DNA of 64,000 bases from an uncultured Methanosarcinales archaeon (lineage in GTDB: Archaea; Nanobdellota; Nanobdellia; Woesearchaeales; GW2011-AR15), in contig CAZHYZ010000002.1 of the NCBI GenBank assembly GCA_964537195.1, positions 66,416 through 130,415 on the forward strand. The letters are read 5' to 3'. Positions 1-64,000 of the stretch are shown here, one piece after another. Numbering within the stretch: the stretch's first letter is position 1; the number at the start of each line of letters is the position of its first letter. The notes under the pieces were generated by a model. The model ran no database searches. It was not told the DNA's origin and saw only the letters and a list, made by a program, of their open reading frames with translations. The translations under genes and the position numbers were made by a program.

Positions 1-337
1 TAAATTCTACCTTCTCTAAATCCATTCCACAAGCTTTCCAAACTTCTATAAAATATTTTCCAGTTGACTGGATTTTTTCTAAATCACCTCCCAATTTATT
101 ATTGGCCCATGCATGCCAATCCGCGATTAACATTTTGAAATTTGCACCAGCTTGAACCATCTTGTTAATATTAATGGCTCTTAGAAGGCCTTGTGCAATA
201 TGTATTCTTCCACTAGGTTCAAATCCATCATATGCTACGAACTTCTTCTTTTTTGTTAGAAGTTCCATCAACTCTTCTTTAGTAATTATCTCTTCTCCTA
301 CTTCTTTAATTAATTGGAATCTTTCGTGGACATTCAT
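1..337 (-). CDS. tyrS: Tyrosyl-tRNA synthetase, N-terminal part (C-terminus lies outside the window)
   Basis: Minus-strand translation MNVHERFQLIKEVGEEIITKEELMELL..AYDGFEPSGRIHIAQG..MLIADWHAW matches the archaeal class I TyrRS N-terminus, including the HIGH-like PSGRIH motif. The ATG is at 337. Confidence 0.75.
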   Translation of the reverse strand, partial: MNVHERFQLIKEVGEEIITKEELMELLTKKKKFVAYDGFEPSGRIHIAQGLLRAININKMVQAGANFKMLIADWHAWANNKLGGDLEKIQSTGKYFIEVWKACGMDLEKVEF

Positions 338-458
338 AAGGCAAGAAAATACAGCCTAACTAATAAATGTTTTTAAATCTCACTGGACATTTTGTCGTGA
401 GGTATTTAAACTTCTTTCTCCTTTTTTTCTTTGATTTAATACAAAAGATGAAGAGAAC

Positions 459-1292
459 ATGATTAAATCAAAGATTAAACAACTAAGGAAAGAAGGACAG
501 TCTTATAATGAGATTTCAACCAAGTTGAGAATTTCAAAAACATATGCTAGAAAAGTCGCTAAAAATGTTAAAATGTCTTTTGAAGGAGAGAAAAGATATT
601 ACTCTAGAGTTAAGGGAATTCTTAAAAGAATTAATTCACAAGAAAGTTTAGGAAAGAAGAAAATCAGAATAATTGGAAATCTCTTGTTTGATGGTGCAGT
701 TTTCAAATCAAACTACCATTACGTTGTTTCCTATGTTAATACAACCCAACAAATGGTCATTCTTTTTATACAAGACATGCAGGAGGTTTATGGACTAACA
801 CCTTCTGCGATAGAAATGGGGAAAGGAAAACACCACCCCTTTTTTAGAGTTAAGTATTGTTCAAAGAACCTCTATGATGATTTGTTAAACTATGTGACTT
901 CTTACTCAACAGCAGATTCAAAATGTAAAATAAAAAAAGAGATTATAAATTCAAAACCAAGAAGGCTTGTTGTGTTTCTTCGAACATTCTGGACAAATGA
1001 AGGGTCTGTTTCGGACACAGGAAGACTTACAGCAGATTCTAAAAGCAAAACAATAATAAAACAATTGTCTACAATGCATAAAAATTTAGGAATATTACAT
1101 AATGTGTGTTCATATTCGGTTGGGGAATACGGAACAATGTATAAATTATGTTTGAAAATTTCAAAGGAGAATTATCTAACTTTTTTTAATTTGAACTTAT
1201 TTGGAGATTCAATAATAACAAAAGGAAAAAATATTGGAAAAATGAAACAGACCAAATTAAAAGAGTATATGGTTTCAAGAAATTTTATTTAA
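459..1292 (+). CDS. Free-standing double-motif LAGLIDADG homing endonuclease with an N-terminal HTH
   Basis: Two dodecapeptide motifs are present: IIGNLLFDGAV (first LAGLIDADG) and FLRTFWTNEGSV (second, cf. GFFDAEGS). The N-terminal 40 aa (KQLRKEGQSYNEISTKLRISKTYARKV) look like a resolvase or sigma-type HTH. Confidence 0.55.
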   Translation: MIKSKIKQLRKEGQSYNEISTKLRISKTYARKVAKNVKMSFEGEKRYYSRVKGILKRINSQESLGKKKIRIIGNLLFDGAVFKSNYHYVVSYVNTTQQMVILFIQDMQEVYGLTPSAIEMGKGKHHPFFRVKYCSKNLYDDLLNYVTSYSTADSKCKIKKEIINSKPRRLVVFLRTFWTNEGSVSDTGRLTADSKSKTIIKQLSTMHKNLGILHNVCSYSVGEYGTMYKLCLKISKENYLTFFNLNLFGDSIITKGKNIGKMKQTKLKEYMVSRNFI

Positions 1293-1295
1293 AAA

Positions 1296-1439
1296 CGGAC
1301 AGCGAATCCGTTTTCCCGTATGAAATACAGTACTCACGGAAACGTCGGCGGCTTTTACTTCGGTGTTCGGACTCCCCTTCTCCAGGTGTATTACCAGAAA
1401 AATATGGGTACCGGTAGGACACCGCCACTATGGCCGTCC
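1296..1439 (-). rRNA. rrf: 5S ribosomal RNA with a ~33-nt insertion in the loop C region
   Basis: The minus strand reads GGACGGCCATAGTGGCGG..CCGGTACCCAT[33 nt]CCGAACACCGAAGTAAAAGCCGCCGACG..GAGTACTG..ACGGGAA..CGCTGTCCG. This matches the conserved archaeal 5S helices I, II and V, loop C and loop E. It is a GC-rich island in an AT-rich background and is followed by a T-run. Confidence 0.75.
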
Positions 1440-1462
1440 ATGTAGCAAGAAAAACAAGTCAT

Positions 1463-2272
1463 TTATAAAGATTTTGCATCTATGCCTTTCAAATCCTTTC
1501 TCGTCTTAAGTTTTATGACTTTAGACGTGCTTAAATATCCGTTCAGAAAGCCTTTTTCTGCTAAGGCTGGAAAAATATCTCTTTCTAGGCTGTGTCCAGC
1601 ATATTCTAATATCTCTGGCTGAGCTATAAATATTGAGGAAAATCCAAGATAAACATCAGATACAGCAGGTTTTTGTATGAATTCCATTATTTTAGAGCCT
1701 TCAATTTTAACAACACCTTTCTTTGTAGGGTCGGGCGTTGTAGTAAGTAATAAGGTGGCAACACCTTTCCTCTTTAAATGTTCGTTCCATAACTCTTCAA
1801 TGTTTAGATTAGAAAACAAAATATCTCCATATACAACAAGAAAACTAGATTTTAACTTTCCCCTCAATAGTTTCAATGAGTCTCCTGTTCCTTGAGAATC
1901 TTTTTCCTCAACATATTCTATATTTACACCATACTTTGATCCGTTTTGTACAATAGAAAAAACTTCATTTACAACGTTCTTTCTTGCAATCAAATATATT
2001 GTTTTAAAACCTTCTTCCTTTAACTTCTTTAACATAACTTCAATTACTGTGTTTCCATTGAATTTTCCAGTTATTCTGTATTCGGTATCAGAGATTTTTA
2101 TGTCTTCTTCAGGACCACCAGACAAGATTACAGCAGCTTTATTTTCACCAAGAGCAGATTTAACTAAGAGTTCTATTGCTTGACTCCTATTTCTTATGTA
2201 TATGTTGTCTATTATGTTATCAATATCTTTTAATGTCTTCTCATTAATAGTAATAGAAATCTTTTTTTTCAT
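1463..2272 (-). CDS. Sugar-phosphate nucleotidyltransferase (NTP_transferase fold) with an N-terminal ribbon-helix-helix (CopG-like) domain
   Basis: The N-terminus MKKKISITINEKTLKDIDNII..RNRSQAIELLVKSAL has the beta-alpha-alpha RHH pattern. The rest (AVILSGG..GTGDSL..VVYGDILF) is a glucose-1-phosphate thymidylyl/uridylyltransferase-like core. Confidence 0.6.
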   Translation of the reverse strand: MKKKISITINEKTLKDIDNIIDNIYIRNRSQAIELLVKSALGENKAAVILSGGPEEDIKISDTEYRITGKFNGNTVIEVMLKKLKEEGFKTIYLIARKNVVNEVFSIVQNGSKYGVNIEYVEEKDSQGTGDSLKLLRGKLKSSFLVVYGDILFSNLNIEELWNEHLKRKGVATLLLTTTPDPTKKGVVKIEGSKIMEFIQKPAVSDVYLGFSSIFIAQPEILEYAGHSLERDIFPALAEKGFLNGYLSTSKVIKLKTRKDLKGIDAKSL

Positions 2273-2373
2273 TCAGAACCGAAAAAACAAACAGAATATA
2301 TAAATATATCGCATAAAGTAAGATAACGGTAAGATATATAAATTATTACGATTTGTAGAGGAAAGTGATTTAA

Positions 2374-3636
2374 ATGAAAATATCAGTAATCGGACTCGGA
2401 TACGTAGGATTAATACAAGCAGCAGGCACAGCAAAACTAGGTCATGATGTGATTGGCATAGATATAGATGAAACAAAGGTTGATAAGATAAATAAAAAAG
2501 AACCCCCCATATATGAAGAAGGCCTAAAAGAATTACTTTCTGAAGTTGTTCCTTCTAAATTAAAAGCAACAACAGACATAAAAAGAATTTTGGATACAGA
2601 TGTAACTTTTATTTGTGTAGGCACTCCTTCAAAAAAACAAGGCAACATGTCTTTACATCAATTGGATCATGTACTTGCTCAAGTTGGCAAGTTAATAAAA
2701 AACAAAAAACACATTTTTGTAGTCAAATCAACGGTTGTTCCAGGAACATGTGAAGAAGTAGTTATTCCTAAACTTGAAGAGAGTTCTGGAAACAAATTTT
2801 CTGAAGGGTTCTCAGTTGTCATGAATCCTGAGTTTTTAAGAGAAGGACAAGCTATAGAAGACTTCTTTAATCCGGATAGAGTTGTATTAGGAAGTTCAGA
2901 TAAAAAAGCAATTAAGGAAGTAAAAAAGATATATTCTAAATTTGATTGTCCTGTTTTAGAAACAAAATTCAAAGAAGCAGAAATGATTAAGTATGCTTCT
3001 AATGCTTTTTTAGCAACAAAGATATCTTTCATAAACGAAATAGGAAACATTTCGAAGAGGTATGGGATCGATACTAACATTGTTGCAAAAGGTATTGGAC
3101 TAGATACTAGAATTAATGAGAGATTCTTACGCTCTGGGATAGGGTTTGGTGGAAGTTGTTTTCCTAAAGATGTAAATGCTATTGTGTACAAAGGCACAGA
3201 ACTAGGTTATTCTCCGAGATTGTTGAGAGCAGTTCTTGATATAAACAGGGAACAACCATTAAAATTAATTGAGTTGTTGGAAAAAAAGGGACCAATAAAA
3301 GGAAAGAAAATAGGATTACTGGGATTAACCTTTAAGGCCGGCACAGATGACATTAGAGAGAGCCCAGCATTAACAACAATTAAAGAGTTATTAATGGAAG
3401 AAGCAGTGTTGTCAATATATGATCCAAAGGCGATGGAAAAAGTAAAGAGAATATTTCCCCACCTTAACTATGCCAAAACAGGGCAGGAAGTTATAGATAA
3501 GAGTGAAATAATTCTTATATTGACCGAGTGGACAGAATTCAAGAAATTAAATTATGGCAAGAAACCCGTAATAGATGGAAAAAACTTGTTTTTCGATAAT
3601 AATATTCCTGAGAACTATGAAGGGATTTGTTGGTAA
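2374..3636 (+). CDS. ugd: UDP-glucose 6-dehydrogenase
   Basis: MKISVIGLGYVGL Rossmann N-terminus, catalytic GGSCFPKD motif, and UDPG_MGDP_dh N, central and C domains over 420 aa. Confidence 0.85.
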   Translation: MKISVIGLGYVGLIQAAGTAKLGHDVIGIDIDETKVDKINKKEPPIYEEGLKELLSEVVPSKLKATTDIKRILDTDVTFICVGTPSKKQGNMSLHQLDHVLAQVGKLIKNKKHIFVVKSTVVPGTCEEVVIPKLEESSGNKFSEGFSVVMNPEFLREGQAIEDFFNPDRVVLGSSDKKAIKEVKKIYSKFDCPVLETKFKEAEMIKYASNAFLATKISFINEIGNISKRYGIDTNIVAKGIGLDTRINERFLRSGIGFGGSCFPKDVNAIVYKGTELGYSPRLLRAVLDINREQPLKLIELLEKKGPIKGKKIGLLGLTFKAGTDDIRESPALTTIKELLMEEAVLSIYDPKAMEKVKRIFPHLNYAKTGQEVIDKSEIILILTEWTEFKKLNYGKKPVIDGKNLFFDNNIPENYEGICW

Positions 3637-3713
3637 TTAGTAATATTATAGTAAAATATTTATATTATTTACTTTTTTCTTAGTAATATTTTAATAAATA
3701 AAGAGGTGTTTTT

Positions 3714-6326
3714 ATGAAGAAAATTTTGTTATTATTTTTGTTTGTCTTTTTAATGTGTGCCTTTGTTACCGCAGATCTGACAGACGGATTATATTCTTAT
3801 TTTCCAATGGAAAATCATTCTGATATTTTGGGATACGCTAAGACAGGAGATATAGGCCAAGTATCTTATACTCCTGGCTTGATTGGGAAAGCTCTGAATA
3901 TAACTACTGATGCCACCAACTCAATGATATATTTTGGAGATAGTGTTAGTGATAGAGACAATACTTATAGAGACGTAATGTTTAATGATAGCACGGTTAA
4001 TGTTTGGGTATATGTTAGGGAATTTGATTCTTTGACTTCAGGAAAAGAAGCTATCTTTGGGGGCAGTCCGAGAGAAAAAGAGAGATTGGGAGGGTGTACT
4101 TATGAAACCAACCCTTGGGAAATTGTTCTTAGAAAAGTTCCAAAATGTAACTATGATAATTGTCCTGATGACACTAACAAAGTAGAAGTCAGCTTTGAGA
4201 TTTTTTATTATTCTGCGCCAAAGGAAATAGATACAAACAAAACCTTATTTTTGAAAAATAAGGAAACCAAGGTCGAAGAAAAAAGTTGGAATATGTTAAC
4301 TATGTTGCATATAAAAAACAAGAGTTATAAAATGTATTTTAATGGAATATTTCAAGAGACTAAAAACATAAAGAATGAGGAAAAAAACTTTGTAATTAAT
4401 GCTTCTTGTCCCTATGCTATAGGGGGAAGACCACTTATTACAACATATGGGTTTCCTTTTTCGGGACAAATAGACGAACTCGGCGTCTGGAACAGGGCAC
4501 TTTCAGAAGGAGAAATTAAGGAACTATATAATAAGGGAAAAGGCAAAACATATCCTTTTGAAAAAGAGCAAGAAGTCGATCCTCTGTTGTTAAAATTTGC
4601 ACCAGTCATCAAGCTTCACCCAGAAGAGTATTATGAATTTAAAGAAATATCTGGTCTAATGGATTATTCTAACTTAATGAACGGAGAAGAATTAATTTCT
4701 GGAGCCCCAACAAAAACAAATAATATTTCTAATTTGTCAAACTCAAGAGATTATTCAATGGACTTTGTTAATATTGATGTAAATGAACCTTATGATTTAC
4801 CAGATCCCAACATTTTTCTAAATTATTCACCCACAATTTACTCGAGAATAGAGGAAGATGAGTATGGGTTTAAACACCTACAATATTTTTTCTTCTTCCC
4901 TTTCCAAAATTACAAACATATGAATCACGAGGGAGACTGGGAGTATGTTGAAGTGATTTTGAATAGTGCTAACAAGATTCATAGTGTTACATATTATTTT
5001 AGTGTTTTTGCGGAAACATATTTTGACAACACACTTCTAGATTTTTTTAATGAAACACATCCAATAGTGTATGTAGCAAAAGGAAGCCATAACACGTACG
5101 GAAGTTTAGAACCCTATAATTTTCAAGATATTCCTTTCTTTCCAGAAGACTTTGCTGAAGAAATGTTGTTTTGGGAAAAGGTTTTTAGGATAGTAAAACA
5201 AACAGATTCTGTTGATGAAGCAGGGAAGACAATATATCCACGTACTCTATCTGAAAACGGATACATTTTGGAGCAGATAGACAAAAACACACCTTGGGCG
5301 AATTATGAAGGAAGATGGGGTCAGGATGCTAAAGCCTTTTTGAGGAAAGGTCCAAGATCTCCACAATATGATGCTCGGTTTGATAACTGGGACCTTAATA
5401 ATTATTTTTCTGTGTTTGGAGACACAATTATCGGAGTAAATTTACATAGTCCACTTAATATTTCTCTTTTAGACAAACAAGGGCAAGTAATAACCAAAGC
5501 TTCTGAACACCTTGTTTATCACACAGGTCCAGACGATCCTGAATTTATTATGTTAAAGGGTATTGAAGAGGTCACGCTTTTTTTAGACTCATACAAACCT
5601 GGAAATTTTTCATTAGACATATTTTATTACAATAACAATACCGTTTCAGGACTCTTGGTGGAATATGTCAATCTTACCACATATGAAAATACCTTTGCAA
5701 GACTAAACATCAGTCTCAATTCAGTATTTGTTCTTCAAATAGATTTAGATGGGGACGAAAACTATGAATCAGAGATTTATCCAAACAAATATGTTGTTTA
5801 TAATGGGTTTTCTCTTCCAGATAGAGATAGGGACAATGTGACAGATTTTGAGGACAATTGCCCAGAAATTAGTAATCCAGAACAAAAAGACTTTAATGAA
5901 GACGACAAAGGAGACGCATGTGACAACCCAAGATATTACAAAGAAAGAGCTCTAGAAAACTTAGAAACCCTTGAAGCAGAGCACAGAAGAGACAAAATAA
6001 AAGTAATGTTGGCAAAAAGAAATCTCAAACAAAGCTTGCAAGACCAATTGTGGAAAGACAATTTTGATATTAACAATAAAAATGTTTTTTTAAGAGAACA
6101 TGTGGCAAGTAGAATGCTTAAAGACAAAGAGTTTTCTAAGTTGTTGGCAAAAGCAGACTCACTTATTGTAGAGAAAAAAATTGCTCAAACAAGGTTAAAT
6201 AGAAAACAAGAGAAAGTAGTTGAAAAGATGTATGAAAGAGCCAACACACACTATAAAGAGGAGAGATATAACAGAGCTATTCTTTCATATATGCATATTT
6301 GGATATTGTTAAATAAGAAAGCTTAA
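3714..6326 (+). CDS. Secreted multidomain protein: signal peptide, LamG-like lectin, Vps62/DUF946-like domain, thrombospondin type-3 Ca-binding repeat, C-terminal coiled coil
   Basis: Signal peptide MKKILLLFLFVFLMCAFVTA. LamG signature GQIDELGVWNRALSEGEIKELYNKG. HEGDWEYVEV motif. TSP3-like DRDRDNVTDFEDNCPEISNPEQKDFNEDDKGDACDN. Confidence 0.5.
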   Translation: MKKILLLFLFVFLMCAFVTADLTDGLYSYFPMENHSDILGYAKTGDIGQVSYTPGLIGKALNITTDATNSMIYFGDSVSDRDNTYRDVMFNDSTVNVWVYVREFDSLTSGKEAIFGGSPREKERLGGCTYETNPWEIVLRKVPKCNYDNCPDDTNKVEVSFEIFYYSAPKEIDTNKTLFLKNKETKVEEKSWNMLTMLHIKNKSYKMYFNGIFQETKNIKNEEKNFVINASCPYAIGGRPLITTYGFPFSGQIDELGVWNRALSEGEIKELYNKGKGKTYPFEKEQEVDPLLLKFAPVIKLHPEEYYEFKEISGLMDYSNLMNGEELISGAPTKTNNISNLSNSRDYSMDFVNIDVNEPYDLPDPNIFLNYSPTIYSRIEEDEYGFKHLQYFFFFPFQNYKHMNHEGDWEYVEVILNSANKIHSVTYYFSVFAETYFDNTLLDFFNETHPIVYVAKGSHNTYGSLEPYNFQDIPFFPEDFAEEMLFWEKVFRIVKQTDSVDEAGKTIYPRTLSENGYILEQIDKNTPWANYEGRWGQDAKAFLRKGPRSPQYDARFDNWDLNNYFSVFGDTIIGVNLHSPLNISLLDKQGQVITKASEHLVYHTGPDDPEFIMLKGIEEVTLFLDSYKPGNFSLDIFYYNNNTVSGLLVEYVNLTTYENTFARLNISLNSVFVLQIDLDGDENYESEIYPNKYVVYNGFSLPDRDRDNVTDFEDNCPEISNPEQKDFNEDDKGDACDNPRYYKERALENLETLEAEHRRDKIKVMLAKRNLKQSLQDQLWKDNFDINNKNVFLREHVASRMLKDKEFSKLLAKADSLIVEKKIAQTRLNRKQEKVVEKMYERANTHYKEERYNRAILSYMHIWILLNKKA

Positions 6327-6352
6327 AATAAGAGCAGTCTTTCTTTTTTTTA

Positions 6353-7618
6353 ATGAAAGTTGCAATCATAGGTCTGGGTTATGTTGGTCTGCCACTAGCT
6401 ATACTTTGTTCTAAAAAAGGCCACGAAGTTATAGGTGTTGATGTTAATAAGGAAAAAGTTGAAAAAATTAACAAAGAGACAAGTCCGATAGAGGATAGTT
6501 ATATTAAGCAAAATTTGAAAAAAGCACCAATAAAAGCAACCACAGATTTTTCTCAAATAGAAAAAGCAGAAGTAATCATTGTTTGTGTGCCTACTCCGGT
6601 AGATGAAAAACACATCCCAGATTTAAGTTATGTTGTTTCTGCATCCGAAAGTGTTTCAGAGTACTTAAAAAAAGGTCAAACAATTATTATAGAGTCTACA
6701 GTACATCCAGGAACAACTGAGGAAGTTGTAAAACCAATTCTTGAAAAAACAAGTCTGAAAGCAGGAAAAGATTTCTTTTTAGCTCATTGTCCAGAGAGAA
6801 TTGATCCCGGAAACAAAAAATGGACTATTGAGAATATTCCAAGAGTTGTAGGTGGTATTGGTAAAGAGAGCACAAAGAAAGTAGCAGCGTTCTACAATTC
6901 AATAATCGATGCGGAAATAATTCAGGTTACTAGTCCCAAGGAAGCAGAAGCCACAAAAATAATGGAAAACACATTTAGGGATGTTAATATTGCGTTTGTT
7001 AATGAAATGGCAAAAAGTTTTGATAAAGCAGGTATTGATATAACAGAAGTAATTAAAGGAGCTTCTTCCAAACCATTTGGATTTATGCCACATTATCCAG
7101 GGGCAGGAGTGGGAGGACATTGTATTGCTGTTGACCCATATTATTTAATAGATAATGCAAAAAAATATGAATTTGATCACGAGTTTTTGAAATTAGCGAG
7201 GAAAATAAACAACAGCATGCCTGAATACACAGTTGGTTTATTGGTAGAGGAACTAAATAAGATTGGAAAAAGTGTGAAAGGTGCTAAAGTCGGCATTTTG
7301 GGGTTAGCATATAAAGCAGGGATAGATGATATGAGAGAAAGTCCTGCACTGAAGATAATTAAGATTTTGAAAAAGAAAGGAGCAGACATAGTTATTTATG
7401 ATCCTTTTATTCTAGAAAAGTCAGATGTTCAATCTTTAAAAGAACTATTGGAGAAAGTTGATTATTTGGTTTTGGTTACAGATCATAAGGAGTTTAAAGA
7501 GATGGAGCTTGGGTTGTTAGTACAGAGGAACATTAAAGTTGTTATTGATGGTAGGAATTGTTTGGATAACGAGAAAATAATGAAAAAAGGTATAAAATAT
7601 AGGGCTGTGGGAAGATGA
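6353..7618 (+). CDS. Nucleotide-sugar dehydrogenase (UDP-N-acetyl-D-mannosamine or -glucosamine dehydrogenase-like)
   Basis: MKVAIIGLGYVGLPLA N-terminus and GGHCI catalytic Cys motif. It is a paralogue of the ugd family but clearly distinct from the gene at 2374. Confidence 0.75.
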   Translation: MKVAIIGLGYVGLPLAILCSKKGHEVIGVDVNKEKVEKINKETSPIEDSYIKQNLKKAPIKATTDFSQIEKAEVIIVCVPTPVDEKHIPDLSYVVSASESVSEYLKKGQTIIIESTVHPGTTEEVVKPILEKTSLKAGKDFFLAHCPERIDPGNKKWTIENIPRVVGGIGKESTKKVAAFYNSIIDAEIIQVTSPKEAEATKIMENTFRDVNIAFVNEMAKSFDKAGIDITEVIKGASSKPFGFMPHYPGAGVGGHCIAVDPYYLIDNAKKYEFDHEFLKLARKINNSMPEYTVGLLVEELNKIGKSVKGAKVGILGLAYKAGIDDMRESPALKIIKILKKKGADIVIYDPFILEKSDVQSLKELLEKVDYLVLVTDHKEFKEMELGLLVQRNIKVVIDGRNCLDNEKIMKKGIKYRAVGR

Positions 7619-8193
7619 AGAGAAGACCGCTATTGACCCGTATCAGACAACATTTTTTTTGGGAAGCAAGCCCAGGAGAAGTCCTTTCTAAAATTATTGA
7701 TAAAGCGGAATATAAAATCTATGCAGAGATTGGCGTTTGGAAAGGGGTAACTGCAGAACATATTGCAGAGAACTGTGTTTTTCTCAAAAAGATTTATTTG
7801 GTTGATCCTTATGATAGCAACATAGAATATAAGGAAGGAAGATTATACAAAAAAGGAGAGGATAAAACAGTTAGGAGAGCAAAAGAAGAAATGTTGTCTA
7901 GAACAAGGAGATTCTCAAACATACAGTATGTCTATAAAACAAGCAAAGAAGCAAACAAAGATTTCAAAGATAAGACATTAGATGTGGTCTTTATAGATGC
8001 CATACACGAATATAATTCTGTGAAGGAAGACATTTTTTTATGGAAACCAAAGGTAAAGAGAGGAGGAATTATTTGTGGTCACGACTACAATAACAGATAT
8101 AAAAATCATGTAGTGAGGGCTGTGGATGAAATTTTTAATTTGGATAAAATAATGCTTTTTGACAACGCAATCTGGGCAGTTAGAGTTAATTAG
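7615..8193 (+). CDS. Class I SAM-dependent methyltransferase (Methyltransf_24 / TylF-like O-methyltransferase family)
   Basis: VVFIDAIHEYNSVKEDI..GGIICGHDY pattern typical of the cephalosporin-hydroxylase/macrocin O-MTase fold. Its start overlaps the upstream dehydrogenase stop. Confidence 0.5.
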   Translation: MKRRPLLTRIRQHFFWEASPGEVLSKIIDKAEYKIYAEIGVWKGVTAEHIAENCVFLKKIYLVDPYDSNIEYKEGRLYKKGEDKTVRRAKEEMLSRTRRFSNIQYVYKTSKEANKDFKDKTLDVVFIDAIHEYNSVKEDIFLWKPKVKRGGIICGHDYNNRYKNHVVRAVDEIFNLDKIMLFDNAIWAVRVN

Positions 8194-8222
8194 AGCTTAA
8201 AAAAAATAAGGAAAAAGTAAAA

Positions 8223-9752
8223 ATGTCTAAATATTCAAAAAGACTAGTACACGGGACCATCATTATTTTTGCATCAATGTTTTTGTCAGCCTTAATAGGA
8301 TATGGATTAAAGTTAGTTTTTGCAAGAACCCTTACTGTTCAGAACATTGGTTTGTTTTATTCAGTTTTAGGATTTATTTCCTTCTTTGTTTTTGTTAGAG
8401 ATCTGGGACTCTCTAATTCTTTAATATATTTCATTCCAAGGTTTATAGTAGAAAAAGCACCTCGGAAGATTAAGTCAAGCATTGTTTTTGCTGTTTTTGT
8501 GCAGTTTATTCTTGGTTTTTTATTTTTGATTGTTCTAGTTCTTGTATCGGGATTATTAACAAAATACTACTTCAAAGAATCTGCTGCAAGGCTTTTGTTG
8601 ATTATGTTGGCTATTTATTATTTAACAGATTCAATTAATGAAATATTGTTCAGAACATTTCAGGGATTCCAAAATATGTTTTTAGGAGAGTTCATAAATG
8701 TTTTTTTTCAACTTGTTTCTTCTATATTGATTATAGCTTTCGTACTAAGAGGAATAGATGTAAAATATTTTGGGTTTTCTTATGTAGTTGCATCAATCTT
8801 AACTGGTGGTGTTTTCTTTTTTATTTTTACTAAATATGTTTTTCCCAAATTTAACAAAACAAAAATTAAGATTACAAAAAAGTTTAGGGAGGAGATGTTA
8901 GCGTATTCTTTGCCAACAATGGTCGGAACGGTTACTGCAAGTTTTTATTCCCAACAAACAATTTTTTTTTTAACACTATTTGTTGGGTTGGAAGCAGTGG
9001 GGTTTTATGTTATGGCTAAATCTTTAGCAAAAGTATCTACATATTTTTTTAAGGCAACAACGAGAGTATTCGGACCAATGATGGCAGAACTATGGAAAAA
9101 GAAAGATATGAAAAATTTAGAATATTATTTTAATGAATTAATTAATGTTTCTTATTTAATTAGTGTACCCATAGGCTTTTCTATAATCTTTTTTTCGAAA
9201 GAAGCACTAAGAATATTATATGGAGAGAAGTTTGTTGTTGCCAGCCAGATATTGGGATTTTTTGCAATCTACCACTTAATATTTGCTTTTATAGGGATTC
9301 TTAAAGGTTTATTTTCACAAACAGGCAACCCAAAATTGGCCAGAAATTCCAATTATTTTTTGGGAGGTGTAAACATCATTTTGAATATATTATTGATACC
9401 TTTGTTTGGTCTTTTTGGGGCCGTGTTGTCTGACGTGATATCCGTTTCTCTTAATCTTGTGTATGTTATTTATATAAAAATAAAAAGATTTCCGATCTCA
9501 ATCAATTTAAAAAAACTAATCAAGCTTGCAGTTTCTTCGTTGTTTTTTATTCTACCTATCTTTTTTTTAAAAAAAATAATCCAATTACAACCTTTATTTG
9601 AATTGATATTGATAATTTCTATTGCAGGATCATTATATGTTTTTGCCCTGTTTTTGATGAATATTTTAAACTTTAAGAAAATAAATAATATATTGAAGAT
9701 GACTACAAATAACAAATTTCAAATTCCTTTTATGAGTGAAGATGACATCTAA
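8223..9752 (+). CDS. Polysaccharide biosynthesis protein / oligosaccharide flippase (Wzx, MOP superfamily)
   Basis: 509 aa with ~12-14 predicted TM helices, typical Wzx length and hydropathy, sitting in the middle of a glycan gene cluster. Confidence 0.65.
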   Translation: MSKYSKRLVHGTIIIFASMFLSALIGYGLKLVFARTLTVQNIGLFYSVLGFISFFVFVRDLGLSNSLIYFIPRFIVEKAPRKIKSSIVFAVFVQFILGFLFLIVLVLVSGLLTKYYFKESAARLLLIMLAIYYLTDSINEILFRTFQGFQNMFLGEFINVFFQLVSSILIIAFVLRGIDVKYFGFSYVVASILTGGVFFFIFTKYVFPKFNKTKIKITKKFREEMLAYSLPTMVGTVTASFYSQQTIFFLTLFVGLEAVGFYVMAKSLAKVSTYFFKATTRVFGPMMAELWKKKDMKNLEYYFNELINVSYLISVPIGFSIIFFSKEALRILYGEKFVVASQILGFFAIYHLIFAFIGILKGLFSQTGNPKLARNSNYFLGGVNIILNILLIPLFGLFGAVLSDVISVSLNLVYVIYIKIKRFPISINLKKLIKLAVSSLFFILPIFFLKKIIQLQPLFELILIISIAGSLYVFALFLMNILNFKKINNILKMTTNNKFQIPFMSEDDI

Positions 9753-10542
9753 TTCAGTTAAATCAGAAATCGTAAAGAAGATAGCAATAGATGCAGGTAA
9801 AAAAATTATGGGTTTCTACAAAGAACCATATGATGTTGAGAGAAAGGAAGACAAAAGCCCATTGACAGAAGCAGACCTAGAAGCCAATAAAATTATTATT
9901 TCAGGACTTAAAAACCATTTTCCAGAACATGCAATTCTTACAGAAGAGAAGGAAGATGATAGTTCAAGATTGGAGAAAGAGTATTGTTGGATCGTAGACC
10001 CTCTCGATGGTACAAAAGAATTCATTAAAAAAAATGGGGAGTTTACAGTCAACATTGCACTAGTTAAAAACAACAAACCAATTCTAGGGGTAATTTATTT
10101 ACCTGTTAAAGAAACACTATATTATGCTTCTTTGGGAGATGGTGCATTCAAAGAAGAGAAAGGCAAAAAAACAAAGATTAATGTTTCTGACAGAGACGAA
10201 ATTAATGAAATGATTTTAATAAAGAGCAGGTCTCATGCGAGCGAAAAACTTCAAAAGATCATACAGAAAAATAACTTTAAAGACATATTAACTGCAGGAA
10301 GTTCTCTAAAAGGTTGTCTTGTAGCAGAAGGCAAAGCAGATGTTTATTATAGAATAGGTCCGACACATGAATGGGACATTTGTGCCATGGACATTATTGT
10401 AAAAGAAGCTGGAGGGAAGATGACAGATTTAAGCGGAAACGAAATCAAATATAATCAGAGAGATACATTAATAAATGGATTCTTGGTTTCAAATGGTAGA
10501 AAACACAGAGAATTAATTAATGAGGCAGATAAAATTGACTAA
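9736..10542 (+). CDS. cysQ: 3'(2'),5'-bisphosphate nucleotidase (CysQ, inositol monophosphatase family)
   Basis: WIVDPLDGTKEF metal-binding motif and EWDICAMDIIVKEAGG C-terminal motif of the IMPase/CysQ family. It lies directly upstream of the APS-kinase genes. Confidence 0.75.
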   Translation: MKMTSNSVKSEIVKKIAIDAGKKIMGFYKEPYDVERKEDKSPLTEADLEANKIIISGLKNHFPEHAILTEEKEDDSSRLEKEYCWIVDPLDGTKEFIKKNGEFTVNIALVKNNKPILGVIYLPVKETLYYASLGDGAFKEEKGKKTKINVSDRDEINEMILIKSRSHASEKLQKIIQKNNFKDILTAGSSLKGCLVAEGKADVYYRIGPTHEWDICAMDIIVKEAGGKMTDLSGNEIKYNQRDTLINGFLVSNGRKHRELINEADKID

Positions 10543-11452
10543 AAGAGCAGTATTTATTGGCAGATGGACACCATTTCACAACGGACACCTAACTATTATG
10601 AAGAAGAAAATAGAAGAAGGAAAACCCCTCTTGATTTTAGTTAGGGATACACATTACGATCTTTATCCTGCAGAAATGCGTAAGAGAATGATTGAGGCGG
10701 CCATGTCAGAACTTAAAGTAGATGCAAAGGTTGAGATTATTGATGATATTGAGAGCGTTAATTATGGTCGTGGAGTAGGTTATGAGATCAATGAAATTGA
10801 AGTTCCAGAGAATATCAAAAGAGTTTCTGCAACACAAATAAGAGAAATGATTTCAGACGGAGATAAAAGTTGGAGAGAGTTTATTCCCTCGGGCGCAGAT
10901 AAAGTATTGGAAGATTATCTCTCAGATAAAGGAATGGTTGTCTGGTTTACTGGATTACCAAAAGCAGGAAAATCAACTATTGCTAATTTGGTAAGTTATA
11001 AATTAGAGAGACAAGGAATTAGAAACGAAAGACTGGACAGTAAAATTCTTAGGGAATCAATTTCTAGCGATTTGATGTTTACTAAAGAAGACAGAGACAA
11101 AAATTTAGAAAGAGCAGCATTTATTGCAAAAATATTATCTAGAAATGGAGGAATTGCATTATGTTCTTTTATTACACCTTATGAAAAGCAAAGAGAAGAA
11201 ATAAAGAAAGAAGTTAATTCAAAAGCAAGGTTTGTTGAAGTATATGTCAAATGTTCTCTTGAAGAATGTAAAAGAAGAGATAATGAAGGGTTGTATGAGA
11301 AAGCGGAGAAAGGAGAGATAAAGAATTTTACAGGGGTTTCTGATCCTTATGAAGAACCAAAGAACCCAAATCTTGTCTTAGATACAGAAAAAAAATCTGC
11401 AGAAGAATCTGCCAATGAAGTCGTTAAATACATATTGTCTTTAGTAAAATGA
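10520..11452 (+). CDS. Fusion protein: NMNAT-like HxGH nucleotidyltransferase domain plus APS-kinase-like P-loop domain with a diverged APS-binding loop. Candidate sulfate adenylyltransferase/PAPS synthase-like or NadR-like enzyme
   Basis: N-terminal AVFIGRWTPFHNGHL (cf. archaeal NMNAT GRFQPFHKGHL). C-terminal GLPKAGKST P-loop and ..LYEKAEKGEIKNFTGVSDPYEEP. The canonical ILDGDNVRHGLN loop is replaced by RLDSKILRESIS. Confidence 0.5.
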   Translation: MRQIKLTKRAVFIGRWTPFHNGHLTIMKKKIEEGKPLLILVRDTHYDLYPAEMRKRMIEAAMSELKVDAKVEIIDDIESVNYGRGVGYEINEIEVPENIKRVSATQIREMISDGDKSWREFIPSGADKVLEDYLSDKGMVVWFTGLPKAGKSTIANLVSYKLERQGIRNERLDSKILRESISSDLMFTKEDRDKNLERAAFIAKILSRNGGIALCSFITPYEKQREEIKKEVNSKARFVEVYVKCSLEECKRRDNEGLYEKAEKGEIKNFTGVSDPYEEPKNPNLVLDTEKKSAEESANEVVKYILSLVK

Positions 11453-12024
11453 AATCTCCAAATGTTACTTGGCATCACGGCAAAATAGCCAAGGAAGATA
11501 GAAATAATCTTCTTGGATATAATAATAAAGTTTTATGGTTTACAGGCCTTTCTGGAAGCGGAAAATCAACAATTGCAGCAGAATTGGAAAAGGAATTACA
11601 CGAAGAAGGAAAGTTGACATATATTCTTGATGGCGACAATGTTAGACATGGCTTAAATAGTGATCTTGGATTTTCTCCAGAAGATAGAGGAGAGAATATA
11701 AGAAGGATAGCAGAAGTAGCTAAGTTATTCTACGATGCCGGAGTGTATGTTCTTGTCTGCTTCATTAGTCCTTATATAAAAGACAGAAGATATGCTCGTA
11801 AGTTAATTGGAGAAGATTTTGTTGAAGTATATGTGAAGTGTTCTATTGAGGAGTGCAAGAAGAGAGACCCTAAAGGGTTGTATGAGAAAGCGGAGAAAGG
11901 AGAGATTAAAAATTTGACGGGAGTGGATGCTCCTTATGAAGAGCCGGAAAAGGCTGAGGTTGTGGTTGATACTGATGATTTAGATTTAAATCAGAGTAAA
12001 AACAAAATTAAGAGGAATATGTGA
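11449..12024 (+). CDS. cysC: Adenylylsulfate (APS) kinase
   Basis: Canonical GLSGSGKST P-loop, LDGDNVRHGLN APS-binding motif, and KAEKGEIKNLTGVDAPYEEP. Confidence 0.9.
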   Translation: MKSPNVTWHHGKIAKEDRNNLLGYNNKVLWFTGLSGSGKSTIAAELEKELHEEGKLTYILDGDNVRHGLNSDLGFSPEDRGENIRRIAEVAKLFYDAGVYVLVCFISPYIKDRRYARKLIGEDFVEVYVKCSIEECKKRDPKGLYEKAEKGEIKNLTGVDAPYEEPEKAEVVVDTDDLDLNQSKNKIKRNM

Positions 12025-13043
12025 TGGGAAAAAGAGCACAAACAATTTCCTGGTGTGTTTTGGCAGGAACACAGAACATAGGAGATGAAGCAATATTTTT
12101 AGGGGGGTTGAAACGTCTTCAAAAAGAACACGGCAAGAATTTCAAACTCAATTGTTTTGTAGCTAACACAGAACAATTTATTAAATCACATAAGATAAAC
12201 AAAGCACTCCCGATTTTTCATTGGTATAAACCAAGAAATGTTATTAAATCTTTGAAAGCACTAATTGAGTCAGACAAGGTCTATTATGGAGGGGGTGCCA
12301 TGTTACAATTTGATCACCGGATGATGTCTTTTTTAATATTTTCGAAACTTTTAGGAAAACCAACAGAGGTAATGGCGTGTGGAAGCATGCCCCTAAACAA
12401 AGTAAACAGAAAAATTAGACTTATACTTTCTAGGATAGCTCTCAACATGGTTGATTCTATCTCTGTTCGTGATGTAGAAAGCAGAACTCAGCTTAAAAGA
12501 ATTGGTGTTAGAAAAAGAATAGATATAGAACAAGACCTTGCTTATTTGACTATTCCTAAAAGAAAAAAATCAAGGAAAAGGAACAAAAACAAAAAATTAA
12601 AAATATTAATGAACGTTAAAAAACACCAGAGGGAAGCAAAAAACAGAAAAGAAGTCATAGGAAACATTAAAAGAACATTGGAATTTCTTGAAAAAAGACA
12701 AAAAATTGATTTGGAAGCAGTTTTGTTTAACACATCCGATTTACAAACAGTAAAGGAAATCTCGGAGAAGACGAATAGAGAAATTATCATAAAAATCTTT
12801 CCTCCTCTTCCCAAACAATTTTTTAAAATAATGGAGAAATATGATTTAATATTATCTATGAGGAAGCACCCAATTATTTTTGCAGATATGCTTAATCTGC
12901 CTTTCTTTGCTTTTGATAATGATCCGGCAATGAAGTGGCAAGTTAAAAAAATGGGAAAATTGGAATATTTTATATCTTGTGACATGACTAAAAAAGAAAT
13001 TAAGAAAAAAGTTATAAATCTTTTGAAAGCAAAAGAAGCTTAA
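12021..13043 (+). CDS. Polysaccharide pyruvyl transferase family protein (CsaB/WcaK-like)
   Basis: N-terminal AGTQNIGDEAIFLG (cf. GNLGDEAIL) and C-terminal HPIIFADMLNLPFFAFDNDPAMKW. A Lys-rich insertion (KRKKSRKRNKNKK) sits in the middle. Confidence 0.5.
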   Translation: MMGKRAQTISWCVLAGTQNIGDEAIFLGGLKRLQKEHGKNFKLNCFVANTEQFIKSHKINKALPIFHWYKPRNVIKSLKALIESDKVYYGGGAMLQFDHRMMSFLIFSKLLGKPTEVMACGSMPLNKVNRKIRLILSRIALNMVDSISVRDVESRTQLKRIGVRKRIDIEQDLAYLTIPKRKKSRKRNKNKKLKILMNVKKHQREAKNRKEVIGNIKRTLEFLEKRQKIDLEAVLFNTSDLQTVKEISEKTNREIIIKIFPPLPKQFFKIMEKYDLILSMRKHPIIFADMLNLPFFAFDNDPAMKWQVKKMGKLEYFISCDMTKKEIKKKVINLLKAKEA

Positions 13044-13074
13044 GAAAACAAGAAAGTCTTTTTTAGAAAGGAAA

Positions 13075-14247
13075 ATGAAAAAAATCTTTATTGTTTGTCG
13101 ATATTTCAAGCCAAACAGCGGATCTTATGCAGGTATGATTGAAGAATTCTCAAAAAGAGCTTGTAAAAAATACAAAATAAAAATTCTGTCTTTAAATACA
13201 AATCAAAAACAACAATATAAAGAAACAAAAGAATATGCAGAGATAATAAGATTCAAAGGACCAAAATTTAAGTTGCCATTTTTTGGAATAAACACAGATT
13301 ATCTTGTTTTGGCTAGAGAAGTAAGAAGTTATTTTAGAAAAAATCCGCCAAGAGAAAAAGACAGAATAATAGCTAATAGTAGAGCAGCACTAGGGGTTTT
13401 AAATCATAAATATTTTTTGAGAATGGGACAACCAGCATTTACTTTTTTGAATAATATGGAGTTGGCAAAAAATGAAGTTTCTATTTTTTCCAGAATGGGT
13501 AGAGCAATACATCATTTAATAATGTATTTTATGGAAAAAAAGGTAGTAAAAAATGCGTTTGGGTTTATTATTTCTTCTGAAAAAAACAGAAGAAACATAT
13601 TGAATTACTATGGAGGAGATAAAAAACCTTATTTTATTCCTTTTTCAGGTGTTAAATATAAAGGATTACAAAAAGGGGAGAAAAATCATAAAAGAGGGAG
13701 AAAATTATTGTTTGTTTCTGCAGGAAAAGAAAAGATTAGAAAAGGGGTAAATTACATAGAGGCAGGACTTCCAACTCTTTTTGAAAAATACAAAGATTTA
13801 AAATTAATACATGTGGGGGAGAAATTCTCTTGGAGTGTTCCTCCAAAATATAATGAAAGAATACTTTCTGTAGGAAAAATTCCTTGGGAGAGAATGAAAG
13901 ATTATTATGCAACAGCGGACATGTTTGTTCTAGCTTCTCTTCAAGAAGGTTTTCCAAACACAATTTTGGAGGCCATGGCGGCTGGGTGTCCCATAGTTAC
14001 TAGTGACATAGATGGGATAGAGGAATACATAACCCATAAGAAAGAAGGATATATATTTGAGAGAGCGAACACGAAGTCATTAATAGAAGGAATTGAGTAT
14101 ATGTTACAAAACCCCAAAAAGGCAAGAGTATATTCTGACTGTGCCAAAAAGAAGGCAAGGAGATTAGATTACAAACATTTCTCAGGAAAACTTGTGGATT
14201 TCTTAGAAAATAAAAACACTAAAACCAATTTGTTAAAAACGACTTAA
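13075..14247 (+). CDS. Glycosyltransferase family 4 (GT-B fold)
   Basis: C-terminal EGFPNTILEAMAAGCPIVTSDIDGIEEYI Glycos_transf_1 motif. Confidence 0.75.
   Translation: MKKIFIVCRYFKPNSGSYAGMIEEFSKRACKKYKIKILSLNTNQKQQYKETKEYAEIIRFKGPKFKLPFFGINTDYLVLAREVRSYFRKNPPREKDRIIANSRAALGVLNHKYFLRMGQPAFTFLNNMELAKNEVSIFSRMGRAIHHLIMYFMEKKVVKNAFGFIISSEKNRRNILNYYGGDKKPYFIPFSGVKYKGLQKGEKNHKRGRKLLFVSAGKEKIRKGVNYIEAGLPTLFEKYKDLKLIHVGEKFSWSVPPKYNERILSVGKIPWERMKDYYATADMFVLASLQEGFPNTILEAMAAGCPIVTSDIDGIEEYITHKKEGYIFERANTKSLIEGIEYMLQNPKKARVYSDCAKKKARRLDYKHFSGKLVDFLENKNTKTNLLKTT
13950..14070 (+). repeat. Paralogous GT4 core segment (copy 1), ~85% nt identity to 16180..16300
   Basis: ggttttccaaacacaattttggaggccatggcggctgggtgtccc.. 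versus ggatttcccaacacaattttggaggcgatggctgcaggatgccct.. A dispersed direct repeat created by gene duplication. Confidence 0.6.
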
Positions 14248-14248
14248 A

Positions 14249-15198
14249 TTAAGAAATCTTTCGAAACAGATAGTTTAGGTTTTGGTCATTCATTTTTATT
14301 TGTCTAAAATTTTTATTATAATATTTTTTATACTTCTTTGAATTCCCAATTTTTATAGATTCTTTTAGATGGTCTCCACCAATCTTTCTGTCAAAAACAC
14401 CACCCATTGAATCAATTAGTAAACCATTAGTTTTTAGTCCATAAGTAATTCTTTTCACTAATTTTAAAGGGTCCCTAACGTGCTCAAATAATTCTGTTGC
14501 AACTATTAAATCACATTTCTCCTTTTTCAATATAGGATAATGAGAAGGATTTTATATCTTTATTGTATTTATAAGATATTCTCTCTTTTTAAATCTCCAG
14601 ATGGCAAAATCAAATTTCTTATTGTCCAAATCCGCTATTGTCACATCGTCACCTTTTTCACAAAACAGTAAACCAATGTCGGAAACACCACACCCATAAT
14701 CAAGTATTGATAACTTTCTTCTTTTTCCTAATTGTTCTTTGATTTTGTCTAAATAATTTGTGACAAGAGTATATCTTGTATAGGCCATCATTAGTCTTAA
14801 AGTATAATCAAAGGAACTAATGCTATAAGCTTTGTTTAGCATCTGATTTGTTTTTGTATTTTCTTCAAAAGAGGCGTCAATCTTTTTTTAAATCTATAAC
14901 TAAAAGGAAACCCGTTTTTTAGATAATAAAAGAAAAGTTCAGCAGGTTTCAATCCAAAAAACTCTTCAATCTCTTTTTGTCTGTCAACAAACAAAGGTTT
15001 AGAAGGGTCAAGTTGTGTTTTTTTAATAAGTTCATGGTACTTGTTTCTTTTTATATTTGTTGGGTCTGTAAACATATGTTTGATAAAAAAACTTAATTTT
15101 AAAAAATCGTGAACAAGGGAAAATTTCTCAAAAAAGAAAGTATTTTTTTGTTCATTTAATTTCATAAAATAATCCTCTTTAATAATCTTATCTAACAA
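14249..15198 (-). pseudogene. Class I SAM-dependent methyltransferase disrupted into three reading frames (pseudogene or two sequencing frameshifts)
   Basis: Three consecutive minus-strand ORFs (15198..14836, 14842..14552, 14530..14249) are collinear with one MTase. Motif I LSILDYGCGVSDIG and the acidic-loop TIADLD fall in ORF2. Motif IV CDLIVATELFEHV..NGLLI falls in ORF3. Confidence 0.45.
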
Positions 15199-15300
15199 AA
15201 GAGAAGCCGTCAGTGCATCATATTAAAAAGAGAACAACCTTATATATTCTAAAATTATTTATATGTAAAAAATTAAAACAAACACAAGACTTGGCCGAAT

Positions 15301-16479
15301 ATGACTAAAAAACTATATGTCTTATCACAACAATTCTGGAAGAAAAAGGGATCTTATTCATTAGTTTTAAGAGAACTGTCTAAGGAAGCAAATAAACAAG
15401 GGTATAATGTCATAATTTTATGTGGTTTAAAAAGTAGTCAGAAAAAAAATGAAAAATTTGCTAACGGAATAATAAAGAGATTCAAAACAATGAATTTACC
15501 GGCGTTTGGATACATTATTAATGCCTATTATTTGGGGAGACAGATAAAAAAATACCTTGGAAAAGTAGGGGTTGTTAAGAACGATTTGATTTTTGCTAAT
15601 GGAGATGCTGCACTGGGGGCACTTGATCATAATTTCATACTTAGGGCAGGAGATCAACCTGCCCCAATATTTTTGAGAAACTTACAGATGTCAGAAGAAA
15701 AAATATCTTTTTTGGGGAAAATTGCTAGAAGAATTCATTTGAAACTTCAAGAAAAGATCGAAGAAAGAACCATAATGAACGCTGCCGGCGTAGTTTTTCC
15801 TTCTAAAAAGACAAGAAACCATTTTTGTAATCTTTATGGAGGAGAAGAAAAACCTTATTTTATACCTAGGTCTGGAGTTAATTTTTCTTCTTTTAAGAAA
15901 GGTAAGAAACTTCCTATAAAAGGAAAAAAATTATTATTTGTTTCAGCAGGCAGAGAGAGGATAAGGAAAGGTGTAATTTATCTTGAAAGAGCACTTCCAG
16001 AGTTATTTGATAAATATGAGGATCTTAAATTAGTACATGTGGGAGGAAAATTCGGGTGGAATGTTCCGACGAAATACAAAAACAGAATAATCACAGTTGG
16101 CAAAGTTCCTTGGAAAAAAATGAAAAATTATTATGCGACTGCAGATATATTTATCAACACCTCTTTGAGTGAAGGATTTCCCAACACAATTTTGGAGGCG
16201 ATGGCTGCAGGATGCCCTGTTGTCACGAGTGACATTGATGGAATTGAAGAATATATAACCCATAAAAAAGAAGGTTATATATTTGAAAGAGGAAACATAA
16301 GAAAATTGAAAAAAGGTATTGAATATTTGTTAAATAAAAAAAACTTCCCACACAAAATTTCTAAAAATGCTCAAGGAAAAATTAAGAAAATCAATTATGA
16401 GAACTATAATAGTAAATTATTAGAGTTTATTGAAAAAATAAATTGTAATAAAAAAATAAATGTAAACCTGTTGAAATAA
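15301..16479 (+). CDS. Glycosyltransferase family 4, paralogue of 13075..14247
   Basis: EGFPNTILEAMAAGCPVVTSDIDGIEEYITHKKEGYIFERG matches the upstream GT almost exactly (~85% nt identity over ~120 nt). Overall it is collinear with that gene. Confidence 0.75.
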   Translation: MTKKLYVLSQQFWKKKGSYSLVLRELSKEANKQGYNVIILCGLKSSQKKNEKFANGIIKRFKTMNLPAFGYIINAYYLGRQIKKYLGKVGVVKNDLIFANGDAALGALDHNFILRAGDQPAPIFLRNLQMSEEKISFLGKIARRIHLKLQEKIEERTIMNAAGVVFPSKKTRNHFCNLYGGEEKPYFIPRSGVNFSSFKKGKKLPIKGKKLLFVSAGRERIRKGVIYLERALPELFDKYEDLKLVHVGGKFGWNVPTKYKNRIITVGKVPWKKMKNYYATADIFINTSLSEGFPNTILEAMAAGCPVVTSDIDGIEEYITHKKEGYIFERGNIRKLKKGIEYLLNKKNFPHKISKNAQGKIKKINYENYNSKLLEFIEKINCNKKINVNLLK

Positions 16480-16517
16480 TAAAAATAAATTTAAAGTATA
16501 TCTTTTTCTTTCAAGAC

Positions 16518-17588
16518 ATGTCATTAAAAGTAGCATTATTAACAGGCTCTTTGAGGAATAGGGGAGGTGTAGAAAGGGTTGTGTTACACCAAGCGAAGGC
16601 TTTGAAAGCAGACATTATTGCAGGAAGATATAACTCCAACACAACATATGAAGAGTTCAAAAAGCTTAATGTGAAAACATTAATTAGTGAAAAATCATCA
16701 CAAAGAATAGGTGCGTTTTTATTAAGACATAAGTTCTCAAAACTAAAAGAAAAATACGATTTTTTCATATTCCATGGTGGAGTAACTCTTGAGGCAGCAA
16801 AAAACAATAAGCCAAACCTTTGGTATTGCCATTCTCCTACAAGATATTTATATGATTTATATGATGACGAACTAAAAAAACAAAGAGGATTAAAAAGAAG
16901 GGCTTTCAAAAAAGTTACTTCTTATTTGAGAAAAAGGGACCAAAAAAATGTTAGACAAATTAACACGATTGTTGTAAATTCTGAAAATGTAAAAAAAAGA
17001 GTGAAAAAATATTATAATAGAAGTTCTGATGTTGTTTACCCTTTTGTTGATTTAAATAAGTTTAAATGGATTTTACAAGGAGACTTCTATTTATCTACAG
17101 CTAGACTTGATCCAATAAAAAGAGTAGATTTGCTTGTTAGGGCATTTGAGAAAATGCCTGATAAGAACTTGATAATTGCAAGTTCTGGCCCAGAATATAG
17201 TAAACTTAAAAAGATGTCTGAAAATAAAAAAAACATAGCTGTTTTGGGTAGGGTATCTGATAAGAAACTAATAGAACTATATGGGAAATGTATAGCTACC
17301 TTCTCTGTTTCATATAAAGAAGATTTCGGTATGGTTCCATTAGAGAGCATGGCATGTGGAAAGCCATGTATAGCTACAAATACAGGAGGACATAAAGAAA
17401 CAATAATCGATAAAAAAACAGGAGAACTAATAAATCCAGAGAACATCGGGAACATTGTTGATGCCGTAAAAAAAATGTCTCCAGAAAATGCAAAGAAAAT
17501 GAGAAAAGCGTGTGAAAAAAGGGCAGAAGAGTTTTCTTTAGAGAAACACTTAACAAAACTAAAAAAAGCAATTTTAGAAACAAAATGA
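16518..17588 (+). CDS. Glycosyltransferase family 4
   Basis: EDFGMVPLESMACGKPCIATNTGGHKETIIDKKTGELI Glycos_transf_1 signature, with the E..E residues. Confidence 0.7.
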   Translation: MSLKVALLTGSLRNRGGVERVVLHQAKALKADIIAGRYNSNTTYEEFKKLNVKTLISEKSSQRIGAFLLRHKFSKLKEKYDFFIFHGGVTLEAAKNNKPNLWYCHSPTRYLYDLYDDELKKQRGLKRRAFKKVTSYLRKRDQKNVRQINTIVVNSENVKKRVKKYYNRSSDVVYPFVDLNKFKWILQGDFYLSTARLDPIKRVDLLVRAFEKMPDKNLIIASSGPEYSKLKKMSENKKNIAVLGRVSDKKLIELYGKCIATFSVSYKEDFGMVPLESMACGKPCIATNTGGHKETIIDKKTGELINPENIGNIVDAVKKMSPENAKKMRKACEKRAEEFSLEKHLTKLKKAILETK

Positions 17589-18547
17589 AGATATTTTTTT
17601 TAGGAGGAAACACCTGTAAATATCCTTTCTGGCCATTTCAATGTAAAAAAGCTTTTGAAAGTCTAGGTCATGAAATAAAATTTTTCAATTATAGATATCA
17701 ACATCTAAACAAAAACCATATTACAAACAAAATCCTTCATAAAATAATGTATAGAGAAATAATTAATTATCATCCAGACCTTCTTTTTGTTACAAAGGGG
17801 GAGACCTTACTTCCAGGATTTATAAAAAAAATTAGAGATAAAGGAATAAAAACAGCTAATTGGGTTATTGATGATCCAACTGGGAAACACTATCTGCAGA
17901 ACAAAGTCAGAAACATAAACGAGTATGGCGCTTTCTTTGTATTTGATCCTGCATATGTAAAAGAACTAAAGAAATTAAATCCAAACACACATTATCTTCC
18001 TTGTTTTGCAGACCCAGATAATGTTCATAAAGAAGTTATTTCTTTTAAAGAAAGGGATTACAGATATGATGTTTCCTTTGTTGGTTCACACCAACCAGAA
18101 AGAGAAAAATTTCTCAAGAAGCTTACAGATTACAATCTCCATATATGGGGATTTAGGTGGAACAAAGTAAAAGACAAAATTCTTCGTAAACACATTCATA
18201 AAGAAATTCCTCGAGGAAAAGACATGTGTAAAATTTTTAACAACACAAAAATCAATTTGAATATGCATGCAAAGCACTCTATTCAAGGATTGAATCTAAG
18301 AACTTTTGAAGTACCGGCAACCAAAAGTTTTCTTATAACTGATTACTACAGCGAATTAGACAATTTATTTAATGTAGGCAAGGAAGCAGTATTTTATAAA
18401 GACATATCTGATTTAAAGAAAAAAATAGATTATTATGTGAACCATAAAAAAGAAAGAGAGAAAATAGCATTAGCAGGATATAAAAGAGTAGTAAAGGAAC
18501 ACTCAATTAAAAAGAGAATTGAAAAATTGCTTAGAAATTTAAACTAA
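17585..18547 (+). CDS. CgeB-family glycosyltransferase-like protein (DUF3880 + Glyco_trans_1_2)
   Basis: C-terminal ..RTFEVPATKSFLITDYY..GKEAVFYKDISDLKKKIDYYVNHKKEREKIALAGYKRV resembles the CgeB/spore-maturation GT-like domain. Confidence 0.45.
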   Translation: MKIFFLGGNTCKYPFWPFQCKKAFESLGHEIKFFNYRYQHLNKNHITNKILHKIMYREIINYHPDLLFVTKGETLLPGFIKKIRDKGIKTANWVIDDPTGKHYLQNKVRNINEYGAFFVFDPAYVKELKKLNPNTHYLPCFADPDNVHKEVISFKERDYRYDVSFVGSHQPEREKFLKKLTDYNLHIWGFRWNKVKDKILRKHIHKEIPRGKDMCKIFNNTKINLNMHAKHSIQGLNLRTFEVPATKSFLITDYYSELDNLFNVGKEAVFYKDISDLKKKIDYYVNHKKEREKIALAGYKRVVKEHSIKKRIEKLLRNLN

Positions 18548-19657
18548 GTTCTTGTCTTTTAACTCATTATAGGCTTTATTGACGTCATCTTTTGATTCCT
18601 GTTTTCTAGACCATTCAACTAATTCTTTCATGCCTTTTTCTAAGGTAACTTTTGGAGTATATCCAACCATCTTTATTTTTGAGAGATATGGAGAACAATG
18701 ACGAATGTCCCCTTTTCTATATTTATTTGTAATTTTTGGTTTTAGTTTAGAACCATAAATTTTTATTAGTATCTGGGCAAGTTTTTTTATTGAGATAGTT
18801 TCTCCACTTCCAACATTGAATGCTTCATGATCATGTATTTTGTCTTTCATTATCAACATTGCAGCTTGAACAACATCATGTACACTTACAAAATCTCTAC
18901 TTTGTTGTCCGTCTTCAAATATTAATGGTGGTTTGTTATTTTTTATTCTACTTATAAAGATGGCAGCCGCTCCGGTATAGGGATTATTTAAGCTTTGTCT
19001 AGGACCATAAGTGTTCCATATCCTTAATGCTGCAGAGGGAATTCCGTATGCTTTGCAAACATTCAGAACAAGTTGTTCCTGTGTTTTTTTTGTTATAGCA
19101 TATACGTTTTTACTCAATAAGGGCGCAGATTCTTTAGTTGGAACGGGGTTAAGTATATTATTACAAACAGGGCATTTTGGTTCCCACTCATGGTTTATTA
19201 GTTGATTATTTGTTCTATTTACATTGAATAATTTCTTTTCACATTTTTTACAATAATAACTTCCTTCTCCATAAATAGTCATGCTGCTTGCAACTATAAT
19301 CTTTTTTATATTGTGATTTTCATTGGCAACCAAATGTAATAAATTCGCGGTCCCTAAGGAATTTGTTTTTACATATTCTTTTATCTTATACATAGATTGT
19401 CCAACACCAACACGTGCACCAAAGTGAAAAATTGTGTCTACATTGAGAATCTGTTTTTTTAATTCATCATAATTCGTAACGTCACCCCTTACAAAATTAG
19501 CTCTTTTGTTAATGTATTCTGGAACATTTCCCTGGTGAACCTGTGGTTCCAAATTATCAAATAATATCACATTATGTCCTTGTTTAATTAGTTCATCAGC
19601 CAAAAAAGACCCAATAAACCCTGCTCCCCCAGTTATTAATACGTTTTTCTTCATCAA
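18539..19657 (-). CDS. NAD-dependent epimerase/dehydratase (extended SDR) with an inserted C4 zinc ribbon
   Basis: VLITGGAGFIGS N-terminus and YxxxK region (YAITKK). A ~40-aa insertion YYCKKCEKKLF..KCPVCNN carries CxxC...CxxC. Confidence 0.7.
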   Translation of the reverse strand: MMKKNVLITGGAGFIGSFLADELIKQGHNVILFDNLEPQVHQGNVPEYINKRANFVRGDVTNYDELKKQILNVDTIFHFGARVGVGQSMYKIKEYVKTNSLGTANLLHLVANENHNIKKIIVASSMTIYGEGSYYCKKCEKKLFNVNRTNNQLINHEWEPKCPVCNNILNPVPTKESAPLLSKNVYAITKKTQEQLVLNVCKAYGIPSAALRIWNTYGPRQSLNNPYTGAAAIFISRIKNNKPPLIFEDGQQSRDFVSVHDVVQAAMLIMKDKIHDHEAFNVGSGETISIKKLAQILIKIYGSKLKPKITNKYRKGDIRHCSPYLSKIKMVGYTPKVTLEKGMKELVEWSRKQESKDDVNKAYNELKDKNLV

Positions 19658-19718
19658 GTTTTCTGAAATTATAGAACCTTATAAAAGTTACTGTAGAGGA
19701 AAAAGATATAAAAGAATA

Positions 19719-20726
19719 ATGGATTTTAGAACATTAATGAAACTGCCAAAAGTGATATGTAGTTCTGTTATTAGGTCTGCACACAAAGGAGAAAGCCATG
19801 GGGGTGTCTATATTGTCAACCTTGAAAGAGGTACACACCAAAAGGTTTTAGATTGGGACAAATCAGATATTAGTTGGGAAGGGAGAGGAGGAGACAGAGG
19901 CCTAAGGGGGATAGCAATTCATAAAGAAAAAATATTTCTTGTGGGGAGCAAACGTTTATTAGTATATAACAAAAAATTCAAAAAACTAGCAGAATTTAGA
20001 AATCAATATCTTAATTCCTGTCATGAAACATATTTGGACGACAACAAGCTTCATATCTCTTCCACAGGCACCGATTCTATCCTTGTATGTGACATAGATA
20101 AATCAAAATTTACTAAAGGTTATCATCTCTCAGTAACTTTTCAGAAAATTAAATTTCAATCATTAAGAATATTAAAGAAAAAAGGCCTTAACTTGTTGAA
20201 TTATTTTTCTCTAAAACCAAGAGTGAAAGAATTTGATCCAAATACAGATAATGGTCCAGAAAAAAAAGACACTCTTCACTTAAATAATGTTTTTTTAAAA
20301 GACAATAAATTGTTTTTTTCTGGAACAAGAATGAATGGATTGTATTATCTAGAAAAAGGAAGAACATATCGATATGCAAAACTTCCTTTCGGGACACACA
20401 ATTCAACCCCGTTAGAAAAAGGAGTTATATTTAACAGCACAGACAATCACAGCATAGTTTATAGAGATTTTGAGAAAAAAACTGAAAAGATTTTCTCAGT
20501 GAAAAAATTTGATAAAAAAGACATGCTAAATACAGACCTACCAAAAGATCACGCAAGACAAAGATTTGCCCGTGGTCTTATTGTAAGAGGAGATTTAATT
20601 ATTGGGGGGTCGTCTCCTGCAACAGTCTCTGTTTATTCTATAAAAAAAGGAAAACGCATAAAGTCTGTTACTCTTTCAAGAGACATTAGAAATGCAATAC
20701 ATGGTCTAGAGATATGGCCCTTTTAG
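19719..20726 (+). CDS. Hypothetical protein (possible beta-rich or propeller fold) inside the glycan locus
   Basis: 335-aa ORF with no signal peptide, coding-like composition, and no recognisable catalytic motif. Confidence 0.35.
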   Translation: MDFRTLMKLPKVICSSVIRSAHKGESHGGVYIVNLERGTHQKVLDWDKSDISWEGRGGDRGLRGIAIHKEKIFLVGSKRLLVYNKKFKKLAEFRNQYLNSCHETYLDDNKLHISSTGTDSILVCDIDKSKFTKGYHLSVTFQKIKFQSLRILKKKGLNLLNYFSLKPRVKEFDPNTDNGPEKKDTLHLNNVFLKDNKLFFSGTRMNGLYYLEKGRTYRYAKLPFGTHNSTPLEKGVIFNSTDNHSIVYRDFEKKTEKIFSVKKFDKKDMLNTDLPKDHARQRFARGLIVRGDLIIGGSSPATVSVYSIKKGKRIKSVTLSRDIRNAIHGLEIWPF

Positions 20727-20728
20727 AG

Positions 20729-21664
20729 TTATATTTTATTATATCCCCACAAAGAAATCAAATCTTTTCCAGTTAGTTTAGACAATTTTTTTACTTCTGG
20801 TTTATATTGTTTCATCAACTTTTTCTTGAACTCAACGTCCAAATCTGGACGTTTAGACGACTTTTTATTAAGATTAGCTATAAACGTATAAAGCCCATCA
20901 TATATCTTAAAAGGGACAATTTTTTTAATGAATTCTTTTAGAGGAGAGGGATCATAAATTAACTTTTGCATAATTTTACTTCTTGGTACAGAGAAAACAT
21001 TGTATCTTTTGAAATCAGGGTGAAAATATTTATCGACATCAAGAAAATCTAAGACTTCTTTATAAGTTTTTTCAGGAGACTTCTTCAAATCATCCAACAA
21101 CACAATTTTTACTTGTTTTTTAGGAAAGACTTCCAAATATCTATTTATTTGTTCTGAGAACTTTGCTAAATCTGAATAAAATAAACGAGAAGGGAACATT
21201 ACTACTTTAGGAATTTTATTTTTGTCTTTTTTTCTCTGTTCTTCTATTCTAAGCGCTTTTTGGAGAGACAAAGCATTGTCTATCCTATATAATGTGTTGT
21301 GTTTATGCATAGAATTTAAGAATTCAACAGGATTTCTCAACATAATGATTATTTTTGATTCAGGATTGAATTTCTTTATCTCTTTTGCAGCAACTTTGGA
21401 ATAAAGATAGAATACACTTGATTCACCTAGCTTTTTTTCTTTTTTTGCCTTCGAAAAAAGTCTCAGGTAGTCTTTTTCTTTTCTATATCTGAATCTCTTT
21501 TTTTCACCATAAAACACGTCACTCTTTTTATGTAGATCTTTACAAAAATAATGCGGTTCTTCTGGTTTAGAAACAAATATGTCTGGATGCTGATTAAGCA
21601 ACCTCCTTAAAGAAGTCGTTCCACTCTTTGGGAACCCAACAATAAAAAAATTTGGTTTTCTCAT
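20729..21664 (-). CDS. PAPS-dependent sulfotransferase
   Basis: 5'-PSB motif FIVGFPKSGTTSL at the N-terminus and a 3'-PB-like region (..IIMLRNPVEF..). Length is typical (311 aa). Confidence 0.8.
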   Translation of the reverse strand: MRKPNFFIVGFPKSGTTSLRRLLNQHPDIFVSKPEEPHYFCKDLHKKSDVFYGEKKRFRYRKEKDYLRLFSKAKKEKKLGESSVFYLYSKVAAKEIKKFNPESKIIIMLRNPVEFLNSMHKHNTLYRIDNALSLQKALRIEEQRKKDKNKIPKVVMFPSRLFYSDLAKFSEQINRYLEVFPKKQVKIVLLDDLKKSPEKTYKEVLDFLDVDKYFHPDFKRYNVFSVPRSKIMQKLIYDPSPLKEFIKKIVPFKIYDGLYTFIANLNKKSSKRPDLDVEFKKKLMKQYKPEVKKLSKLTGKDLISLWGYNKI

Positions 21665-21726
21665 TTAACTTGCAAAAAGCAGATAATTTTATATATCTTT
21701 TGAAGGTGCTGTTTATTGGTGATAAC

Positions 21727-22785
21727 TTGAAGATTTTAGTTACTGGCTCAGGGGGTTTAATTGGGTTTGAATGTTGTGATTTCTTCTTAGATAAGGGAGC
21801 AGAAGTTATTGGAATAGACAACAACCTTAGAAAATATTTTTTTGGAGAGGGGGGAGACACGACTGCAAATGTTAAGCACTTATCAAAAAAGTGGGACAAA
21901 TTCGAGAATCTAGATGTTGATATAAGGGACAGAGAGGAAATACTTTCAATTTTCAAGGAAAAAGGACCCTTTGATTTGATAATTCATACAGCAGCTCAGC
22001 CGTCTCATGATTGGGCGGCCAAAGAACCATTTACTGATTTTGATGTGAATGCTGTGGGCACACTTAATTTACTTGAAGCGTTTAGATTACATTCACCAAA
22101 TGGAGTGTTTATCTTTACTTCTACAAACAAAGTTTATGGTGACAGACCAAACAAAGTTAATTTAATAGAGGAAGAAACAAGATACGAATATGCTAAGAAA
22201 CAAGAAATGGCAGGAGTATCATTAAAAGGAATAAGTGAAGAGATGAAAATTGATGATTCTCTACATAGTTTATTCGGAGCATCAAAAGTTGCAGCAGACA
22301 TCTTATGCCAAGAATATGGAAGATATTTTGATTTAGATATAGGGATATTTAGGGGCGGTTGTTTAACAGGATCTCAGCATTCTGCAGTAGAACTCCATGG
22401 ATTTTTAACATATATTGTTGATTGTGCAGTAAATGGAAAACCTTATACTGTTTTTGGCTACAAAGGAAAACAAGTAAGAGACCAAATACATAGTCATGAT
22501 GTGGTCACAGCATTCTATGAATTCTTTAAAAATCCTAAGAAAGGAGAAGTTTATAATTTAGGCGGGGGAAAACAAAACGCTGCTTCAATATTAGAGGTTA
22601 TTAAGATTCTTGATGAAGAATTTGGTTACAAATTAAATTACTCTTTTAGTGAGAAAAACAGAAAAGGAGATCACATATGTTATTATAGTGATTTAACAAA
22701 ATTAAAAAAAGATTATCCTCATTGGAAAATAACTCGTTCATTAATTGACATAATGAATGAAATAATTAAAGCAAAGAAGGGTTAA
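21727..22785 (+). CDS. NAD-dependent epimerase/dehydratase (CDP-paratose 2-epimerase / UDP-sugar epimerase-like)
   Basis: KILVTGSGGLIGF Rossmann N-terminus and YGASKVAAD catalytic YxxxK. A TTG at 21727 is the likely start, because the tracked ATG-less start at 21652 overlaps the sulfotransferase start. Confidence 0.65.
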   Translation: MKILVTGSGGLIGFECCDFFLDKGAEVIGIDNNLRKYFFGEGGDTTANVKHLSKKWDKFENLDVDIRDREEILSIFKEKGPFDLIIHTAAQPSHDWAAKEPFTDFDVNAVGTLNLLEAFRLHSPNGVFIFTSTNKVYGDRPNKVNLIEEETRYEYAKKQEMAGVSLKGISEEMKIDDSLHSLFGASKVAADILCQEYGRYFDLDIGIFRGGCLTGSQHSAVELHGFLTYIVDCAVNGKPYTVFGYKGKQVRDQIHSHDVVTAFYEFFKNPKKGEVYNLGGGKQNAASILEVIKILDEEFGYKLNYSFSEKNRKGDHICYYSDLTKLKKDYPHWKITRSLIDIMNEIIKAKKG

Positions 22786-22817
22786 TTTATTAAAATACAA
22801 ACGAATTTTGGTTCTTT

Positions 22818-23864
22818 ATGAAAGTATTGATGTGTGGTTTTTACGACATAAACTATTATTCCAGGGCCAGAATATTGTATAAAGGATTAAAATCACAGAA
22901 AGTTGAAGTAAAAAAATGTCTGCCTAGAAAGAGAAACAAATACAAGATTTTAATTAAAAGACTTCTAAAAAAAGATTTTGACATAATTGTTGCTACCGGA
23001 AAAATCTGTTTTCTTATTTGCTGGTTGTTTAAACCATTCCACAGAAAGAAAATAGTTTTTGATTTTGTAATAACAGATTATGATACTTTGGTCAGGTCAA
23101 GAAAGAAAGTCAAAAAAGACACAATAAGGGCAAAGTTAATTTGGCTAAGTGATAAAATTGCCTTGAAATTATCAGACAAGGTTATGGGAGAATGTAATGA
23201 ATTTAACGAGCAGGTAGCAAAAGAATATGACATTAAAAAAGAAAAGTTTTCAGATGTTGTTCTTGGTGCAGACGAAGACATCTTTTATCCCAGGAAGAAA
23301 AAGAAGTCAAAAAAATTTACAATATATTATCACGGTACCTTTATACCACACCATGGCTTGGAGTATGTTGTGGAAGCAGCCAAACTATTAAAGAAGGAAA
23401 AACAGATAATGTTTAAATTTATAGGAGAAGGACAGACATATAATGAGATGAAAGAACTTTCTGGGAAATACAAATTAAAAAATGTTGAATTTCTTGGATT
23501 TCAAAAAATTACAAACGTTCCAAAGATGTTGGCAGAAGCAGATTTGTGCTTAGGAATATTCAAAAATAGCATAAAAGCGAAGAGACATGTAACTCATAAG
23601 ATCTTTGAAGTTTTGGCAATAAAAAAACCCTTATTAACAGGGAATTCACCTGCAACTACAAGGATATTGAATCATTTAGAGCATTGTTATTTCTGTAAAT
23701 TAGGAGATGCAAAATCTTTGGCTAAAGGCATTCTATATTTAAAAAAAAACCCAAAGAAAAGAAAAAAGATAGCAGAGCAAGGCTATAAAAAACACTTAGA
23801 AGAGTTTACTTATAAGAAGATAGGTCTAAGAATGAAAGAGATTCTTGAAGATATTTTAGATTAG
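22818..23864 (+). CDS. Glycosyltransferase (GT-B, Glycos_transf_1 C-terminal domain)
   Basis: YYHGTFIPHHGLEYVVEAAKLL..FIGEGQ..FLGF.. motif order typical of GT4-like enzymes. Confidence 0.55.
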   Translation: MKVLMCGFYDINYYSRARILYKGLKSQKVEVKKCLPRKRNKYKILIKRLLKKDFDIIVATGKICFLICWLFKPFHRKKIVFDFVITDYDTLVRSRKKVKKDTIRAKLIWLSDKIALKLSDKVMGECNEFNEQVAKEYDIKKEKFSDVVLGADEDIFYPRKKKKSKKFTIYYHGTFIPHHGLEYVVEAAKLLKKEKQIMFKFIGEGQTYNEMKELSGKYKLKNVEFLGFQKITNVPKMLAEADLCLGIFKNSIKAKRHVTHKIFEVLAIKKPLLTGNSPATTRILNHLEHCYFCKLGDAKSLAKGILYLKKNPKKRKKIAEQGYKKHLEEFTYKKIGLRMKEILEDILD

Positions 23865-24029
23865 TTTTTTACCTTTTCGATTTTTTGTTTCTGTAGCACC
23901 GGTTCTATGATATAGATAAGACTAGATACTTTTTAATCACTTAGAAACACATATTATAATATGATATTTAAAAACATTATATATAATGGAAAGATATTTA
24001 TTCTAGTTATATAATATTTTATGATATAA

Positions 24030-24212
24030 ATGGAAGACGGAGAAAAAATTAATACATTCCCTGCAAAAATTAGAAAATGGGGAGATAGTTTCGCAATTAC
24101 AATTGATAAAAATATTATTGATACTTTAGATCTGGGTCTGGGTTTTGTTCTTGAGGTTAGAATTTTAAATGTAGATAGAACGGTTTCAAAAGATAAGGGG
24201 AATAAAAAATGA
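24030..24212 (+). CDS. Small AbrB/MazE (SpoVT-AbrB swapped-hairpin)-like protein
   Basis: KIRKWGDSFAITIDKNIIDTLDLGLGFVLEV matches the vrkwGnS.aitIPk..l..l.l..Gd.vev pattern. The stop overlaps the next GT start (ATGA). Confidence 0.35.
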   Translation: MEDGEKINTFPAKIRKWGDSFAITIDKNIIDTLDLGLGFVLEVRILNVDRTVSKDKGNKK

Positions 24213-25462
24213 AAGTATTAATGATATCAGAATATTACCCTCCACACGGGAAAGGAGGAGGAGAAATAAGTGCAAAGATGCTTGCAGAACTATTGTCTAA
24301 AGAGAAAAATATTGAAATGCACGTTCTTACATCTTATTTTGGAGAAAAGAAAAAGAAGGAGAAAAAAGGGAAACTTACAATTCATAGGTATCTGAAGACA
24401 GGAGAATCTCCAACATCTTTAATAGGGAATATTAAGAGAGAAGCCCAATTCAAAAGATCTTTGTTAAAGGAATTGAAAGTTCTAAATGAAAAAGAAAAAT
24501 TTGACATCATTCAGTGCATGAATTCAACAAGCATTCATGCTATTAAACTTAAAGATTTTATAGATGCAAAATTTATTTTACAAGCCCACGGTCCAGTTCT
24601 TTTTTGTCCTAAAGCGACATTGATTTATAAGCATGAAAAATCTTGTGATGTTGAATGCAATCTTAAAAATTATACCAAATGTTATTTTAATTCTAAAGCA
24701 ATAGGTAAAATGGATTTTAAACCCCACTTGAAATATAATCCTGTTGTTTTTTATGAATTAAGACGCCGCTATAATGAATATAAAAAATTATTCAAACAAT
24801 TTGATTATTATGTTGCTATAAGTGGATATATGGAAAAAAGAGCAATTTTTATGGGGGCAAATAAAAAAGATGTGAAAATTATTTATCATCCGATAGATGT
24901 TGACAAATATCTGAAATTAAAATCTCCTAAGAATAAACTCAAGAAGATTCTTTATTTGGGAGCATATAGTAGAACAAAGGGACCACAAATATTATTAAAT
25001 GCTCTAAGAACTATTAAGGAACCATACGAAGCTAACTTTTATGGTGAGGGCGTATTAAAAGAGTTATTAAGAAAAAGGGTCAAAGAATTTAATCTCAATG
25101 TTACTATTCATGATAAAATTAGTAATGGAGAAGTTCCCAATGTACTTGAAAAACATGATGTTGTTGTGGTTCCTTCTTTTGTAGGGGAAGCTCTTGGAAA
25201 AGTAGGAATAGAAGCGAGAGCCTCAGGAAAACTTGTTGTTGCATCAGATGTTGGAGGTATTCCGGATGTTGTGACAAACAAAAAGAATGGTTATTTATTT
25301 AAACCAGGAGATGCAAATGAATTAGGTACAATTCTCAAACAAATACTAAAAGGTAAACTTAGTCTGAGTTTAAAAGAAATTAGAAAAAACATAGACATAT
25401 TTTCTGCTAAGAAAATAGTCCCAAAGATAAAGAAAGCATATAATTCTTTAATTAAATCCTAA
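24209..25462 (+). CDS. Glycosyltransferase family 4 with a Cys-rich insertion
   Basis: N-terminal MKVLMISEYYPPHGKGGGE and C-terminal PSFVGEALGKVGIEARASGKLVVASDVGGIPDVV..NGYLF. The insertion reads FCPKATLIYKHEKSCDVECNLKNYTKC. Confidence 0.75.
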   Translation: MKVLMISEYYPPHGKGGGEISAKMLAELLSKEKNIEMHVLTSYFGEKKKKEKKGKLTIHRYLKTGESPTSLIGNIKREAQFKRSLLKELKVLNEKEKFDIIQCMNSTSIHAIKLKDFIDAKFILQAHGPVLFCPKATLIYKHEKSCDVECNLKNYTKCYFNSKAIGKMDFKPHLKYNPVVFYELRRRYNEYKKLFKQFDYYVAISGYMEKRAIFMGANKKDVKIIYHPIDVDKYLKLKSPKNKLKKILYLGAYSRTKGPQILLNALRTIKEPYEANFYGEGVLKELLRKRVKEFNLNVTIHDKISNGEVPNVLEKHDVVVVPSFVGEALGKVGIEARASGKLVVASDVGGIPDVVTNKKNGYLFKPGDANELGTILKQILKGKLSLSLKEIRKNIDIFSAKKIVPKIKKAYNSLIKS

Positions 25463-25620
25463 AACAAAGCATAAACAAAGGGACTTACTGCACTGCTTTG
25501 TCCAAATATTATCAATATTCCAACCAGTATGAGCATTAATATAATTGGAGTAAGCCACCACACCTTTCTTACTTTTAGAAAATCCCAGAGTTCAGCAAGT
25601 AATGATTTGTTTTTTGCCAT
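25459..25620 (-). CDS. Small membrane protein (53 aa), DUF5989/SxtK-like, downstream of the carbamoyltransferase
   Basis: Minus-strand ORF MAKNKSLLAELWDFLKVRKVWWLTPIILMLILVGILIIFGQSSAVSPFVYALF. It was too short for the ORF track. Similar small proteins accompany NodU-type carbamoyltransferases elsewhere (from memory, not searched). Confidence 0.45.
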   Translation of the reverse strand: MAKNKSLLAELWDFLKVRKVWWLTPIILMLILVGILIIFGQSSAVSPFVYALF

Positions 25621-25645
25621 GTTGTGTTTTAAAGTAATTGTTTTT

Positions 25646-27415
25646 TTAATTCTTTGCGTTTTTTTGGCTATTCCATGTGTCTTTTGAATTATCTTTTCTT
25701 TTGATAAGGAATTTGTCTAATATCATATAATCAATTCCAGTCCCCATCATGCATGTATATGCATCATAAGGTGTACAGACAATAGGTTCTCCCCTTATAT
25801 TAAACGAAGTATTAATTAACATGGGAACTCCAGATATTTTTCCGAATTCTTTAATTAAATCATAATACAACCTATTTTGTTTTTTTCTTATTGTTTGTAA
25901 TCTACCAGAGCCATCCACATGAGTTACAGACGGAAGTTTTTTATGCCACTTCTTTTTAATAGGATATACCATCAACATGAAATCAGTTGGTTGAGGTAAT
26001 GGAGAATCACATTCAAAGAATTTTTTTGTATCTTCCCTACAAACAACAGGAGCAAATGGCCTAAATGACTCCCTATGTTTAACTTTTTTATTTAGGATTT
26101 TTTTCATCTTTGGATTAAGTGGGTTAGCTAAAATGCTTCTGTTACCTAGGGCTCTGGGACCAAATTCCATCCTTCCTTGAAACCAGCCAACAACATTATC
26201 TTCATAAATCAACCCAGCAGTTTTTTTAACCAATTCTTTTTTGTTCTTGAACACAGAATAATTAATCTCATTTTCATCTAAGAATTGGTTAATCTCCCTT
26301 GTCGAAAACCCAGGTCCAAACGAGGCAGAGTCCATAACATAATCTCTCTTCTTTCCAAGTACAACATTGTAAATATGTTGTGCTACTCCCAAACTAGTGC
26401 CACCGTCTCCGGCAGCAGGCTGTATCCACACCTTTTTAAAAGGACTATTTTTCAATACTTTTCCATTAAAAACACTGTTTAAAGCAACACCACCAGATAA
26501 AACAAGATTGTCACCTTTTGTTTTTTTGTGTACATACTTAAGAATTTTGAATAGTGTCTCTTCAGTTATCATTTGTAAAGCAGCTGCAATATTCTTGTGT
26601 TTCTGTGTTAGTTTGCTCTCCGGTTTTCTTATGGGTCCACCAAGCATTTTACATAATTTCTCTGAAGGCATTCTGTCTGCATAATGATATTTGAAATAAG
26701 TCATATCTAATCTAAAACTGCCATCTTCTTTGACATCTATTGCTTTCTTCAGTTTCTTGTAATATGGATTCTTATTTTTGTCTTTAAGTCCATACGAAGC
26801 AAGCCCCATGACCTTGAATTCGGAATTATTTACCTTAAATCCGAGATAGGCAGTAAGGGTAGAATATAATAAACCAAGAGAATGAGGAAATCTAATTTCG
26901 TTTATCAATTCAATTTTATTATTTTTTCCATAACCAACTGTTGTGGTAGTCCATTCTCCCACACCATCTACAGTAACAATTGCACTTTCTCTAAATGGAC
27001 TTACTAAAAAGGAGCTAGCAGCATGTGCCATGTGATGAGGTATAAATAAGACATCTCCATTATACTTTAACTTTTTTATAATGGTCTTTATTATTCTAAG
27101 TTTTTCATTTATCCAGGAAGGAGTAGAACTCAAAAAGGCTTTGTAGCTTTTTGGGAAGCTCTGAAGGTGTTGATATAAGAGACGTTCAAATTTTAATAAG
27201 GGTTTTTCATAAAATCCAACATAATCAACTTCTTTAATAGTTATGTTTTGGCTTTTCAGACAATATTTTATCGCATTTATTGGAAATCCCTCATCATGTT
27301 TTTTTCTAGTAAAACGTTCTTCTTCGGCCGCGGCAACAATTTTTCCATTTTTTAATAATGTTGCAGAAGAATCATGATAATAGCAACTTACTCCAAGGAC
27401 ATACATCTTATTCAA
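25646..27415 (-). CDS. Carbamoyltransferase (NodU/CmcH family)
   Basis: MYVLGVSCYYHDSSATLL..EEERFTRKKHD N-terminal YrdC/Kae1-like domain plus a C-terminal carbamoyltransferase domain over 589 aa. Confidence 0.85.
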   Translation of the reverse strand: MNKMYVLGVSCYYHDSSATLLKNGKIVAAAEEERFTRKKHDEGFPINAIKYCLKSQNITIKEVDYVGFYEKPLLKFERLLYQHLQSFPKSYKAFLSSTPSWINEKLRIIKTIIKKLKYNGDVLFIPHHMAHAASSFLVSPFRESAIVTVDGVGEWTTTTVGYGKNNKIELINEIRFPHSLGLLYSTLTAYLGFKVNNSEFKVMGLASYGLKDKNKNPYYKKLKKAIDVKEDGSFRLDMTYFKYHYADRMPSEKLCKMLGGPIRKPESKLTQKHKNIAAALQMITEETLFKILKYVHKKTKGDNLVLSGGVALNSVFNGKVLKNSPFKKVWIQPAAGDGGTSLGVAQHIYNVVLGKKRDYVMDSASFGPGFSTREINQFLDENEINYSVFKNKKELVKKTAGLIYEDNVVGWFQGRMEFGPRALGNRSILANPLNPKMKKILNKKVKHRESFRPFAPVVCREDTKKFFECDSPLPQPTDFMLMVYPIKKKWHKKLPSVTHVDGSGRLQTIRKKQNRLYYDLIKEFGKISGVPMLINTSFNIRGEPIVCTPYDAYTCMMGTGIDYMILDKFLIKRKDNSKDTWNSQKNAKN

Positions 27416-28331
27416 CTCTTAAAAGTTTAAGCAATAGAGCTTTTTGCATGTGTAATCTGTTTTCTGCCTGATCAAACACCACGCTTTGAGAACCATCTAT
27501 TACTTCTTCTGTTTGTTCCATTCCTCTTTGTGCTGGAAGGCAATTCATGAAAATAGCATCTTTTTTTGCATTCTTCATTAAATCAGAGGTTACTTGAAAA
27601 GGTTTTAATACTTTTATTCTGTCTTTTTTTTCCTCTTCAGGAACATGATAAGACATCCAGGAATCAGTATATACTATGTCTGCATCTCTGGTTGCCTCTT
27701 CTGGATTGTCTGTAATTATTATTTTGCTATTCTCTGCAAGACTTTTTGCCTTTTCTAATACTTCTTTTAATGGTTCATATTCTTCTCCCTTTGGACAACC
27801 AACAGATATGTCAATACCCATATTAGCACACCCAAACAAAAGAGAATGAGTTACATTGTTTTTTCCATCTCCCAAATAACCCAGTTTTAAGCCTTCTAAT
27901 GTTCCTTTTTTCTCTTTTATGGTCAGGAAATCAGATAATATTTGGCAAGGATGTGAAAAATCTGTTAGACCATTTATAACGGGAACAGAGGAACTCTTTG
28001 CCAACTTTTTTAATTGTGAATGAGAGTATAGTCTTGCCATGATTACATCAACATATCTAGAAGCTGTTTTGGCAGTATCAGAAACAGATTCTTTTTTCCC
28101 CATAGGTGAATCTTTTAGATCATAAAATATGGCATGTCCACCTAATTGAGTCATACCAACCTCAAAACTAACACGCGTTCTTAAAGAAGGTTTTTCAAAC
28201 ATCATCAATAAAGATTTTTGTTTTAATTTCTCTTTGTACTCCCCAGAGTTCTTTTTTATTCTCTCTGCTAAATCTATTAATTCTAGGATTTCTTTTTTAC
28301 TTAAGTCTGTTAGATCAATTAAATCTTTCAT
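27408..28331 (-). CDS. Ornithine-carbamoyltransferase-like transcarbamylase with a divergent substrate-binding loop
   Basis: SLRTRVSFE (STRTR), HPCQ (HPxQ) and NCLPAQRG (HCLP) motifs are present. The ornithine-binding DxxxSMG loop is replaced by DSWMSYH. Confidence 0.7.
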   Translation of the reverse strand: MKDLIDLTDLSKKEILELIDLAERIKKNSGEYKEKLKQKSLLMMFEKPSLRTRVSFEVGMTQLGGHAIFYDLKDSPMGKKESVSDTAKTASRYVDVIMARLYSHSQLKKLAKSSSVPVINGLTDFSHPCQILSDFLTIKEKKGTLEGLKLGYLGDGKNNVTHSLLFGCANMGIDISVGCPKGEEYEPLKEVLEKAKSLAENSKIIITDNPEEATRDADIVYTDSWMSYHVPEEEKKDRIKVLKPFQVTSDLMKNAKKDAIFMNCLPAQRGMEQTEEVIDGSQSVVFDQAENRLHMQKALLLKLLRVE

Positions 28332-28332
28332 T

Positions 28333-28569
28333 TTAAAACATCCTGTAATAATTTTCTTTATCTTCTTTTTTCAAATTTAAAGAAGACCAATAACTTTCTC
28401 TTTTCATCTTAGTTTCTAAAAACTCTTTTTTAGCTATTTTTGCTATGATTGAGGTTATCCCAACACCAACAAGATAAACAATAGAAAGTAAAACAGAATT
28501 AATTATTATTGAGATATTCTCCCCAAAATCTTTAAACCCTCTTTTGAAACCAATAAACAAGTCTTTCAT
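28333..28569 (-). CDS. Small membrane protein (78 aa)
   Basis: One or two TM segments (IIINSVLLSIVYLVGVGITSIIAKI). It sits between the transcarbamylase and the next small ORF with an ATGA overlap. Confidence 0.35.
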   Translation of the reverse strand: MKDLFIGFKRGFKDFGENISIIINSVLLSIVYLVGVGITSIIAKIAKKEFLETKMKRESYWSSLNLKKEDKENYYRMF

Positions 28570-28763
28570 CTTAGATACCTCTTTAGGATAAATCCAAAAA
28601 GGGTGATGGATAAAGTAATGGTTATGATTTTTAGTAAGTTTCCTTTACCCACAAAATTCAAAACAAAAAATAACACCATAGAAAAAAACGAAAAACCAAC
28701 TAAGAAACCCAGAAAGTAACCGAACTTATACAATTTTTCATTTCTTTGAAAAGCCTTAATCAC
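28566..28763 (-). CDS. Small membrane protein (65 aa)
   Basis: Two predicted TM helices (FGYFLGFLVGFSFFSMVLFFVLNFV; IITITLSITLFGFIL). It overlaps its neighbours by a few nt. Confidence 0.35.
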   Translation of the reverse strand: MIKAFQRNEKLYKFGYFLGFLVGFSFFSMVLFFVLNFVGKGNLLKIITITLSITLFGFILKRYLR

Positions 28764-29700
28764 GGTCTTCTAAAATTTTTTCAAAATAATTAATTGTTTT
28801 TTTCAAGCCCTCTTCAAATCCAACTTTTGGTTCCCAACTCAATAGTTTTCTTGCCTGTGAGATGTCTGGCTGTCTTTTACTAGGATCATCTTTGGGTAAT
28901 GGAAGATACTTAAATTCAGATTTTGCTCCAGTAATCTTTTTAATTAACTCAGCAGTTTCCATAATTGAATATTCTTTTGGATTTCCTAAATTTTTAGGAC
29001 CAATTTCTTTTGATTTCATCATTTTTATTAATCCTGATACCATGTCATCTATATAACAAAAAGACCTTGTTTGGGAACCATCTCCATATATAGTGAGGGG
29101 GTCGTTTTGCAAAGTCTGAGTAATAAAATTAGGAATAACTCTGCCGTCATCTATTCTCATTCTGGGACCATATGTGTTAAATATTCTTACTATTTTAACA
29201 TCAACATTATATTCTCTATAATACGCCATCAAAAGTGCTTCACCAAATCTCTTGCTTTCATCATAACAACTTCTTATACCAACAGGATTAACATTTCCCC
29301 AATAAGATTCTTTTTGAGGATGTTCTCTTGGTTCACCATATGCTTCACTTGTGCTTGTGAAAAGAATGACGGCATTCTTTGCTAACGCTAATTTTGCCAT
29401 TCTGTCTGTCCCAACAGAATTTGCTAAAGCAGTCTCAACAGGATATTTTTGATAATCTTCCGGACTAGCTCTAGATGCCAGGTGAAATATCCAGTCAATC
29501 TTACCTTCAATTAATTGTAATGGTTCTATGATGTTGTGTTTTATAAATCTAAATTTTTTATTATCGGTAAGGTGTCTCACGTTTTCAAAGGTTCCACTAC
29601 CGAGATTATCTACACAAATTACTTCGTGCCCTTCTTTTAGAAGTTGTTCACAGAGATGGCTTCCTATGAATCCTGCTCCCCCAGTTACGAGTACTCTCAT
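28756..29700 (-). CDS. uxs: UDP-glucuronate decarboxylase (UDP-xylose synthase)
   Basis: MRVLVTGGAGFIGSHL and SCYDESKR (YxxxK), with high overall collinearity to UXS/ArnA-decarboxylase SDRs (..FNTYGPRM..). Confidence 0.75.
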   Translation of the reverse strand: MRVLVTGGAGFIGSHLCEQLLKEGHEVICVDNLGSGTFENVRHLTDNKKFRFIKHNIIEPLQLIEGKIDWIFHLASRASPEDYQKYPVETALANSVGTDRMAKLALAKNAVILFTSTSEAYGEPREHPQKESYWGNVNPVGIRSCYDESKRFGEALLMAYYREYNVDVKIVRIFNTYGPRMRIDDGRVIPNFITQTLQNDPLTIYGDGSQTRSFCYIDDMVSGLIKMMKSKEIGPKNLGNPKEYSIMETAELIKKITGAKSEFKYLPLPKDDPSKRQPDISQARKLLSWEPKVGFEEGLKKTINYFEKILEDRD

Positions 29701-29782
29701 GGGTTTTTTGAATTATTACCTTATTATAAACTTTTTTCTTTTCATCAATAATTTTAATAAGACATTGCATTTTTAGAGAAAC

Positions 29783-31771
29783 ATGATTTTGGGAAAAATA
29801 TTTGGGAAGATAACCACAACCCAGTTTAAATTTTTAGTAGAAAAAGAAACTAAAAAATTTGAGTTTGTTCAAGTTCCTCATAAAGTTTATGATTATGTTC
29901 TTGCACAAGTAGTTGAAATAGAAAGAACAGATAAAGATATTGCAAAATGCATAGTAATTGGTTACAGAGATGAAAAAGGCAGAATAAAACCAATAAGGAT
30001 ACCTTTCGATCAAAATGTAGAAGTTTTGCGCGCAGAATCTGACTTCATAAAAAAAATAATTCAGTTAGAAGATACAGAAAAAGGAGCTTATGTAGGAAAG
30101 TTAGAGGGAACAGATATTGAGATTGATTTAGATCTAAAGAAACTACTAACAAAACATGTTGCAGTATTAGCAAAGTCTGGAGCAGGGAAGTCATATACAG
30201 TGGGTGTATTAATAGAGGAAATAATTGATAAAAATGTGCCCATATTGATTATAGATCCTCATGGAGAATATTCAAGTTTGAAACAACCAAACGAGGAAGA
30301 AAAAGAAGACCTTGCAAAACAAGGTCTAGCACCAAAAACTTTTAAGAACATTGTGGAGTATGGAGACACAAAACTTAATCCACAGGTTAGACCCTTGCGA
30401 TTAAATAATAATCTTACGCCACAGGAGATTGTCCATCTCTTTCCTGGAAAACTAAGTAATACTCAGATGGGTATTCTCTATAGTGCGATGAAACACATTG
30501 ACAAAGTCAATTTTACAAACGTGCTTTTAGAACTTGAAAAAGAGGAATCTAACACAAAATGGACAATAATAAATAATTTGGAATATCTTAATAATCTTAA
30601 TATCTTCTCAGACACACACATTCCTTATAATGAGTTAATTCAGCCGGGAAAATGTTCTATAATAAATCTAAAAGGGATTTCACCTGATGTCCAAGAGATA
30701 ATTGTCTACAAATTAACAAAAGATTTGTTTGAAAGAAGAAAAAAAGAAAAAATTCCTCCTTTCTTTATGGTTGTTGAGGAAGCACACAATTATTGTCCTG
30801 AAAGGTCATTTGGAGAATCAAGAAGTTCAAAAATTATGCGGACAGTTGCATCTGAGGGAAGAAAGTTTGGGATGGGGCTTTGCGTAATAAGTCAGAGGCC
30901 TGCCAGAGTAGACAAGTCAGTGTTAAGCCAGTGTACAACCCAGATAATCATGAAAGTCACAAACCCGAACGACATAAAAGCAATTTCTAATAGTGTAGAA
31001 GGGATTAATGCTGAGTCAGAAGAAGAGATAAAAAATTTACCTATTGGCACAGCATTAATTACTGGAATAGTGGACATGCCACTTTTTGTTAACATAAGAC
31101 CGAGAATGACTAAACACGGGGGTCATGCGCAGGAGATTCTTGAAACTGTACAAGATGAAAAATTTTTTGAAAAAGTCGAGGAATTTAAAGAAAAAGAACT
31201 GCTTCCAATAATAAGACCAAAAATTAGTATAAAAGATATTAAATTAATGACAGATAAAGAAATTGATGATATCTTTACCGTATTGATTCCGGCACATTTG
31301 TTTTTATGTTCAAATGGGAAAGGGGAATATAACTTGCTTGTAGAAGGAATAAATGGAGAGGTTGTTACAAACGTAGAAGAATTCGAGACAAAAAAATTAC
31401 CTTCTTTAGAAAAACTCACTCCTGTTCAGGTTAAGATTCTTCATCTAGGGTTCAAATTGAAAATTTTTTCTGAAGAGGACTTGACAAAAAAAGGGTTGCC
31501 AATAGATTCAATGAGCCAATTATTAAAATTAAAGAAGGTGAACTTAATAGAGGAAAAAGGAGGTAAATATAGTCTCTCAGAGGATTATGTCTTTTCACAA
31601 TTATCTAAACATGCATGTTACGACAAAATTGAGTTTTTAAACATCAATTACCATAGAAAAAAAGATTCAAAAAAGAGTGTTGATGATATTAGAGAAAAAC
31701 TTTCAAAATTTACAAACATAAAAGATCAAAGGGACTGTTATGTTCTGAAGTATAATATAAATTACAAATAA
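29783..31771 (+). CDS. herA: HerA-family hexameric ATPase/helicase (DUF87) with a ~220-aa C-terminal extension
   Basis: Walker A AKSGAGKSYT, IIDPHGEY, Walker B VVEEAHNY and ISQRP. The HAS-barrel N-terminus is present. Residues ~440-662 have no known counterpart. Confidence 0.75.
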   Translation: MILGKIFGKITTTQFKFLVEKETKKFEFVQVPHKVYDYVLAQVVEIERTDKDIAKCIVIGYRDEKGRIKPIRIPFDQNVEVLRAESDFIKKIIQLEDTEKGAYVGKLEGTDIEIDLDLKKLLTKHVAVLAKSGAGKSYTVGVLIEEIIDKNVPILIIDPHGEYSSLKQPNEEEKEDLAKQGLAPKTFKNIVEYGDTKLNPQVRPLRLNNNLTPQEIVHLFPGKLSNTQMGILYSAMKHIDKVNFTNVLLELEKEESNTKWTIINNLEYLNNLNIFSDTHIPYNELIQPGKCSIINLKGISPDVQEIIVYKLTKDLFERRKKEKIPPFFMVVEEAHNYCPERSFGESRSSKIMRTVASEGRKFGMGLCVISQRPARVDKSVLSQCTTQIIMKVTNPNDIKAISNSVEGINAESEEEIKNLPIGTALITGIVDMPLFVNIRPRMTKHGGHAQEILETVQDEKFFEKVEEFKEKELLPIIRPKISIKDIKLMTDKEIDDIFTVLIPAHLFLCSNGKGEYNLLVEGINGEVVTNVEEFETKKLPSLEKLTPVQVKILHLGFKLKIFSEEDLTKKGLPIDSMSQLLKLKKVNLIEEKGGKYSLSEDYVFSQLSKHACYDKIEFLNINYHRKKDSKKSVDDIREKLSKFTNIKDQRDCYVLKYNINYK

Positions 31772-31772
31772 G

Positions 31773-32678
31773 ATGGTCTTTCTATCAAACATAGTGGATA
31801 AAGGATTGGTTCCCTATGAGAAATGGGAGTCTTACATAGACTCACTCACAACTAAAAAAACAATAAAGAATGAAAAAGAAGCAGTGGATAAATTAAGAGA
31901 AGTCTTTCTTAATGCAATAGAAAAAAGACTACCAAATGAAAAATTTGGCATATTTTTCTCTGGAGGTGTTGATTCTTCACTAATAGCTTTGGCTTGTAAA
32001 AGATTTAATAAAAAATTCACTTGTTATACTGTCGGTGTTGGCAATTCTAAAGATGTTGTTTGGTCAGAAAGAGTAGCTAGGGAACTTGGTTTAGATTACA
32101 AAATAAAGATTTTCGAATTAGAAGAGATGGAGACACTTTTTAAAAACACAGCTGTAACGCTAGGACCGGAGTTAATTAATATTATTAATCTGGGTGTTGG
32201 CAGTGTAGAACTAGCAGCCATTAAATTTGCAAAAAAGGATAACCTAAAATTCCTTTTTTCAGGATTGGGAAGCGAGGAAATATTTGCAGGTTACAGAAGA
32301 CATGAAAACGCAGAAAAAATAAATCAAGAATGTTGGTACGGCCTAAAAACAATGTGGAAGAGAGACTTCTTAAGAGAGTACACATTAGCAACAAAGAAAA
32401 AAGTTGAATTACTAACACCTTTTTTAGATAAAGAACTAATTAAGATTGCAATGCAAATTCCTGGAGAAATGAAGATAAAAAAGAGATATAAAAAATACAT
32501 TCTTAGAAAAATGGCACTTTCTTTAGGACTAAAAAAAGAATTTGCATTCAGACCTAAAAAAGCAGCACAGTATGGAAGCAATTTTGACAAAGCGTTGTTA
32601 AAAATCACAAAGAAACACAATTACAAATACAAAAAAGAGTATCTATCAAAACTTAAAAAATTAAGTAAGGATAAATAA
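31773..32678 (+). CDS. Stand-alone asparagine-synthetase C-terminal-domain-like PP-loop ATP pyrophosphatase
   Basis: PP-loop FFSGGVDSSLIA. There is no N-terminal glutaminase domain. Length is 301 aa. Confidence 0.6.
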   Translation: MVFLSNIVDKGLVPYEKWESYIDSLTTKKTIKNEKEAVDKLREVFLNAIEKRLPNEKFGIFFSGGVDSSLIALACKRFNKKFTCYTVGVGNSKDVVWSERVARELGLDYKIKIFELEEMETLFKNTAVTLGPELINIINLGVGSVELAAIKFAKKDNLKFLFSGLGSEEIFAGYRRHENAEKINQECWYGLKTMWKRDFLREYTLATKKKVELLTPFLDKELIKIAMQIPGEMKIKKRYKKYILRKMALSLGLKKEFAFRPKKAAQYGSNFDKALLKITKKHNYKYKKEYLSKLKKLSKDK

Positions 32679-32810
32679 CAGTGCTACTACGAACAAAAGC
32701 ACGAATAGAAACATATTAACCCAGTCTACAGATTTGCCTTTTTTTATTGCTCTTTTCTTTGTTTTCTTTTTCCTTGGGACGTAAAGTCCTGATCTGCTAT
32801 ACTGTATCAT
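32661..32810 (-). CDS. Small tail-anchored membrane protein (49 aa), possibly Sec61beta/SecG-like
   Basis: Minus-strand ORF MIQYSRSGLYVPRKKKTKKRAIKKGKSVDWVNMFLFVLLFVVALLFILT has a basic N-terminus and one C-terminal TM. It is not in the ORF track. Confidence 0.3.
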   Translation of the reverse strand: MIQYSRSGLYVPRKKKTKKRAIKKGKSVDWVNMFLFVLLFVVALLFILT

Positions 32811-32856
32811 ACATAACCGCAATCTCTTTAGTTTTATTCATTATTTATATAGATTA

Positions 32857-33837
32857 CTAAGTTTTTTTCTTTTTTATTTTTGGAGCCTTTTTATTTAGTC
32901 TAGATAACAAAGTTCTATACTTTAAAAGACCTTTCTTTGCACCCTGGGTTGTTATTACTGATTCAGCATTTAAGAGTCCTAATTTAAGACTGTCTTCTAC
33001 ACTTCTTTTCTTGATTTTGCAAGCCAAGAAAGTTGAGGCAAAAGCATCTCCTGCACCCGTGGTTTCAGTTACCTTAATTTTATTAGCTAAAACTTGCAAC
33101 AAAGTTTTTCCTTTTAATGTATATGCTCCCCTTTTTCCATCTGTAATAACAACTTGTTTTGGTCCGTGTTGCATTAAGTTTTCTATTAATTTTACCATGT
33201 TATGTTTTCCAGCCAGTAACATGGCTTCATCCTTGTTTAATATAAGTAGTTCAGTTCTAGACAAAACGTCTTTCAAATAATGATACCCTTTTTCTGCCAG
33301 ATAATTACTGGGGTTAAATGCAACCTTTATATTGTGTTTCTCACCATGTTCTGCTAGTTTTTCTAGTGTTTCAAAAGACTTACCAACCATACTGGAAAAA
33401 TAGAACCATTTTGTTTTGATTTTGTTTTGATTTATTTCTCCATAACTAAGATTATTATTTACGCCCTTAAAAGCCAGGATAGTTCTATCGCCTTCTAGAC
33501 TGTCAAGAATTATAGAATAGCCAGACCTACCTTTTGCTTTGATCCCAACAAAGTCTATTTTTTCATTTTTTAACATTTCTAATATTATTCTGCTATTGCT
33601 GTCATCTCCAATTTTTCCTAAATAGGCGGTTTTTAATCCAAGCCTAGATAAAGACACGGCAGTATTTGTACCCCCTCCCCCTGTTAGGAGGTTTAGTTCT
33701 TTTATCAGTATCTTAGAACCACTGGGATAAGCAATTAGTTCATCTGTGTGGTTGACAGATTTAATTTTAATTAACTCAGATTCAACTTGTGCGAATGCGT
33801 CAACAGTAGAAGATCCAACAGTTATTACGTCATACAT
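32857..33837 (-). CDS. PfkB-family carbohydrate/nucleoside kinase (ribokinase fold)
   Basis: GGGGTNTAVSLSRLG N-terminal motif and TTGAGDAFASTF C-terminal anion-hole motif. A Lys-rich tail follows. Confidence 0.8.
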   Translation of the reverse strand: MYDVITVGSSTVDAFAQVESELIKIKSVNHTDELIAYPSGSKILIKELNLLTGGGGTNTAVSLSRLGLKTAYLGKIGDDSNSRIILEMLKNEKIDFVGIKAKGRSGYSIILDSLEGDRTILAFKGVNNNLSYGEINQNKIKTKWFYFSSMVGKSFETLEKLAEHGEKHNIKVAFNPSNYLAEKGYHYLKDVLSRTELLILNKDEAMLLAGKHNMVKLIENLMQHGPKQVVITDGKRGAYTLKGKTLLQVLANKIKVTETTGAGDAFASTFLACKIKKRSVEDSLKLGLLNAESVITTQGAKKGLLKYRTLLSRLNKKAPKIKKKKT

Positions 33838-33870
33838 ATTATCTGACTATATGAACAATACTTTATAAAT

Positions 33871-34845
33871 TTAACTTATGCTATCAAGAATTTCATGTGC
33901 ATTAACACTATGGAGATAAGGTTTTATTTTTTCGAAATCTTTTTTAAGCAAAAATCTTAGTTGTATTTGTAGGGTTTCTCTTTCTTTGTTAGATACTAGG
34001 GCAAACCGGTCAGCTTCAACTAAACCATATGGATAACCCAGAAAAATAGGGTCTTGGCTATTTGATTTTAATAATGAGAATATTTCGTCTACTTTCTTAG
34101 GGACATTAATTTCTACTCTGAAAACATAATCTGATTTTGAGTGTAGCTTTGCCAGATATAAATTTGAGGTCCCAACATCATAATACCAACTTTTTTTATC
34201 TGTTAATTTTCCAAGATGTGCAGAAGCAGAATCACCTTTTTTTGTAAGTAGTTGTGTTGTCTTTGAAAAACCACACACAACTTTTTTATCCAACAATTTC
34301 TTCAATAAATCTTTTTCATAAGTGTATTTTGGTTCTAAGGAGCCATCTATAATTATGATGCCTTCTTCACTTATTTGTCTAGCTATTTCAAGTTCGGAAA
34401 ATCTTCTAGTTATATCACCAATAATAGAGATTGGTACACGATTATTTCCTCTGGTGAGTGTTTTATCGAATGAATCAAACACGTAAACACTAAGATTCAA
34501 CTTTTCTTTAGGAAAATAATTTTCAGTCTTGTATGTTATTTTGCCTTTTTTTTCCTCAGTAAAAATCAAAGTAAAAAATTCGTGTCTCTTCGAAGACAAT
34601 CTTTTGTTGTCTTTGTAGATCACATAATAGATTCTGTTAAAAAACAATGAAAGCGAGGGACTTTTTATTATTTCAAGATTCCCACCGTCTATGAATATAA
34701 GATTATTATGGACACTTGTTTTTTTTATGTTTTTGAATCTCTCTTGCTTTAATCTGATTGGAGAAATTTCTGGAGTTTCTAGTAATAAAGAATCTTCTCC
34801 ATCATATGTTATTTTTTGTTTTATTCGTTTTATGAGTTCTTTCAT
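33871..34845 (-). CDS. nurA: NurA-like 5'-3' nuclease (putative HerA partner)
   Basis: N-terminal LIFIDGGN and central IIIDGSL motifs resemble the NurA catalytic D and DGS motifs. Size (324 aa) fits. Confidence 0.45.
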   Translation of the reverse strand: MKELIKRIKQKITYDGEDSLLLETPEISPIRLKQERFKNIKKTSVHNNLIFIDGGNLEIIKSPSLSLFFNRIYYVIYKDNKRLSSKRHEFFTLIFTEEKKGKITYKTENYFPKEKLNLSVYVFDSFDKTLTRGNNRVPISIIGDITRRFSELEIARQISEEGIIIIDGSLEPKYTYEKDLLKKLLDKKVVCGFSKTTQLLTKKGDSASAHLGKLTDKKSWYYDVGTSNLYLAKLHSKSDYVFRVEINVPKKVDEIFSLLKSNSQDPIFLGYPYGLVEADRFALVSNKERETLQIQLRFLLKKDFEKIKPYLHSVNAHEILDSIS

Positions 34846-34923
34846 TAATTAAAGCATAATGTGTTAAATTTTAAAATTTATGCTACAAAACCTTTTTATA
34901 AACTATACTGATTCTATTAATTT

Positions 34924-37158
34924 ATGTCCCAACAACTTATTATTACAGAAAAACCTTCTGCAGCAAGGCGATTAGCACAAGCACTAGCAGAAGATAAAGT
35001 AACAACTAAGACCTATAGTGGTGTTAAGTATTATGAAATAAGAAAGTCTGACAAAAAAATAGTGATTGTCCCAGCAGTAGGACATCTTTTTACATTAGCA
35101 GAGAAAAGAAAATCTTTCAAATATCCTGTTTTTGATCTTGTTTGGAAACCAGTATATAAAGCAGAAAAGAACAGTAAATATACCAAAAAATATGCAGACA
35201 CTATAGAGAAAGAGGCTAAAAAATCTAATTCTTTTGTAGTTGCATGTGACTACGATATTGAAGGAGAAGTTATAGGGCTTAATGTAGTAAGGTTTCTGTG
35301 CAATCAGAAAGATGCCAAAAGAATGAAATTCTCTACACTAACCAAACCTGATTTGGTTCAGAGCTATAGTGAAATGTCTAATTCTTTAGATTGGGGCCAA
35401 GCTAAAGCTGGTGAGACAAGACATCATTTAGATTGGATATATGGAGTAAATCTGTCACGAGCGCTTACTTTGGCGATTAGAAATAACAAAACATATAGAA
35501 CAATGTCTTCTGGTCGAGTACAAGGACCAACATTAAGGATATTGGTAGAGAGAGAAAAGGAGATTCAAAAATTTAAGCCTAAGAAGTATTGGCAGATTAA
35601 TCTTATCACTAAGGAAAAAATAGAAGCCTGGCATAAGAAATCTAAATTATGGAAGGAAAACCAAGCTGACGAAATATTAAAAAAAACAAAGGGTAAAGCA
35701 GGAAAGATATCCAGAATATTGAAGAGAAAGAAAAAAAAGTTCCCACCATATCCATTTGACTTGACAACTTTGCAGACAGAAACATATGGTGTTCTAGGGA
35801 TTAGACCAAAGATGACCTTAGATTTGGCACAAGACCTTTATTCAAAGGGACTTATATCTTATCCAAGAACAAGTTCTCAACAGCTTTCTCCTAAGATAGG
35901 TTATAAAAAAATAATAAAAAACTTAGCAAAACAAACAAAGTATTCTCAGCTTGGGAACAAATTACTGGAGAAGAAAAGTCTGGTTCCAAACAACGGCAAA
36001 AAAACAGATCCGGCACATCCTGCAATATATCCGACAGGAATGAAACCCAAAAAACTTAACAACTATCAAAAGAAAATATATGATTTGATTGTGAAGAGAT
36101 TCTTTGCAACTTTTGGAGATGTTGCAATTAGAGAAAACATGAAAGTCACAATCGATGTTAATTCTGAATTATTCATAGCAAGAGGAAAAAGAACACTCGA
36201 AAGCGGCTGGTTTGATTTATATGATCCATATGTTAAGTTAAAGGATATTGAACTTCCTGAATTAAAAGAGGGCCAGATTTTACAAATAAATAAAATCAAC
36301 AAATTGGAAAAAGAAACAAAACCACCGAAAAGATACACCCAAGCTTCAATAATTCATGAATTAGAAAAACGAAACCTAGGAACAAAAGCAACCAGGGCCC
36401 AGATATTAGAAAGCCTGTATGATAGGGAATACGTTCTTGGGAAATCTATTGAAGCCACAGAGTTGGGAATAAAGACTATAGAGACGTTACATAAGTATTG
36501 TCCAGAGATTATTGAGGAAGAGTTAACAAAACAATTTGAGGAAGAAATGCAGGAGATTAGAGAAAAAGAAACAACTCCAAAAAAAATTATTGAAATCGCA
36601 GAAACAGAGTTAAGAAAGATATTAAGAAAATTTAAAACACACGAAAAAGAAATAGGAAAAGAATTAGCAAAGGCATATATTGAAACAGAAAAAGAAAGAA
36701 CTTTTGTCGGAAAATGTCCAAAATGTAAGAAAGGAGAACTTCATATAATGTATAGTAAAAAAAACAAATCAAGATTTATTGCATGTGATGGATATCCAGA
36801 CTGTAAGACAACTTTTTCAATACCAAATAAAGGAGAAATAAAAACAACAGACGAAATTTGTGAAAGCTGTGGATACCCGATAATATCAATAAGGAAGAAG
36901 AAAATCCCTAAAAAACTTTGTATTAATCCAGTATGTGAATCTAAAAAACCAGATACTCCTGAGCAAAAAAAAGAAGAGCAAGAAATATTGGATCACATTG
37001 TTGAAGAAGAATGTCCTAAGTGTAAACAGGGGCAGTTGGTTGTTAAAAAAAGCTTATATGGTCATTTCTTAGCATGTAATAGGTTTCCTAAATGCCGTTA
37101 TACCAAAAACATAAAGGACATCCCTCTAAAAGAAGATTTTGAAAAAAAGAAATCATAG
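34924..37158 (+). CDS. topA: DNA topoisomerase I (type IA) with three C-terminal C4 zinc ribbons
   Basis: TOPRIM N-terminus LIITEKPSAA, the catalytic Tyr region (..ISYPRTSSQ..), and CPKC..CDGYPDC, CESC..CINPVC, CPKC..CNRFPKC ribbons. Confidence 0.9.
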   Translation: MSQQLIITEKPSAARRLAQALAEDKVTTKTYSGVKYYEIRKSDKKIVIVPAVGHLFTLAEKRKSFKYPVFDLVWKPVYKAEKNSKYTKKYADTIEKEAKKSNSFVVACDYDIEGEVIGLNVVRFLCNQKDAKRMKFSTLTKPDLVQSYSEMSNSLDWGQAKAGETRHHLDWIYGVNLSRALTLAIRNNKTYRTMSSGRVQGPTLRILVEREKEIQKFKPKKYWQINLITKEKIEAWHKKSKLWKENQADEILKKTKGKAGKISRILKRKKKKFPPYPFDLTTLQTETYGVLGIRPKMTLDLAQDLYSKGLISYPRTSSQQLSPKIGYKKIIKNLAKQTKYSQLGNKLLEKKSLVPNNGKKTDPAHPAIYPTGMKPKKLNNYQKKIYDLIVKRFFATFGDVAIRENMKVTIDVNSELFIARGKRTLESGWFDLYDPYVKLKDIELPELKEGQILQINKINKLEKETKPPKRYTQASIIHELEKRNLGTKATRAQILESLYDREYVLGKSIEATELGIKTIETLHKYCPEIIEEELTKQFEEEMQEIREKETTPKKIIEIAETELRKILRKFKTHEKEIGKELAKAYIETEKERTFVGKCPKCKKGELHIMYSKKNKSRFIACDGYPDCKTTFSIPNKGEIKTTDEICESCGYPIISIRKKKIPKKLCINPVCESKKPDTPEQKKEEQEILDHIVEEECPKCKQGQLVVKKSLYGHFLACNRFPKCRYTKNIKDIPLKEDFEKKKS

Positions 37159-37306
37159 TTTTTTTACTATTCTGCTCTTTTTCAAATTACAGTGTACAAC
37201 AAAACTTCTTCCACAATAAACACACCTCTTGCTCTTTCCCTTTATCTTTCCTCTAGGAGCATACTTCATTTTTTGTTTGCAATTAGGACACCTGACAAGA
37301 TACATT

Positions 37307-38089
37307 TTAAAGGCCCCTTCTAAGTCCTTCAATATCTTTTTTTGGTTGTTTTCTTGGTTTTTTAATAATTCTTTTTTTCATGTGTTTAGGTTTTACAAAC
37401 CTAATATAGACAATTAATATGTTGAAAATAAAACCGAGCAGAAAAGTTACAACAGACAATCCTTCTATATCCATTCCTTCAAACAAAGGAAATCCAGTAA
37501 ACTTTCCAACACCATAGAATGCTCCAGAAATTACGAAGGGAATAGAAACATAGATTGGGACATTGTCTGCCAAGTTTAATCCAATAAAAGAAATAAACAT
37601 GTTAATGATTGCAGGAGAGAAACCAAGGATTACACTAATAATACTTGAATCTGTGGCACCAGCACTAAATAAAACAGCAAGGCCTAAAAAAACCAAATAT
37701 ATGAAAAAGGCAAAAGATTCAAACATAGTTTTTTCTTCAATCACTCCGGCTTCCTCTATAACTTCTTTTACAATTTCATCTGTATCTGTTTTTTCAAATT
37801 CTTTTTTTGCCTCCTTAATATCTTTTTCAGATTTGGCTTGTGCCATAAACTGAGAAAATGCATTTTTTAGTTGAGCCAACAAGTCATTTTCAACTTCAGA
37901 TTTGTGTGGTTTGACTTTTTTCCCGGATTCTTCTTTTTCTAGTTCTAAAAAAACCTCATCAATTATGTTTTTGCTATGTCCAGCATCTAAAAGAACTTTT
38001 TCTATCTCTTCTAAAGGGAATCCCTTTTTTCTTTCTGCTTCTACATATTCTAAAAGTTGTTTTTTTAAGTAATTATAAAAATTGTCCAT
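37307..38089 (-). CDS. Membrane protein with a ~120-aa acidic cytoplasmic N-terminal region and four TM helices
   Basis: Hydropathy of FFIYLVFLGLAVLF.., and a basic C-terminal tail KKRIIKKPRKQPKK. Confidence 0.4.
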   Translation of the reverse strand: MDNFYNYLKKQLLEYVEAERKKGFPLEEIEKVLLDAGHSKNIIDEVFLELEKEESGKKVKPHKSEVENDLLAQLKNAFSQFMAQAKSEKDIKEAKKEFEKTDTDEIVKEVIEEAGVIEEKTMFESFAFFIYLVFLGLAVLFSAGATDSSIISVILGFSPAIINMFISFIGLNLADNVPIYVSIPFVISGAFYGVGKFTGFPLFEGMDIEGLSVVTFLLGFIFNILIVYIRFVKPKHMKKRIIKKPRKQPKKDIEGLRRGL

Positions 38090-38127
38090 GGTCAGAATTA
38101 TAAAGATAGAAGTTTATAAGTTTTGCG

Positions 38128-38766
38128 TTAGAGCTCTGTGAACTCGTCATCTCCCAGTTCATCCGCCTCTATTTTTTCAGCCTTGGTTTCAGGACCTGGA
38201 TCTTCTAAATTGGTTTCAGCAATTAACTCGTCTTCTTGAAAATCATCGACTTTTGTTTGATCTGGTTGTCCAACAACTTTATTGAAAACCTCTCTTATGT
38301 CTTTTGCTCCGGACACGTCAAAATATTCATAGAATTTCTCACTAAGACTCAACCTATAAGATCTTCCTTCTGGTTCTTTTCTTAAAAAGCCAAGCTCTTC
38401 AAGTTCTTTAATGTGTTCATAGGCTTTGTTATGTCTGATTTTTATGACGTCACTTTGCAAAACAGGGGATCTCCATGCGATTACGGCTAGAGTCTCTAGA
38501 ATGGTTTTTGGAAGTTCTGTCTCCGAAACTATTTTTCTTACAAGAGGGAGGTAATCTTCTCTAACTGTTAATTTCCAACCATCCCTCTCTTCAACAATCA
38601 TCAGAGGTGAATTCCTTTCTTCATATTCTTTTTTCAATATAGAGATATTGTTTCTTAAGACATTTTTGTTTGAAGCGCCTGTAAGTTCTAGTAATGATTG
38701 TGAATCCATTAGTCTACCTGATGCAAAAAGCAAGGCCTCTATTTTGTTTTTATGGTTGTTGCTCAT
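38128..38766 (-). CDS. scpB: Segregation and condensation protein B (ScpB)
   Basis: KIEALLFASGRLMDSQSLLELTG N-terminal wHTH signature (cf. IEALLFASGEPLS), a second wHTH, and an acidic C-tail. Confidence 0.7.
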   Translation of the reverse strand: MSNNHKNKIEALLFASGRLMDSQSLLELTGASNKNVLRNNISILKKEYEERNSPLMIVEERDGWKLTVREDYLPLVRKIVSETELPKTILETLAVIAWRSPVLQSDVIKIRHNKAYEHIKELEELGFLRKEPEGRSYRLSLSEKFYEYFDVSGAKDIREVFNKVVGQPDQTKVDDFQEDELIAETNLEDPGPETKAEKIEADELGDDEFTEL

Positions 38767-39358
38767 TTCTTATTGCTCTGTATTTCTCCCCTTCTTTTTT
38801 AACTTTCTTTTCTTTAATCAATACTTGTAACACTTTTATTATGTCTTTTTCTTTAATGCCCAGATAAGGATGCATTTCTTTAATTGTCATTGGTCTACTA
38901 CTTAATAATACAACAATGAAATTTCTTAAAAGAACTGCGGTATTCTTCAAAAAAAACCTGTTTTGTTCCTTTAATTGTATAACTCCTGTATTTAGTGTAT
39001 GTAATCTGGCTTGAAGATCGTTTATGAAACCGGCAAAATCATTGTTCTTTATTAGAATTTTCTCGGGAGAGATTATTTCTAGACTAGAAGGCATATAATC
39101 AAAACAAAAACTTAATAGTGCTATGGAGTCTTTAAACAACATCTCAACTTCTGCAAAAGTACTAAAATAATTTTCATGTTCTTCAGCAGGTTCTATGCTC
39201 TGATTTATTAAGACATAATTTTTATTATCTTGAATCTTGGCAAGATATTTTTTAAGCGTTTCTTCAACATGTTTCTTAGGTTTACCAACAACTTCTACTA
39301 TGGCTCTAACATGTAAATATCCTTGTTCAATTCTTTTTTGTAGTTCCTTTTTATCCAT
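38750..39358 (-). CDS. Hypothetical protein upstream of and overlapping scpB (possible divergent ScpA/kleisin-like partner)
   Basis: The start is placed at MDKKELQ (39358). The tracked longer start at 39433 would overlap the divergent gene's ATG. The C-terminal wHTH-like MTIKEMHPYLGIKEKDIIKVLQVLI is suggestive, but there is no clear ScpA signature. Confidence 0.3.
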   Translation of the reverse strand: MDKKELQKRIEQGYLHVRAIVEVVGKPKKHVEETLKKYLAKIQDNKNYVLINQSIEPAEEHENYFSTFAEVEMLFKDSIALLSFCFDYMPSSLEIISPEKILIKNNDFAGFINDLQARLHTLNTGVIQLKEQNRFFLKNTAVLLRNFIVVLLSSRPMTIKEMHPYLGIKEKDIIKVLQVLIKEKKVKKEGEKYRAIRNEQQP

Positions 39359-39431
39359 ATTCACATTAAATTGCCAACAATTTAAATTGTTTTCGATAAA
39401 CTTTTTATATACTGAGAAAATTAATGCAAAC

Positions 39432-39662
39432 ATGACATTAGTATATTTGTTGATACGGGCCGAACATGGAAAAGAAGGGATAGTGAAGAGTGCAATGTCT
39501 AAATTCCCAGAGATATTAGAAATTCATGAAGTCTATGGAAGATATGATATAATAGCAAAAGTGGAAACAGAAGACCAAGATAAATTCAAGAAATTTATTA
39601 ATAATAAAGTTAGAGTTATGGAAAACATAAAGAGCACAGAACCAATTTTTGTTTCAGAATGA
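39432..39662 (+). CDS. Stand-alone Lrp/AsnC-type RAM (ligand-binding) domain protein
   Basis: MTLVYLLIRAEHGKEGIVKSAMSKFPEILEIHEVYGRYDIIAKVETEDQDKFKKFI..VMENIKSTEPIFV matches the AsnC_trans_reg betaalphabetabetaalphabeta pattern, including V.GxYD. It is 76 aa. Confidence 0.6.
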   Translation: MTLVYLLIRAEHGKEGIVKSAMSKFPEILEIHEVYGRYDIIAKVETEDQDKFKKFINNKVRVMENIKSTEPIFVSE

Positions 39663-41864
39663 TTATGTATATTGTTTCTCTACAATATCTTTTATTCTGG
39701 CCGCTTTCTTTTCCCCTATTAATTCGACTTCTCTTAATTTGTCTTCGGATGCATTAATTATATTTTTTACACTTTTAAAATGTCTAAGGAGAGGCTTAGA
39801 CAAAACAGGTCCCACGCCGGGAAGTGCAGAAATCAAATACTCTTGTTGTTCTTTTAGTGTTAGAGGTTTAGAACTGTGAAGGGTGAATTCTTTTTTATTA
39901 TCATCTTGTTCTCTCTTTGCTAATGTGGCAAGCAACAAGGCAGTTTCTTCCACATTTTTTGTTTGTAGTATGGGAACACCATAATCTATACAGATTGCGC
40001 CAAGCATTCCTCTGATGGCGTTGGGATGAAGTTTTCTTTGAGCATAAACATCCTCTTCTCCTTCTATGACGACCAGTTGTTTTGGATATTTTTTCATCTC
40101 TTTAAGTTGTGTGAATAATCTTTTATCTAATAAAGATCCTACAAAGTCCTCTACTGTTTTATATTCTACACAAAGATCAGAACTTAGCAAATAATCACCA
40201 ATCTCCAGTTGTTTAAGTTTTATTTTTATTCCCAAATTTAGAAGTTTTTTAACTATTCCAGATCTTTTTTCTCTATGATCTGCAAAAATAGTTATTTCTT
40301 TTTCAGGGAGAATAAATTCTGTCAATTTTTTTTCTGGAATTCTTTTTTTAACATTAAAGCTATTTCTTAACTTTTTCAAATTTTTATACATTCTCTTCTC
40401 TTTATGATAAGAAGCCCATCGATATCCCTCATCACGTGTGCCTTTAGCTACCAAGACAATTACATTTCCTTTACTCTGTCTTCCTGTCCTTCCCCTTCTT
40501 TGAATAGTTCTTATGGCACTCGGAATAGGTTCATAAAATACAACCAAATCAACCTGGGGAATATCAAGACCCTCTTCGCCAACACTGCTCATGACAAGAA
40601 CATTAAATTCATTTTCTTTGAATTTTTCAATTAATTCTATTTGTTCCTTTTGAGTTAATCCAGTGCCTTTCTTTTTTGCCTGGCCGACAAACATTTTTGC
40701 CCTTACTTTTGGGATTTTATTAATTTCTTTAACTAATGTAGAAATTGAATCCCTATATTGACTAAATACAATTATTTTTTGATCTTCTTTTTCAATTTGT
40801 TTTCTTAGGATATCTTTAACCTCTTCAAGCTTTGGGTGTTCAATTTTTATTTCTTTCAACTTTCTGGTTAGGACGAGTGCAGATTTAAAATTAAGATCTT
40901 TTACAAGATTCTTTACTGCCTTTACTTTTGTTGATTTAGATTGGTCAATTATACCTTCCATATATTCAATTAGAGGACTTATTCCTTGCGTCTCTAATAA
41001 TTCCAGAGCGTGCTGTACTTTCATCGCCTCTGCCAACAAAGAGAGTGTTTTCATCAAATCATAATCTTTTTTTCCTTGTGAAAGTTCTTTTAGGACATCT
41101 TTTCTTAAACCAAGCATATCCCTTTTTGTTTGTATATTCGTTTTTACCTCCAGATTAAGATCTTTTATCTGGGAAACTTTGGAGTCTTGACAGTTCGAGA
41201 GATATTTATGAATTTCTTTGAATTTCTTTGGCAGTTCAACATATAACCAGTTTATATCTATTTCTTGTACATAGGGTCTGACATCAGGATCATTTTCAGT
41301 TCTAACTTCTACTTCATCAATATAGAGATTTTTACATACTAACTTTATCTTTTCCATATCTGAACCTGGAGAAGCAGTTAATCCAATTACCCGAGGAAAT
41401 TTTGAATATTTAGTGTATTGTCTTGCAATCCAGACATATGAGTAATCTCCTACGGCCCTATGGGCTTCATCAAATCCGAGAAGAGAGACTTCTTCTAAAG
41501 AAATTCTATTAGAGATGATATCGTTTTCTAATCCTTGTGGTGTTGAAAATATTATTTGTGATTCTTTCCACAATTTTTCTCTTTTTTCTGGACTTACATA
41601 TCCTGTAAACATAGCCAACTTCCTTTTATCTATATTAAAATGTTCCAGAAACACGTTTTTATATTGAGCAATTAGTGGTCTTGTTGGTCCTAAAAAAAGT
41701 ATTTTTGATTCTGGATATTTCTTTAAGCGTTGAGCTGCCAGCATAAGAAAAACATGGGTTTTTCCCATACCTGTAGGAAGTACAACCAGTGTGTTTTTTT
41801 CAATTGCTGTCCCAAGAATTGTTTGTTGATATAGTCTCGGCTCAAAATTCTTTATCATTTCCAA
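39663..41864 (-). CDS. hef: Hef (helicase-associated endonuclease for fork-structured DNA): SF2 helicase + ERCC4 nuclease + HhH2
   Basis: LVVLPTGMGKT (Walker A), FDEAHRAVG (DEAH). ERCC4 domain ADHREKRS..GDYLLSSDLCVEYKTVEDF. C-terminal LPGVGPVL HhH. Confidence 0.85.
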   Translation of the reverse strand: MEMIKNFEPRLYQQTILGTAIEKNTLVVLPTGMGKTHVFLMLAAQRLKKYPESKILFLGPTRPLIAQYKNVFLEHFNIDKRKLAMFTGYVSPEKREKLWKESQIIFSTPQGLENDIISNRISLEEVSLLGFDEAHRAVGDYSYVWIARQYTKYSKFPRVIGLTASPGSDMEKIKLVCKNLYIDEVEVRTENDPDVRPYVQEIDINWLYVELPKKFKEIHKYLSNCQDSKVSQIKDLNLEVKTNIQTKRDMLGLRKDVLKELSQGKKDYDLMKTLSLLAEAMKVQHALELLETQGISPLIEYMEGIIDQSKSTKVKAVKNLVKDLNFKSALVLTRKLKEIKIEHPKLEEVKDILRKQIEKEDQKIIVFSQYRDSISTLVKEINKIPKVRAKMFVGQAKKKGTGLTQKEQIELIEKFKENEFNVLVMSSVGEEGLDIPQVDLVVFYEPIPSAIRTIQRRGRTGRQSKGNVIVLVAKGTRDEGYRWASYHKEKRMYKNLKKLRNSFNVKKRIPEKKLTEFILPEKEITIFADHREKRSGIVKKLLNLGIKIKLKQLEIGDYLLSSDLCVEYKTVEDFVGSLLDKRLFTQLKEMKKYPKQLVVIEGEEDVYAQRKLHPNAIRGMLGAICIDYGVPILQTKNVEETALLLATLAKREQDDNKKEFTLHSSKPLTLKEQQEYLISALPGVGPVLSKPLLRHFKSVKNIINASEDKLREVELIGEKKAARIKDIVEKQYT

Positions 41865-41935
41865 TATGGAAGTGTTAAGCTTTTAAATAGGTTTTTGCAC
41901 AAAATTTTATAAACCACTCCTTAATTCTAAAACGT

Positions 41936-42733
41936 ATGGCCAATTCGTTTTTAGATCCTTTGCTGGGATGGTTACTCTTACTTGATCCTGCACTTGCAAT
42001 TATAATAATGGCATTTATAGTTTCCATAATCACAACACTGGCCATAAAATTTCTAACAAACCAATCACTAATGAAAGACATGAAAGAAGAACTAAAGGAG
42101 TTACAAGGGGAGATGAAAGATCTCAGAGACAACCCAAAGAAACTTTCTAAAGTCAATACAAGGTTTATGGAAACAAACATGAAATATATGACACATTCTA
42201 TGCGGCCAACATTATTTACACTTATACCTTTGTTGTTGGTTTTTGCATGGCTACAATCAAATTTAGCTTATCTTCCATTAACTCCCGGAGAGCCATTTCA
42301 CTTAACAGCTATTTTAGATAAGGATGCACAAGGAGAGATAACCTTGCAAGTTCCTCAAGGTTTGGAAATCCAAGGGGAGGCAACTAGAGAAATAGAAGAT
42401 AGGGAGCTTAAATGGTCTTTAGAAGGAGAACCAGGAGTGTACACGGCCCAACTATTATATGATGATAATAATTATAATAAGACCATCATAATTACGGAGG
42501 GAAACGAATATGCTCCAGTGGATAAAGATTATGAAGCAGGGTTTTTGTTTTTTGGTCCAGACAGCAAAGGGGTAGAGAAGATTGTCCTAAGCAACAATCC
42601 AATTAAACCCCTGTCAGATGTTCCAGTTTTAGAGAAGATCCCTTGGATAAATACTTGGGGTTGGTTAGGAGTATATATTTTGTTTTCTTTAATATTTAGT
42701 ATGTCATTGAGAAAAATATTCAATATCTATTAA
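41936..42733 (+). CDS. DUF106-family membrane protein (archaeal YidC/Oxa1/EMC3-like insertase homologue) with a C-terminal extracytoplasmic extension
   Basis: TM1, then coiled coil MKDMKEELKELQGEMKDLR, then TM2 (the DUF106 pattern). A further ~150 aa follows, with a final TM. Confidence 0.45.
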   Translation: MANSFLDPLLGWLLLLDPALAIIIMAFIVSIITTLAIKFLTNQSLMKDMKEELKELQGEMKDLRDNPKKLSKVNTRFMETNMKYMTHSMRPTLFTLIPLLLVFAWLQSNLAYLPLTPGEPFHLTAILDKDAQGEITLQVPQGLEIQGEATREIEDRELKWSLEGEPGVYTAQLLYDDNNYNKTIIITEGNEYAPVDKDYEAGFLFFGPDSKGVEKIVLSNNPIKPLSDVPVLEKIPWINTWGWLGVYILFSLIFSMSLRKIFNIY

Positions 42734-42773
42734 TGTCGATAACTTTATAAAGTAATTTTTTTTCCGACGATAT

Positions 42774-43046
42774 ATGCCAGAACCAAGATTTAGAACAAGA
42801 ACAAACAGGAAAATACAGAAAAAACTTCCAGGGGGGAAAACTGTAGATTTATATTCAAAAGGGAAACCCCGAGTGGCTAAATGTGCTAACTGTGGAAAGT
42901 CTCTTAAAGGGATTCCAAGAGAAAGACAACATAAAATGAAAAAACTTGGAAAAACTAAAAAGAGACCAGAGAGACCATATGGTGGAAATCTTTGTTCTGA
43001 TTGCGCTAGAAATTTAATAAAGACAAAAGCAAGAGAAATCTCTTAA
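42774..43046 (+). CDS. rpl34e: 50S ribosomal protein L34e
   Basis: MPEPRFRTRTNRK..CANCGKSLKGI matches eL34, including the zinc-ribbon-like C..C..C..C. Confidence 0.85.
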   Translation: MPEPRFRTRTNRKIQKKLPGGKTVDLYSKGKPRVAKCANCGKSLKGIPRERQHKMKKLGKTKKRPERPYGGNLCSDCARNLIKTKAREIS

Positions 43047-43091
43047 AGCAAATGGTGACATTGCCACATAAGAAGAGATTGAGGTGACAAA

Positions 43092-43463
43092 ATGTATGAA
43101 GTTGGAAGATTGTGTGTTAAATTAGCCGGTAGAGACGCAGGCAAGAAATGTGTTATTATAGGTGTTCTTGAAGACAATTTAGTTCTTATAGATGGCCAAA
43201 CAAGACGTAGGAAATGTAATGTCAAACACATAGAGCCATTAAATAGATTGGTAAAGATAAAAAAGAAAGCTTCTCATTCAGATGTTGTTTCCGCATTGAA
43301 AAAAGAAGGGGTTGAGGTTGTTGTGAAAACACCCATTAAAAAGACAGAGAAGAAAGAAAAACCAAAGAAAAAATCTAGGACCAAGAAAACTGAGAAAAGT
43401 TCAGAAACCAAGAAGACTAAGAAAAAACCTAAAAAAGAATCAAAGAAGAAATCAAAAAAATAA
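43092..43463 (+). CDS. rpl14e: 50S ribosomal protein L14e with a Lys-rich C-terminal extension
   Basis: VGRLCVKLAGRDAGKKCVIIGVLEDNLVLIDG KOW/eL14 signature. The C-terminal 50 aa are KKxK repeats. Confidence 0.8.
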   Translation: MYEVGRLCVKLAGRDAGKKCVIIGVLEDNLVLIDGQTRRRKCNVKHIEPLNRLVKIKKKASHSDVVSALKKEGVEVVVKTPIKKTEKKEKPKKKSRTKKTEKSSETKKTKKKPKKESKKKSKK

Positions 43464-43466
43464 TTT

Positions 43467-44291
43467 TTATTTTTTTACTTTTATTGGCACCATTTCTTTC
43501 CATGCAAGTTCAAACAGGTCTGATAGTGCAGATGCAAAGAAAGGCGTGTTTATCCAAATCCCTATGTCATAAGTGGGATGTACTTCTTGATCATCCGTGA
43601 CCATAAATACAACTTCTTTTTCATCTACAACAACAAATCTTGCTCTGGTATTTGCCTTTCTAACTTCGGCAAATTCAGAAACTTCTTTGACTGCTTTATT
43701 AGAAATGTCAGTAAGGGGAGCAGCAACTCTTATTTTTACACCTCTTTTTGAAAGTTCTTCAAATGTTGGCACAAGTGCTTCAACTTTTCTTACAAATCCC
43801 TGTTCTGTTGACATTATAACTACAGATTCTTCTGCACCACGTATGGTCATTTCTAGATGATTGTATAAATTGTGTCTTCCCCTGATGCTCCCGCTAAGAT
43901 CAGTTGGTTCTATTAGTTCAACACCCTGACTATGGAGGCTGTTGAGTTCTTTTAACACCTCTGTGTCTTTTAATTTTTCTAATCTTCCAACAGATTCCTC
44001 TGCATCTTTTCTTACGTTCTTTTTTACTCTCTCCACAACTTCTGTTGGAGGTACTGCAATATACTTTATTGGTTTGCCAAGTTTCATCACGACAAAACCT
44101 TTCTTTTCCAAAGATTCTAAAACATCATAGCTCCTTGAACGAGGAACATTTGCTATGTCTGATAATTCTCCTGCTGTAGAAACTCCTCTTGAAAGTAGTG
44201 CTGCCCAGATTTTTACTTCATATAGATTTAAATTGAAATATCTACGTAGTTTACTCAGAAACTCATCTTTAACTATCATTTTTTCACCCAC
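43467..44291 (-). CDS. trmB: TrmB-family transcriptional regulator
   Basis: N-terminal wHTH YEVKIWAALLSRGVSTAGELSDIANVPRSRSYDVLESLEKKGFV plus a TrmB C-terminal sugar-binding domain. Confidence 0.8.
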   Translation of the reverse strand: MGEKMIVKDEFLSKLRRYFNLNLYEVKIWAALLSRGVSTAGELSDIANVPRSRSYDVLESLEKKGFVVMKLGKPIKYIAVPPTEVVERVKKNVRKDAEESVGRLEKLKDTEVLKELNSLHSQGVELIEPTDLSGSIRGRHNLYNHLEMTIRGAEESVVIMSTEQGFVRKVEALVPTFEELSKRGVKIRVAAPLTDISNKAVKEVSEFAEVRKANTRARFVVVDEKEVVFMVTDDQEVHPTYDIGIWINTPFFASALSDLFELAWKEMVPIKVKK

Positions 44292-44437
44292 CTGTTATTT
44301 TATAATGATTAATCTTATTGGAATTAATAAATACTAGTATTAATATGTTACGGTTTTTTTTACCTTGTTGTAGTCAAAATCATTTGTCCCTACTAATAAA
44401 GAAAAATTATTTATACACTTATTAAATAATTAACAAC

Positions 44438-45070
44438 ATGCTACTAAATCAGAGACAAGCAAAAAAACTACTTAACAAATATTATATCAAATTTGTTAAG
44501 ACAATATCTTTTCAAAAAATAGATGAAATTAGAGAGAAGATTAATTTTCCAGCAGTATTGAAAATAGATTCTCCCGAAGTTTTACATAAAACAGAACTTG
44601 GTCTAGTTTTTATGGACATAGATGATCTGAGAGAATTAAAGAAGAGAGTTTGGGAAGCAGAGAAGATTATTAAGGTTAAGGGAATAAAGAATTACTCATT
44701 TATATTACAGGAGCAATTAAGTGGCATTGAACTAATAATGGGGATGAAGAGAGACAAAACCTTTGGGACAGTGATATTATTTGGTTTGGGCGGGATTTTG
44801 ACAGAGGTAATTGAAGAAGTAAGCACGAGAATTGCACCCCTAAAGAAAACAGATTGTGAAAACATGATTGAAGAGACAAAGGCAAAAAAATTGTTGGGTG
44901 GGTTTAGGAATCTTCCACAAATTAAAAAAAAAGACCTTGTCGATATGTTGTTGAAACTCTCTGAAATGAGTTTAAAAGAAACAGAAATAAAAGAAATAGA
45001 TTTTAACCCATTAATAGCTAATGATTCCGGTTTAGTTGTTGTAGATGCACGGGTGATAAAAAATGTTTGA
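44438..45070 (+). CDS. acdB: Acetyl-CoA synthetase (ADP-forming) beta subunit (ATP-grasp)
   Basis: ATP-grasp_5 pattern (..VLKIDSPEVLHKTELGLV..IDFNPLIA). It is translationally coupled to the alpha subunit. Confidence 0.75.
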   Translation: MLLNQRQAKKLLNKYYIKFVKTISFQKIDEIREKINFPAVLKIDSPEVLHKTELGLVFMDIDDLRELKKRVWEAEKIIKVKGIKNYSFILQEQLSGIELIMGMKRDKTFGTVILFGLGGILTEVIEEVSTRIAPLKKTDCENMIEETKAKKLLGGFRNLPQIKKKDLVDMLLKLSEMSLKETEIKEIDFNPLIANDSGLVVVDARVIKNV

Positions 45071-46457
45071 TATGTTTTTTTCACCCAGATCTGTAGCTGT
45101 TATTGGAGCATCAAGAAGAAAAAATTCAGCAGGACATGGTGTTTTGAAGAGCTTAGTTAAGGGGGGGGTTTTCAAGAGCAAAACCAATAGGCCCTTTAAA
45201 GGGAAAATATATGCAATTAATCCAAATGCCGATAAAGTGCTTGGGAAAAAATGTTATGGGTCTGTTAAAGAAATAAAGGGTAAAATAGATTTAGCAGTGA
45301 TTGCTGTTCCTGCCAAAATTGTTCCCCAAATTATGGAAGAATGTGCAGAAAAAAAAGTAAAAGGAGTGATAATCATCTCTGCTGGATTTGGTGAAATTGG
45401 TGGACAAGGACAAGAGTTAGAAAAAAAAGTTCTTGAAATAGGTAAAAAAGCTAAAATCCGAATTATTGGACCAAACTGTCTTGGGATTATGCGTCCTTCT
45501 GCAAACTTAAATGCTACTTTTGGTCCATGTATGGCACCGCAAGGAAATGTTGCTTTTTTTTCTCAATCAGGAGCTTTGATAGATAGTGTCATAGACTGGT
45601 CTTTGGAGAAGGAGTATGGTTTTAGTGTGGTTGTTAGTTTAGGGAACAAAATTGATGTAGATGTTTCTGATTTTCTTGAATGGGCTTTAAAAGATAGACA
45701 AACAGAGTCAGTTGCAATTTATTTAGAAGGGTTAAAAGATGGGAAAAGATTCATGAAGGTAGCAAAAAAGGTCAGTAAAAAAAAGCCAATTGTTATATTA
45801 AAAGCAGGTAGATCTGAAACAGGTATGCATGCAGTTAGCAGTCACACGGGTAGTTTGGCGGGTAGCTATGAGGTATATAAGGCAGCTTTTAAACAATCAG
45901 GTGTCCAAGTAGCAGACAATGTTGATGATCTCTTTGAAATGGCAGAAGCCCTTGCAGACCAACCACCCAGCGAGAAAAATGGAATAGGAATTATAACAAA
46001 CGGGGGCGGAGCAGGGGTTTTGTGTGCAGACCATTGTGAAAGATTGGGGATAAAACTTCCCATGCTAAGTAAAAAAACACTCGATATATTGGATAAAAGT
46101 AAGAAAATGCATCCAGCATATTCTAGAGGAAATCCACTTGATTTGGTGGGTGATGCTCTGCATGACAGATATAGGGTGGCAATAGACACCTTAATGCAAC
46201 AAAAAGATATTCATGGTCTTATTATAATACAGACACTACAAACAATGACACAACCAATGTTGGATGCTAAAGTGGTGTTAAGAGCAAGAAAAAAATATCC
46301 TGACAAGCCCATAATCACAAGTTATATGGGTGGGAAATTCTCTAAAAAAGCAGTTGAATATTTAGAATTGCACAATGTCCCTGATTTTAATGTGCCATAT
46401 AAGGCTGCGAGAGCAATGAAGGCACTTATTGATAGAGGAAAATATCTCAATAATTGA
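45063..46457 (+). CDS. acdA: Acetyl-CoA synthetase (ADP-forming) alpha subunit (CoA-binding + ligase-CoA domains)
   Basis: SVAVIGASRRKNSAGH CoA-binding N-terminus and a Succ_CoA_lig region (..SQSGAL..; phospho-His loop SSHTGSLAG). Confidence 0.8.
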   Translation: MFDMFFSPRSVAVIGASRRKNSAGHGVLKSLVKGGVFKSKTNRPFKGKIYAINPNADKVLGKKCYGSVKEIKGKIDLAVIAVPAKIVPQIMEECAEKKVKGVIIISAGFGEIGGQGQELEKKVLEIGKKAKIRIIGPNCLGIMRPSANLNATFGPCMAPQGNVAFFSQSGALIDSVIDWSLEKEYGFSVVVSLGNKIDVDVSDFLEWALKDRQTESVAIYLEGLKDGKRFMKVAKKVSKKKPIVILKAGRSETGMHAVSSHTGSLAGSYEVYKAAFKQSGVQVADNVDDLFEMAEALADQPPSEKNGIGIITNGGGAGVLCADHCERLGIKLPMLSKKTLDILDKSKKMHPAYSRGNPLDLVGDALHDRYRVAIDTLMQQKDIHGLIIIQTLQTMTQPMLDAKVVLRARKKYPDKPIITSYMGGKFSKKAVEYLELHNVPDFNVPYKAARAMKALIDRGKYLNN

Positions 46458-47511
46458 GAGTATATCTTAAAATAGCAGCTATTCCGCCAAGGCCGTCTAA
46501 TTTCTTACCGCCTTCATGCTCAGAACTTATTATGTTTATGTTGCCTTGCATTGACTCGGTTTGTCTCATCAATTTTTCTATTTCTCTAAATTTATCAGCT
46601 TGTCTTTTCTTATGGATAAAATCATCTGTTATTAGTAAATCAGAAACAGCACCAGCTTCCACAACTTTTTTGATATGATCTAAGCCATACTCTGCTTTTC
46701 CTGTTTTTCCAATCTCTTCTAGTAGAGACTCAACAAGTTTCATTTCCTCACTAAATTTCTCTTTTTTCAGAACTTCTTTTACTTCAGGTCTTTTAATAAC
46801 TTCATTTATTCCGTTTTCACCAACAGATGAGCAAGTTGCATACACTATCTTCTTTTTTAGTTTGTCTTCTGTAATTCTCTTTTGTATGTATTCACGCCAA
46901 AAATTAGGACTTGCTATGACAATATTTGAGAAATCATACCTTTTATCATACTCGTGAATAGTCTTTTTTAAAATTGAGAAAAAATCCTCATCTTTTGTTT
47001 TAACTTCTGCTTTTTTACTTACTTGTGCAGATATGTTTCCAATTAATTCATAACCATATTTTTTTAATAAGGCAAAATAAGCTTCTTCTCTGTCGTGAAC
47101 ACAAATCAATATGTTTTCATGACTTTGTTTTTCAGCTTCCTCTAATTTTTTTATTTGATAATTGAGAAAATTTTCTTTTAGTAAAGAGAATTCATCCCCT
47201 TCTTCAAGATTAATCGTGTGATGACTTCCTTGAGGAATATCCTCTGGTCCATCTTTTATAATCCCAGAGACTCTCAATACATTAGAATACTTAGCGAATT
47301 CAACTTTGTTTACCTCTATAGCTAACACTACGGTTTTCTTGATGACTTTTGTACTTCTTTCCTCCTCTCCCCCTAATTTAATTTTTCTCTGTGTAACAGA
47401 TTTTAACACGTCGCCGGATTCGATAATATAAGTCAAGTACCATAAATCATCTAAATTCTCTATCTTTGCTCTTACAAAGTTGTTTTTATAGTTCTTTGAT
47501 ATTAGTTTCAT
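46447..47511 (-). CDS. pelA: Pelota/Dom34 mRNA-surveillance factor
   Basis: MKLISKNYKNNFVRAKIENLDDLWYLTYIIESGD eRF1-like domain 1 start, with central and C-terminal eRF1 domains. The start is taken at M27 of the tracked ORF. Confidence 0.8.
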   Translation of the reverse strand: MKLISKNYKNNFVRAKIENLDDLWYLTYIIESGDVLKSVTQRKIKLGGEEERSTKVIKKTVVLAIEVNKVEFAKYSNVLRVSGIIKDGPEDIPQGSHHTINLEEGDEFSLLKENFLNYQIKKLEEAEKQSHENILICVHDREEAYFALLKKYGYELIGNISAQVSKKAEVKTKDEDFFSILKKTIHEYDKRYDFSNIVIASPNFWREYIQKRITEDKLKKKIVYATCSSVGENGINEVIKRPEVKEVLKKEKFSEEMKLVESLLEEIGKTGKAEYGLDHIKKVVEAGAVSDLLITDDFIHKKRQADKFREIEKLMRQTESMQGNINIISSEHEGGKKLDGLGGIAAILRYTLNY

Positions 47512-47546
47512 ATGGAGAGTGAAAATGATAACATTTAAATATGTAA

Positions 47547-48743
47547 TTGCCTGTTTTTGATGTAATGGCAAAGGGACAAACACAACCACAAGGATATATT
47601 TCTCTGCTTATATTCATTATAGGAGTACTTATTATTGTTTATATATTAATGCTTCCTCCACCAGATAGAGCAGAGCTTCTAGAACAAAACAGAACAAATG
47701 CAGAAGATGGCATTAAAGACGATATTACTGTTTTGATGACCAGAGAACCAGGCACATTGACAAACATAGCTGATGATGAGGTTGTTAATGATTTACCAGC
47801 ATTTAATTTATTTACTAGAACGGATGCCACGATTATCGAGGAGTATGATTCATTCTATATTATGAAATCTTTGTTTGAGGAAAAGAATAAAGAGATTGCA
47901 TTCCAAATTGATGACTTTGAGAATACAGAAGATGTTGTTTTATCATATACTGCTCCCGTAAATGAAGGCAGACTGACCATTGCTCTTAATGGAGAAACAA
48001 TTATGAGCAAAGAGCTTGATACACAGAGTCCTCCGCCTCTGAAACTTCCTGCAGACTTGTTGCAGGACAGCAATAGATTGGTTTTTAGTACATCCGGACC
48101 AGGAATTCTATTCTGGGAAGTTAATGAGTTCAATATTGAAAATCTAAAGATTACTGGTGAAGTTACAGATGTTTCAGGTAGGGAGAACAAACAAATATTA
48201 TATATAACACAACAAGAACTTGATAATTTAGAAATGTTTGAACTTTCTTTTGCTGTGGATTGTAAGGCGACAGCAGTTGCACCCATTCAAATTTATCTTA
48301 ATAAAAGACAAATTTATTACAGCATTCCAGATTGTGGTTCCTTGGTAAAAGTTCCTGGGGTCTCACCTCAGAGATTGAGATCAGGAGAAAATGATTTGTT
48401 GTTTAGAACAGAGAAAGGCAACTATCAATTATATAGAATAGAAGCAAATTTAAAACTAAAAGAGCCAGTTTTTCCCACATATTATTTTACACTTTCTAAG
48501 GACCAACATAATAAGGTTAAAAAAGGGGATGCAGATGTTAATGTGACTCTTTTGTTTTCTAATGATGAAGATAGAAAAAAAGGCTTTTTAAGAGTAAACG
48601 GTGCACGTTATGATATAAACACATATGACATGGGATTTAACAGAAAGGCAAATGAATTTATTAGAATAGGAAATAATGCTGTTGAGATTGAGCCAGATAC
48701 AGAGTTAGATATTTTGGAATTAAGGGTTATGTTTGCAGAGTAA
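47547..48743 (+). CDS. Membrane-anchored or secreted beta-rich protein (first gene of a surface-protein cluster)
   Basis: N-terminal MAKGQTQPQGYISLLIFIIGVLIIVYILML (signal anchor, possibly a class III/pilin-like signal), then a ~350-aa extracellular region. Confidence 0.4.
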   Translation: MPVFDVMAKGQTQPQGYISLLIFIIGVLIIVYILMLPPPDRAELLEQNRTNAEDGIKDDITVLMTREPGTLTNIADDEVVNDLPAFNLFTRTDATIIEEYDSFYIMKSLFEEKNKEIAFQIDDFENTEDVVLSYTAPVNEGRLTIALNGETIMSKELDTQSPPPLKLPADLLQDSNRLVFSTSGPGILFWEVNEFNIENLKITGEVTDVSGRENKQILYITQQELDNLEMFELSFAVDCKATAVAPIQIYLNKRQIYYSIPDCGSLVKVPGVSPQRLRSGENDLLFRTEKGNYQLYRIEANLKLKEPVFPTYYFTLSKDQHNKVKKGDADVNVTLLFSNDEDRKKGFLRVNGARYDINTYDMGFNRKANEFIRIGNNAVEIEPDTELDILELRVMFAE

Positions 48744-48782
48744 GAAAGATTTATATATCTTGTTTGTTCTAAGAAATAGAGA

Positions 48783-50738
48783 ATGGTCCAAATAAAATTG
48801 CCCCAAGATAGGCCTGTTTTTCAAGGTGTTGTTTCTGTTTTGGTTGCTCTAGCAATACTTGTGGTGGACATTAGAACTGGATTTCTTGGCTATCATCTAC
48901 AAGGATATGAGTGGTATAATTGGCTTCTTGGTTTATTTACTGCAGGCGGACTTGTCTTAATGGCACATTCTTTTGTTTCACATTGGGGAAGATGGAAAGA
49001 AGGCACATCCGCAGTATTAAAAGATGCAATGTTTGTTTTGTGTGGTTTATTAAAATTCCAATCTGGGTGGGCTTGGATTAGGATTGTACTGATTTATATT
49101 GTGTATCATTTTTTCTTAGTTCCCACAATTGAAAATAATAATCCGGAAGAAAAAGAGAAATGGAACATCTATATGGTCGGAATTTTGGTTTTAGATTATG
49201 TTGTTCTCGGATCTTTATATAAATACACAGGCATAACTAAATGGCATATTCCAATATATTTGATAGCTTTCTCAGCTTATTTTCAATCAGTTGCAAAAAG
49301 CGCTTTTTTTACAATAGTTCTTACTTTATCATTTGCATTTTTGGCATTTTCGTTTATGGGAGTAGAACAAACTTTCCAACCAGGAATTTGGACAGCAGAC
49401 AGAGCAGAGCAAAATGCTTTTGTTAGAAGCGTAAAAGATTTTGGTGAATCTTTAGCGACAATCCCTAAAAATATACAACAAACGTGGAATTCAACGTATA
49501 ATAGTATTTTCAATCCAGATTATTATTATGATGGTCAACAAGAAGAAACAGATAAGCCACAAGGAGTTTATTTGGAGGAAATGGAGCGGGGTGAACTAAT
49601 ATATAGGGAAGGGAATGATGTGTATGTTTGGGCCAGAGTGACTGCAAAGACATTAGATGAACCTATTTTTGTTGAGGTAGATTGTGAGACAGAGCTTGAT
49701 ATTGATTTTGATACCATTCCTTTAGCTGGAACCATCGAAAGCGGTCTTGATGAGTTCACGGTTTTCTCAGGAGTAGAAAAAACTATCCCCTGCAAATTTA
49801 AGAACCTTCCCGAAGGAGATTATGATGTAAAATTTTCTGCCAGGTTTGGATTTAGTGGAAGCGCAAAAAAAGAAGTATACTTAATGAGAAGAGAGCGCCT
49901 CATGAATGATCTTGAATCATTGTATGATAGAAAAGATGGTCCTGCAACAAAAGAAGAAGTGTTAAGAGAATTATATGATATTGAGAATACAGAACCTGAG
50001 TCAATATTTACAACGGGGCCAGTTGGCATAGGTATCGAGACAGATAAAGTTCCTTGGGACATAGGGGGAGAAAATATTAAGCCTTTATTTGGAGTAACAA
50101 TAGAAAATTTGTGGACAACAGGAGGCAAGATAGAGAGAATAAATAATTTGGTCTTAAATATTCCAAACACAATGAAAATAGAACCCCAATATTGTGACCA
50201 ACCAATAGAATATGCAGGAGAAGAAGACGATTCAAAATTATATATTGTTAGACCTGACGAAGAGACAGTCAGCGACATTAAAAAATATGTTACTGTAAAT
50301 TGTTTGATGGAAGTTGATGAATCAACATTAGATAATGTTCCAGTTACCACCAGGTTTTTAAAAGTTGATGTTGATTATGATTATGTAATTGAAAATGAGA
50401 TAGATATTGGTGTTGAAGGCTATGATTTCTTAGATGAAGAAGAGGAAATCTTTGACAAAAATACGGCCTGTTGTGAATATAGTGATAAGGGGGGCTCTAT
50501 AAAAGAATATAATTGGGTAGCTAGTGAAGAAGAATGTTTAACAGAATATGAAGACAGTCCAGAAGCAATCACAAGAGTTGTTGACATTGATTATTGTGCA
50601 CAAGTCTGTTGTATAAGTTATGAAGCTGGTCGTGGCCTAAGTAGTGAATTGGGCAGAGAAGTAACTTCAATTTATGAATGCGAAAACGATTTGGCTCCTG
50701 GCGTTTATACTATTAAGAAAGAGGTAAGTGAATGTTGA
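48783..50738 (+). CDS. Polytopic membrane protein (about six N-terminal TM helices) with a large extracellular acidic domain
   Basis: Hydropathy over residues 1-200. The C-terminal 450 aa are Asp/Glu-rich and beta-rich, with paired Cys near the end. Confidence 0.4.
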   Translation: MVQIKLPQDRPVFQGVVSVLVALAILVVDIRTGFLGYHLQGYEWYNWLLGLFTAGGLVLMAHSFVSHWGRWKEGTSAVLKDAMFVLCGLLKFQSGWAWIRIVLIYIVYHFFLVPTIENNNPEEKEKWNIYMVGILVLDYVVLGSLYKYTGITKWHIPIYLIAFSAYFQSVAKSAFFTIVLTLSFAFLAFSFMGVEQTFQPGIWTADRAEQNAFVRSVKDFGESLATIPKNIQQTWNSTYNSIFNPDYYYDGQQEETDKPQGVYLEEMERGELIYREGNDVYVWARVTAKTLDEPIFVEVDCETELDIDFDTIPLAGTIESGLDEFTVFSGVEKTIPCKFKNLPEGDYDVKFSARFGFSGSAKKEVYLMRRERLMNDLESLYDRKDGPATKEEVLRELYDIENTEPESIFTTGPVGIGIETDKVPWDIGGENIKPLFGVTIENLWTTGGKIERINNLVLNIPNTMKIEPQYCDQPIEYAGEEDDSKLYIVRPDEETVSDIKKYVTVNCLMEVDESTLDNVPVTTRFLKVDVDYDYVIENEIDIGVEGYDFLDEEEEIFDKNTACCEYSDKGGSIKEYNWVASEEECLTEYEDSPEAITRVVDIDYCAQVCCISYEAGRGLSSELGREVTSIYECENDLAPGVYTIKKEVSEC

Positions 50739-51694
50739 GCAAAATGAAACTTAATTGGTCTGTATTGGTTGTATTGACTTTAATTCTATTAAATGGGTGT
50801 ATATGGAATGATTCTTCTGATGAGGGTACAGATATAGAAAAAGACCTATACCAAGGAACAAAAGGCGTTGTTTTAGACATAGTTGATGAGAACATACCTG
50901 ATGAGTTATATGAGAACGAAGAAATCAACTATGTGGCAAAATTCACGAATGAGGGACCTTATCAGGTTAACAATGCCAAACTTTTAGTGAGCGTGGATAA
51001 AGGTTATATGCATTTTTCTAATGAAGAATCTGTTTATGGAGAAGAAAAATTTGGTCTTGAAGGAAAGACCCAATATAATATGTTTGATGACTTTGAAATT
51101 AAAGAGTTGACAATTTATACTGGGGATATAGATCCCCTAAGCGAATATCACGACGCATCGATTCTCACAACATTTTGTTATGATTATAAAGGAATTGCAA
51201 TAACAGATGTTTGCATTGACACAGACCCCTATGATACCAAAGCAACAGAAGACATATGTGATGCGGGAGAAGTCATTAGTCTTTCAAAAGGCCAGGGTGG
51301 TCCTGTGGTTATAGACAGAATAGAAACAACCATGCTTACTGAAAATGATTTTATAAGACCTCAATTTAAAATTCACATGAAAAATGTTGGTCAGGGAACA
51401 GTAATCCAAGTGGGTTCTGTTACAGAGGTTTGTAGTAGCGACGGATTGGTTGGCGGGACATATAACACAATCAAATTTGATAATATTGAGCTATCAAACT
51501 TTAAAACAGGAGATTTCGAATGTTTTCCTAAAGGAATTAGTCTTAGAAAAGAAGAAGATTTTGTTACTTGCACACTTAAATCAGGAAAGATACCCAAATC
51601 AGATTCATCATACATGAGTCCACTGAAAATCGAAATTTCTTATGGATATACACAATCAGAATCGAAAGAGGTAAGGATATTGAGAATGCGTTAA
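50732..51694 (+). CDS. Predicted lipoprotein with CARDB-like repeats (paralogue 1)
   Basis: Signal + lipobox-like LLNGC. Conserved core TFCYDYKG..C..GQGGPVVI shared with the next two genes. NxG beta-sandwich motifs. Confidence 0.45.
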   Translation: MLSKMKLNWSVLVVLTLILLNGCIWNDSSDEGTDIEKDLYQGTKGVVLDIVDENIPDELYENEEINYVAKFTNEGPYQVNNAKLLVSVDKGYMHFSNEESVYGEEKFGLEGKTQYNMFDDFEIKELTIYTGDIDPLSEYHDASILTTFCYDYKGIAITDVCIDTDPYDTKATEDICDAGEVISLSKGQGGPVVIDRIETTMLTENDFIRPQFKIHMKNVGQGTVIQVGSVTEVCSSDGLVGGTYNTIKFDNIELSNFKTGDFECFPKGISLRKEEDFVTCTLKSGKIPKSDSSYMSPLKIEISYGYTQSESKEVRILRMR

Positions 51695-51695
51695 A

Positions 51696-52556
51696 ATGAA
51701 AAAAATACTTTTCCTATTTTTATTGTTTATTATTGCATGTACTGTAACTGAAAACACGGCCGATTGGAAAACAGGAACACAAGGACTTGTAATGAGTTAT
51801 GAATCAGGAGAGCCGAAAACAGAGTATCTTAGCAACCAAAGGGTGAAAGTTACAGTAAATTATGAGAACAAAGGAACAGCTATAGCAAGAAACATAAATT
51901 TCTGGTTAACCTCTTTTGATGAGAGCATATTGGGGTTTACCAACCTCCACAAAATTCCTGCTAACCTGGGTGGGAAAACACAAGATAATCCAGAAGGATA
52001 TCCAAGTAGATATGTGGAATGGGAAACCACAATTGACGTTCCTTCACCAGAAATAGATAGTTTTGATCAAGTTGTTAGTGTTGTTGCATGTTATGAGTAT
52101 TCAACAGAAGCAGAAGGTCTTGTTTGTCTAGAACCAGATACAAGAAATCCAAAATGTGATTTTTCTGTCAAAAACATAGGCACTAGTCAAGGAGCACCAA
52201 TAGCTATCACACAAGTTAAAAGACAAATCTCTACTGATGAAATTATAGTTGAGATTTATTTGGAAAACAAAGGAGGAGGGAATCCAATACTTGGTTCTGA
52301 CTGTAAAAATCCAGATATAAGAGATATCAATGTGATAGATGCTCCCAGCGTTATGATTGGTGGAGTAAGAAAAAATCCAAGAATTAGGTTATCTTGTGTT
52401 CCTTCAAAAATTAGACTTGAAAACAACAAAGGATACACTATTTGTAGGGGAAATTTCAATCAGAAGACACAGACCGAAGAACAAATATATGTAGATTTTA
52501 ATTATAGGTACAGACAGAAAATGTCTGATAAAAAGATTACAATACTAAATCCGTAG
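51696..52556 (+). CDS. Predicted lipoprotein with CARDB-like repeats (paralogue 2)
   Basis: Signal + IIAC lipobox-like. ACYEYSTEAEGLVC..GTSQGAPIAI core. Confidence 0.45.
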   Translation: MKKILFLFLLFIIACTVTENTADWKTGTQGLVMSYESGEPKTEYLSNQRVKVTVNYENKGTAIARNINFWLTSFDESILGFTNLHKIPANLGGKTQDNPEGYPSRYVEWETTIDVPSPEIDSFDQVVSVVACYEYSTEAEGLVCLEPDTRNPKCDFSVKNIGTSQGAPIAITQVKRQISTDEIIVEIYLENKGGGNPILGSDCKNPDIRDINVIDAPSVMIGGVRKNPRIRLSCVPSKIRLENNKGYTICRGNFNQKTQTEEQIYVDFNYRYRQKMSDKKITILNP

Positions 52557-52607
52557 TAGAAAGATTTATAATTATCTGAAACTAATAAAACTTAAAGGTG
52601 ATGATGG

Positions 52608-53540
52608 ATGAAAAAATCAATAATTCTTGTTGTAGTTGTTTTAGCACTTTTCACAATACTTGGTTGTGAAACTCAGAATGGTGAAAATGAGCTCAATAAT
52701 CCTTTTGTTGGAGGTTCTCAAGGATTGCAGATTACATTTGAACAAGATAGGCCGCCAGAGGCAGTTACAGATGATAGAAGTTGGCCTTTCTATGTTGAAC
52801 TCATATTGAAAAACATGGGAGAATCTTATGTTGAGGGAAGCGATGTCTTCATACAAATAAGTGGGCTACAATCAGATGCATTTGGAGTTTCTGATTCTGA
52901 CTTAAGAAAAGATGGTATAGACCAAGACATATTCTCAGTTGAAAAAGAAGAAGACAGAGTAATTGAACCTGCAGAAGTTTATGTTACTTTTGGAGAATTT
53001 AATTATGTGCCTGACTTAAACACAAATTATGGTCCAATTGATGTTAGGGCAGAAGTATGTTATGAATACTCAACGGAGGCTGTTGCACTTGGTTGTATCC
53101 TAAGAAACCCAACAAACCCACCAGAACAAGCATACTGTGAAGTAAGTGGAGAAAAAAAGATATACAATTCAGGGGCACCATTACAAATATCTAATTTTGT
53201 AGAAAGTCCTTCAGGGTCTGATAGAATAAAATATGTTTTTTCAATAGAACATGTTGGACCTGGAAGATTCTTTTCACCAGGAAGCAAGTGTTTTGATCAA
53301 CAGAGGTCTGAAAACAAAGTCCATTTTTCTATTGTGTCTGGAGTTGCTAATCTTAATTGCCAACCTGTAAGCGGCGGAGGAAAAGAAGGAGAAGTATACT
53401 TAGGCAGAGATGGTAAAGCAGACGTTTCATGTGTACAAGAAACAGAAGTGGGAAGTGATTTCTTTGACCAGATTACTGTAGAACTAACATATGATTACCT
53501 ACAGACACAAGAAGTTCCTCTATTGGTTAAGGCAGACTAA
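52608..53540 (+). CDS. Predicted lipoprotein with CARDB-like repeats (paralogue 3)
   Basis: Signal + ILGC lipobox-like. VCYEYSTEAVALGC..NSGAPLQI core. Confidence 0.45.
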   Translation: MKKSIILVVVVLALFTILGCETQNGENELNNPFVGGSQGLQITFEQDRPPEAVTDDRSWPFYVELILKNMGESYVEGSDVFIQISGLQSDAFGVSDSDLRKDGIDQDIFSVEKEEDRVIEPAEVYVTFGEFNYVPDLNTNYGPIDVRAEVCYEYSTEAVALGCILRNPTNPPEQAYCEVSGEKKIYNSGAPLQISNFVESPSGSDRIKYVFSIEHVGPGRFFSPGSKCFDQQRSENKVHFSIVSGVANLNCQPVSGGGKEGEVYLGRDGKADVSCVQETEVGSDFFDQITVELTYDYLQTQEVPLLVKAD

Positions 53541-54238
53541 TTGAGAATTTCTTTAAATTTTTCTTTTATATCTTTTTCTCTTTCATAATACTTCTTTTTA
53601 GATTCTTTTAGCTCACCATAATATCTCTTTAAATCTTCAGTTAGACTTTCTACTTGCGTCTTGTATTCAATCTCTTTATCTAGGTGAAGTTTGCCTAATT
53701 TTTTTAATCTGTCTTCGAAATTCTTCCTAATCAAGATTGTTTTTTGTTTTAGTAAGTCTTCATTTGCTAAACTTTTTTTACTTAGAAGGGTTAGTTTATC
53801 CATTATTCTATTATTGAGAAGTTTCATCTTTTCGTAATTCTCATAAATTTCTTTAGTTCCCTTTAATAATTTCTTGTATTGTGTTGTCAAATGGATATTC
53901 TTTTCTTTTTCCTTGGCTAATCTTTTATTTAATTCAAGCTTTAATTCCTCATATTCTCTTAACAAAGATTTGTGTTTGTGTTGAGATTTTTTCTTTTCTT
54001 CTTTTACTGATTTTGTTAATTTGTTGAATTTATCATACATGTCGCTTTTAATGAGGTCCTGATTCTTTAATAGAAGTTTTCTTAGTTTTAGGTTGTTTTC
54101 TTCTATCTTTTTGAATGCAGCAATGTTTACTAACAATCTTTTAAGAAGGTCTTCAGTCATAGAAATCTCTCTATTAACAGAACTGGCCTCTTTTTTAGTT
54201 ACTCTATCTAATTCCTCAAAATCAGGTAATCTAACCAT
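53537..54238 (-). CDS. Lys/Glu-rich coiled-coil protein
   Basis: Heptad-rich sequence over the whole length. The start is placed at MVRLPDFEEL so it does not overlap the upstream RFC gene. Confidence 0.4.
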   Translation of the reverse strand: MVRLPDFEELDRVTKKEASSVNREISMTEDLLKRLLVNIAAFKKIEENNLKLRKLLLKNQDLIKSDMYDKFNKLTKSVKEEKKKSQHKHKSLLREYEELKLELNKRLAKEKEKNIHLTTQYKKLLKGTKEIYENYEKMKLLNNRIMDKLTLLSKKSLANEDLLKQKTILIRKNFEDRLKKLGKLHLDKEIEYKTQVESLTEDLKRYYGELKESKKKYYEREKDIKEKFKEILN

Positions 54239-54239
54239 T

Positions 54240-55205
54240 TTATTGTTGAGAGATAAATGAGATTGCTGCAAGCAAAGCTTCAACTTGAATAAATTCGTCA
54301 CTGCCTTCAACAAGCCTAAATTCAATATCTCCACACAATTTTATCATTTCAAGCTTTTTAATATTTTCTATGTCTAAACCCCAAATTTCTGATTGTACTT
54401 GCTTCACAAAGTCTAAACCAGATAAGCCATTCTCCAGCATCGTGTTTAATGCTTTTTTTCTTGCCTTTAAGAAGTCGCCCTTTATTGTAATGTCTAGAAT
54501 CTCCTTTACTTCTTTTGGCAATGCTTGAGAAGCAACAGAATATACTGTTTCTTCTGTTATGTCTTTGGTTATTACAGCACAACTTTGCAAGATGTTTTCT
54601 ACTTTTCTTACATCTCCTTTAGAAAGCTCATATAGTGCTTCCTTTGCATTTTTATTAATCTCAAATTTTTCCTTTTTTGATATTGTCTCAACAATTGAGA
54701 AGATGTCTTCTTTTGGTAGGGGCTTAAATTTGAAAACAACACACCTGCTTTGTACAGGATCAATTATTTTAGAAGAATAATTACAGGAGAGAACAAAACG
54801 ACAAGTTCTTGTATAATTTTCCATTGTTCTTCTCAATGCTTGTTGAGCTTCTTTAGTGAGTGCATCACATTCATCTAGAAAGATTATTTTAAAAGGAACA
54901 TCACCCAGGGCCTTTGTCCTGGCAAAGTTCTTTACTTTTACCCTTACAACATCTATTCCACGCTCATCTGAAGCGTTTAATTCTAGAAAGTTGTTTCTCC
55001 ATTCCTCACCAAACAATTCGCGAGCAATCACCAATGCCAAAGTAGATTTTCCTACACCGGCCGGACCAGCAAACAACAAGTGAGGCATATTCTTTTTTTC
55101 GACAAACGCCTTCACTCTTTTAACAATATTTTCTTGCCCCCTTACTCCAGAAAACGATTTAGGTCTATATTTTTCAGTCCATATCATTGTTTCTATCTCA
55201 GTCAT
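54240..55205 (-). CDS. rfcS: Replication factor C small subunit
   Basis: WTEKYRPKSF, P-loop GPAGVGKST, DEAD-like FLDECDAL, and SRC motif (VQSRCVVFKF). Confidence 0.9.
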   Translation of the reverse strand: MTEIETMIWTEKYRPKSFSGVRGQENIVKRVKAFVEKKNMPHLLFAGPAGVGKSTLALVIARELFGEEWRNNFLELNASDERGIDVVRVKVKNFARTKALGDVPFKIIFLDECDALTKEAQQALRRTMENYTRTCRFVLSCNYSSKIIDPVQSRCVVFKFKPLPKEDIFSIVETISKKEKFEINKNAKEALYELSKGDVRKVENILQSCAVITKDITEETVYSVASQALPKEVKEILDITIKGDFLKARKKALNTMLENGLSGLDFVKQVQSEIWGLDIENIKKLEMIKLCGDIEFRLVEGSDEFIQVEALLAAISFISQQ

Positions 55206-55247
55206 AAAAAAATAGAAAGAAAGTTAATTTAAATATTTATATGAAGG

Positions 55248-55526
55248 CTAAATAATGTCTTCTTCAGCAATCACCATGAAATCTCCCATGGCAATAACAG
55301 CACTAAAAGGTATTAAGATGCGTCCTTGTTTATCTTTTTCAAGTTCTAACTTTTCTGTGTATGCTGTTGGACTATTAACCACCATATGTATTAATTCTCC
55401 TGAGCGAGTTTCGAAGATAATGTCTCCAACTTCGCCAAATTTCTTACCTGTTTTACTTACTATTGTTTTTCCAAGTAGTTGTTTTGAGAATTTCTTATTG
55501 TCATCATCCAAATTTTCATTAGCCAT
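55248..55526 (-). CDS. PRC-barrel domain protein
   Basis: LLGKTIVSKTGKKFGEVGDIIFETRSGELIHMVV matches the PRC-barrel pattern. 92 aa. Confidence 0.5.
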   Translation of the reverse strand: MANENLDDDNKKFSKQLLGKTIVSKTGKKFGEVGDIIFETRSGELIHMVVNSPTAYTEKLELEKDKQGRILIPFSAVIAMGDFMVIAEEDII

Positions 55527-55613
55527 AATGATCTACCCCGTCTTTTTGATTGTTTAATTAATATTTAAAGCTATCGATAGCAAATGCAGAGTGTTTTATC
55601 TTAATAAAGATTT

Positions 55614-56375
55614 CTATTCATAATAAGGTCCAAACTTTCTATCAATCTTATCGTAATGGTAAAACATTGCAAAACCACCCATTATTAGTCCAGCACCCAG
55701 AGTAATTAATGGGTGGAGGAAAAAAATCATGGCCGATGTTGCAGCAACAAAACCAAGTGTAAATGTCCAGAAATATATATGTGGGTAAAATAAATATAAA
55801 CCAAGATTTCCTGGTAAAGGCAGTAAAGAATAGATTGCAAATAAGATATTTATCATCATTAGCTGACTTACAAGGGGGTTACTCTTAAAAGGAGAGAGCA
55901 TGGCAGCTAGCAAGATGTTCATAAAGGGTCCAAAGAATCCTGCCTTTGCCCACTCCCAATCATTAGTATAATATCTGAATTCTCCGAGTCTCGATGCTGC
56001 AAGATGTCTTAGTTTTAGTCCACCAGGCAGGAAAAAAATCAAATATCCTCTTGAAGCAAATACAATTACTAATGAAATCATCAAACCGATCATACCATAT
56101 TCGTAGATAGGGTCATATCCATAGTGAACAGCAACAGTTCTTTGACCTATCTGGTTAAATATTAGTCCTATGGTGGCAAACAAGAAACCCAATGCAAGAT
56201 TCTTTACACCCATAAGAAAATTAAATGTCACATCTCCCCATTTGTTGAAAGACCACACAAAAGCAATAATTCCTGCAGTTATGAGAATTTGTTTTACTTC
56301 GTCTTTTGATAGACTAAATCCGTATCTCTTAAGATTATAAAAAAAGGTTCTATATTCTGTAGCATAGGATGCCAT
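55614..56375 (-). CDS. Polytopic membrane protein, possibly a degenerate site-2-protease (M50)-like protein lacking HExxH
   Basis: About six or seven TM helices. LLPLPGNLGLYLF resembles the S2P NxxPxxxLDGG motif but lacks the Asp. No HExxH is present. Confidence 0.3.
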   Translation of the reverse strand: MASYATEYRTFFYNLKRYGFSLSKDEVKQILITAGIIAFVWSFNKWGDVTFNFLMGVKNLALGFLFATIGLIFNQIGQRTVAVHYGYDPIYEYGMIGLMISLVIVFASRGYLIFFLPGGLKLRHLAASRLGEFRYYTNDWEWAKAGFFGPFMNILLAAMLSPFKSNPLVSQLMMINILFAIYSLLPLPGNLGLYLFYPHIYFWTFTLGFVAATSAMIFFLHPLITLGAGLIMGGFAMFYHYDKIDRKFGPYYE

Positions 56376-56400
56376 AACATAATTTTGTCTGAGAAAGTAT

Positions 56401-57081
56401 TTAAAAGTTTCCTTCCATCATAGTTAAGTATTTTAAGATTCCTTTTCTGTGTCCTGCACCAACAACAGCAAGAATGTTTTCATCTTGATGTTTTCTTCTT
56501 ATGTGAGAAAGATTTCTTGCCATGTATCTGTCTCTCTCGTCAACCAATATTTTATACAAGCCAGGATACCTTTCTTTGGTGTCTTCCAATACTTTCTCAA
56601 TTAATTTGTCTCCCGGAACTTTAGATAAATCAAATTTAACCTTTTCTTTTTTATCGAAAGGACTCTTTAGGATGTCAAAAAGTATTTTTAGGATTTCCCT
56701 TTTTTTCCAATTTTTAGATAGTCTTTTTATGGTGTAATTTATGTCTCTATCAATTAAAAAGATTTTACAATTAATCTTTTCTGCAGCATTAAGTGCTGTA
56801 ATCATATCTGATCCAGGTTCAAGCTTTACTATGTTTCCAAGTTTTTTTTGCAAATATTCTCCAACCAAGAAAAAAAGAAAACCAACCAACCCTACAGAAG
56901 CCAAAAGTTCAAAGTTTTTTGGTCTATTCTTTTTATTTTTTAGTGCATAGGCTCTACCAGGATCCAATTCTATACAGACAATATCTGGCTTTTCTACTAT
57001 GATTTTCTCTTTAACTAGTTTGACACTATCTTTTGCTATGTGTGAAGTACCAACAAGCTCTATGTTGCGAAATTTGTCCAT
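56401..57081 (-). CDS. TraB/PrgY/GumN-family protein
   Basis: GTSHIAKDS N-terminal motif and VVGAGHRKGI C-terminal motif of the TraB family. Confidence 0.65.
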   Translation of the reverse strand: MDKFRNIELVGTSHIAKDSVKLVKEKIIVEKPDIVCIELDPGRAYALKNKKNRPKNFELLASVGLVGFLFFLVGEYLQKKLGNIVKLEPGSDMITALNAAEKINCKIFLIDRDINYTIKRLSKNWKKREILKILFDILKSPFDKKEKVKFDLSKVPGDKLIEKVLEDTKERYPGLYKILVDERDRYMARNLSHIRRKHQDENILAVVGAGHRKGILKYLTMMEGNF

Positions 57082-57112
57082 TGTTTTCTAGAAAAAAGAA
57101 TTCATTATAAAA

Positions 57113-59077
57113 CTATTTCTTATCTTTTGAATGCTTCTTTAGTTCCTCAACGAGAACTTTCAAAACATCATCTTGGGTCATAAGATTCTCAATCTTCTTA
57201 GCTAGATAATTATTATTGAAAACCAAGGATAACCAGTCATGTATAGCATTTCTTTGGTGAAGTGCTCTGAATCTATCTTCATTAAGATTTTGTATAGAGA
57301 TGATGAATTCTGGCAATGTCTTTGCTTTTCTCTCACCGAAATCAAACTGATTTCTTAGCCAGTCTTGTTTAATCTTTACTCTTCCAGGTTTCTTTAATGC
57401 AAACTGTATTCTCTCCGATTTTTTGATTATAAAGATAAGTCCAACCATAATTGTCGAGAGCATCAACATATAACCAAGTGCTAATTTGACGGTGGCAAAA
57501 TCTGTCCCAAACAAAAGCGATTGTTTGAACATTTCGCTTCCTAAAACAACAGGATTAAATTTGGCCTTATCTATTAAATATTCAGGCATACTTTCTAATG
57601 GGAAGATAATTCCAGAAGTAAGTAAGAATAAAGTTCCTAAGCTTACTGCAGCCAGCATGGCCATTTCTTCGGTATTTAAAATGTATCCTATTAACATTCC
57701 TAGAAGAATAAAGAAGGAGATGATCATAAAAAGTGAAAGAGTCATAATGAAAAAAGACTGAGACAGGTTTAAATTAAAATAGAATCTAGATACCAGTAAT
57801 ATTACTACTAATTGTACAAAGATGAGCAACATGCTTGTCAAAAAATTTGCAAGAACAAACAACCTTTCTTTTGTTGGGGTTGTGAATGTTCTAAAATATG
57901 CTCTGGAGTTTTTTTCCATAATAATTAGTGTGGCCGGAAGCAGCAACCCAATGAACATTATTAATATAACCACAAGACTTGGAAATAAGAACCCCAAGTT
58001 ATTCTCATTTTCAACAATGGGGTTTATCTCTGTTTTTATAGGGGAAACAATGCTTTCTGTGTTAGTGATTTGGATTGCATTTATGTTTGAAACCATATTT
58101 TTTATTTTATTATTTAATGATTCAGCATCTTCTTTAAGTCTTGTGGATTTGGTCTTTATGTTGTTTAGCTTAGTAATGACCTCTGAGTTTACATTTTCTG
58201 CAGTTTCTAGCTTCTCAGACATATCATCAAAAGAATCATAAATGTCTTCAATTGCTTTATTTAGTTCTCCTAGTGTTGCATTATGACTTTCATTTATTTC
58301 TGCTTTAATATCATTTAATGTTTCGACAAGGTTTTCTAAGTCTTTGCTTTGATTATTATTTAAAGAACCATGATCTTCAATATCCTCTGCTAAATCAAAC
58401 CCATCTTCAATTAAATCAGTTGTTTCTTCCACAAGATTATCCATCTCATCATTAACTTCACTAATAGTTAAACCCAAATTCACGTTGCCCGAGGAGCTCA
58501 AATCAAGATCATCTAAACTTTCAGAGGAGGATTCACTGTCCTGAAGAATGGCGTCATTGTTGTTCTTTATCTCTTCTATAAGCGATTCAGAACTTTCCAA
58601 ATCGGTCTTAACATCAAATAATGTAGTAACAAGTTGGTCTGTCAAATCCTCACTTATCTGTGTTGTACGTTCACCAAAAGAACTTGTCAAGGTAGACATA
58701 ACAAGATAAACCAGATTTATTTTAGATTGGTCGACATGGAATTTTATTATGTTGGTCTTATCATTGTCTATAGACAAATCTGGAGGAAATACAACACAGG
58801 CATGGCTTTGTCCGGTTTTCACACTTTGCACACAGAGGTTTTCTGTTTGATATTTAGTAACACCATAGTTCTCTTGTTCTAAAGTATCAATAAAAGACTC
58901 GCTCATTTCAGAATACTTCTCTGAAAACACACCAATATTGAGATGAAAAGAACTCGTACTGAAAGATATCCCTACCAGTAAAATAACTAATAAAGGACCA
59001 AGTATTAGGACCAAGGTAGAAATTCTAGATCTCAAAAGTAACTTAATGTTCTTATTAATTATCTTTCCGGTTTTCAT
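57113..59077 (-). CDS. ABC-2-type exporter permease with a large extracytoplasmic coiled-coil domain (YhgE/Pip-like)
   Basis: N-terminal TM, a ~330-aa Asp/Glu/Asn-rich alpha-helical ectodomain, five C-terminal TM helices (ABC2_membrane), and a ~90-aa cytoplasmic tail. Confidence 0.65.
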   Translation of the reverse strand: MKTGKIINKNIKLLLRSRISTLVLILGPLLVILLVGISFSTSSFHLNIGVFSEKYSEMSESFIDTLEQENYGVTKYQTENLCVQSVKTGQSHACVVFPPDLSIDNDKTNIIKFHVDQSKINLVYLVMSTLTSSFGERTTQISEDLTDQLVTTLFDVKTDLESSESLIEEIKNNNDAILQDSESSSESLDDLDLSSSGNVNLGLTISEVNDEMDNLVEETTDLIEDGFDLAEDIEDHGSLNNNQSKDLENLVETLNDIKAEINESHNATLGELNKAIEDIYDSFDDMSEKLETAENVNSEVITKLNNIKTKSTRLKEDAESLNNKIKNMVSNINAIQITNTESIVSPIKTEINPIVENENNLGFLFPSLVVILIMFIGLLLPATLIIMEKNSRAYFRTFTTPTKERLFVLANFLTSMLLIFVQLVVILLVSRFYFNLNLSQSFFIMTLSLFMIISFFILLGMLIGYILNTEEMAMLAAVSLGTLFLLTSGIIFPLESMPEYLIDKAKFNPVVLGSEMFKQSLLFGTDFATVKLALGYMLMLSTIMVGLIFIIKKSERIQFALKKPGRVKIKQDWLRNQFDFGERKAKTLPEFIISIQNLNEDRFRALHQRNAIHDWLSLVFNNNYLAKKIENLMTQDDVLKVLVEELKKHSKDKK

Positions 59078-60051
59078 TTTTTATTCTTGATCTGTGTGAC
59101 CTTTGTAAAGACGTCACCCAGACTTAATTTCATTATGCTAACATCCATTAAAGTTTCATCTAATTTGGGTAAACTGTCTAAGAGTTTTCTAAGTACTTTT
59201 TCAGGTTTTTTTGTATGTAAAACAAGTTCATTCCCTCGATTTTCAGCTTCCGTGACAAGAGGGTCGTCTATTTTTTTCATTATCTTTTCATAATTACCAG
59301 GATATGTTTCTAGATGAATTTCCTGGCCTTTGGATAGCGTACTTGTTAGTTCTTGTAGTGTACCTATATGTTTTATTTTTCCACCAGCCAAAATTCCAAT
59401 CCTTGTACATAGGGTTTCAATTTCAGTAAGGTGGTGACTAGACACAATTATCGTAGTCCCCCTTTTGTTTATTCTCTGAATTAGTCTCCAGATATGTTTT
59501 GCAAGCATAGGATCTAAATCAGAGGTTGGTTCGTCTAATATTAGGATGGAAGGATCATGTATCAGTGCACAGGCTATATCTAATCTTCTCCGCATTCCGC
59601 CAGAAAGATTTTTTGCCTGAATATCCCGGGCATTATTTAACTCCACTAAGGACAAAAGAGTATTGATGTTGGTTAGTCTGGCTTCTTTTGTCAGGTTATA
59701 TAAAGCACCAAAATAGTCTAGATTTTCAAAAACAGTCAATTTAGAATAAAAACTTGCCATCTGTGCAGCAAAACCAAATTTCTTTTTTACTTCATTCAGA
59801 TTTTCTAAAACTGGCCTAAATTGGGAATTTTTTGTACCCTCAACAATATTGGTGTCTTGAAAATAAACTTCTCCACTATCCGGAGGCAGAAAACCCACCA
59901 TCATGTTTAATAAAGTGGTCTTTCCACTACCAGAGGCACCAATTATACCAAAGATTTCGCCAGAATAAATATCAAGATTAACCCCTTCAATAACTTTATT
60001 TTCACTAAAAAATTTATTTACGTTCTCTATTTTAAGGATAGGCCGTTTCAT
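59074..60051 (-). CDS. ABC transporter ATP-binding protein
   Basis: Walker A GASGSGKTT, signature LSGGMRRRL, Walker B ILILDEPTSDLD. Translationally coupled to the permease. Confidence 0.9.
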   Translation of the reverse strand: MKRPILKIENVNKFFSENKVIEGVNLDIYSGEIFGIIGASGSGKTTLLNMMVGFLPPDSGEVYFQDTNIVEGTKNSQFRPVLENLNEVKKKFGFAAQMASFYSKLTVFENLDYFGALYNLTKEARLTNINTLLSLVELNNARDIQAKNLSGGMRRRLDIACALIHDPSILILDEPTSDLDPMLAKHIWRLIQRINKRGTTIIVSSHHLTEIETLCTRIGILAGGKIKHIGTLQELTSTLSKGQEIHLETYPGNYEKIMKKIDDPLVTEAENRGNELVLHTKKPEKVLRKLLDSLPKLDETLMDVSIMKLSLGDVFTKVTQIKNKK

Positions 60052-60105
60052 AGTTCCCTCTTTTTATGAGAAGTTTAATGAGACCTAGATTAAAAAACTT
60101 TCTGT

Positions 60106-60699
60106 TTATTTAGACTTAAATTTCTTTAAAATTATCTCTGCCCACACGAAATACAACAACAATGCTACAACACTGCCCAATAAAAACCAAACAGCAAATT
60201 CTTGTGTTTGCATAATTGGTTCAGGGGGCACTGCCATAGAGTCTAGTTCTAGGGCCAACCTACTAGATTCTTGTGCTGCCATGGCAAAGGCTTTTGGTTG
60301 ATTAAACCTTGGTAAAATATATTTAATACCTAAAGATATTCCTGTTGTGATTAAGACAATAGGGAGGAACTGTTTTAATTTTTCTATTAATATCTCTGTT
60401 TTTTTAGGAGCAATAATTACGTATTTATTGGCCAAGGAATAGTGAATTACTTCCTTTCCTTTTTCTGAGTAAGTATAGTTTTTATCATCAACTAATTCGG
60501 ATTCTCTTAACAACTTTAAGTTATAATGTACGGTGGAGAGAGGCATGTCAAGTTCTTCTGAAATCTTTGTTTCTGTTATTTTGTCATTCTTAGAAAGAAA
60601 ATCTAATATTTTTCTAGCAGTATCATTACTTAGGACTTGAGCAAGTTGTTTGGCTTTTTTCTCCTCCAAGCTTACCAATACAAAGGGTTCTTCTGCCAT
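60106..60699 (-). CDS. ArsR-family wHTH regulator fused to C-terminal transmembrane segments
   Basis: ARKILDFLSKNDKITETKISEELDMPLSTVHYNLKLLRESELV wHTH, with two predicted TM helices in the C-terminal 80 aa. Confidence 0.55.
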   Translation of the reverse strand: MAEEPFVLVSLEEKKAKQLAQVLSNDTARKILDFLSKNDKITETKISEELDMPLSTVHYNLKLLRESELVDDKNYTYSEKGKEVIHYSLANKYVIIAPKKTEILIEKLKQFLPIVLITTGISLGIKYILPRFNQPKAFAMAAQESSRLALELDSMAVPPEPIMQTQEFAVWFLLGSVVALLLYFVWAEIILKKFKSK

Positions 60700-60811
60700 A
60701 ATCTTTGGAAGGAATCACATATATTTAAATAATTTGAAAGCTTCAACTTTATTTGAAGTGAAACATATACTCATCAAATTAAGAGAGTTATTTATCCGAT
60801 TTAAGGTGTAT

Positions 60812-61102
60812 ATGAGTAGAACGGGTAGTTATATTAGCTTAGTAAATACAGCAATGATTCTGTTTTTGTTTTTGTCAAATCTTGAAAAATACAATATAGA
60901 TATTAGAATAGGGGATTGGATTATCCCCTTATTCTTTTTTGGATTGGTCGGAATGGTTCTTTTTGGATTTTTAGAGGACAAATTAGGATTTTATTCTCAA
61001 GAAAAAAGAACGACAGAATCACGAAGTCCCCATTGGCAAAGACTATTTCGAAGATTAGACAAGATAGAAAAAAGACTTGACAAGATTGAGAAGAAAAAGT
61101 AA
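60812..61102 (+). CDS. Small membrane protein with a C-terminal KIEK repeat tail
   Basis: The start is taken at MSRTGSYISLV (60812). Two TM helices. ..RRLDKIEKRLDKIEKKK tail. Low support. Confidence 0.25.
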   Translation: MSRTGSYISLVNTAMILFLFLSNLEKYNIDIRIGDWIIPLFFFGLVGMVLFGFLEDKLGFYSQEKRTTESRSPHWQRLFRRLDKIEKRLDKIEKKK

Positions 61103-61133
61103 TTTTAAAAACAACCATAACTTCTTTTTTTTT

Positions 61134-61430
61134 GTAGGGCAGCACTTAACTTTCCCATTAATGGGAGGAAAGTCCACCCACTATTGTGGTCACTTACGGA
61201 AGTAAGCTTGAGAAATCGAGGGCAACCACTCAGAAACGAAACCACCCGGAAAGAGGATGATAAATGCGAAGGTTCTGGTGACAGAACTCAGTTAACCTTT
61301 TGACGTTTTTTCGGGAAAGGATGAAACGGTGAGTCCTGACCTGTGCAACCTGTATAGGGCTTAGTTGAATGTTAAGACAGATGTTTTCCTGAGGGAAGAT
61401 CTGACAGAAGGTGGCTTATAACTGCTCTAC
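61134..61430 (+). ncRNA. rnpB: RNase P RNA (archaeal type)
   Basis: P4 strands GGGAGGAAAGTCCACCC and ACAGAAGGTGGCTTATA. P1 pairing GTAGGGCAGC / GCTGCTCTAC. GNRA-rich internal loops. A GC-rich island followed by a T-run terminator. Confidence 0.8.
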
Positions 61431-61499
61431 ATTTTTCTTTGGTAGGATAAAGTAGCTTAAACATAATATATTAAAATAAAAAAAGGTTTATCTTGTTTG

Positions 61500-61616
61500 A
61501 TGAACTTAGAAAAAGAATTAATATGTCCAAACTGCAAAAGCACAAAGATAATTGAATGTGCAGACAATTATTGTAGCAAGTGTAATAATTGTGGGGTTGT
61601 GTTTGCAGTAATATAA
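61500..61616 (+). CDS. Small Cys-rich zinc-ribbon protein (38 aa)
   Basis: MNLEKELICPNCKSTKIIECADNYCSKCNNCGVVFAVI has CxxC..(12)..CxxCxxC spacing. It is preceded by an AT-rich box and is too short for the ORF track. Confidence 0.3.
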   Translation: MNLEKELICPNCKSTKIIECADNYCSKCNNCGVVFAVI

Positions 61617-61634
61617 AAATTAAAAAAGCTTTTT

Positions 61635-62285
61635 CTAGGGGGATTTATTCCATTTTTTTGCGTCTTCTCTGAATTTTTCAATACCTTTTTCTGTGAGTGG
61701 ATGATCAAATAATTTCATCATCACGGAGGGGGGGATAGTAACAACATCAGACCCCACCAAAGAAGCTTCCAGTACATGTGTTGGATGTCTTACACTTGCT
61801 GTTATAATCTTTGTCTCAAAACCATAATTGTCATAGATGTCTCTTATCTGAGCAACAACGTCTATCCCAAAGTGGCCTATGTCATCAAGTCTTCCTACAA
61901 ATGGACTGACATATGTGGTTCCTGCTTTTGCTGCTATCAATGCTTGGATCGGAGAAAAAACCAAAGTCACGTTTGTTTTGATTTTTTTCTTATTAAGTAT
62001 TCTTACAGCTTCCATTCCTTCTGGTGTCATCAATATCTTAACAACAATATTTTTACCCCACTTTACATACTCTTCAGCTTGTTTTATCATCCCTTCTGTA
62101 TCTTCTTTTGTGACCTCAACACTAATTGGCCCCTTAACAAAAGTACTGATTTCTTTTACAATCTTTTTATAATCACGACCAGCCCTTTTAACTAATGTTG
62201 GGTTGGTTGTTACCCCATCAACAAGACCCATCGTGTGCAATTTTCTTATATCTTCAACTTCAGCAGTATCAACAAAAAATTCCAT
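61635..62285 (-). CDS. tal: Transaldolase / fructose-6-phosphate aldolase (TalC/MipB subfamily)
   Basis: MEFFVDTAEVEDIRK..GVTTNPTL..Schiff-base Lys region VVKI..TLVFS over 216 aa. Confidence 0.9.
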   Translation of the reverse strand: MEFFVDTAEVEDIRKLHTMGLVDGVTTNPTLVKRAGRDYKKIVKEISTFVKGPISVEVTKEDTEGMIKQAEEYVKWGKNIVVKILMTPEGMEAVRILNKKKIKTNVTLVFSPIQALIAAKAGTTYVSPFVGRLDDIGHFGIDVVAQIRDIYDNYGFETKIITASVRHPTHVLEASLVGSDVVTIPPSVMMKLFDHPLTEKGIEKFREDAKKWNKSP

Positions 62286-62375
62286 ATTATCACCAATAAA
62301 AAATAAATCTAGACATTTTAAAAACTTATCTAAATAAATTAAAACAAAAACTTAAATAGTCTTATCGTTTCAAAA

Positions 62376-64000
62376 ATGAACATGAAAAAACAACTGCTCT
62401 TGCTTTTATTTCTTGTTTTGTTGCCAATGTCGTTGGCAAAATCAGGTCACATGACTTTATTGGCTGTGTCTAACGAAGAAAATCCCAAAGGCAGCACAGC
62501 AGATTTATTTCTAGAAGTCCAGGAAGGCACAGGCAGGGTGTTTATAGATTCTTTTCCTCTTTCAAAATTAGACACACAAATATCTACAAGATTTGGAAGA
62601 CAAATAGCATGTAACTTTATAGAAAAGGACTGTTCAAAATTTGACTTTTTTTACACAATTAGGGCAGACAGTACAATTGTTGGGGGACCAAGTGCAAGTG
62701 CTGCCATTACTGTCCTGACTGTGTCTGTTTTAGAAGATTTACCGTTAGATGAATCAACATCAATTACAGGAACAATAAACTCAGGAGGTATTATTGGTCC
62801 TGTTGGCGGCATAGAATCAAAAATCCAGGCAGGTTCAGAGAGTGGTATGAAGAAGGTTTTAATTCCTAAATTCACTTCACTGAATCAGTCTAATATCTCA
62901 GATTATGAAGATTTGTATAATATAGATGTTGTTGAAGTCTCACATCTTGCAGAAGCACTAACTGAAATGACGGGAAAAAACTATTCTCTTAATGGAGAGG
63001 TGACTGCTAGCAGAGAATATCTTCGGACAATGGAAAGCATAGGAAAAGAATTGTGCAATCGGGCAGAGACGCTCTCTGAGAAAGTGTATGGCGATGAAGA
63101 TAACACTTCTCAGTTGTTAATCAAAGGTCTTAAGGCGATAAATCAAAGTGAATATTATAGTGCTGCTAGCTTTTGTTTTGGTGCCAACATAAATCTTAGA
63201 TATGAGGTCTTACAATCAGAGAAACTAAGTATAGACCAGATAAAACAAAAAATTATTGAGACGAGGAGCGCGGTGGGTGACTTTCAGAACCATACAGATA
63301 AAAAAGAACTTAACACGATCACCGATTTGGAGACATATATGGTTGTAAAGGACAGATTACATGAAGCAGATTCTCGGTTAGAAGATGCACTTTTTGAATT
63401 AGCACAGAACAACCTAAATTCTAGTCTGAAAAATCTGGCAATAGGTACAGAACGTTTGAACAGTGCTCAATCCTGGTCAAATTTTTTTGGAAAAGATGGA
63501 AAGAAATTTCACATTAATAAAGAAGTTTTAGAGCAATCCTGTCTTAATAAGATATCTGAAGTTGAAGAGAGAATACAGTATATCGAAATCTATGTTTCAA
63601 CAGGAACAGAGGAAGCAAGACGAACGGTCAAGGAGTCGTATTCTGATTATAATGAAGGAAACCCCGAACTATGCTTATACAAAGCTAGTATAGCAAAAGC
63701 CAAGATAGATCTTATTCTGAATAGTATGGCGCTTGATTCGGAAAAAGTTGACCAAGTTATAGAAGACAGATTAGAGATTGTAGGTTCTTATATATCAAAG
63801 CAGAACAAAAGAGACATTTTTCCAATGTTATCCTATAGCTACTATGAATATGCAAATTCATTAAAAGAATCTGATCAATATTCAGCCCTGCTTTATCTAG
63901 AATATGCTTTGGAGTTAGGGACTCTTGATATTTATTTTGAGAAAAAGCAGATAGATTTACCTAACATAAATTGGGATATATATTTAGCATATGGTTCTGG
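62376..64000 (+). CDS. Secreted Lon-like S16 peptidase domain protein with a long C-terminal helical domain (3' end outside the window)
   Basis: Signal peptide MNMKKQLLLLLFLVLLPMSLA. Lon_C catalytic Ser motif VGGPSASAAITV and Lys in GGIESKIQAG. The ORF stays open to 64000. Confidence 0.65.
   Translation, partial: MNMKKQLLLLLFLVLLPMSLAKSGHMTLLAVSNEENPKGSTADLFLEVQEGTGRVFIDSFPLSKLDTQISTRFGRQIACNFIEKDCSKFDFFYTIRADSTIVGGPSASAAITVLTVSVLEDLPLDESTSITGTINSGGIIGPVGGIESKIQAGSESGMKKVLIPKFTSLNQSNISDYEDLYNIDVVEVSHLAEALTEMTGKNYSLNGEVTASREYLRTMESIGKELCNRAETLSEKVYGDEDNTSQLLIKGLKAINQSEYYSAASFCFGANINLRYEVLQSEKLSIDQIKQKIIETRSAVGDFQNHTDKKELNTITDLETYMVVKDRLHEADSRLEDALFELAQNNLNSSLKNLAIGTERLNSAQSWSNFFGKDGKKFHINKEVLEQSCLNKISEVEERIQYIEIYVSTGTEEARRTVKESYSDYNEGNPELCLYKASIAKAKIDLILNSMALDSEKVDQVIEDRLEIVGSYISKQNKRDIFPMLSYSYYEYANSLKESDQYSALLYLEYALELGTLDIYFEKKQIDLPNINWDIYLAYGS

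Follow-up and report, generated by a model that had tools for sequence, protein, structure and literature searches.

Does the hairpin that interrupts loop C of the 5S rRNA gene described here remain in the mature RNA, or is it spliced out? The question arises from a stretch of DNA of 64,000 nucleotides (hereafter the window). Its first-pass annotation, made from the sequence alone, had described a 5S rRNA with a hairpin insertion in loop C and had read this insertion as either a structured expansion or a small BHB-type intron rather than as random sequence. The window is archaeal, with a G+C content of about 32%; an archaeal RNase P RNA is present (Rfam), and homologues of Hef, HerA/NurA, RFC, and aRF1 are encoded. 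Close homologues of the window proteins carry the source names Woesearchaeota or Nanoarchaeota, and from these names we infer that the lineage is a Woesearchaeota-type (DPANN) archaeon.

The gene was confirmed by the Rfam model RF00001 (5S_rRNA), which matched the minus strand at 1294..1441 over model positions 1-120 with 56.4 bits (E 4e-09; gathering threshold of 38 bits). This alignment gives a gene of 148 nt in place of the 144 nt at 1296-1439 that had been annotated. The accompanying claim that the conserved 5S helices and loop motifs are all present held: pairing in helices I to V is intact apart from a non-standard pair at position 33. RNA nucleotides are numbered below such that RNA nt n corresponds to window position 1442-n. 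The sole large deviation from RF00001 is found in loop C, where 35 nt separate CCCAU from GAAC, compared to 3 nt in the model. The covariance model placed the surplus bases here and absorbed none of them elsewhere, which confirms the location of the insertion. Canonical 5S rRNAs measure about 115-120 nt and have 2-3 nt between CCCAU and GAAC; this size and loop are reached by the window 5S only when nt 39-70 are deleted (116 nt, CCCAUUCCGAAC). The insert had been delimited as 1371..1403 (33 nt). We corrected it to the best-supported interval 1372..1403 (32 nt, RNA nt 39-70), because the mature loop, CCCAU^UCCGAAC, includes the U at 1371 (a caret marks exon junctions and predicted cuts throughout).

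Only one 5S gene was detected in the window by Rfam and nhmmer. It is accompanied by a TATA-like box and an oligo-T run (Table 1), which we infer, from sequence alone, to be an archaeal promoter and a transcription terminator, respectively. T runs are also found at the 5S 3' ends of L031, L037, and L035, three of the related loci described below. Judged by the box and the T run, the gene appears to be a live, independent transcription unit, with the functional assignment being inferred.

Table 1 Features of the 5S rRNA locus in window coordinates. Exons, intron, helices, and bulges are predictions.
Feature	Position	Strand	Basis and remarks
5S rRNA gene	1294..1441	-	148 nt including the insert; RF00001; nhmmer with relatives, E 1e-33
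Exon 1 (RNA nt 1-38), ending ...GGUACCCAU	1404..1441	-	Predicted from BHB geometry and homologous junctions
Predicted BHB mini-intron (RNA nt 39-70, 32 nt, AUUUUUCUGGUAAUACACCUGGAGAAGGGGAG)	1372..1403	-	Junction comparison; canonical product
Exon 2 (RNA nt 71-148), beginning UCCGAACACCGAAG	1294..1371	-	RF00001 and junction comparison
Central BHB helix H, 5' strand (exon A33 C34 C35 C36)	1406..1409	-	Pairs with G65-G68
Central BHB helix H, 3' strand (intron G65-G68)	1374..1377	-	GGG invariant and fourth position R in 10/10 homologues
5' bulge B1 (A37 U38^A39), predicted cut after U38	1403..1405	-	AUA/AUU, 3 nt, in 10/10; unpaired in minimum-energy fold
3' bulge B2 (A69 G70^U71), predicted cut after G70	1371..1373	-	3 nt between GGGR and YCGAAC in 10/10
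Intronic hairpin h' (nt 40-64)	1378..1402	-	6 bp, 1x1 mismatch, 3 bp, 5-nt loop
TATA-like box TTTATAAA	1462..1469	-	Lies about 25 nt upstream of the first RNA nucleotide; visible in the sequence itself
Oligo-T terminator-like run, 5 T	1291..1295	-	3' end of the 5S gene; read directly
Free-standing LAGLIDADG-type endonuclease gene, 277 aa, N-terminal HTH-like part	459..1292	+	Pfam LAGLIDADG_3, 30.9 bits vs 22.5

A BHB motif is defined in the literature as a 4-bp central helix (H) with two 3-nt bulges on opposite strands; in its strict hBHBh' form, the flanking helices h and h' each comprise at least 2 bp. When this motif was modelled at the insert junctions, both 3-nt bulges were present in the window, and the central helix carried an A.G mismatch: it consists of three G-C pairs and A33.G68, compared to UCCC/GGGA or UCCC/GGGG in relatives. 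The claim that the insert folds on itself held as well. Folding recovered the described hairpin (U40-A64 to C45-G59, then G47-C57 to U49-A55), and h' is thus present with 6+3 bp. The outer helix h is missing (U32.C72), and the strict form is not met by the window copy, whose motif is a relaxed BHB at best and the weakest of its family. A33 breaks not only the BHB pair but also the mature U33-A75 pair, which Rfam flags as non-standard. In the sister lineage L037, position 33 is a U and gives a U.G pair in the precursor as well as the U33-A75 pair of the mature fold. The BHB conformer of the window was calculated at -13.8 kcal/mol, compared to a minimum of -14.4 kcal/mol. Owing to the A33.G68 mismatch and the absent outer helix, the window would need an endonuclease that accepts a relaxed BHB; such motifs are tolerated by (alpha-beta)2 and epsilon2 endonucleases. 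No gene for a splicing endonuclease or an RtcB-type ligase was found with Pfam among the scanned window ORFs, which beyond 22 kb were those of at least 120 aa, with about 7.6-22 kb lying outside the scan.

In order to find homologous inserts, we scanned one genome per species, and then metagenome contigs, for 5S-like sequences in which CCCAT and GAAC lie 10-40 nt apart. The species-level scan returned four archaeal 5S genes (L005-L008), all above the Rfam threshold, and a similar scan of metagenome contigs returned further archaeal inserts; L031 and L037 were added via contigs encoding homologues of the neighbouring proteins. An insert directly after U38 was identified in ten distinct 5S genes (the window, L037, L006, L007, L008, L021, L012, L014, L022, and L031). 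The nine carriers other than the window lie on Woesearchaeota/Nanoarchaeota-type contigs from independent assemblies. Six Prevotella/Bacteroidales pattern matches (L001-L004, L009, and L010) were discarded as they are not 5S genes, and the bacterial L011 and L018 were set aside as partial tandem duplications of the helix III/loop C region, which represent a different phenomenon. L020 gave no 5S match at the gathering threshold and contains only a truncated bacterial LSU. Viral contigs were scanned twice, and neither scan found a 5S gene, interrupted or not.

The ten loop C inserts are non-coding, 22-40 nt long, and contain a hairpin of 5 to more than 10 bp, the sequences of which are unrelated. 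The junctions are constant in all ten and read, in order, exon UCCC (nt 33-36; ACCC in the window), AUA or AUU, the hairpin, GGGR, exactly 3 nt, and YCGAAC. Helix H has its full 4 bp in L006, L007, L008, L021, L012, L022, L037, L014, and L031, with G.U pairs in the last three. The exonic helix h (3 bp) is found in eight of the ten genes as CGA/UCG or, in L012, as UGA/UCG. The hBHBh' motif is strict in six of ten, as the top scanner match, and near-strict in three. Among the near-strict copies, L014 and L031 depart only by a mismatch within h'. In L037, H and h' are intact and the outer helix h is missing, as in the window. The third base of B2 is always U or C among the ten homologues, as expected because it is predicted to be exonic, and the first two, for which an intronic position is predicted, are variable.

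In an alignment of the junction halves, 94.2% of the cells were paired under the proposed structure, compared to 76% in shuffles, none of which (0/500) reached 94.2%. Sliding the partners by 1-3 columns left at most 64% paired. Since the junction alignment was cut out by the proposed structure, these counts lean towards that structure, and the slide control is the fairer comparison. Helix H was 97.5% paired across the junction alignment with U.G as the only variants, and compensatory (double-sided) changes were found at all five counted hairpin pairs. The BHB conformer was the minimum-energy local fold in five of the eight sequences folded; in the window and L006, the gap to the minimum was no more than 0.6 kcal/mol, and in L037 it was 2.1 kcal/mol.

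For the predicted products, cuts were placed between the second and third base of each bulge, although any symmetric offset leads to the same product length. This 2+1 cut rule derives from tRNA 37/38 introns. Excision in silico produced CCCAU^UCCGAAC in the window and L037 and CCCAU^UUCGAAC in most of the others, with a predicted mature length of 114-117 nt over all genes that have a loop C insert only (116 nt for the window). For comparison with insert-free genes, contigs were fetched by homologues of two neighbouring proteins and were thus not conditioned on the insert. The closest relative found, L035 (NTP-transferase 87% identical), has no insert at loop C, and its loop CCCAUUCCGAAC is identical to the excised window loop. 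L038 (NTP-transferase 76%) has the loop CCCAUUUCGAAC without insert and a 5S of 115-116 nt. Both predicted loops are found unchanged in these relatives. Inserts are likewise absent from L024, in which the gene order is the same as in the window (5S of 115 nt), and from L027, in which a LAGLIDADG homologue is adjacent (5S of 116 nt). Excision at the bulges restores a canonical 5S, which is shown in silico only, and the loop C insert is patchy among close relatives. The insertion would have been refuted if related taxa had shown a canonical loop with the same sequence aligned differently; this was not the case, as the insert-free relatives simply lack these 32 nt.

Inserts were also found at other sites of the 5S rRNA. 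In L005, a "Bathyarchaeota" MAG, and in L015, which lies next to intron-rich tRNAs, the insert is located 5 nt further downstream. This family has the central helix UCCG/CGGG, the bulges AAA and AAC, and the canonical product CCCAUUCCGAA^C. The AA bulge of helix III holds an additional insert of 28-31 nt in L031, L035, and L037. In L031, this insert shows CUCG/CGAG, the bulges GAU and AGA, a 9-bp h', and the canonical product CUCGGA^AGUUAAGC. For L035 and L037, two extra A remain in the product if the helix is placed in its perfect register; the canonical product requires a register that accepts one A.C mismatch, with an h' of 10 bp. The correct register is ambiguous, and we do not choose between the two. 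Overall, the junctions are predicted to be BHB-compatible at three insert sites, with one mismatch required for a canonical product at the helix III site of L035 and L037. L037, which has two inserts, scored 34.6 bits and thus falls below the 38 bits of RF00001. L031, which also has two, was not reported by Rfam even at E 0.01 and was found by nhmmer only. A 2026 preprint on 208 complete Nanobdellota genomes reports a few without a 5S detectable by cmsearch, and doubly interrupted 5S genes would yield such misses.

Short motifs of this kind can arise by chance. Unconstrained scans returned many chance 3-4-3 patterns that were weak and flanked by short helices, and the intron-containing tRNAs of L015, the intended positive control for the BHB scanner, showed relaxed motifs together with many chance patterns. 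Because weak 3-4-3 patterns are common, scanner matches alone carry little weight, and we rely on position, conservation, and product instead. We used a null model in which the real hairpin and exons were kept, the junction flanks were randomised, and a strict motif with the canonical length ±1 was required. The chance rate was about 2% for the loop C family, 12% for the helix III site, and 23-33% for L015. As the rates at the latter two sites are not small, the argument leans chiefly on the loop C family, with its conservation across ten divergent sequences and its match to the insert-free relatives.

We consider it likely that window 1372..1403 is a BHB mini-intron of the 5S rRNA, with splicing being inferred in the absence of RNA data. 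The first-pass alternative of expansion or intron, rather than random sequence, is thus supported, and the comparative evidence favours the intron, because the 3-4-3 geometry is kept in homologous inserts while the hairpin changes freely, and because the predicted excision gives exactly the loop C of insert-free relatives. The expansion segment is not excluded, as there are no RNA data. The gene, the position and fold of the insert, the conservation of the BHB geometry in homologues, the canonical in-silico product, and the insert-free alleles are shown by the analysis. Building on these, we propose that a 5S precursor would be transcribed from its own TATA-type promoter to the oligo-T stop. 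In this precursor, exon nt 33-36 (ACCC) would pair with intron nt 65-68 (GGGG) to form a helix of four positions, flanked by the bulges A37-U38-A39 and A69-G70-U71, and the intron hairpin (nt 40-64) would stack on this helix. The tRNA-splicing endonuclease would then cut at U38^A39 and G70^U71, an RtcB-type ligase would join the exons to a 116-nt 5S with the canonical loop C CCCAUUCCGAAC, and the 32-nt intron would be released, probably as a circle. Cleavage, ligation, the cut positions, the promoter, and the terminator are all inferred.

The main rival, which remains possible, is a retained expansion segment: the hairpin would stay in the mature 5S as a solvent-exposed loop C arm and would never be spliced, comparable to the loop C insertions known from some Clostridia-type bacteria. 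Retained insertions of 13-109 nt have been described in 5S rRNA, including helices rooted at loop C 34-37, a site that is named together with the helix III bulge as sterically least obstructed in bacterial ribosomes (PMC7812874). This is the strongest point for retention and counts against the intron reading, as both sites used in the archaeal clade match the list of least obstructed sites and suit retained expansion segments as well. In addition, the window BHB is imperfect, and unconstrained scans often return short BHB-like patterns by chance. However, the described segments have no complementarity to the core and leave the conserved motifs uninterrupted (PMC7812874), whereas the inserts described here interrupt the motif CCCAU^YCCGAAC and pair with core nt 33-36 through their conserved GGGR. 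An expansion segment should occupy a sterically permitted site, which holds for an insert after nt 38 in loop C, and should be a self-contained module, which does not hold in view of the core pairing and the split conserved motif. Moreover, the 3-4-3 junction geometry is conserved in the ten homologues and the arm is not, a retained arm would leave both the constant 3-nt spacing ahead of YCGAAC and the exact canonical product unexplained, and BHB-compatible junctions are predicted at all three insert sites.

A decaying copy appears very unlikely. Here, the window 5S would be a pseudogene, or its intron would be splice-incompetent, and a canonical 5S elsewhere would do the work. In favour of this, position 33 deviates from the family, with the loss of the BHB pair and of the mature U33-A75 pair, and only 64 kb of the genome are visible. 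Against it, the rest of the gene is intact (a full-length Rfam match above threshold, helices I-V, the TATA-like box, and the T run), the 5S is the single one in the window, nearly all of the 208 complete Nanobdellota genomes have one rRNA set (2026 preprint), and the sister L037 bears the same intron with an intact U.G pair. An assembly or sequencing artefact or a chance hairpin, to which the probable origin of the source from a metagenome-assembled genome might point, is all but excluded, as site and junction motif recur in no fewer than 10 distinct sequences that were produced by independent projects with independent assemblers (GTDB genomes, JGI, ENA, and Logan).

Adjacent to the 5S gene, we identified a free-standing LAGLIDADG-type gene that lies outside any intron or intein (Table 1). 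It is convergent with the 5S gene, ends 2 nt from the 5S 3' end, and its stop codon overlaps the T run. The product has two LAGLIDADG motifs, FDG (D78) and NEGSV (E181), which are invariant in eight homologues; a catalytic role of D78 and E181 is inferred from the motif. Homologues are found directly beside the 5S gene in seven other distinct loci (eight with the window), on either side and either strand, and they adjoin 5S genes with and without inserts; more remote homologues border tRNA genes. The idea that the LAGLIDADG gene is present only together with the intron was rejected, as it lies beside the insert-free L024 and L027 and is absent at the insert-bearing L016, L008, and L021. The linkage of the LAGLIDADG gene to the 5S locus is thus robust, and a role in the insert is not shown. 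A bolder reading, which we regard as unlikely, would have the 5S as an unrecognised host of BHB introns at three or more sites across two phyla, where a single 120-nt gene can contain as many as two introns, and a Woesearchaeota mobile system that involves the LAGLIDADG protein. In this scenario, cleavage by the endonuclease would be directed at uninterrupted 5S rDNA, a target that the intron would either interrupt or accompany, which corresponds to a form of collaborative homing. This would explain the patchy introns and the shifting position and orientation of the endonuclease gene.

As a mini-intron, the window insert would represent a known mechanism in a new host RNA, with splicing yet to be demonstrated. 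Archaeal BHB introns are documented in tRNA, in 16S and 23S rRNA (including short, hairpin-only ones), and in a few mRNAs. We found no report of a 5S rRNA intron in the literature searched, including searches for 5S with BHB, DPANN, or Woesearchaeota; coverage was incomplete, and this is absence of evidence. A close likeness is seen to the Thermoproteales 16S/23S BHB introns (Jay & Inskeep 2015, PMC4496867), which are also small (below about 50 nt), ORF-free, variable hairpins in highly conserved rRNA, have a junction of 3-nt bulge, 4-bp helix, and 3-nt bulge, are patchy among relatives, and occur with LAGLIDADG genes at the locus. The inserts described here differ in their 5S host, in their occurrence in DPANN/Woesearchaeota and in a separate Bathyarchaeota-type family, in the position of the LAGLIDADG gene beside the interrupted gene, and in that splicing is undemonstrated. 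Non-canonical archaeal tRNA introns, for example in ARMAN-2 (Fujishima et al. 2011, PMC3239211), are similar in size (13-40 nt), can occur several per gene, and are presumed to use the same enzymes; as in those introns, strict hBHBh' forms (most relatives) are found along with relaxed ones without outer helix (the window). The difference lies in the substrate, which is 5S rRNA and not tRNA.

Known 5S expansion segments (Stepanov & Fox 2021, PMC7812874; the 108-nt insert of Halococcus morrhuae, PMC7530397) resemble the window insert in that the 5S is oversized, the insert forms a helix of its own, and it is overlooked by annotation. As among the segments in PMC7812874, loop C is the root of the insertion, and relatives have another at the helix III bulge. 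In contrast, the known archaeal cases are all from Halobacteriales and at another site, and in the 5S inserts described here the junctions form a splicing motif and removal gives the exact canonical loop. The insertion sequences in CPR rRNA genes (PMC11270868) likewise occur in ultra-small, uncultured lineages in which numerous rRNA genes are interrupted and LAGLIDADG genes sit at rRNA loci. However, those elements reside in bacterial rRNA and are described as encoding the endonuclease, whereas the 5S inserts are non-coding with 22-40 nt, and the endonuclease gene lies outside.

The finding affects how such genomes are read. A 5S gene with a single insert is mis-sized by annotation, and one with two inserts falls under the Rfam threshold, so that DPANN genomes can seem to lack 5S rRNA. 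A retained hairpin would represent the first expansion segment at loop C of an archaeal 5S beyond the Halobacteriales and would still add a new member to a rare class. If the hairpin is spliced out, endonuclease-dependent introns can reside in tRNAs and in each of the three archaeal rRNAs, and these organisms would need the tRNA-splicing machinery to mature their 5S rRNA. The loop of the 5S rRNA that is most conserved and contacted by proteins would then be held unfolded until splicing, which may provide a checkpoint in ribosome assembly.

A LAGLIDADG-type gene, free-standing and immediately adjoining the 5S rRNA gene, was found at eight distinct Woesearchaeota-type loci (see table). The encoded proteins have an HTH-like N-terminus and share the invariant residues D78 and E181. 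The side and orientation of the gene relative to the 5S rRNA gene vary among the eight loci, and it adjoins 5S genes both with and without inserts. Remoter homologues, on contigs L032/L034, overlap with the end of a tRNA-Met gene.

Compared with contigs L012 and L016, the window has its 5S rRNA gene inverted against conserved NTP-transferase/dehydrogenase neighbours. Contig L024 is listed alongside them for this region. Two paralogues of a UDP-glucose/GDP-mannose dehydrogenase are encoded in the window (2374..3636 and 6353..7618, both +) and, judging from the scanned ORFs only, both lie inside an apparent surface-glycan gene cluster. Six successive ORFs (233-651 aa) at 47565..54238 gave no Pfam match at E 1e-6. 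The archaeal RNase P RNA of the window carries, relative to the model, two lineage-specific insertions of ~35 and ~23 nt, and a 37-nt model segment has shrunk to 2 nt. Neither ARAGORN nor Rfam identified a tRNA gene within the 64 kb (1..64000); this absence may be due to chance, or unusual introns could hide tRNAs from detection.

Coordinates of the RNase P RNA, the LAGLIDADG-type genes adjoining 5S rRNA genes, and enlarged 5S rRNA genes
Feature	Locus	Position	Strand	Score (bits)
RNase P RNA (archaeal)	window	61134..61430	+	144.7
LAGLIDADG-type gene	window	459..1292	+	
LAGLIDADG-type gene	L024	3001-3834		
LAGLIDADG-type gene	L037	1888-2715		
LAGLIDADG-type gene	L027	3001-3843		
LAGLIDADG-type gene	L013	4484-5329		
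LAGLIDADG-type gene	L031	278-1144		
LAGLIDADG-type gene	L022	191-1051		
LAGLIDADG-type gene	L006	1553-2245		
5S, helix III insert	L031	1161-1340	-	
5S, helix III insert	L037	1706-1882	+	
5S, helix III insert	L035	1519-1665	+	
5S, Bathyarchaeota-type loop C insert	L015	801-953	-	
5S, Bathyarchaeota-type loop C insert	L005	2951-3101	-	
5S, partial tandem duplication (bacterial)	L011	5293-5434	+	87
5S, partial tandem duplication (bacterial)	L018	2216-2359	-	87

Bathyarchaeota-type contigs L015 and L005 contain a distinct family of loop C inserts, whose site lies 5 nt further downstream than that of the Woesearchaeota inserts. On L015, several long tRNA genes with introns adjoin the 5S rRNA gene. 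The bacterial 5S genes of L011 and L018, which reside in rRNA operons and were scored with Rfam, represent an enlargement of another kind than the archaeal inserts; their helix III/loop C segment is partly duplicated in tandem (…CCCAUACCGAACACGGAAGUUCGUUCCCAUACCGAAC…). Six Prevotella/Bacteroidales candidates (L001-L004, L009, L010) were rejected as 5S genes in the absence of an Rfam match; there, the 5S-like search pattern matches a conserved non-5S site.

In three relatives (L031, L035, L037), the 5S rRNA gene contains a second insert of ~30 nt at the helix III AA bulge. For the junctions of this insert in L035 and L037, two BHB registers were considered, with the choice between them left undecided: CACA/UGUG, in which every position pairs, would leave GAAAAGUU in the product, i.e. 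two extra A, while ACAC/GUGC, which includes one A.C mismatch, predicts the canonical GAAGUU. The two-insert 5S of L037 scored 34.6 bits, under the Rfam gathering score, and that of L031 was not detected at all with Rfam. Such two-insert genes escaping Rfam may explain the 'missing' 5S in DPANN genome surveys.

Follow-up and report, generated by a model that had tools for sequence, protein, structure and literature searches.

The window, a stretch of 64,000 nucleotides analysed in full, contains a surface-glycan gene cluster (1463 to 29700; Table 1) that is real; its composition is native and its history mosaic. The window is archaeal, as it contains an archaeal RNase P RNA, and the host, a tiny archaeon of the symbiont type, is assigned to the Woesearchaeota (DPANN) because the relatives of its HerA protein, 71-74% identical, are all woesearchaeotal. 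Pfam, NCBIfam and PDB-sequence searches agree with the first-pass annotation on the UDP-glucose dehydrogenase, the second NDP-sugar dehydrogenase, the UDP-xylose synthase (UXS), the Wzx flippase, the pyruvyl transferase, CysQ, two APS-kinase-type genes, the sulfotransferase, the NodU/CmcH-type carbamoyltransferase and a transcarbamylase of the OTC/ATC fold. Some counts had to be lowered. At least seven glycosyltransferases were claimed, and six are detectable, all of the GT-B kind (five GT4 and one Glyco_trans_1_2/DUF3880 protein); there are three SDRs with UXS included, rather than three in addition to it. Two methyltransferases were claimed, but only that at 7615-8193 is intact, and the other (14249-15198), with an in-frame TAA and a frameshift, reads as a pseudogene or an assembly error. 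The description of the cluster as largely co-oriented holds for the unbroken plus-strand run from 2374 to 14247, in which ORFs overlap along 6353 to 13043, but further on the strands alternate, and the operon that closes the cluster, with six genes (25459-29700), is on the minus strand. The left edge has a 5S rRNA gene and a LAGLIDADG ORF.

Table 1. Features of the cluster, assigned by homology (L081 is a relative; "vs" gives the model cut-off)
Feature	Position	Strand	Evidence
Sugar-1-phosphate nucleotidyltransferase-like protein	1463..2272	-	Pfam NTP_transferase 59.9 bits, residues 71-229 only
UDP-glucose 6-dehydrogenase, AglM/Ugd-like (makes UDP-GlcA)	2374..3636	+	all three UDPG_MGDP_dh domains
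Secreted 870-aa protein, ConA/LamG lectin-like	3714..6326	+	Pfam Laminin_G_3, Sialidase N-terminal domain
Second NDP-sugar 6-dehydrogenase	6353..7618	+	NDP-sugDHase 475 bits
Class I SAM methyltransferase (Methyltransf_24)	7615..8193	+	Pfam 65.8 bits
Wzx/AglR-type lipid-linked oligosaccharide flippase	8223..9752	+	Polysacc_synt 81.8, Polysacc_synt_3 68.6 bits, MurJ, MatE
CysQ, 3'(2'),5'-bisphosphate nucleotidase (PAP removal)	9736..10542	+	TIGR01331 271.5 bits vs 228.8
NMNAT-like + APS-kinase-like fusion, 310 aa	10520..11452	+	motifs, profile vs PDB, AF2
Canonical APS kinase CysC	11449..12024	+	TIGR00455 246 bits vs 138.7
Polysaccharide pyruvyl transferase, CsaB-like	12021..13043	+	PS_pyruv_trans 84.8 bits; CsaB model 98 bits, below cut-off
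GT4 (a)	13075..14247	+	Glycos_transf_1 93.7 bits; paralogue of GT4 (b)
Disrupted class I methyltransferase	14249..15198	-	Methyltransf_23/11 fragments
GT4 (b)	15301..16479	+	Glycos_transf_1 112.9 bits
GT4 (c)	16518..17588	+	Glycos_transf_1 116.1 bits
GT-B glycosyltransferase-like protein	17585..18547	+	Glyco_trans_1_2 121.1 bits, DUF3880 37.5 bits
SDR nucleotide-sugar epimerase	18539..19657	-	Epimerase match in two stretches; PDB 6dnt, 4zrm, MoeE5
335-aa all-beta protein of unknown function	19719..20726	+	no Pfam/NCBIfam match
Soluble PAPS-dependent sulfotransferase	20729..21664	-	Sulfotransfer_3 59.4 bits, Sulfotransfer_1 54.2 bits
SDR, CDP-tyvelose/paratose 2-epimerase-like	21652..22785	+	PDB 9rl0, 1orr: 147, 136 bits
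GT4 (d)	22818..23864	+	Glycos_transf_1 80.6 bits; L081 orthologue 47% identical
GT4 (e)	24209..25462	+	Glycos_transf_1 94.1 bits; L081 orthologue 51% identical
DUF5989, 53-aa membrane protein	25459..25620	-	Pfam 77.5 bits; 86% identical in L081
O-carbamoyltransferase, NodU/CmcH/TobZ family	25646..27415	-	Carbam_trans_N 259 bits, Carbam_trans_C 240 bits
Ornithine-carbamoyltransferase (OTC)-family enzyme	27408..28331	-	TIGR00658 385 bits vs 281; P. furiosus OTC 302 bits
Two small membrane proteins, 78 and 65 aa	28333..28763	-	ORFs; L081 counterparts 53% and 33% identical
UDP-glucuronate decarboxylase (UXS)	28756..29700	-	human UXS1 366 bits, E 2e-108, full length

By homology, the cluster has the enzymes for making UDP-GlcA, UDP-Xyl and a HexNAc-uronate-type sugar. 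The first dehydrogenase scores above the NDP-sugDHase cut-off (457 bits) and below that of the AglM model (482 bits, cut-off 670); the second is nearest to UDP-ManNAc/UDP-GlcNAc dehydrogenases, with both UDP-ManNAc dehydrogenase models (359 and 279 bits) under their cut-offs. The SDR at 18539..19657 has a Cys4 (zinc-ribbon-like) insertion, is nearest to the UDP-Glc/GlcA 4-epimerases and occurs in the same 372-aa form in L081. The nucleotidyltransferase-like protein at the left end does not have the GxGTRL motif at its N-terminus, the first 45 residues of which are RHH-like (weak RHH_1 match, E=0.043), and its role may be in regulation and not in catalysis. Over 300 nt, GT4 (a) is 70% identical in nucleotide sequence to positions 15794-16093 in GT4 (b). 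The flippase, with multiple TM-like segments, is the sole multi-TM protein of the locus. The 335-aa protein, whose repeats weakly match a designed propeller, is possibly a beta-propeller; its single-sequence AF2 model is poor (pLDDT 38.6).

Homology identifies four kinds of tailoring enzyme: a sulfotransferase, a SAM methyltransferase, a pyruvyl transferase and, accompanied by SxtJ/K-like partners, an O-carbamoyltransferase of the TobZ/NodU type. A sugar coat carrying sulfate, pyruvate, methyl and carbamoyl groups is predicted, and the four functions proposed at first reading stand as predictions from gene content. The sulfotransferase has both PAPS motifs (5'-PSB, PKSGTTSL; 3'-PB, RNP) and no TM segment. 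Its profile matches 3rnl in the PDB (1e-76) and then heparan-sulfate NDST and 3-OST (1e-15 to 1e-18), whereas the cytosolic small-molecule SULTs match far worse (E of 1e-6 or weaker). Judged by these matches the enzyme is PAPS-type and of the heparan-sulfate class, carbohydrate sulfotransferases being the closest among characterised structures, and this favours a glycan over a small molecule as acceptor, as was first suggested. It differs in being of this type from the only characterised archaeal glycan sulfotransferases. Its nearest named relatives are in Methanocaldococcus, CPR bacteria and Woesearchaeota.

As a glycan locus as such, the cluster is of a known kind; its novelty is the sulfate-activation cassette of CysQ, the 310-aa fusion and CysC, which sits between the flippase and the pyruvyl transferase/GT genes, inside that operon. 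The fusion joins an NMNAT-like HxGH nucleotidyltransferase domain (NT; residues 1-135) to an APS-kinase-like domain (residues about 137-305) in which the P-loop is intact, but LDGDN is replaced by LDSKI and GLN by SIS. Fusions that provide the sole kinase keep LDGDN..GLN; the window fusion has lost it, and the canonical CysC directly downstream retains LDGDNVR..GLNSDLGF. The cassette is portable and recurs in Woesearchaeota beside sulfotransferases. We found it in four other DPANN contigs, in one of which (L001) its neighbours are a sulfotransferase and a protein homologous to the 870-aa one, and in another (L086) it lies beside STT3/AglB and a sulfotransferase. Sulfotransferase and PAPS genes had been thought rarely to occur together in small AT-rich archaeal genomes, a view that is not supported, given the recurrence of the cassette in Woesearchaeota, Nanoarchaeota and Pacearchaeota and the order NT-APS kinase, as in the window, in 80 of the best 120 protein clusters (the reverse order occurs in 30 of the 120). 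A published review had already pointed to uncharacterised sulfotransferases in these three phyla. The proposed PAPS supply was correct as to CysQ and the APS kinase genes but is incomplete, with no canonical ATP sulfurylase in the 64-kb window.

We propose, from sequence comparison, that the NT domain is a non-canonical ATP sulfurylase that replaces the usual first enzyme. It would adenylylate sulfate to APS in place of Sat/CysDN, the CysC next door would convert APS to PAPS and CysQ would clear the inhibitory product PAP, so that PAPS would be supplied by the in-operon cassette; the degenerate kinase-like domain may serve as a nucleotide-binding scaffold or regulator. Alternatively, NT could be a NMNAT of NAD salvage or another adenylyltransferase, with APS provided by a canonical Sat/CysDN elsewhere in the genome, of which 64 kb is covered here. 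Its nearest solved relatives are indeed NMNAT and PPAT rather than ATP sulfurylase (archaeal NMNAT, E 2e-15; AF2 model pLDDT 91, NMNAT TM 0.72 at 22% identity), it retains the generic adenylyltransferase motifs HxGH and ISxTxxR, and it matches the Pfam ATP-sulfurylase model below threshold (19.2 bits vs 24.3). One paper, moreover, reported sulfate adenylyltransferase genes in all of its hydrothermal DPANN MAGs. However, NT also scores under the NMNAT model cut-offs, and its clade shows invariant VRD(T/I) and S(V/I)N(Y/W)GRGVGY, together with two extra invariant arginines, in the places where true NMNATs, one from Nanoarchaeia (L070) among them, show GS(A/S)Q and a substrate (NMN-side) region of greater length. 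In Nanoarchaeia, Nitrososphaera and Thermoplasmatales, bona fide NMNATs are of the canonical form. Genomic context points the same way: among the best 150 cluster representatives (clustering at 50% identity), 68 combine NT with an APS kinase(-like) domain in one protein, in both orders, and in Bacteroidota NT is a stand-alone gene in the series cysC - NT - cysQ - wzx - ST - ST, an association that thereby spans unrelated phyla. Some members of the family carry phage-like N-terminal domains, and in 33 of 79 genome loci no kinase adjoins, but many of these loci hold distant members (24-31% identity) that are bona fide NMNATs. Motifs of Sat, CysD and CysN were found neither in the window nor in any of the 87 fetched loci. 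We therefore regard the NMNAT or other-adenylyltransferase explanation as unlikely, while giving it appreciable weight.

The carbamoylation genes resemble the sxtI-J-K arrangement. The DUF5989 protein is like SxtK in size and position and accompanies the carbamoyltransferase, and the two small membrane proteins, between UXS and the carbamoylation genes, are placed like SxtJ. The carbamoyltransferase is 71% identical in L081 and scores 150 against a NodU equivalog cut-off of 1000. In the sxt cluster, SxtI/J/K carbamoylation is united with a sulfotransferase and an APS kinase, and the product here could by analogy be a sulfated, carbamoylated small molecule of the saxitoxin kind. We consider this very improbable for a locus with six glycosyltransferases, a flippase, UGDH, UXS and nucleotide-sugar epimerases, a sulfotransferase nearest to the heparan-sulfate class, and no PKS, NRPS, amidinotransferase or other scaffold genes.

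The transcarbamylase first noted here has the expected fold, and its identity can be refined to an OTC-type enzyme of a distinct clade, which differs from P. furiosus OTC in its motifs (SLRTR, DSWMSYH, NCLP). It probably provides carbamoyl phosphate by citrulline phosphorolysis, a reaction that the ATP-driven carbamoyltransferase would pull forward; in a review, catabolic transcarbamylases are described as carbamoyl-phosphate sources requiring a downstream sink. It might instead be an arginine-metabolism gene that landed in the operon and has no carbamoylation role, to which we give somewhat less than an even chance. The enzyme passes the OTC equivalog cut-off, members of its clade sit between ArgG and ArgH (L092) or adjoin an amino-acid-kinase-family gene in a carbamate-kinase-like context (L114), and a carbamoyltransferase is nearby in only 2 of about 49 OTC-clade loci. 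Against this, the gene has been inserted precisely where the SxtJ-like gene and the carbamoyltransferase gene would meet, overlapping the latter by 8 bp, in an operon otherwise collinear with L081, where it is absent. L088 and L091 are independent cases of the adjacency; in the latter the genes are ordered differently and the carbamoyltransferase is only 35% identical to that of the window. The window has no other arginine gene or carbamoyl-phosphate source.

A cell-surface glycan function in a small-genome archaeon, as first proposed, is supported by the gene content and by the woesearchaeotal HerA. An acidic oligosaccharide would be assembled in lipid-linked form on the cytoplasmic side of the membrane and sulfated, pyruvylated, methylated and carbamoylated there, all the tailoring enzymes being soluble. 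It would then be flipped and most likely transferred to surface proteins by an AglB encoded elsewhere, or else polymerised; the window itself lacks an initiating phosphoglycosyltransferase, AglB/STT3 and Wzy. The 870-aa protein may be one acceptor. It is a candidate adhesin or glycosylated protein of the surface and has a signal peptide, a TSP3-like Asp-rich repeat and 16 N-x-S/T sequons (1.8 per 100 aa, vs about 0.4 typical of the window); its homologue in L001 is full-length and 30% identical. Bacterial EPS/CPS loci typically have a Wzx-type flippase, a CsaB-like pyruvyl transferase and numerous GT4 enzymes, as here, and bacterial sulfated CPS clusters have PAPS genes and sulfotransferases. 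With AglB missing from the window as well, a secreted or capsular heteropolysaccharide of the Wzx/Wzy type, rather than a protein N-glycan, has to be considered. We doubt it, without dismissing it: no Wzy-like polymerase, chain-length regulator or exporter was found in the locus, and STT3/AglB in L086 has the same cassette and a sulfotransferase as neighbours. Archaeal AglR flippases, furthermore, are members of the Wzx family. Taken as a whole, a native, mosaic glycan locus with its own proposed supply of activated sulfate and carbamoyl phosphate is the reading that we think reasonably probable.

The first-pass annotation had also raised the question of whether the island is accessory, and in part it is. 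The site upstream of HerA is indeed variable among relatives, which have there a related cluster, a different cluster or no glycan genes, and this variation, the 5S rRNA gene and LAGLIDADG ORF at the left edge, and the scattered relatives of the sulfotransferase might indicate a recently acquired, foreign genomic island. We find this improbable. GC is 0.315 in the island and 0.332 in the rest, GC3 is similar and matches the flanking housekeeping genes, and no direct repeats, integrase or tRNA flank the island in the 64-kb window; a signature of recent insertion is thus seen in neither composition nor repeats. A UXS-like SDR adjoins HerA in three of four relatives. In L081, with a HerA 72% identical, the right end is collinear at the same site adjoining HerA and shares UXS, the SxtJ/K-like genes, the carbamoyltransferase and glycosyltransferases. 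UXS (76% identical), the carbamoyltransferase and the DUF5989 protein lie at 71-86% identity, the level of housekeeping genes, and the right-hand 5-7 kb has therefore been inherited vertically.

The glycan locus at positions 1463–29700 of the window is of a well-known kind; what departs from known systems is a widespread, unannotated PAPS cassette in which the position of ATP sulfurylase is taken by an NMNAT-derived domain. The ORF listing and family scans bore out the dense run of glycan-related genes proposed in the first-pass annotation, although its counts were too high. Family scans found six glycosyltransferases where at least seven had been claimed, and three SDR proteins in total, including UDP-xylose synthase (UXS), where UXS plus three others had been listed. 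One of the two reported methyltransferases is intact, but the second, a class I enzyme at 14249–15198 (minus strand), is broken, with an internal TAA codon in frame and a change of reading frame. This broken gene sits between paralogous GT4 genes (13075–14247 and 15301–16479) that have 70% nucleotide identity across 300 nt. The identity of UXS is firm, with a full-length match of 366 bits to human UXS1. Searches of Pfam, NCBIfam and the PDB gave no family and no reliable structural match for the 335-aa protein encoded at 19719–20726, and its single-sequence AF2 model (pLDDT 38.6) was unusable. The promoter and terminator scan, which is of bacterial type and uninformative for an archaeon, gave chance-level results. 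The genes of the locus are listed in the table.

Genes of the glycan locus, with coordinates in the window
Feature	Coordinates	Strand	Remarks
Nucleotidyltransferase-like gene	1463–2272	minus	
UDP-Glc dehydrogenase (UGDH)	2374–3636		
Secreted LamG/ConA-like protein	3714–6326		870 aa
Second NDP-sugar dehydrogenase	6353–7618		
Methyltransf_24 enzyme	7615–8193		
Wzx-type flippase	8223–9752		Polysacc_synt, 81.8 bits
CysQ	9736–10542		
APS-kinase-type fusion	10520–11452	plus	310 aa
CysC	11449–12024		
Pyruvyl transferase	12021–13043		
Glycosyltransferases			five GT4 and one Glyco_trans_1_2/DUF3880
SDR epimerase	18539–19657	minus	4-epimerase-like, Cys4 insertion
Sulfotransferase	20729–21664	minus	
SDR epimerase	21652–22785		tyvelose-2-epimerase-like
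DUF5989 protein	25459–25620	minus	minus-strand operon
Carbamoyltransferase	25646–27415	minus	minus-strand operon
OTC-family gene	27408–28331	minus	minus-strand operon
Two small membrane proteins		minus	minus-strand operon
UXS	28756–29700	minus	minus-strand operon

Two of the listed proteins have unusual features. In the NTP_transferase-like protein at 1463–2272, the nucleotide-binding motif GxGTRL is missing from the N-terminal part, and the first 45 aa are weakly RHH/CopG-like (E=0.043); instead of being an enzyme, this protein may act as a regulator that senses sugar nucleotides. The insertion in the SDR protein at 18539–19657 is about 40 residues long, contains four cysteines (CKKC...CPVC) and has the look of a zinc ribbon; L081, a locus from a Woesearchaeota relative, also encodes this 372-aa form.

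The cassette consists of CysQ, the fusion protein and a canonical CysC. Residues ~137–305 of the fusion are APS-kinase-like with an intact P-loop, and the motifs LDGDNVR and GLNxDLGF have become LDSKILR and SISSDLMF, respectively. Fungal ATP sulfurylase carries a C-terminal APS-kinase-like regulatory domain, and the kinase-like half of the fusion can be likened to it, having lost catalytic-motif residues in the presence of a separate true kinase. The C-terminal parts of this domain and of CysC (11231–11388 and 11818–11975) share 77% nucleotide identity over 158 nt, far above the rest of the fusion-kinase/CysC pair, which suggests gene conversion between the neighbouring genes.

Residues 1–135 of the fusion form an HxGH nucleotidyltransferase (NT) domain, modeled by AF2 with a pLDDT of 91. 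It contains the motifs GRWTPFHNGH, VRDT, DIESVNYGRGVGY and SATQIR; those conserved in the NT clade are GRxxPxHxGH, VRD(T/I), S(V/I)N(Y/W)GRGVGY and ISATxIR. The nearest solved relatives are the archaeal NMNATs (profile E 2e-15; TM 0.72), and also PPAT. The domain has the fold and the GRFxPFHxGH and ISxTxxR motifs in common with archaeal NMN adenylyltransferase (MJ0541, PDB 1f9a; M. thermoautotrophicum, PDB 1ej2), but it is ~30 residues shorter, with 22% identity, and it scores far below the cut-offs of the NMNAT models (47 versus 127 for PRK01153, 36.9 versus 181 for TIGR01527). The GS(A/S)Q motif and downstream substrate-side region of NMNATs are swapped in the NT clade for invariant VRD and NYGRGVGY, whereas the canonical form is retained by true NMNATs of Nanoarchaeia, Nitrososphaera and Thermoplasmatales that came from the same scan. 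Unlike NMNAT, the NT domain has sulfation genes rather than NAD genes as its genomic partners.

An adenylyltransferase is likewise fused to an APS kinase or kinase-like domain in the Sat-CysC PAPS synthases (PRK05537, human PAPSS). However, the adenylyltransferase half in the window is an NMNAT-derived unit of ~135 residues, and the ATP-sulfurylase domain PF01747 has roughly 210. The fusion scores 19.2 bits against PF01747, under the cut-off of 24.3, and PAPSS1 from the PDB gives a match over no more than a 40-residue C-terminal stretch (E 0.011).

The NT family is widespread, with 134 cluster representatives at 50% identity for E ≤ 1e-30, and the only labels it now carries in annotation are "adenylyl-sulfate kinase" or generic cytidylyltransferase; we found no NCBIfam description of a PAPS cassette with such an NMNAT-derived domain. 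Fusion to an APS kinase or kinase-like domain was seen in 68 of the 150 best representatives at 50% identity. Among the best 120 database matches, the NT domain precedes the kinase domain in 80 and follows it in 30. The kinase is fused to NT or lies within 400 bp of it in 46 of 79 genome loci. Where NT is C-terminal to the sole kinase, the catalytic motifs of the kinase are kept. They are lost in most DPANN members with the opposite domain order, the one in the window included, and a canonical CysC follows the fusion in every DPANN locus examined. In two Bacteroidota loci (L006, where NT lies at 9944–10414, and L007), NT is a separate gene in arrays of the form cysC-NT-(x)-cysQ-wzx-ST-ST. The CysQ-fusion-CysC cassette was found in four further DPANN contigs. 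Its neighbours in one DPANN locus (L001) are a sulfotransferase and a protein homologous to the 870-aa secreted one, and in another (L086) they are STT3/AglB and a sulfotransferase. Relatives of the fusion carry the taxon labels Woesearchaeota, Nanoarchaeota, Nanobdellota or Pacearchaeota.

Some members occur in other settings. In a Woesearchaeota locus (L084:11562–20868), the cassette lies beside DUF234 ATPases and a toxin-antitoxin/nucleotidyltransferase run (NTP_transf_2/Polbeta, ParE, PIN), with no glycosyltransferase within 10 kb, which suggests that the cassette moves independently. SAR11 genomes (Pelagibacteraceae, L020–L063; for example, L021:9561–10342) encode a short P-loop kinase of ~136 aa, 30–37% identical to CysC, with a 124-aa NT-family protein encoded directly after it; in L021, the adjoining ORFs are, as we take it from their N-terminal sequences, EgtB- and EgtD-like. 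Five high-scoring representatives without a kinase (P0371, P0406, P0439, P0449, P0477) have an N-terminal Cys-rich domain (…GKLT…YW.C.C.CG…), which resembles phage-type DNA-binding domains, and the NT family may therefore have uses beyond sulfation.

The first-pass annotation had claimed a PAPS supply for the locus. CysC (246 bits versus 138.7) and CysQ (271.5 versus 228.8) do exceed their equivalog cut-offs, but a canonical ATP sulfurylase is absent: Sat (PF01747) and CysD/CysN have no above-cut-off match in the window, where a sulfate permease is also lacking, and the motifs of Sat, CysD and CysN occur neither in the window nor in the 87 fetched loci. The simplest reading of the gene fusion, the neighbourhood and the motif divergence is that the NT domain would catalyze the missing step, ATP + sulfate to APS. 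We consider the chances evenly balanced that this ~135-residue NMNAT-derived domain adds a third type, not recognised before, to the ATP sulfurylases Sat and CysDN. If so, NT, APS kinase and CysQ would make up a small, horizontally mobile cassette that supplies PAPS specifically for the sulfation of glycans. The NT domain is present in DPANN, where it is fused to a degenerate kinase-like domain, and in bacteria, Bacteroidota among them, where it stands alone or is C-terminal to an active kinase; SAR11 possibly has it too.

The opposite view, that the NT domain is not an ATP sulfurylase, draws on its fold, which resembles that of NMNAT more closely than that of ATP sulfurylase, and on the coverage of the search for a canonical enzyme, which took in a 64-kb window of the genome. 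Sulfate adenylyltransferase genes were claimed in all DPANN MAGs of one study (PMC8091004). These calls may reflect the same fusion; its best NCBIfam match is a bifunctional Sat/CysC model, below cut-off. Our searches of the open-access literature turned up neither a non-canonical ATP sulfurylase nor a link between NMNAT and APS kinase, an absence that is not proof of novelty. Were the candidate ATP sulfurylase confirmed, the annotation of sulfur metabolism would change, as PAPS could also be produced by genomes in which ATP sulfurylase had been scored as missing, and a very small enzyme would become available for PAPS regeneration in vitro.

The sulfotransferase has the PAPS-binding motifs PKSGTTSL (5'-PSB) and RNP (3'-PB), matches Sulfotransfer_1/3 in Pfam above cut-off and is predicted to be soluble; across the alignment of the family, G10, G15, T16 and R110 do not vary. 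A profile built from 31 sequences was run against the PDB. The best match was 3rnl, an uncharacterised bacterial sulfotransferase structure (1e-76), followed by the heparan-sulfate enzymes NDST and 3-OST (1e-15 to 1e-18), with cytosolic SULTs at 1e-6 or weaker. This order and the setting in a glycan locus point indirectly to a carbohydrate as the predicted acceptor. Relatives are patchy in distribution (Methanocaldococcus sp., 53% identity; CPR bacteria; Woesearchaeota, 41%), and a 40% identical paralogue (P0104) is encoded outside the window on the same 145,121-bp source contig. Such sulfotransferase genes in DPANN are not new, because a review has already mentioned uncharacterised ones in Pacearchaeota and Woesearchaeota. 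In view of this and of the recurrent cassette, the earlier statement that sulfotransferase and PAPS supply genes are rarely seen together in a small AT-rich archaeal genome finds no support.

The window contains archaeal RNase P RNA and 5S rRNA and also encodes HerA/NurA, topoisomerase IA, Hef, ScpB, eRF1 and RFC. We assigned the organism to Woesearchaeota because the nearest named relatives of its HerA are all Candidatus Woesearchaeota (71–74% identity). A separate scan of a genome collection, in which the source genome was missing, gave a best match of 72% identity. The GC content of the locus (0.315) is close to that elsewhere in the window (0.332) and GC3 is alike, so that the composition is not distinct. 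An integrative element was rejected, as no flanking repeats, tRNA or integrase were found around the locus.

The surroundings of HerA were compared in relatives. Upstream of HerA, GCA_018303605.1 (L081/L082) has the order SDR(372 aa)-GT-GT-GT-DUF5989-carbamoyltransferase-small TM-UXS, without the OTC gene. Its UXS (76%), carbamoyltransferase (71%) and DUF5989 (86%) are as similar to those of the window as is HerA (72%) and exceed TopA (58%). In a JGI contig, a UXS-like SDR adjoins HerA and is followed by GT9, a heptose pathway, a deacetylase and a methyltransferase, unlike the window, and in GCA_016928835.1 (L083) glycan genes are absent at the HerA site. The contents of this site vary among relatives and it is therefore a variable glycan locus, resembling O-antigen and capsule loci in this respect. 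To this extent, the earlier suggestion that the island might be accessory stands; however, its right-hand module is vertically inherited, and there is no composition break. The synteny and the L081 identities reveal a mosaic of modules, and we rejected the idea that all 28 kb form one mobile or recently acquired island. The glycan locus is genuine, of native composition and with a mosaic history.

The carbamoyltransferase has both domains of the TobZ/NodU family, Carbam_trans_N (Kae1/ASKHA-like, 259 bits) and Carbam_trans_C (YrdC-like, 240 bits), but it is not an orthologue of NodU itself (150 bits versus a cut-off of 1000), the name given in the first-pass annotation. The gene is flanked by DUF5989 (77.5 bits) and small membrane proteins. 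The SxtI-SxtJ-SxtK module has the same composition, a two-domain carbamoyltransferase with two small membrane proteins; DUF5989 has 53 aa in the window and sxtK has 165 bp in the sxt cluster. The module in the window differs from the sxt, TobZ, NodU and CmcH systems in its archaeal glycan locus setting and in the inserted OTC gene. Enzymes of the TobZ/NodU/CmcH type depend on carbamoyl phosphate and ATP.

The OTC gene, which has an 8-bp overlap with that of the carbamoyltransferase, is the sole gene missing from the otherwise collinear L081 operon. The protein exceeds the TIGR00658 cut-off (385 versus 281), and its best PDB match is Pyrococcus furiosus OTC (302 bits), yet its signature motifs read SLRTR, DSWMSYH and NCLP instead of STRTR, DxxxSMG and HCLP. 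The variant motifs are kept in ~49 metagenomic relatives with 56–71% identity, a count biased by the inclusion of two variant motifs in the search patterns although the clade is real; relatives with ≤53% identity are canonical. Motif decay was rejected because the variants are conserved across these relatives, which form a separate clade. Within the clade, L092 has the order ArgG-OTC-ArgH, and L114 has an amino-acid-kinase-family gene and a second transcarbamylase nearby. A carbamoyltransferase adjoins OTC in the same gene order as in the window in L088, and in reverse order, with only 35% identity to the enzyme of the window, in L091. A new substrate for the variant OTC is unlikely given the ArgG and ArgH neighbours in L092, which favour ornithine/citrulline. 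From the neighbourhoods, therefore, the enzyme is probably a genuine ornithine/citrulline transcarbamylase, recruited repeatedly into operons with a carbamoyltransferase.

Transcarbamylases of the catabolic kind are known to supply carbamoyl phosphate, for which they require a downstream sink. There is a roughly even chance that the ATP-consuming O-carbamoyltransferase serves as the sink for carbamoyl phosphate made by OTC. The proposed direction, toward carbamoyl phosphate and pulled by a co-transcribed consumer, is likened to that of catabolic OTC in the arginine deiminase pathway, where the consumer is carbamate kinase instead of an O-carbamoyltransferase; arcA and arcC are absent from the window. 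The pairing suggests a way in which host-derived citrulline could feed O-carbamoylation in a genome without carbamoyl-phosphate synthetase.

By homology, the locus encodes the route from UDP-Glc through UDP-GlcA to UDP-Xyl, a second dehydrogenase making a HexNAc-type uronate, two SDR epimerases, six GT-B transferases and one flippase, which is its sole multi-TM protein. The glycan would be assembled on a polyprenyl or dolichyl phosphate carrier at the cytoplasmic face and tailored in the cytoplasm, where PAPS would be the donor of sulfate, PEP of the pyruvate ketal, SAM of methyl and carbamoyl phosphate of carbamoyl. The decorated product would then be flipped and either moved to protein by AglB or polymerised. 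Pfam scans of the window detected no initiating phosphoglycosyltransferase (Glycos_transf_4 (PF00953), Bac_transf or GT2), and none of its ORFs has a Pfam family for a Wzy polymerase, chain-length regulator or exporter; AglB/STT3 is also absent from the 64-kb window. We favour protein N-glycosylation as the fate of the glycan, given the cassette beside STT3 in L086 and the sequon-rich 870-aa secreted protein, which has 16 sequons (1.8 per 100 aa), is encoded inside the locus and has its homologue near the cassette in L001. Large secreted proteins lie inside the glycan loci of both L081 (a 990-aa Big-domain protein, L081:6995–9967) and the window (the LamG protein); such proteins may be targets of glycosylation or serve in attachment to the host.

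Attachment to a host is the way of life of DPANN archaea, on whose surface chemistry there is, to our knowledge, next to no information. The locus predicts a strongly anionic, multiply decorated DPANN glycan. Its nucleotide-sugar genes (UGDH, second dehydrogenase, UXS, two more SDRs), six glycosyltransferases and Wzx flippase are also those of Wzx/Wzy loci. The matches to agl-type models are below cut-off (AglM, 482 bits versus 670; AglF, 32 versus 400), and the flippase family is present. The closest archaeal system is the aglB-anchored agl cluster of Halobacterium salinarum, which makes a lipid-carrier-borne, uronic-acid-rich, sulfated glycan of surface glycoproteins (PMC11980604), and in both clusters sulfation genes are embedded among glycosyltransferase genes. 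The window has, in addition, its own PAPS cassette and pyruvyl, carbamoyl and methyl functions, but no AglB. The Hbt. salinarum sulfotransferases, Agl30 and Agl31, have an alkaline-phosphatase/sulfatase-like fold (PMC11980604), and the classical PAPS-dependent Sulfotransfer_1/3 protein of the window is thus a different enzyme class. The predicted sulfation chemistry, based on PAPS and a heparan-sulfate-type sulfotransferase, differs from that of the sole archaeal case worked out experimentally. The closest bacterial analogues are sulfated CPS clusters, such as that of Cobetia marina KMM 1449, which combine a PAPS-supply module (APS kinase, CysQ) with sulfotransferases and glycosyltransferases (PMC11766843). 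The Cobetia cluster has canonical CysD and CysN/C, a sulfate permease and ABC-transporter export, whereas CysDN, Sat and the permease are missing from the window, which has the NMNAT-like/APS-kinase-like fusion instead, and a Wzx flippase.

Two further regions of the window deserve mention. Six successive ORFs at 47547–54334 (398, 651, 320, 286, 310 and 265 aa) are without a Pfam match at E ≤ 1e-5, and some of them have hydrophobic N-terminal segments. The 5S rRNA match at 1294–1441 (minus strand) spans 148 nt against a 120-nt model, implying an insertion, and is directly abutted by a stand-alone ORF with a LAGLIDADG domain (459–1292).

Follow-up and report, generated by a model that had tools for sequence, protein, structure and literature searches.

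The DNA analyzed here (the window, a stretch of 64 kb) comes from a low-GC archaeon of DPANN type and carries, on the border of an extensive surface-glycan gene cluster, a tightly packed unit of six genes on the minus strand, in which a gene for ornithine transcarbamylase (OTC) directly precedes one for an ATP-dependent O-carbamoyltransferase (CT). Judged by its sequence, the OTC-like gene codes for a true member of the OTC family, from a clade with DxxxSYH and NCLP motifs that includes the catabolic OTC of Giardia. In several tiny-celled archaea and bacteria, such an enzyme probably makes carbamoyl phosphate (CP) for the sugar-carbamoylating cassette that surrounds it.

Gene organization of the locus

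The unit runs from an epimerase through a split small membrane protein (65 and 78 aa), the OTC and a TobZ-type CT to a DUF5989 protein, with intergenic distances of -8, -4, 1, 1 (or -8) and 25 nt. An ORF check of the window placed all five ORFs of the preliminary description on the minus strand, with their coordinates unchanged. The features are the following:

29721..29730, minus strand: candidate archaeal TATA box TTTATAATAA with a purine-rich stretch before it, read from the sequence by eye
28756..29700, minus strand: NAD-dependent sugar-nucleotide epimerase/dehydratase, first gene of the unit (Pfam Epimerase, E 6e-53; GDP_Man_Dehyd, E 3e-52)
28566..28763, minus strand: 65-aa ORF containing two hydrophobic helices; by homology to fused relatives, the N-terminal half of a split membrane protein with three helices
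28333..28569, minus strand: 78-aa ORF, one hydrophobic helix plus the conserved tail ...SYW...YYRQF; C-terminal half of the split protein by profile and hhalign
27408..28331, minus strand: ornithine carbamoyltransferase of the Giardia/Trichomonas-type (DxxxSYH, NCLP) clade, 307 aa (Pfam OTCace_N and OTCace)
28173..28199, minus strand: CP/phosphate motif FEKPSLRTR, with Leu where Thr is usual and the Lys of FxKxSxRT as in OTCs
27645..27668, minus strand: TDSWMSYH, residues 222-229, equivalent of the 240s/SMG loop, with Asp and Ser retained and Met-Gly changed to Tyr-His
27534..27545, minus strand: NCLP, the HxLP motif with His changed to Asn and Cys, Leu and Pro retained (from the alignment)
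25646..27415, minus strand: CmcH/NodU/TobZ-type ATP-dependent O-carbamoyltransferase, 589 aa from TTG (Carbam_trans_N, E 9e-77; Carbam_trans_C, E 2e-71; both full length)
25459..25620, minus strand: DUF5989 protein, 53 aa, one hydrophobic helix (PF19451, E 7.9e-22; 77.5 bits against a cut-off of 27)
1463..25462: rest of the surface-glycan cluster (Pfam scans)

The candidate TATA box TTTATAATAA precedes the ATG of the epimerase gene by ca. 20 nt and is likely the promoter of the whole unit. The epimerase scored below the cut-off of every equivalog in an NCBIfam scan, and a similar epimerase is also found upstream of the cassette at another locus (L172). The stop codon region of the window epimerase shares 8 nt with the 65-aa ORF if the latter starts at GTG (GTG or TTG may serve), this ORF overlaps the 78-aa ORF by 4 nt (ATGA), and a single nucleotide separates the 78-aa ORF from the ATG of the OTC. 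The ATG..TAA overlap first reported for OTC and CT does not exist as such: at the junction (GTTGAATAAGATG), the ATG is 1 nt past the OTC stop codon. This ATG, at 27406, is likely the real start of the CT, and an 8-nt overlap results only if the CT starts at the TTG. The DUF5989 gene follows after a spacer of 25 nt, and its stop overlaps a convergent GT4 gene by 4 nt.

The rest of the cluster contains an NTP-transferase, two UDP-Glc/GDP-Man dehydrogenases, a LamG protein, a methyltransferase and a Wzx-like flippase, together with a CysQ-like phosphatase, two APS kinases, a pyruvyl transferase, a sulfotransferase, about eight GT1/GT4 glycosyltransferases and two epimerases. Since PAPS synthesis is encoded beside the sulfotransferase, donor supply for further glycan modifications is likewise encoded within the cluster. 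Scanning 54 ORFs with Pfam (56 if the two small ones are counted), i.e., nearly all the non-nested ORFs of at least 110 aa in the window, revealed no arginine deiminase (ADI), carbamate kinase, CP synthetase, ArgG or ArgH, in agreement with the initial remark that the window holds no other arginine genes; nor was any other CP source, arginine gene or source of citrulline found within these 64 kb of the 145-kb contig.

Identity of the OTC

Compared with models of the transcarbamylase subfamilies, a check proposed in the preliminary description, the window OTC passed the NCBI OTC equivalog TIGR00658 (385 bits; cut-off, 281) and NF001986 (393; cut-off, 306). It failed the putrescine transcarbamylase (PTC) model (312 versus a cut-off of 500) and the ATC cut-off, stayed far below those of AOTC and YgeW, and has no C-terminal PTC helix. 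Its top PDB matches are OTCs without exception, and its AF2 model (pLDDT, 95) recovered only OTCs among the top 50 Foldseek matches, with a TM score of 0.91 for the enzyme of Giardia lamblia (PDB 3GRF). The motifs had been read correctly in part: HPxQ (as HPCQ) and the loop TDSWMSYH are present, but the supposed STRTR is SLRTR, which is also common among ordinary SMG-type OTCs, and the supposed HCLP is NCLP. A further replacement had gone unmentioned, that of the conserved Arg of the xRGE segment, which reads GKKE. Retained are Lys47, HPCQ, NNV, Asp223, Ser227, Cys264-Leu-Pro and ENRLH, including the ornithine-side residues named in a review of transcarbamylases, from which we also took the Lys criterion for OTC: the Lys of FxKxSxRT, the Asn of NNV and the Asp and Ser of the loop (PMC4581275).

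In the phylogenetic tree, the window OTC, the Giardia OTC and ca. 120 DPANN and CPR homologues formed one clade (94 of 100 bootstraps). SLRTR was found in all 120 best homologues, SYH in 118, the exact TDSWMSYH in 114, and the xKE segment (mostly GKKE) and NCLP in nearly all; N and H alternate at the HxLP position inside the clade, as a close relative (P0005) has HCLP. The Giardia enzyme itself has PSLRTR, GGKET, TDSWMSYH and MNCLPATRG. In the literature, it figures as a catabolic OTC that acts in the arginine dihydrolase pathway, and it is on these later descriptions that we treat ornithine as the substrate of SYH-type enzymes (PMC6022934; PMC9506655; PMC4581275). For the Trichomonas OTCs, DxxxSYH and NCLP were already noted in the review (PMC4581275). 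The preliminary description had taken the “rewritten” loop as a sign that the second substrate is not ornithine. However, this loop appears to be the normal signature of the OTC clade known from Giardia, so the enzyme would be an ordinary one and the loop no new specificity; its alignment with an ornithine-acting subfamily is the very result that speaks against the earlier reading. We are thus left with an enzyme that is very probably an ornithine/citrulline transcarbamylase of the Giardia-type clade.

Carbamoyltransferase and small membrane proteins

The assignment of 25646..27415 to the NodU-family O-carbamoyltransferases was borne out by the two full-length Pfam domains and by PDB matches to 7XB6 (E 5e-98), GdmN, the novobiocin CT and TobZ. 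The alignment shows HHxAH, GPRALGNRS, FRPFAP, THVD and NTSFN as conserved segments. The 53-aa ORF belongs, as suspected, to the DUF5989 family (PF19451) and is SxtK-like in size and position; DUF5989 is kept downstream of the CT at L081, L082, L167, L169, L172 and the P0130 locus. Hydrophobic helices were found in the two further small ORFs as well. In L082 and L165, a homologue of the 65-aa ORF precedes that of the 78-aa ORF (38% and 39% identity, respectively), and the 65-aa ORF of the window matches the N-terminal halves of fused relatives of 145-152 aa (P0170, E 6e-9; P0183, E 8e-7). No match to the family of the 78-aa ORF appeared in Pfam and NCBIfam scans. Its profile recovered 1036 representatives at E <= 1e-3, many of them of 141-157 aa and matching in their C-terminal half, and hhalign (probability, 96.6-97.5%) relates it to the C-terminal half of PF19588 proteins. 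By homology, the two ORFs are the halves of a ~150-aa three-helix membrane protein related to PF19588. The analogy with the small-protein partners of other carbamoyltransferases, drawn at the outset, therefore extends to DUF5989 and to this split protein. From size and position, we take PF19588 to be SxtJ and DUF5989 to be SxtK.

Association of OTC and CT across loci

The CT adjoins the OTC in the window, in a Patescibacteria contig (L081) and in L082/83, L165, L167, L169 and L172; L168 has the two genes in reversed order, with a CT that shows just 38% identity. The pairing is found, then, in both gene orders and with two CT lineages. A CT is present at 7 of the 23 SYH-type OTC loci of at least 8 kb versus none of 91 non-SYH loci (Fisher p = 6e-6; 3e-5 with a duplicate locus removed), leaving 16 SYH-type loci without it. 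The core cassette consists of the small membrane protein, the CT, at times an SGNH/AlgX-like protein, and DUF5989, and it exists with and without OTC. Since the P0130 locus has the order 78-aa homologue, CT, AlgX and DUF5989 with no OTC, the latter appears to be an add-on to the cassette, and where there is one, it sits right beside the CT. At L165, a transposase adjoins the cassette. In Woesearchaeota, the OTC occupies a conserved spot near HerA/DUF87, SurA-like, NFACT and tRNA-synthetase genes, where the CT may be absent (L166 and L170) or present (L082 and L169), so part of the adjacency count reflects shared ancestry and not independent events.

Other SYH-type OTCs have different neighbors. 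A carbamate kinase (arcC equivalog above cut-off) is immediately upstream in L011 and L088, and in L171, a 328-aa AA_kinase-family gene of carbamate-kinase size (assigned by size and family) precedes an OTC whose active-site blocks are identical to those of the window protein; the TDSWMSYH loop is also found in kinase-linked relatives. ATCase, another CP consumer, adjoins the OTC in L002, L003, L004 and L089, which fits a looser idea of CP-enzyme clustering. Of the CP-making and CP-using pair that had been postulated, the pairing gains comparative support, as the adjacency recurs and is specific to the SYH clade, but the novel second substrate does not.

Proposed carbamoyl phosphate hand-off and alternatives

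In an organism presumably devoid of CP synthetase, the OTC would run phosphorolytically (citrulline + Pi -> ornithine + CP) and the CT would use this CP together with ATP, by way of carbamoyl-AMP, for the O-carbamoylation of a sugar in the glycan made by the cluster, while the small membrane proteins might hold or couple the CT at the membrane. CmcH/NodU enzymes are known to use CP and ATP via carbamoyl-adenylate. Catabolic transcarbamylases depend on a subsequent reaction that pulls theirs forward (PMC6022934). The OTC equilibrium constant is about 1e5 towards citrulline (PMC7818446), and here the ATP-driven CT step would pull the unfavorable phosphorolysis, as carbamate kinase does in the ADI pathway. 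We infer the direction of the reaction and the hand-off solely from the gene neighborhood, and for the chain as a whole, from OTC through CT to glycan, we lean slightly in favor. Our literature search found no description of an OTC feeding an ATP-consuming CT in this way.

It is also conceivable, if rather unlikely, that the OTC is a plain ADI-pathway enzyme that serves, together with a carbamate kinase from another part of the genome, to make ATP, and that a mobile carbamoylation cassette was inserted by historical accident into the conserved Woesearchaeal locus, with no dedicated hand-off of CP. The kinases next to the OTC in L011 and L088 and the right-sized AA_kinase in L171 would fit, as would L166 and L170, which keep the OTC in its HerA/SurA/NFACT surroundings without a CT, the transposase of L165 and the 16 of 23 loci with no CT. 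However, the pairing also occurs outside that neighborhood, in the Patescibacteria glycan cluster (L081) and, reversed and with a different CT lineage, in L168; the OTC has been inserted precisely where small membrane protein and CT adjoin in an otherwise OTC-less cassette, the spacing in the window is near zero, and none of 91 ordinary OTC loci has the CT. This explanation overlaps with the hand-off, since one OTC could feed both sinks.

We consider it improbable that the OTC is anabolic, making citrulline from CP and ornithine, and is grouped with the CT under shared regulation only as a co-consumer of CP made elsewhere by carbamate kinase or CP synthetase. The reaction does strongly favor citrulline (PMC7818446), ATCase is found beside four SYH-type OTCs, and the sequence is compatible with either direction. 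Against this, the 64 kb lack arginine-biosynthesis and CP-producing genes, the characterized member of the clade is catabolic, and three relatives are kinase linked (L171 by gene size and AA_kinase family). Moreover, DPANN and CPR genomes usually lack de novo arginine and pyrimidine synthesis and CP synthetase. Least of all do we expect the SYH loop to mark release of CP from, or transfer to, some other ureido or amine compound: the three replacements (Tyr-His in the loop, Asn in HxLP and Lys in xRGE) are real, conserved changes in the active-site region, and PTC also uses a loop Tyr (PMC4581275), but identical changes occur in the Giardia OTC, which works in arginine catabolism, the OTC-type ornithine-side residues are retained, and the protein stays below the cut-offs of the PTC, AOTC and YgeW models.

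Comparison with known systems

The window OTC resembles those of Giardia (3GRF) and Trichomonas vaginalis in PSLRTR, xKE for RGE, TDSWMSYH and NCLPAxRG and in its short chain, which lacks the insertions seen in OTCs of the E. coli/Pseudomonas type. It shares clade and fold with 3GRF but is only 49% identical to it, and the Giardia enzyme reads HPLQ and carries seven extra residues past the hinge. The latter acts with ADI and carbamate kinase to yield ATP; the neighbor in the window is an O-carbamoyltransferase, and neither partner was found in the 64 kb. The best sequence match among solved structures is the OTC of Pyrococcus furiosus (PDB 1A1S; 50% identity, same length and fold), which, however, has the canonical STRTR, RRGE, SMG and HCLP and falls outside the SYH clade. 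The CT has the two-domain architecture (Kae1-like and YrdC-like) of TobZ, GdmN, NovN and 7XB6, with metal and nucleotide motifs conserved, but those enzymes act on antibiotics in actinomycetes with their own CP synthetase, while the acceptor here is presumed to be a glycan sugar.

The sxtI/J/K/L genes likewise combine a NodU/CmcH-type CT with a short ORF of ~54 aa (DUF5989 here); sxtK has 165 bp, and sxtJ, of 405 bp, codes for a membrane protein of ~134 aa (PMC2679770; PMC2684587). The split protein of the window (65 + 78 aa), a PF19588 homologue, would correspond to the latter, and the GDSL/AlgX-like protein of the sxt cluster has counterparts in L081, L082, L167 and L172. Unlike sxt, the window unit belongs to a glycan and not a toxin cluster, its SxtJ-like protein is split, the GDSL gene is missing, and an OTC is inserted. 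Finally, as in arcB-arcC, a pairing also seen among the SYH-type relatives (L011, L088 and probably L171), an unfavorable CP-releasing phosphorolysis would be placed beside a CP consumer (PMC6022934). The proposed sink differs in being an ATP-consuming biosynthetic transferase and not an ATP-yielding kinase, so the pathway would spend energy decorating a glycan rather than gain it.

Gene organization and genomic context

The transcarbamylase gene (OTC) belongs to a run of closely packed genes within a glycan cluster. The ORFs of the preliminary description were all found at the positions given there, and they lie on the minus strand. The layout is as follows:

1.4-29.7 kb: single glycan cluster
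12021-13043: pyruvyl transferase
25459-25620, minus strand: 53-aa DUF5989 protein
25646-27415, minus strand: 589-aa O-carbamoyltransferase (CT)
27408-28331, minus strand: 307-aa transcarbamylase (OTC)
28333-28569, minus strand: 78-aa small ORF
28566-28763, minus strand: 65-aa small ORF
28756-29700, minus strand: epimerase
61134-61430: archaeal RNase P RNA

From the epimerase through the 65-aa ORF, 78-aa ORF, OTC and CT to the DUF5989 gene, the intergenic gaps are -8, -4, 1, 1 and 25 nt. An ATG..TAA overlap of OTC and CT had been described, and this has to be corrected: the junction reads GTTGAATAAGATG, the likely ATG of the CT lies one base past the OTC stop, and the two genes overlap only if the CT starts at a TTG. 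A TATA-like TTTATAATAA is located ~20 nt upstream of the first ATG, and the run from the epimerase to DUF5989 looks like one transcription unit.

The window has a G+C content of ~32% and encodes a 5S rRNA. The archaeal RNase P RNA, together with HerA/NurA, eRF1, RFC and a TrmB regulator, indicates that the source is an archaeon. The window proteins have their nearest homologues in Woesearchaeota, Nanoarchaeota, Micrarchaeota, Diapherotrites and Patescibacteria, consistent with a DPANN-type lineage. The glycan cluster contains a nucleotidyltransferase, two UDP-sugar dehydrogenases, a flippase, about eight glycosyltransferases, epimerases, the pyruvyl transferase and a sulfotransferase, a predicted gene content that implies a sulfated and pyruvylated surface glycan in this DPANN-type archaeon. 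PAPS-supply genes are found inside the same cluster, i.e., two tandem APS kinases and a CysQ-like phosphatase of the inositol-monophosphatase family (9736-12024 and 20729-21664), and since the cluster encodes supply of the sulfation donor, a gene supplying the donor for carbamoylation is plausible there too. In one of the APS kinases, 136 of the 310 aa form an N-terminal extension without a Pfam match.

Other features of the window are an ORF on the plus strand (459-1292) with a LAGLIDADG_3 homing-endonuclease-like domain (E 3e-7), which stops 2 nt short of the oppositely oriented 5S rRNA gene (1294-1441, minus), and the HerA-like (DUF87) and NurA genes (29783-31771 and 33871-34845), with an asparagine-synthase-like gene and a PfkB sugar kinase between them. 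Six consecutive ORFs at 47547-54334 (398, 651, 320, 286, 310 and 265 aa) had no Pfam match at E <= 1e-5, and those at 19719-20726 (335 aa) and 37307-38089 (260 aa) had none even at E <= 1e-3.

The transcarbamylase is of a known OTC type

The 307-aa protein is predicted to be an ornithine carbamoyltransferase (EC 2.1.3.3), a two-domain transcarbamylase with the OTC fold. Both Pfam domains were detected (OTCace_N, E 3e-49; OTCace, E 2e-56), and the protein passes the curated OTC equivalog TIGR00658 (385.2 versus a cut-off of 280.85) as well as NF001986 (392.9 versus 306). The other transcarbamylase subfamilies scored far below their cut-offs: AOTC, 176.8 versus 288; YgeW, 58-63 versus 453-500; ATC, 156-158 versus 237-263; and putrescine carbamoyltransferase (PTC, TIGR04384), 312 versus 500. 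PTC also fails on residue 47, which is Lys instead of Gln, and on the chain (307 aa), which lacks the C-terminal helix extension of ~20 residues found in PTC. Curated HMM cut-offs and motif criteria thus rule out PTC, AOTC, SOTC, YgeW and ATC as the class of this protein. Among the motifs, FEKPSLRTR, HPCQ and GKNNV are all present. The preliminary description was right about HPxQ; what it gave as STRTR and HCLP are SLRTR and NCLP in the protein. The variable position of FxKxSxRT is Lys in OTC, Gln in PTC and Glu in ATC, with HPxQ and the Asn of NNV as further criteria (PMC4581275); Lys47 is the OTC-type residue. The ornithine-binding residues listed in the same review (PMC4581275) are conserved except Met236, namely, the Lys of FxKxSxRT, the Asn of NNV and the Asp and Ser of the loop. 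All of the 50 best PDB matches that Foldseek gave for the AlphaFold (AF2) model (pLDDT 95, pTM 0.93) are OTCs (TM 0.89-0.95).

The canonical DxxxSMG loop and HCLP are absent from the protein, which has DSWMSYH and NCLP instead. This is no bar to OTC membership, because the Giardia lamblia OTC (PDB 3GRF) and the Trichomonas OTCs carry the same variant, hereafter SYH-type (ordinary OTCs being SMG-type). Among the 120 best database relatives, SLRTR was found in all, the SYH loop in 118 and the exact TDSWMSYH in 114, and nearly all have a GxKE segment replacing xRGE, as well as NCLPAxRG. Judged from these alignments, the SYH-loop proteins are a conserved clade and not a one-off. SLRTR is of no use as a distinguishing mark, as many SMG-type OTCs share it. 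The Giardia enzyme has the same motifs as the window OTC (PSLRTR, GGKET, TDSWMSYH and MNCLPATRG), the loop of 3GRF being identical in sequence to that of our model, and the Giardia/Trichomonas-type signature (SLRTR, xKE for RGE, DxxxSYH and NCLP) is complete in the window protein. The family review assigned two Trichomonas vaginalis OTCs with "unusual DxxxSYH and NCLP motifs" a catabolic role in the arginine dihydrolase pathway (PMC4581275), and 3GRF is treated as a trimeric catabolic OTC in later papers (PMC6022934; PMC9506655). A simple distance (neighbour-joining, not maximum-likelihood) tree built from 58 sequences united the SYH-type proteins with the Giardia OTC and the window OTC in a single clade (bootstrap support 94/100), apart from the SMG-type OTCs, among which are those of P. 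furiosus and B. anthracis. The TDSWMSYH loop had been taken as a sign that the second substrate is not ornithine. This does not stand, since the loop aligns to a known OTC subfamily that includes the Giardia and Trichomonas enzymes; the alignment identifies it as a known OTC variant with no new predicted specificity.

One carbamate-kinase-linked OTC, at L011 (9989-10939), one of the loci fetched for relatives (L numbers), deviates at otherwise invariant positions (SLRTE for SLRTR, HDLP for NCLP); divergence or degeneration of the copy may explain this, as may an error in sequencing or assembly.

Pairing with an O-carbamoyltransferase

The 589-aa ORF is a predicted O-carbamoyltransferase of the CmcH/NodU/TobZ type. 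Both Pfam domains are full length (PF02543, positions 2-345 of 346; PF16861, 2-170 of 170), with a Kae1-like N domain and a YrdC-like C domain, and alignment to 7XB6 showed HHxAH and the metal and nucleotide motifs to be conserved. The nearest solved enzymes are 7XB6, on which literature searches returned nothing relevant, GdmN, NovN and TobZ. The protein is not NodU itself (NF041651, 150 versus a cut-off of 1000).

A CT was found directly beside the OTC in 6 of 10 look-ups of the closest relatives (65-71% identity), to which the pairing is confined, and one further locus was reached by a separate route, starting from a 78-aa ORF (sm78) homologue.

Loci in which OTC and CT are paired
L081: Patescibacteria contig
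L082/83, L165, L167, L169, L172: Woesearchaeota-like contigs
L168: reversed order (CT-OTC)

Counting all fetched loci of at least 8 kb, several of the Woesearchaeal ones being related and thus not all independent, a CT was present at 7 of 23 SYH-type loci versus 0 of 91 ordinary OTC loci (Fisher p = 6e-6). No CT adjoins the OTC at any of the 11 SYH-type loci from species-representative genomes (L001-L011), and there were few members of the SYH clade among the 600 metagenome stretches listed. Literature searches found no description of such a pairing, a real, recurrent and apparently undescribed coupling of known parts. Of the CP (carbamoyl phosphate)-making and -using module proposed in the preliminary description, the gene pair is real and recurrent; the hand-off of CP is something we infer.

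The nearest relative of the window OTC is bacterial (L081, 71% identity). The order sm78-OTC-CT-DUF5989 is the same as in the window, with a CT and DUF5989 only 51% identical, which suggests that the cassette passed between CPR bacteria and DPANN archaea, across domains. At another locus (L165, 4352-5516), a DDE transposase is located immediately upstream of the small-ORF/OTC/CT cassette, an uncalled DUF5989 copy lies farther upstream (4352-4504) and a methyltransferase is inserted between OTC and CT, all signs of a rearranged, mobile cassette. At L168 (4295-8387) the order is reversed (CT-OTC), the CT is only 38% identical to that of the window, and a 473-aa deaminase-like amidohydrolase follows. 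The amidohydrolase is nearest to 8-oxoguanine deaminase and chlorohydrolase-type deaminases, under all cut-offs, and a possible role is an extra step making or recycling a ureido or amine compound.

Small membrane proteins and core cassette

The 53-aa ORF is a DUF5989 protein, as had been described (PF19451, 77.5 bits versus a gathering cut-off of 27, E 8e-22). The other two small ORFs, also noted as partners of the CT, are the pieces of one split membrane protein. The family profile of the 78-aa ORF finds 1036 cluster representatives, many of them with 141-157 aa and matched in their C-terminal half; the N-terminal half of these longer proteins corresponds to the 65-aa ORF (best E 6e-9). The window ORFs are, therefore, the halves of a ~150-aa three-helix membrane protein that is fused in other genomes. 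Neither the two ORFs nor 18 fused relatives gave any Pfam or NCBIfam family, nor a hit to a PF19588-type Pfam model at E <= 1, and Plasmid_parti was discarded as a weak match under its cut-off. A profile search from the 78-aa ORF family reached two proteins of PF19588, which we take to be the Pfam "SxtJ" family. In hhalign, the last 60-79 columns of the small-protein family (its C-terminal half) aligned to them with 96.6-97.5% probability, in two of three comparisons as far as a shared ...SYW...QF end. Literature searches on DUF5989 and PF19588 returned nothing relevant.

An sm78 homologue also heads a cassette without OTC (sm78-CT-AlgX-like-DUF5989), and at L172 (Woesearchaeota-like) the gene found precisely between sm78 and CT is the OTC. 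The core is thus made up of the small membrane protein, the CT, an SGNH/AlgX-like protein in some cases and DUF5989, and the OTC is an optional insert in it.

Proposed role

All the parts come from known families; what is new is the wiring. CmcH/NodU enzymes cleave CP, use ATP to form carbamoyl-AMP and pass the carbamoyl group on to a hydroxyl (PMC6022934). The phosphorolysis of citrulline is unfavourable by ~1e5 (PMC7818446) and has to be drawn forward by a later reaction, usually that of carbamate kinase (PMC6022934). We tentatively propose, at somewhat less than an even chance, that in DPANN and CPR cells without CPS a Giardia-type catabolic OTC was recruited into an sxtIJKL-like cassette, with citrulline as the donor for glycan O-carbamoylation. 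The OTC would convert citrulline and Pi into ornithine and CP, and the CT would convert CP, ATP and a glycan hydroxyl into O-carbamoyl-glycan, AMP, PPi and Pi. The ATP-driven CT would be the thermodynamic pull, adenylation taking the place of carbamate kinase. CP would be made beside the TobZ-type CT and perhaps channelled into it, and the SxtJ/SxtK-like small proteins would hold the CT at the membrane.

The OTC might instead be an ordinary energy-yielding enzyme of the arginine deiminase (ADI) pathway, its adjacency to the CT being historical; this we consider rather unlikely, if still deserving some weight. A carbamate kinase (arcC equivalog, above cut-off) lies directly upstream of the SYH-type OTC at L011 and L088, and L171, which has an AA_kinase-family gene of carbamate-kinase size upstream of an OTC with the same active-site blocks as that of the window, is probably kinase-linked in the same way. 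This adjacency is the classical catabolic pairing. No arginine deiminase was found beside these kinase-linked OTCs. Several Woesearchaeal cases have common flanks (HerA/DUF87, SurA-like, NFACT and tRNA synthetase), and two loci (L166 and L170) have the same neighbourhood and an OTC without CT, so not all the pairings are independent events; the HerA/DUF87 neighbour recurs at L082, L169, L170 and L172. The bacterial L081, the reversed L168 and the cassette evidence favour function over history. Within the 64 kb of the window, as had been stated, there are no other arginine genes: neither the arginine deiminase nor the carbamate kinase expected around an ADI-pathway OTC was found by Pfam, nor CPS or arginine-biosynthesis genes.

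Less likely still is an anabolic OTC that shares no more than its regulation with the CT, another consumer of CP. An ATCase (TIGR00670 above cut-off) directly adjoins the SYH-type OTC at four loci (L002, L003, L004 and L089; Kiritimatiellae/Verrucomicrobia-like and archaeal MAGs), and in the bacteria among them the enzyme may be an ordinary anabolic ArgF. A GT9 heptosyltransferase comes next after OTC/ATCase in L004 and L089. A new second substrate for the SYH loop, the original idea, is unlikely given the Giardia-type signature.

Under the proposed citrulline-fed glycan carbamoylation, minimal-genome organisms without CPS appear to possess a small add-on with which they would carbamoylate their surface glycans, scavenged citrulline or arginine being the source. 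If the proposal holds, transcarbamylases would have a third physiological role, besides biosynthesis and ATP-yielding fermentation, and the "catabolic" ones would serve more purposes than those known so far. Host-interacting DPANN/CPR cells are predicted to have envelopes that are carbamoylated as well as sulfated and pyruvylated. For annotation, DxxxSYH/NCLP proteins should be read as OTCs and not as a new specificity class. The cassette would also provide the first functional handle on, and a simple experimental system for, SxtJ and SxtK, long-unexplained partners of O-carbamoyltransferases. The saxitoxin cluster has sxtI, sxtJ (405 bp), sxtK (165 bp) and sxtL (GDSL lipase) (PMC2679770; PMC2684587; PMC2885083). 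The window DUF5989 protein is likened to SxtK by its size (PMC2679770) and its position beside the CT, and the core cassette parallels sxtI/sxtJ/sxtK/sxtL.
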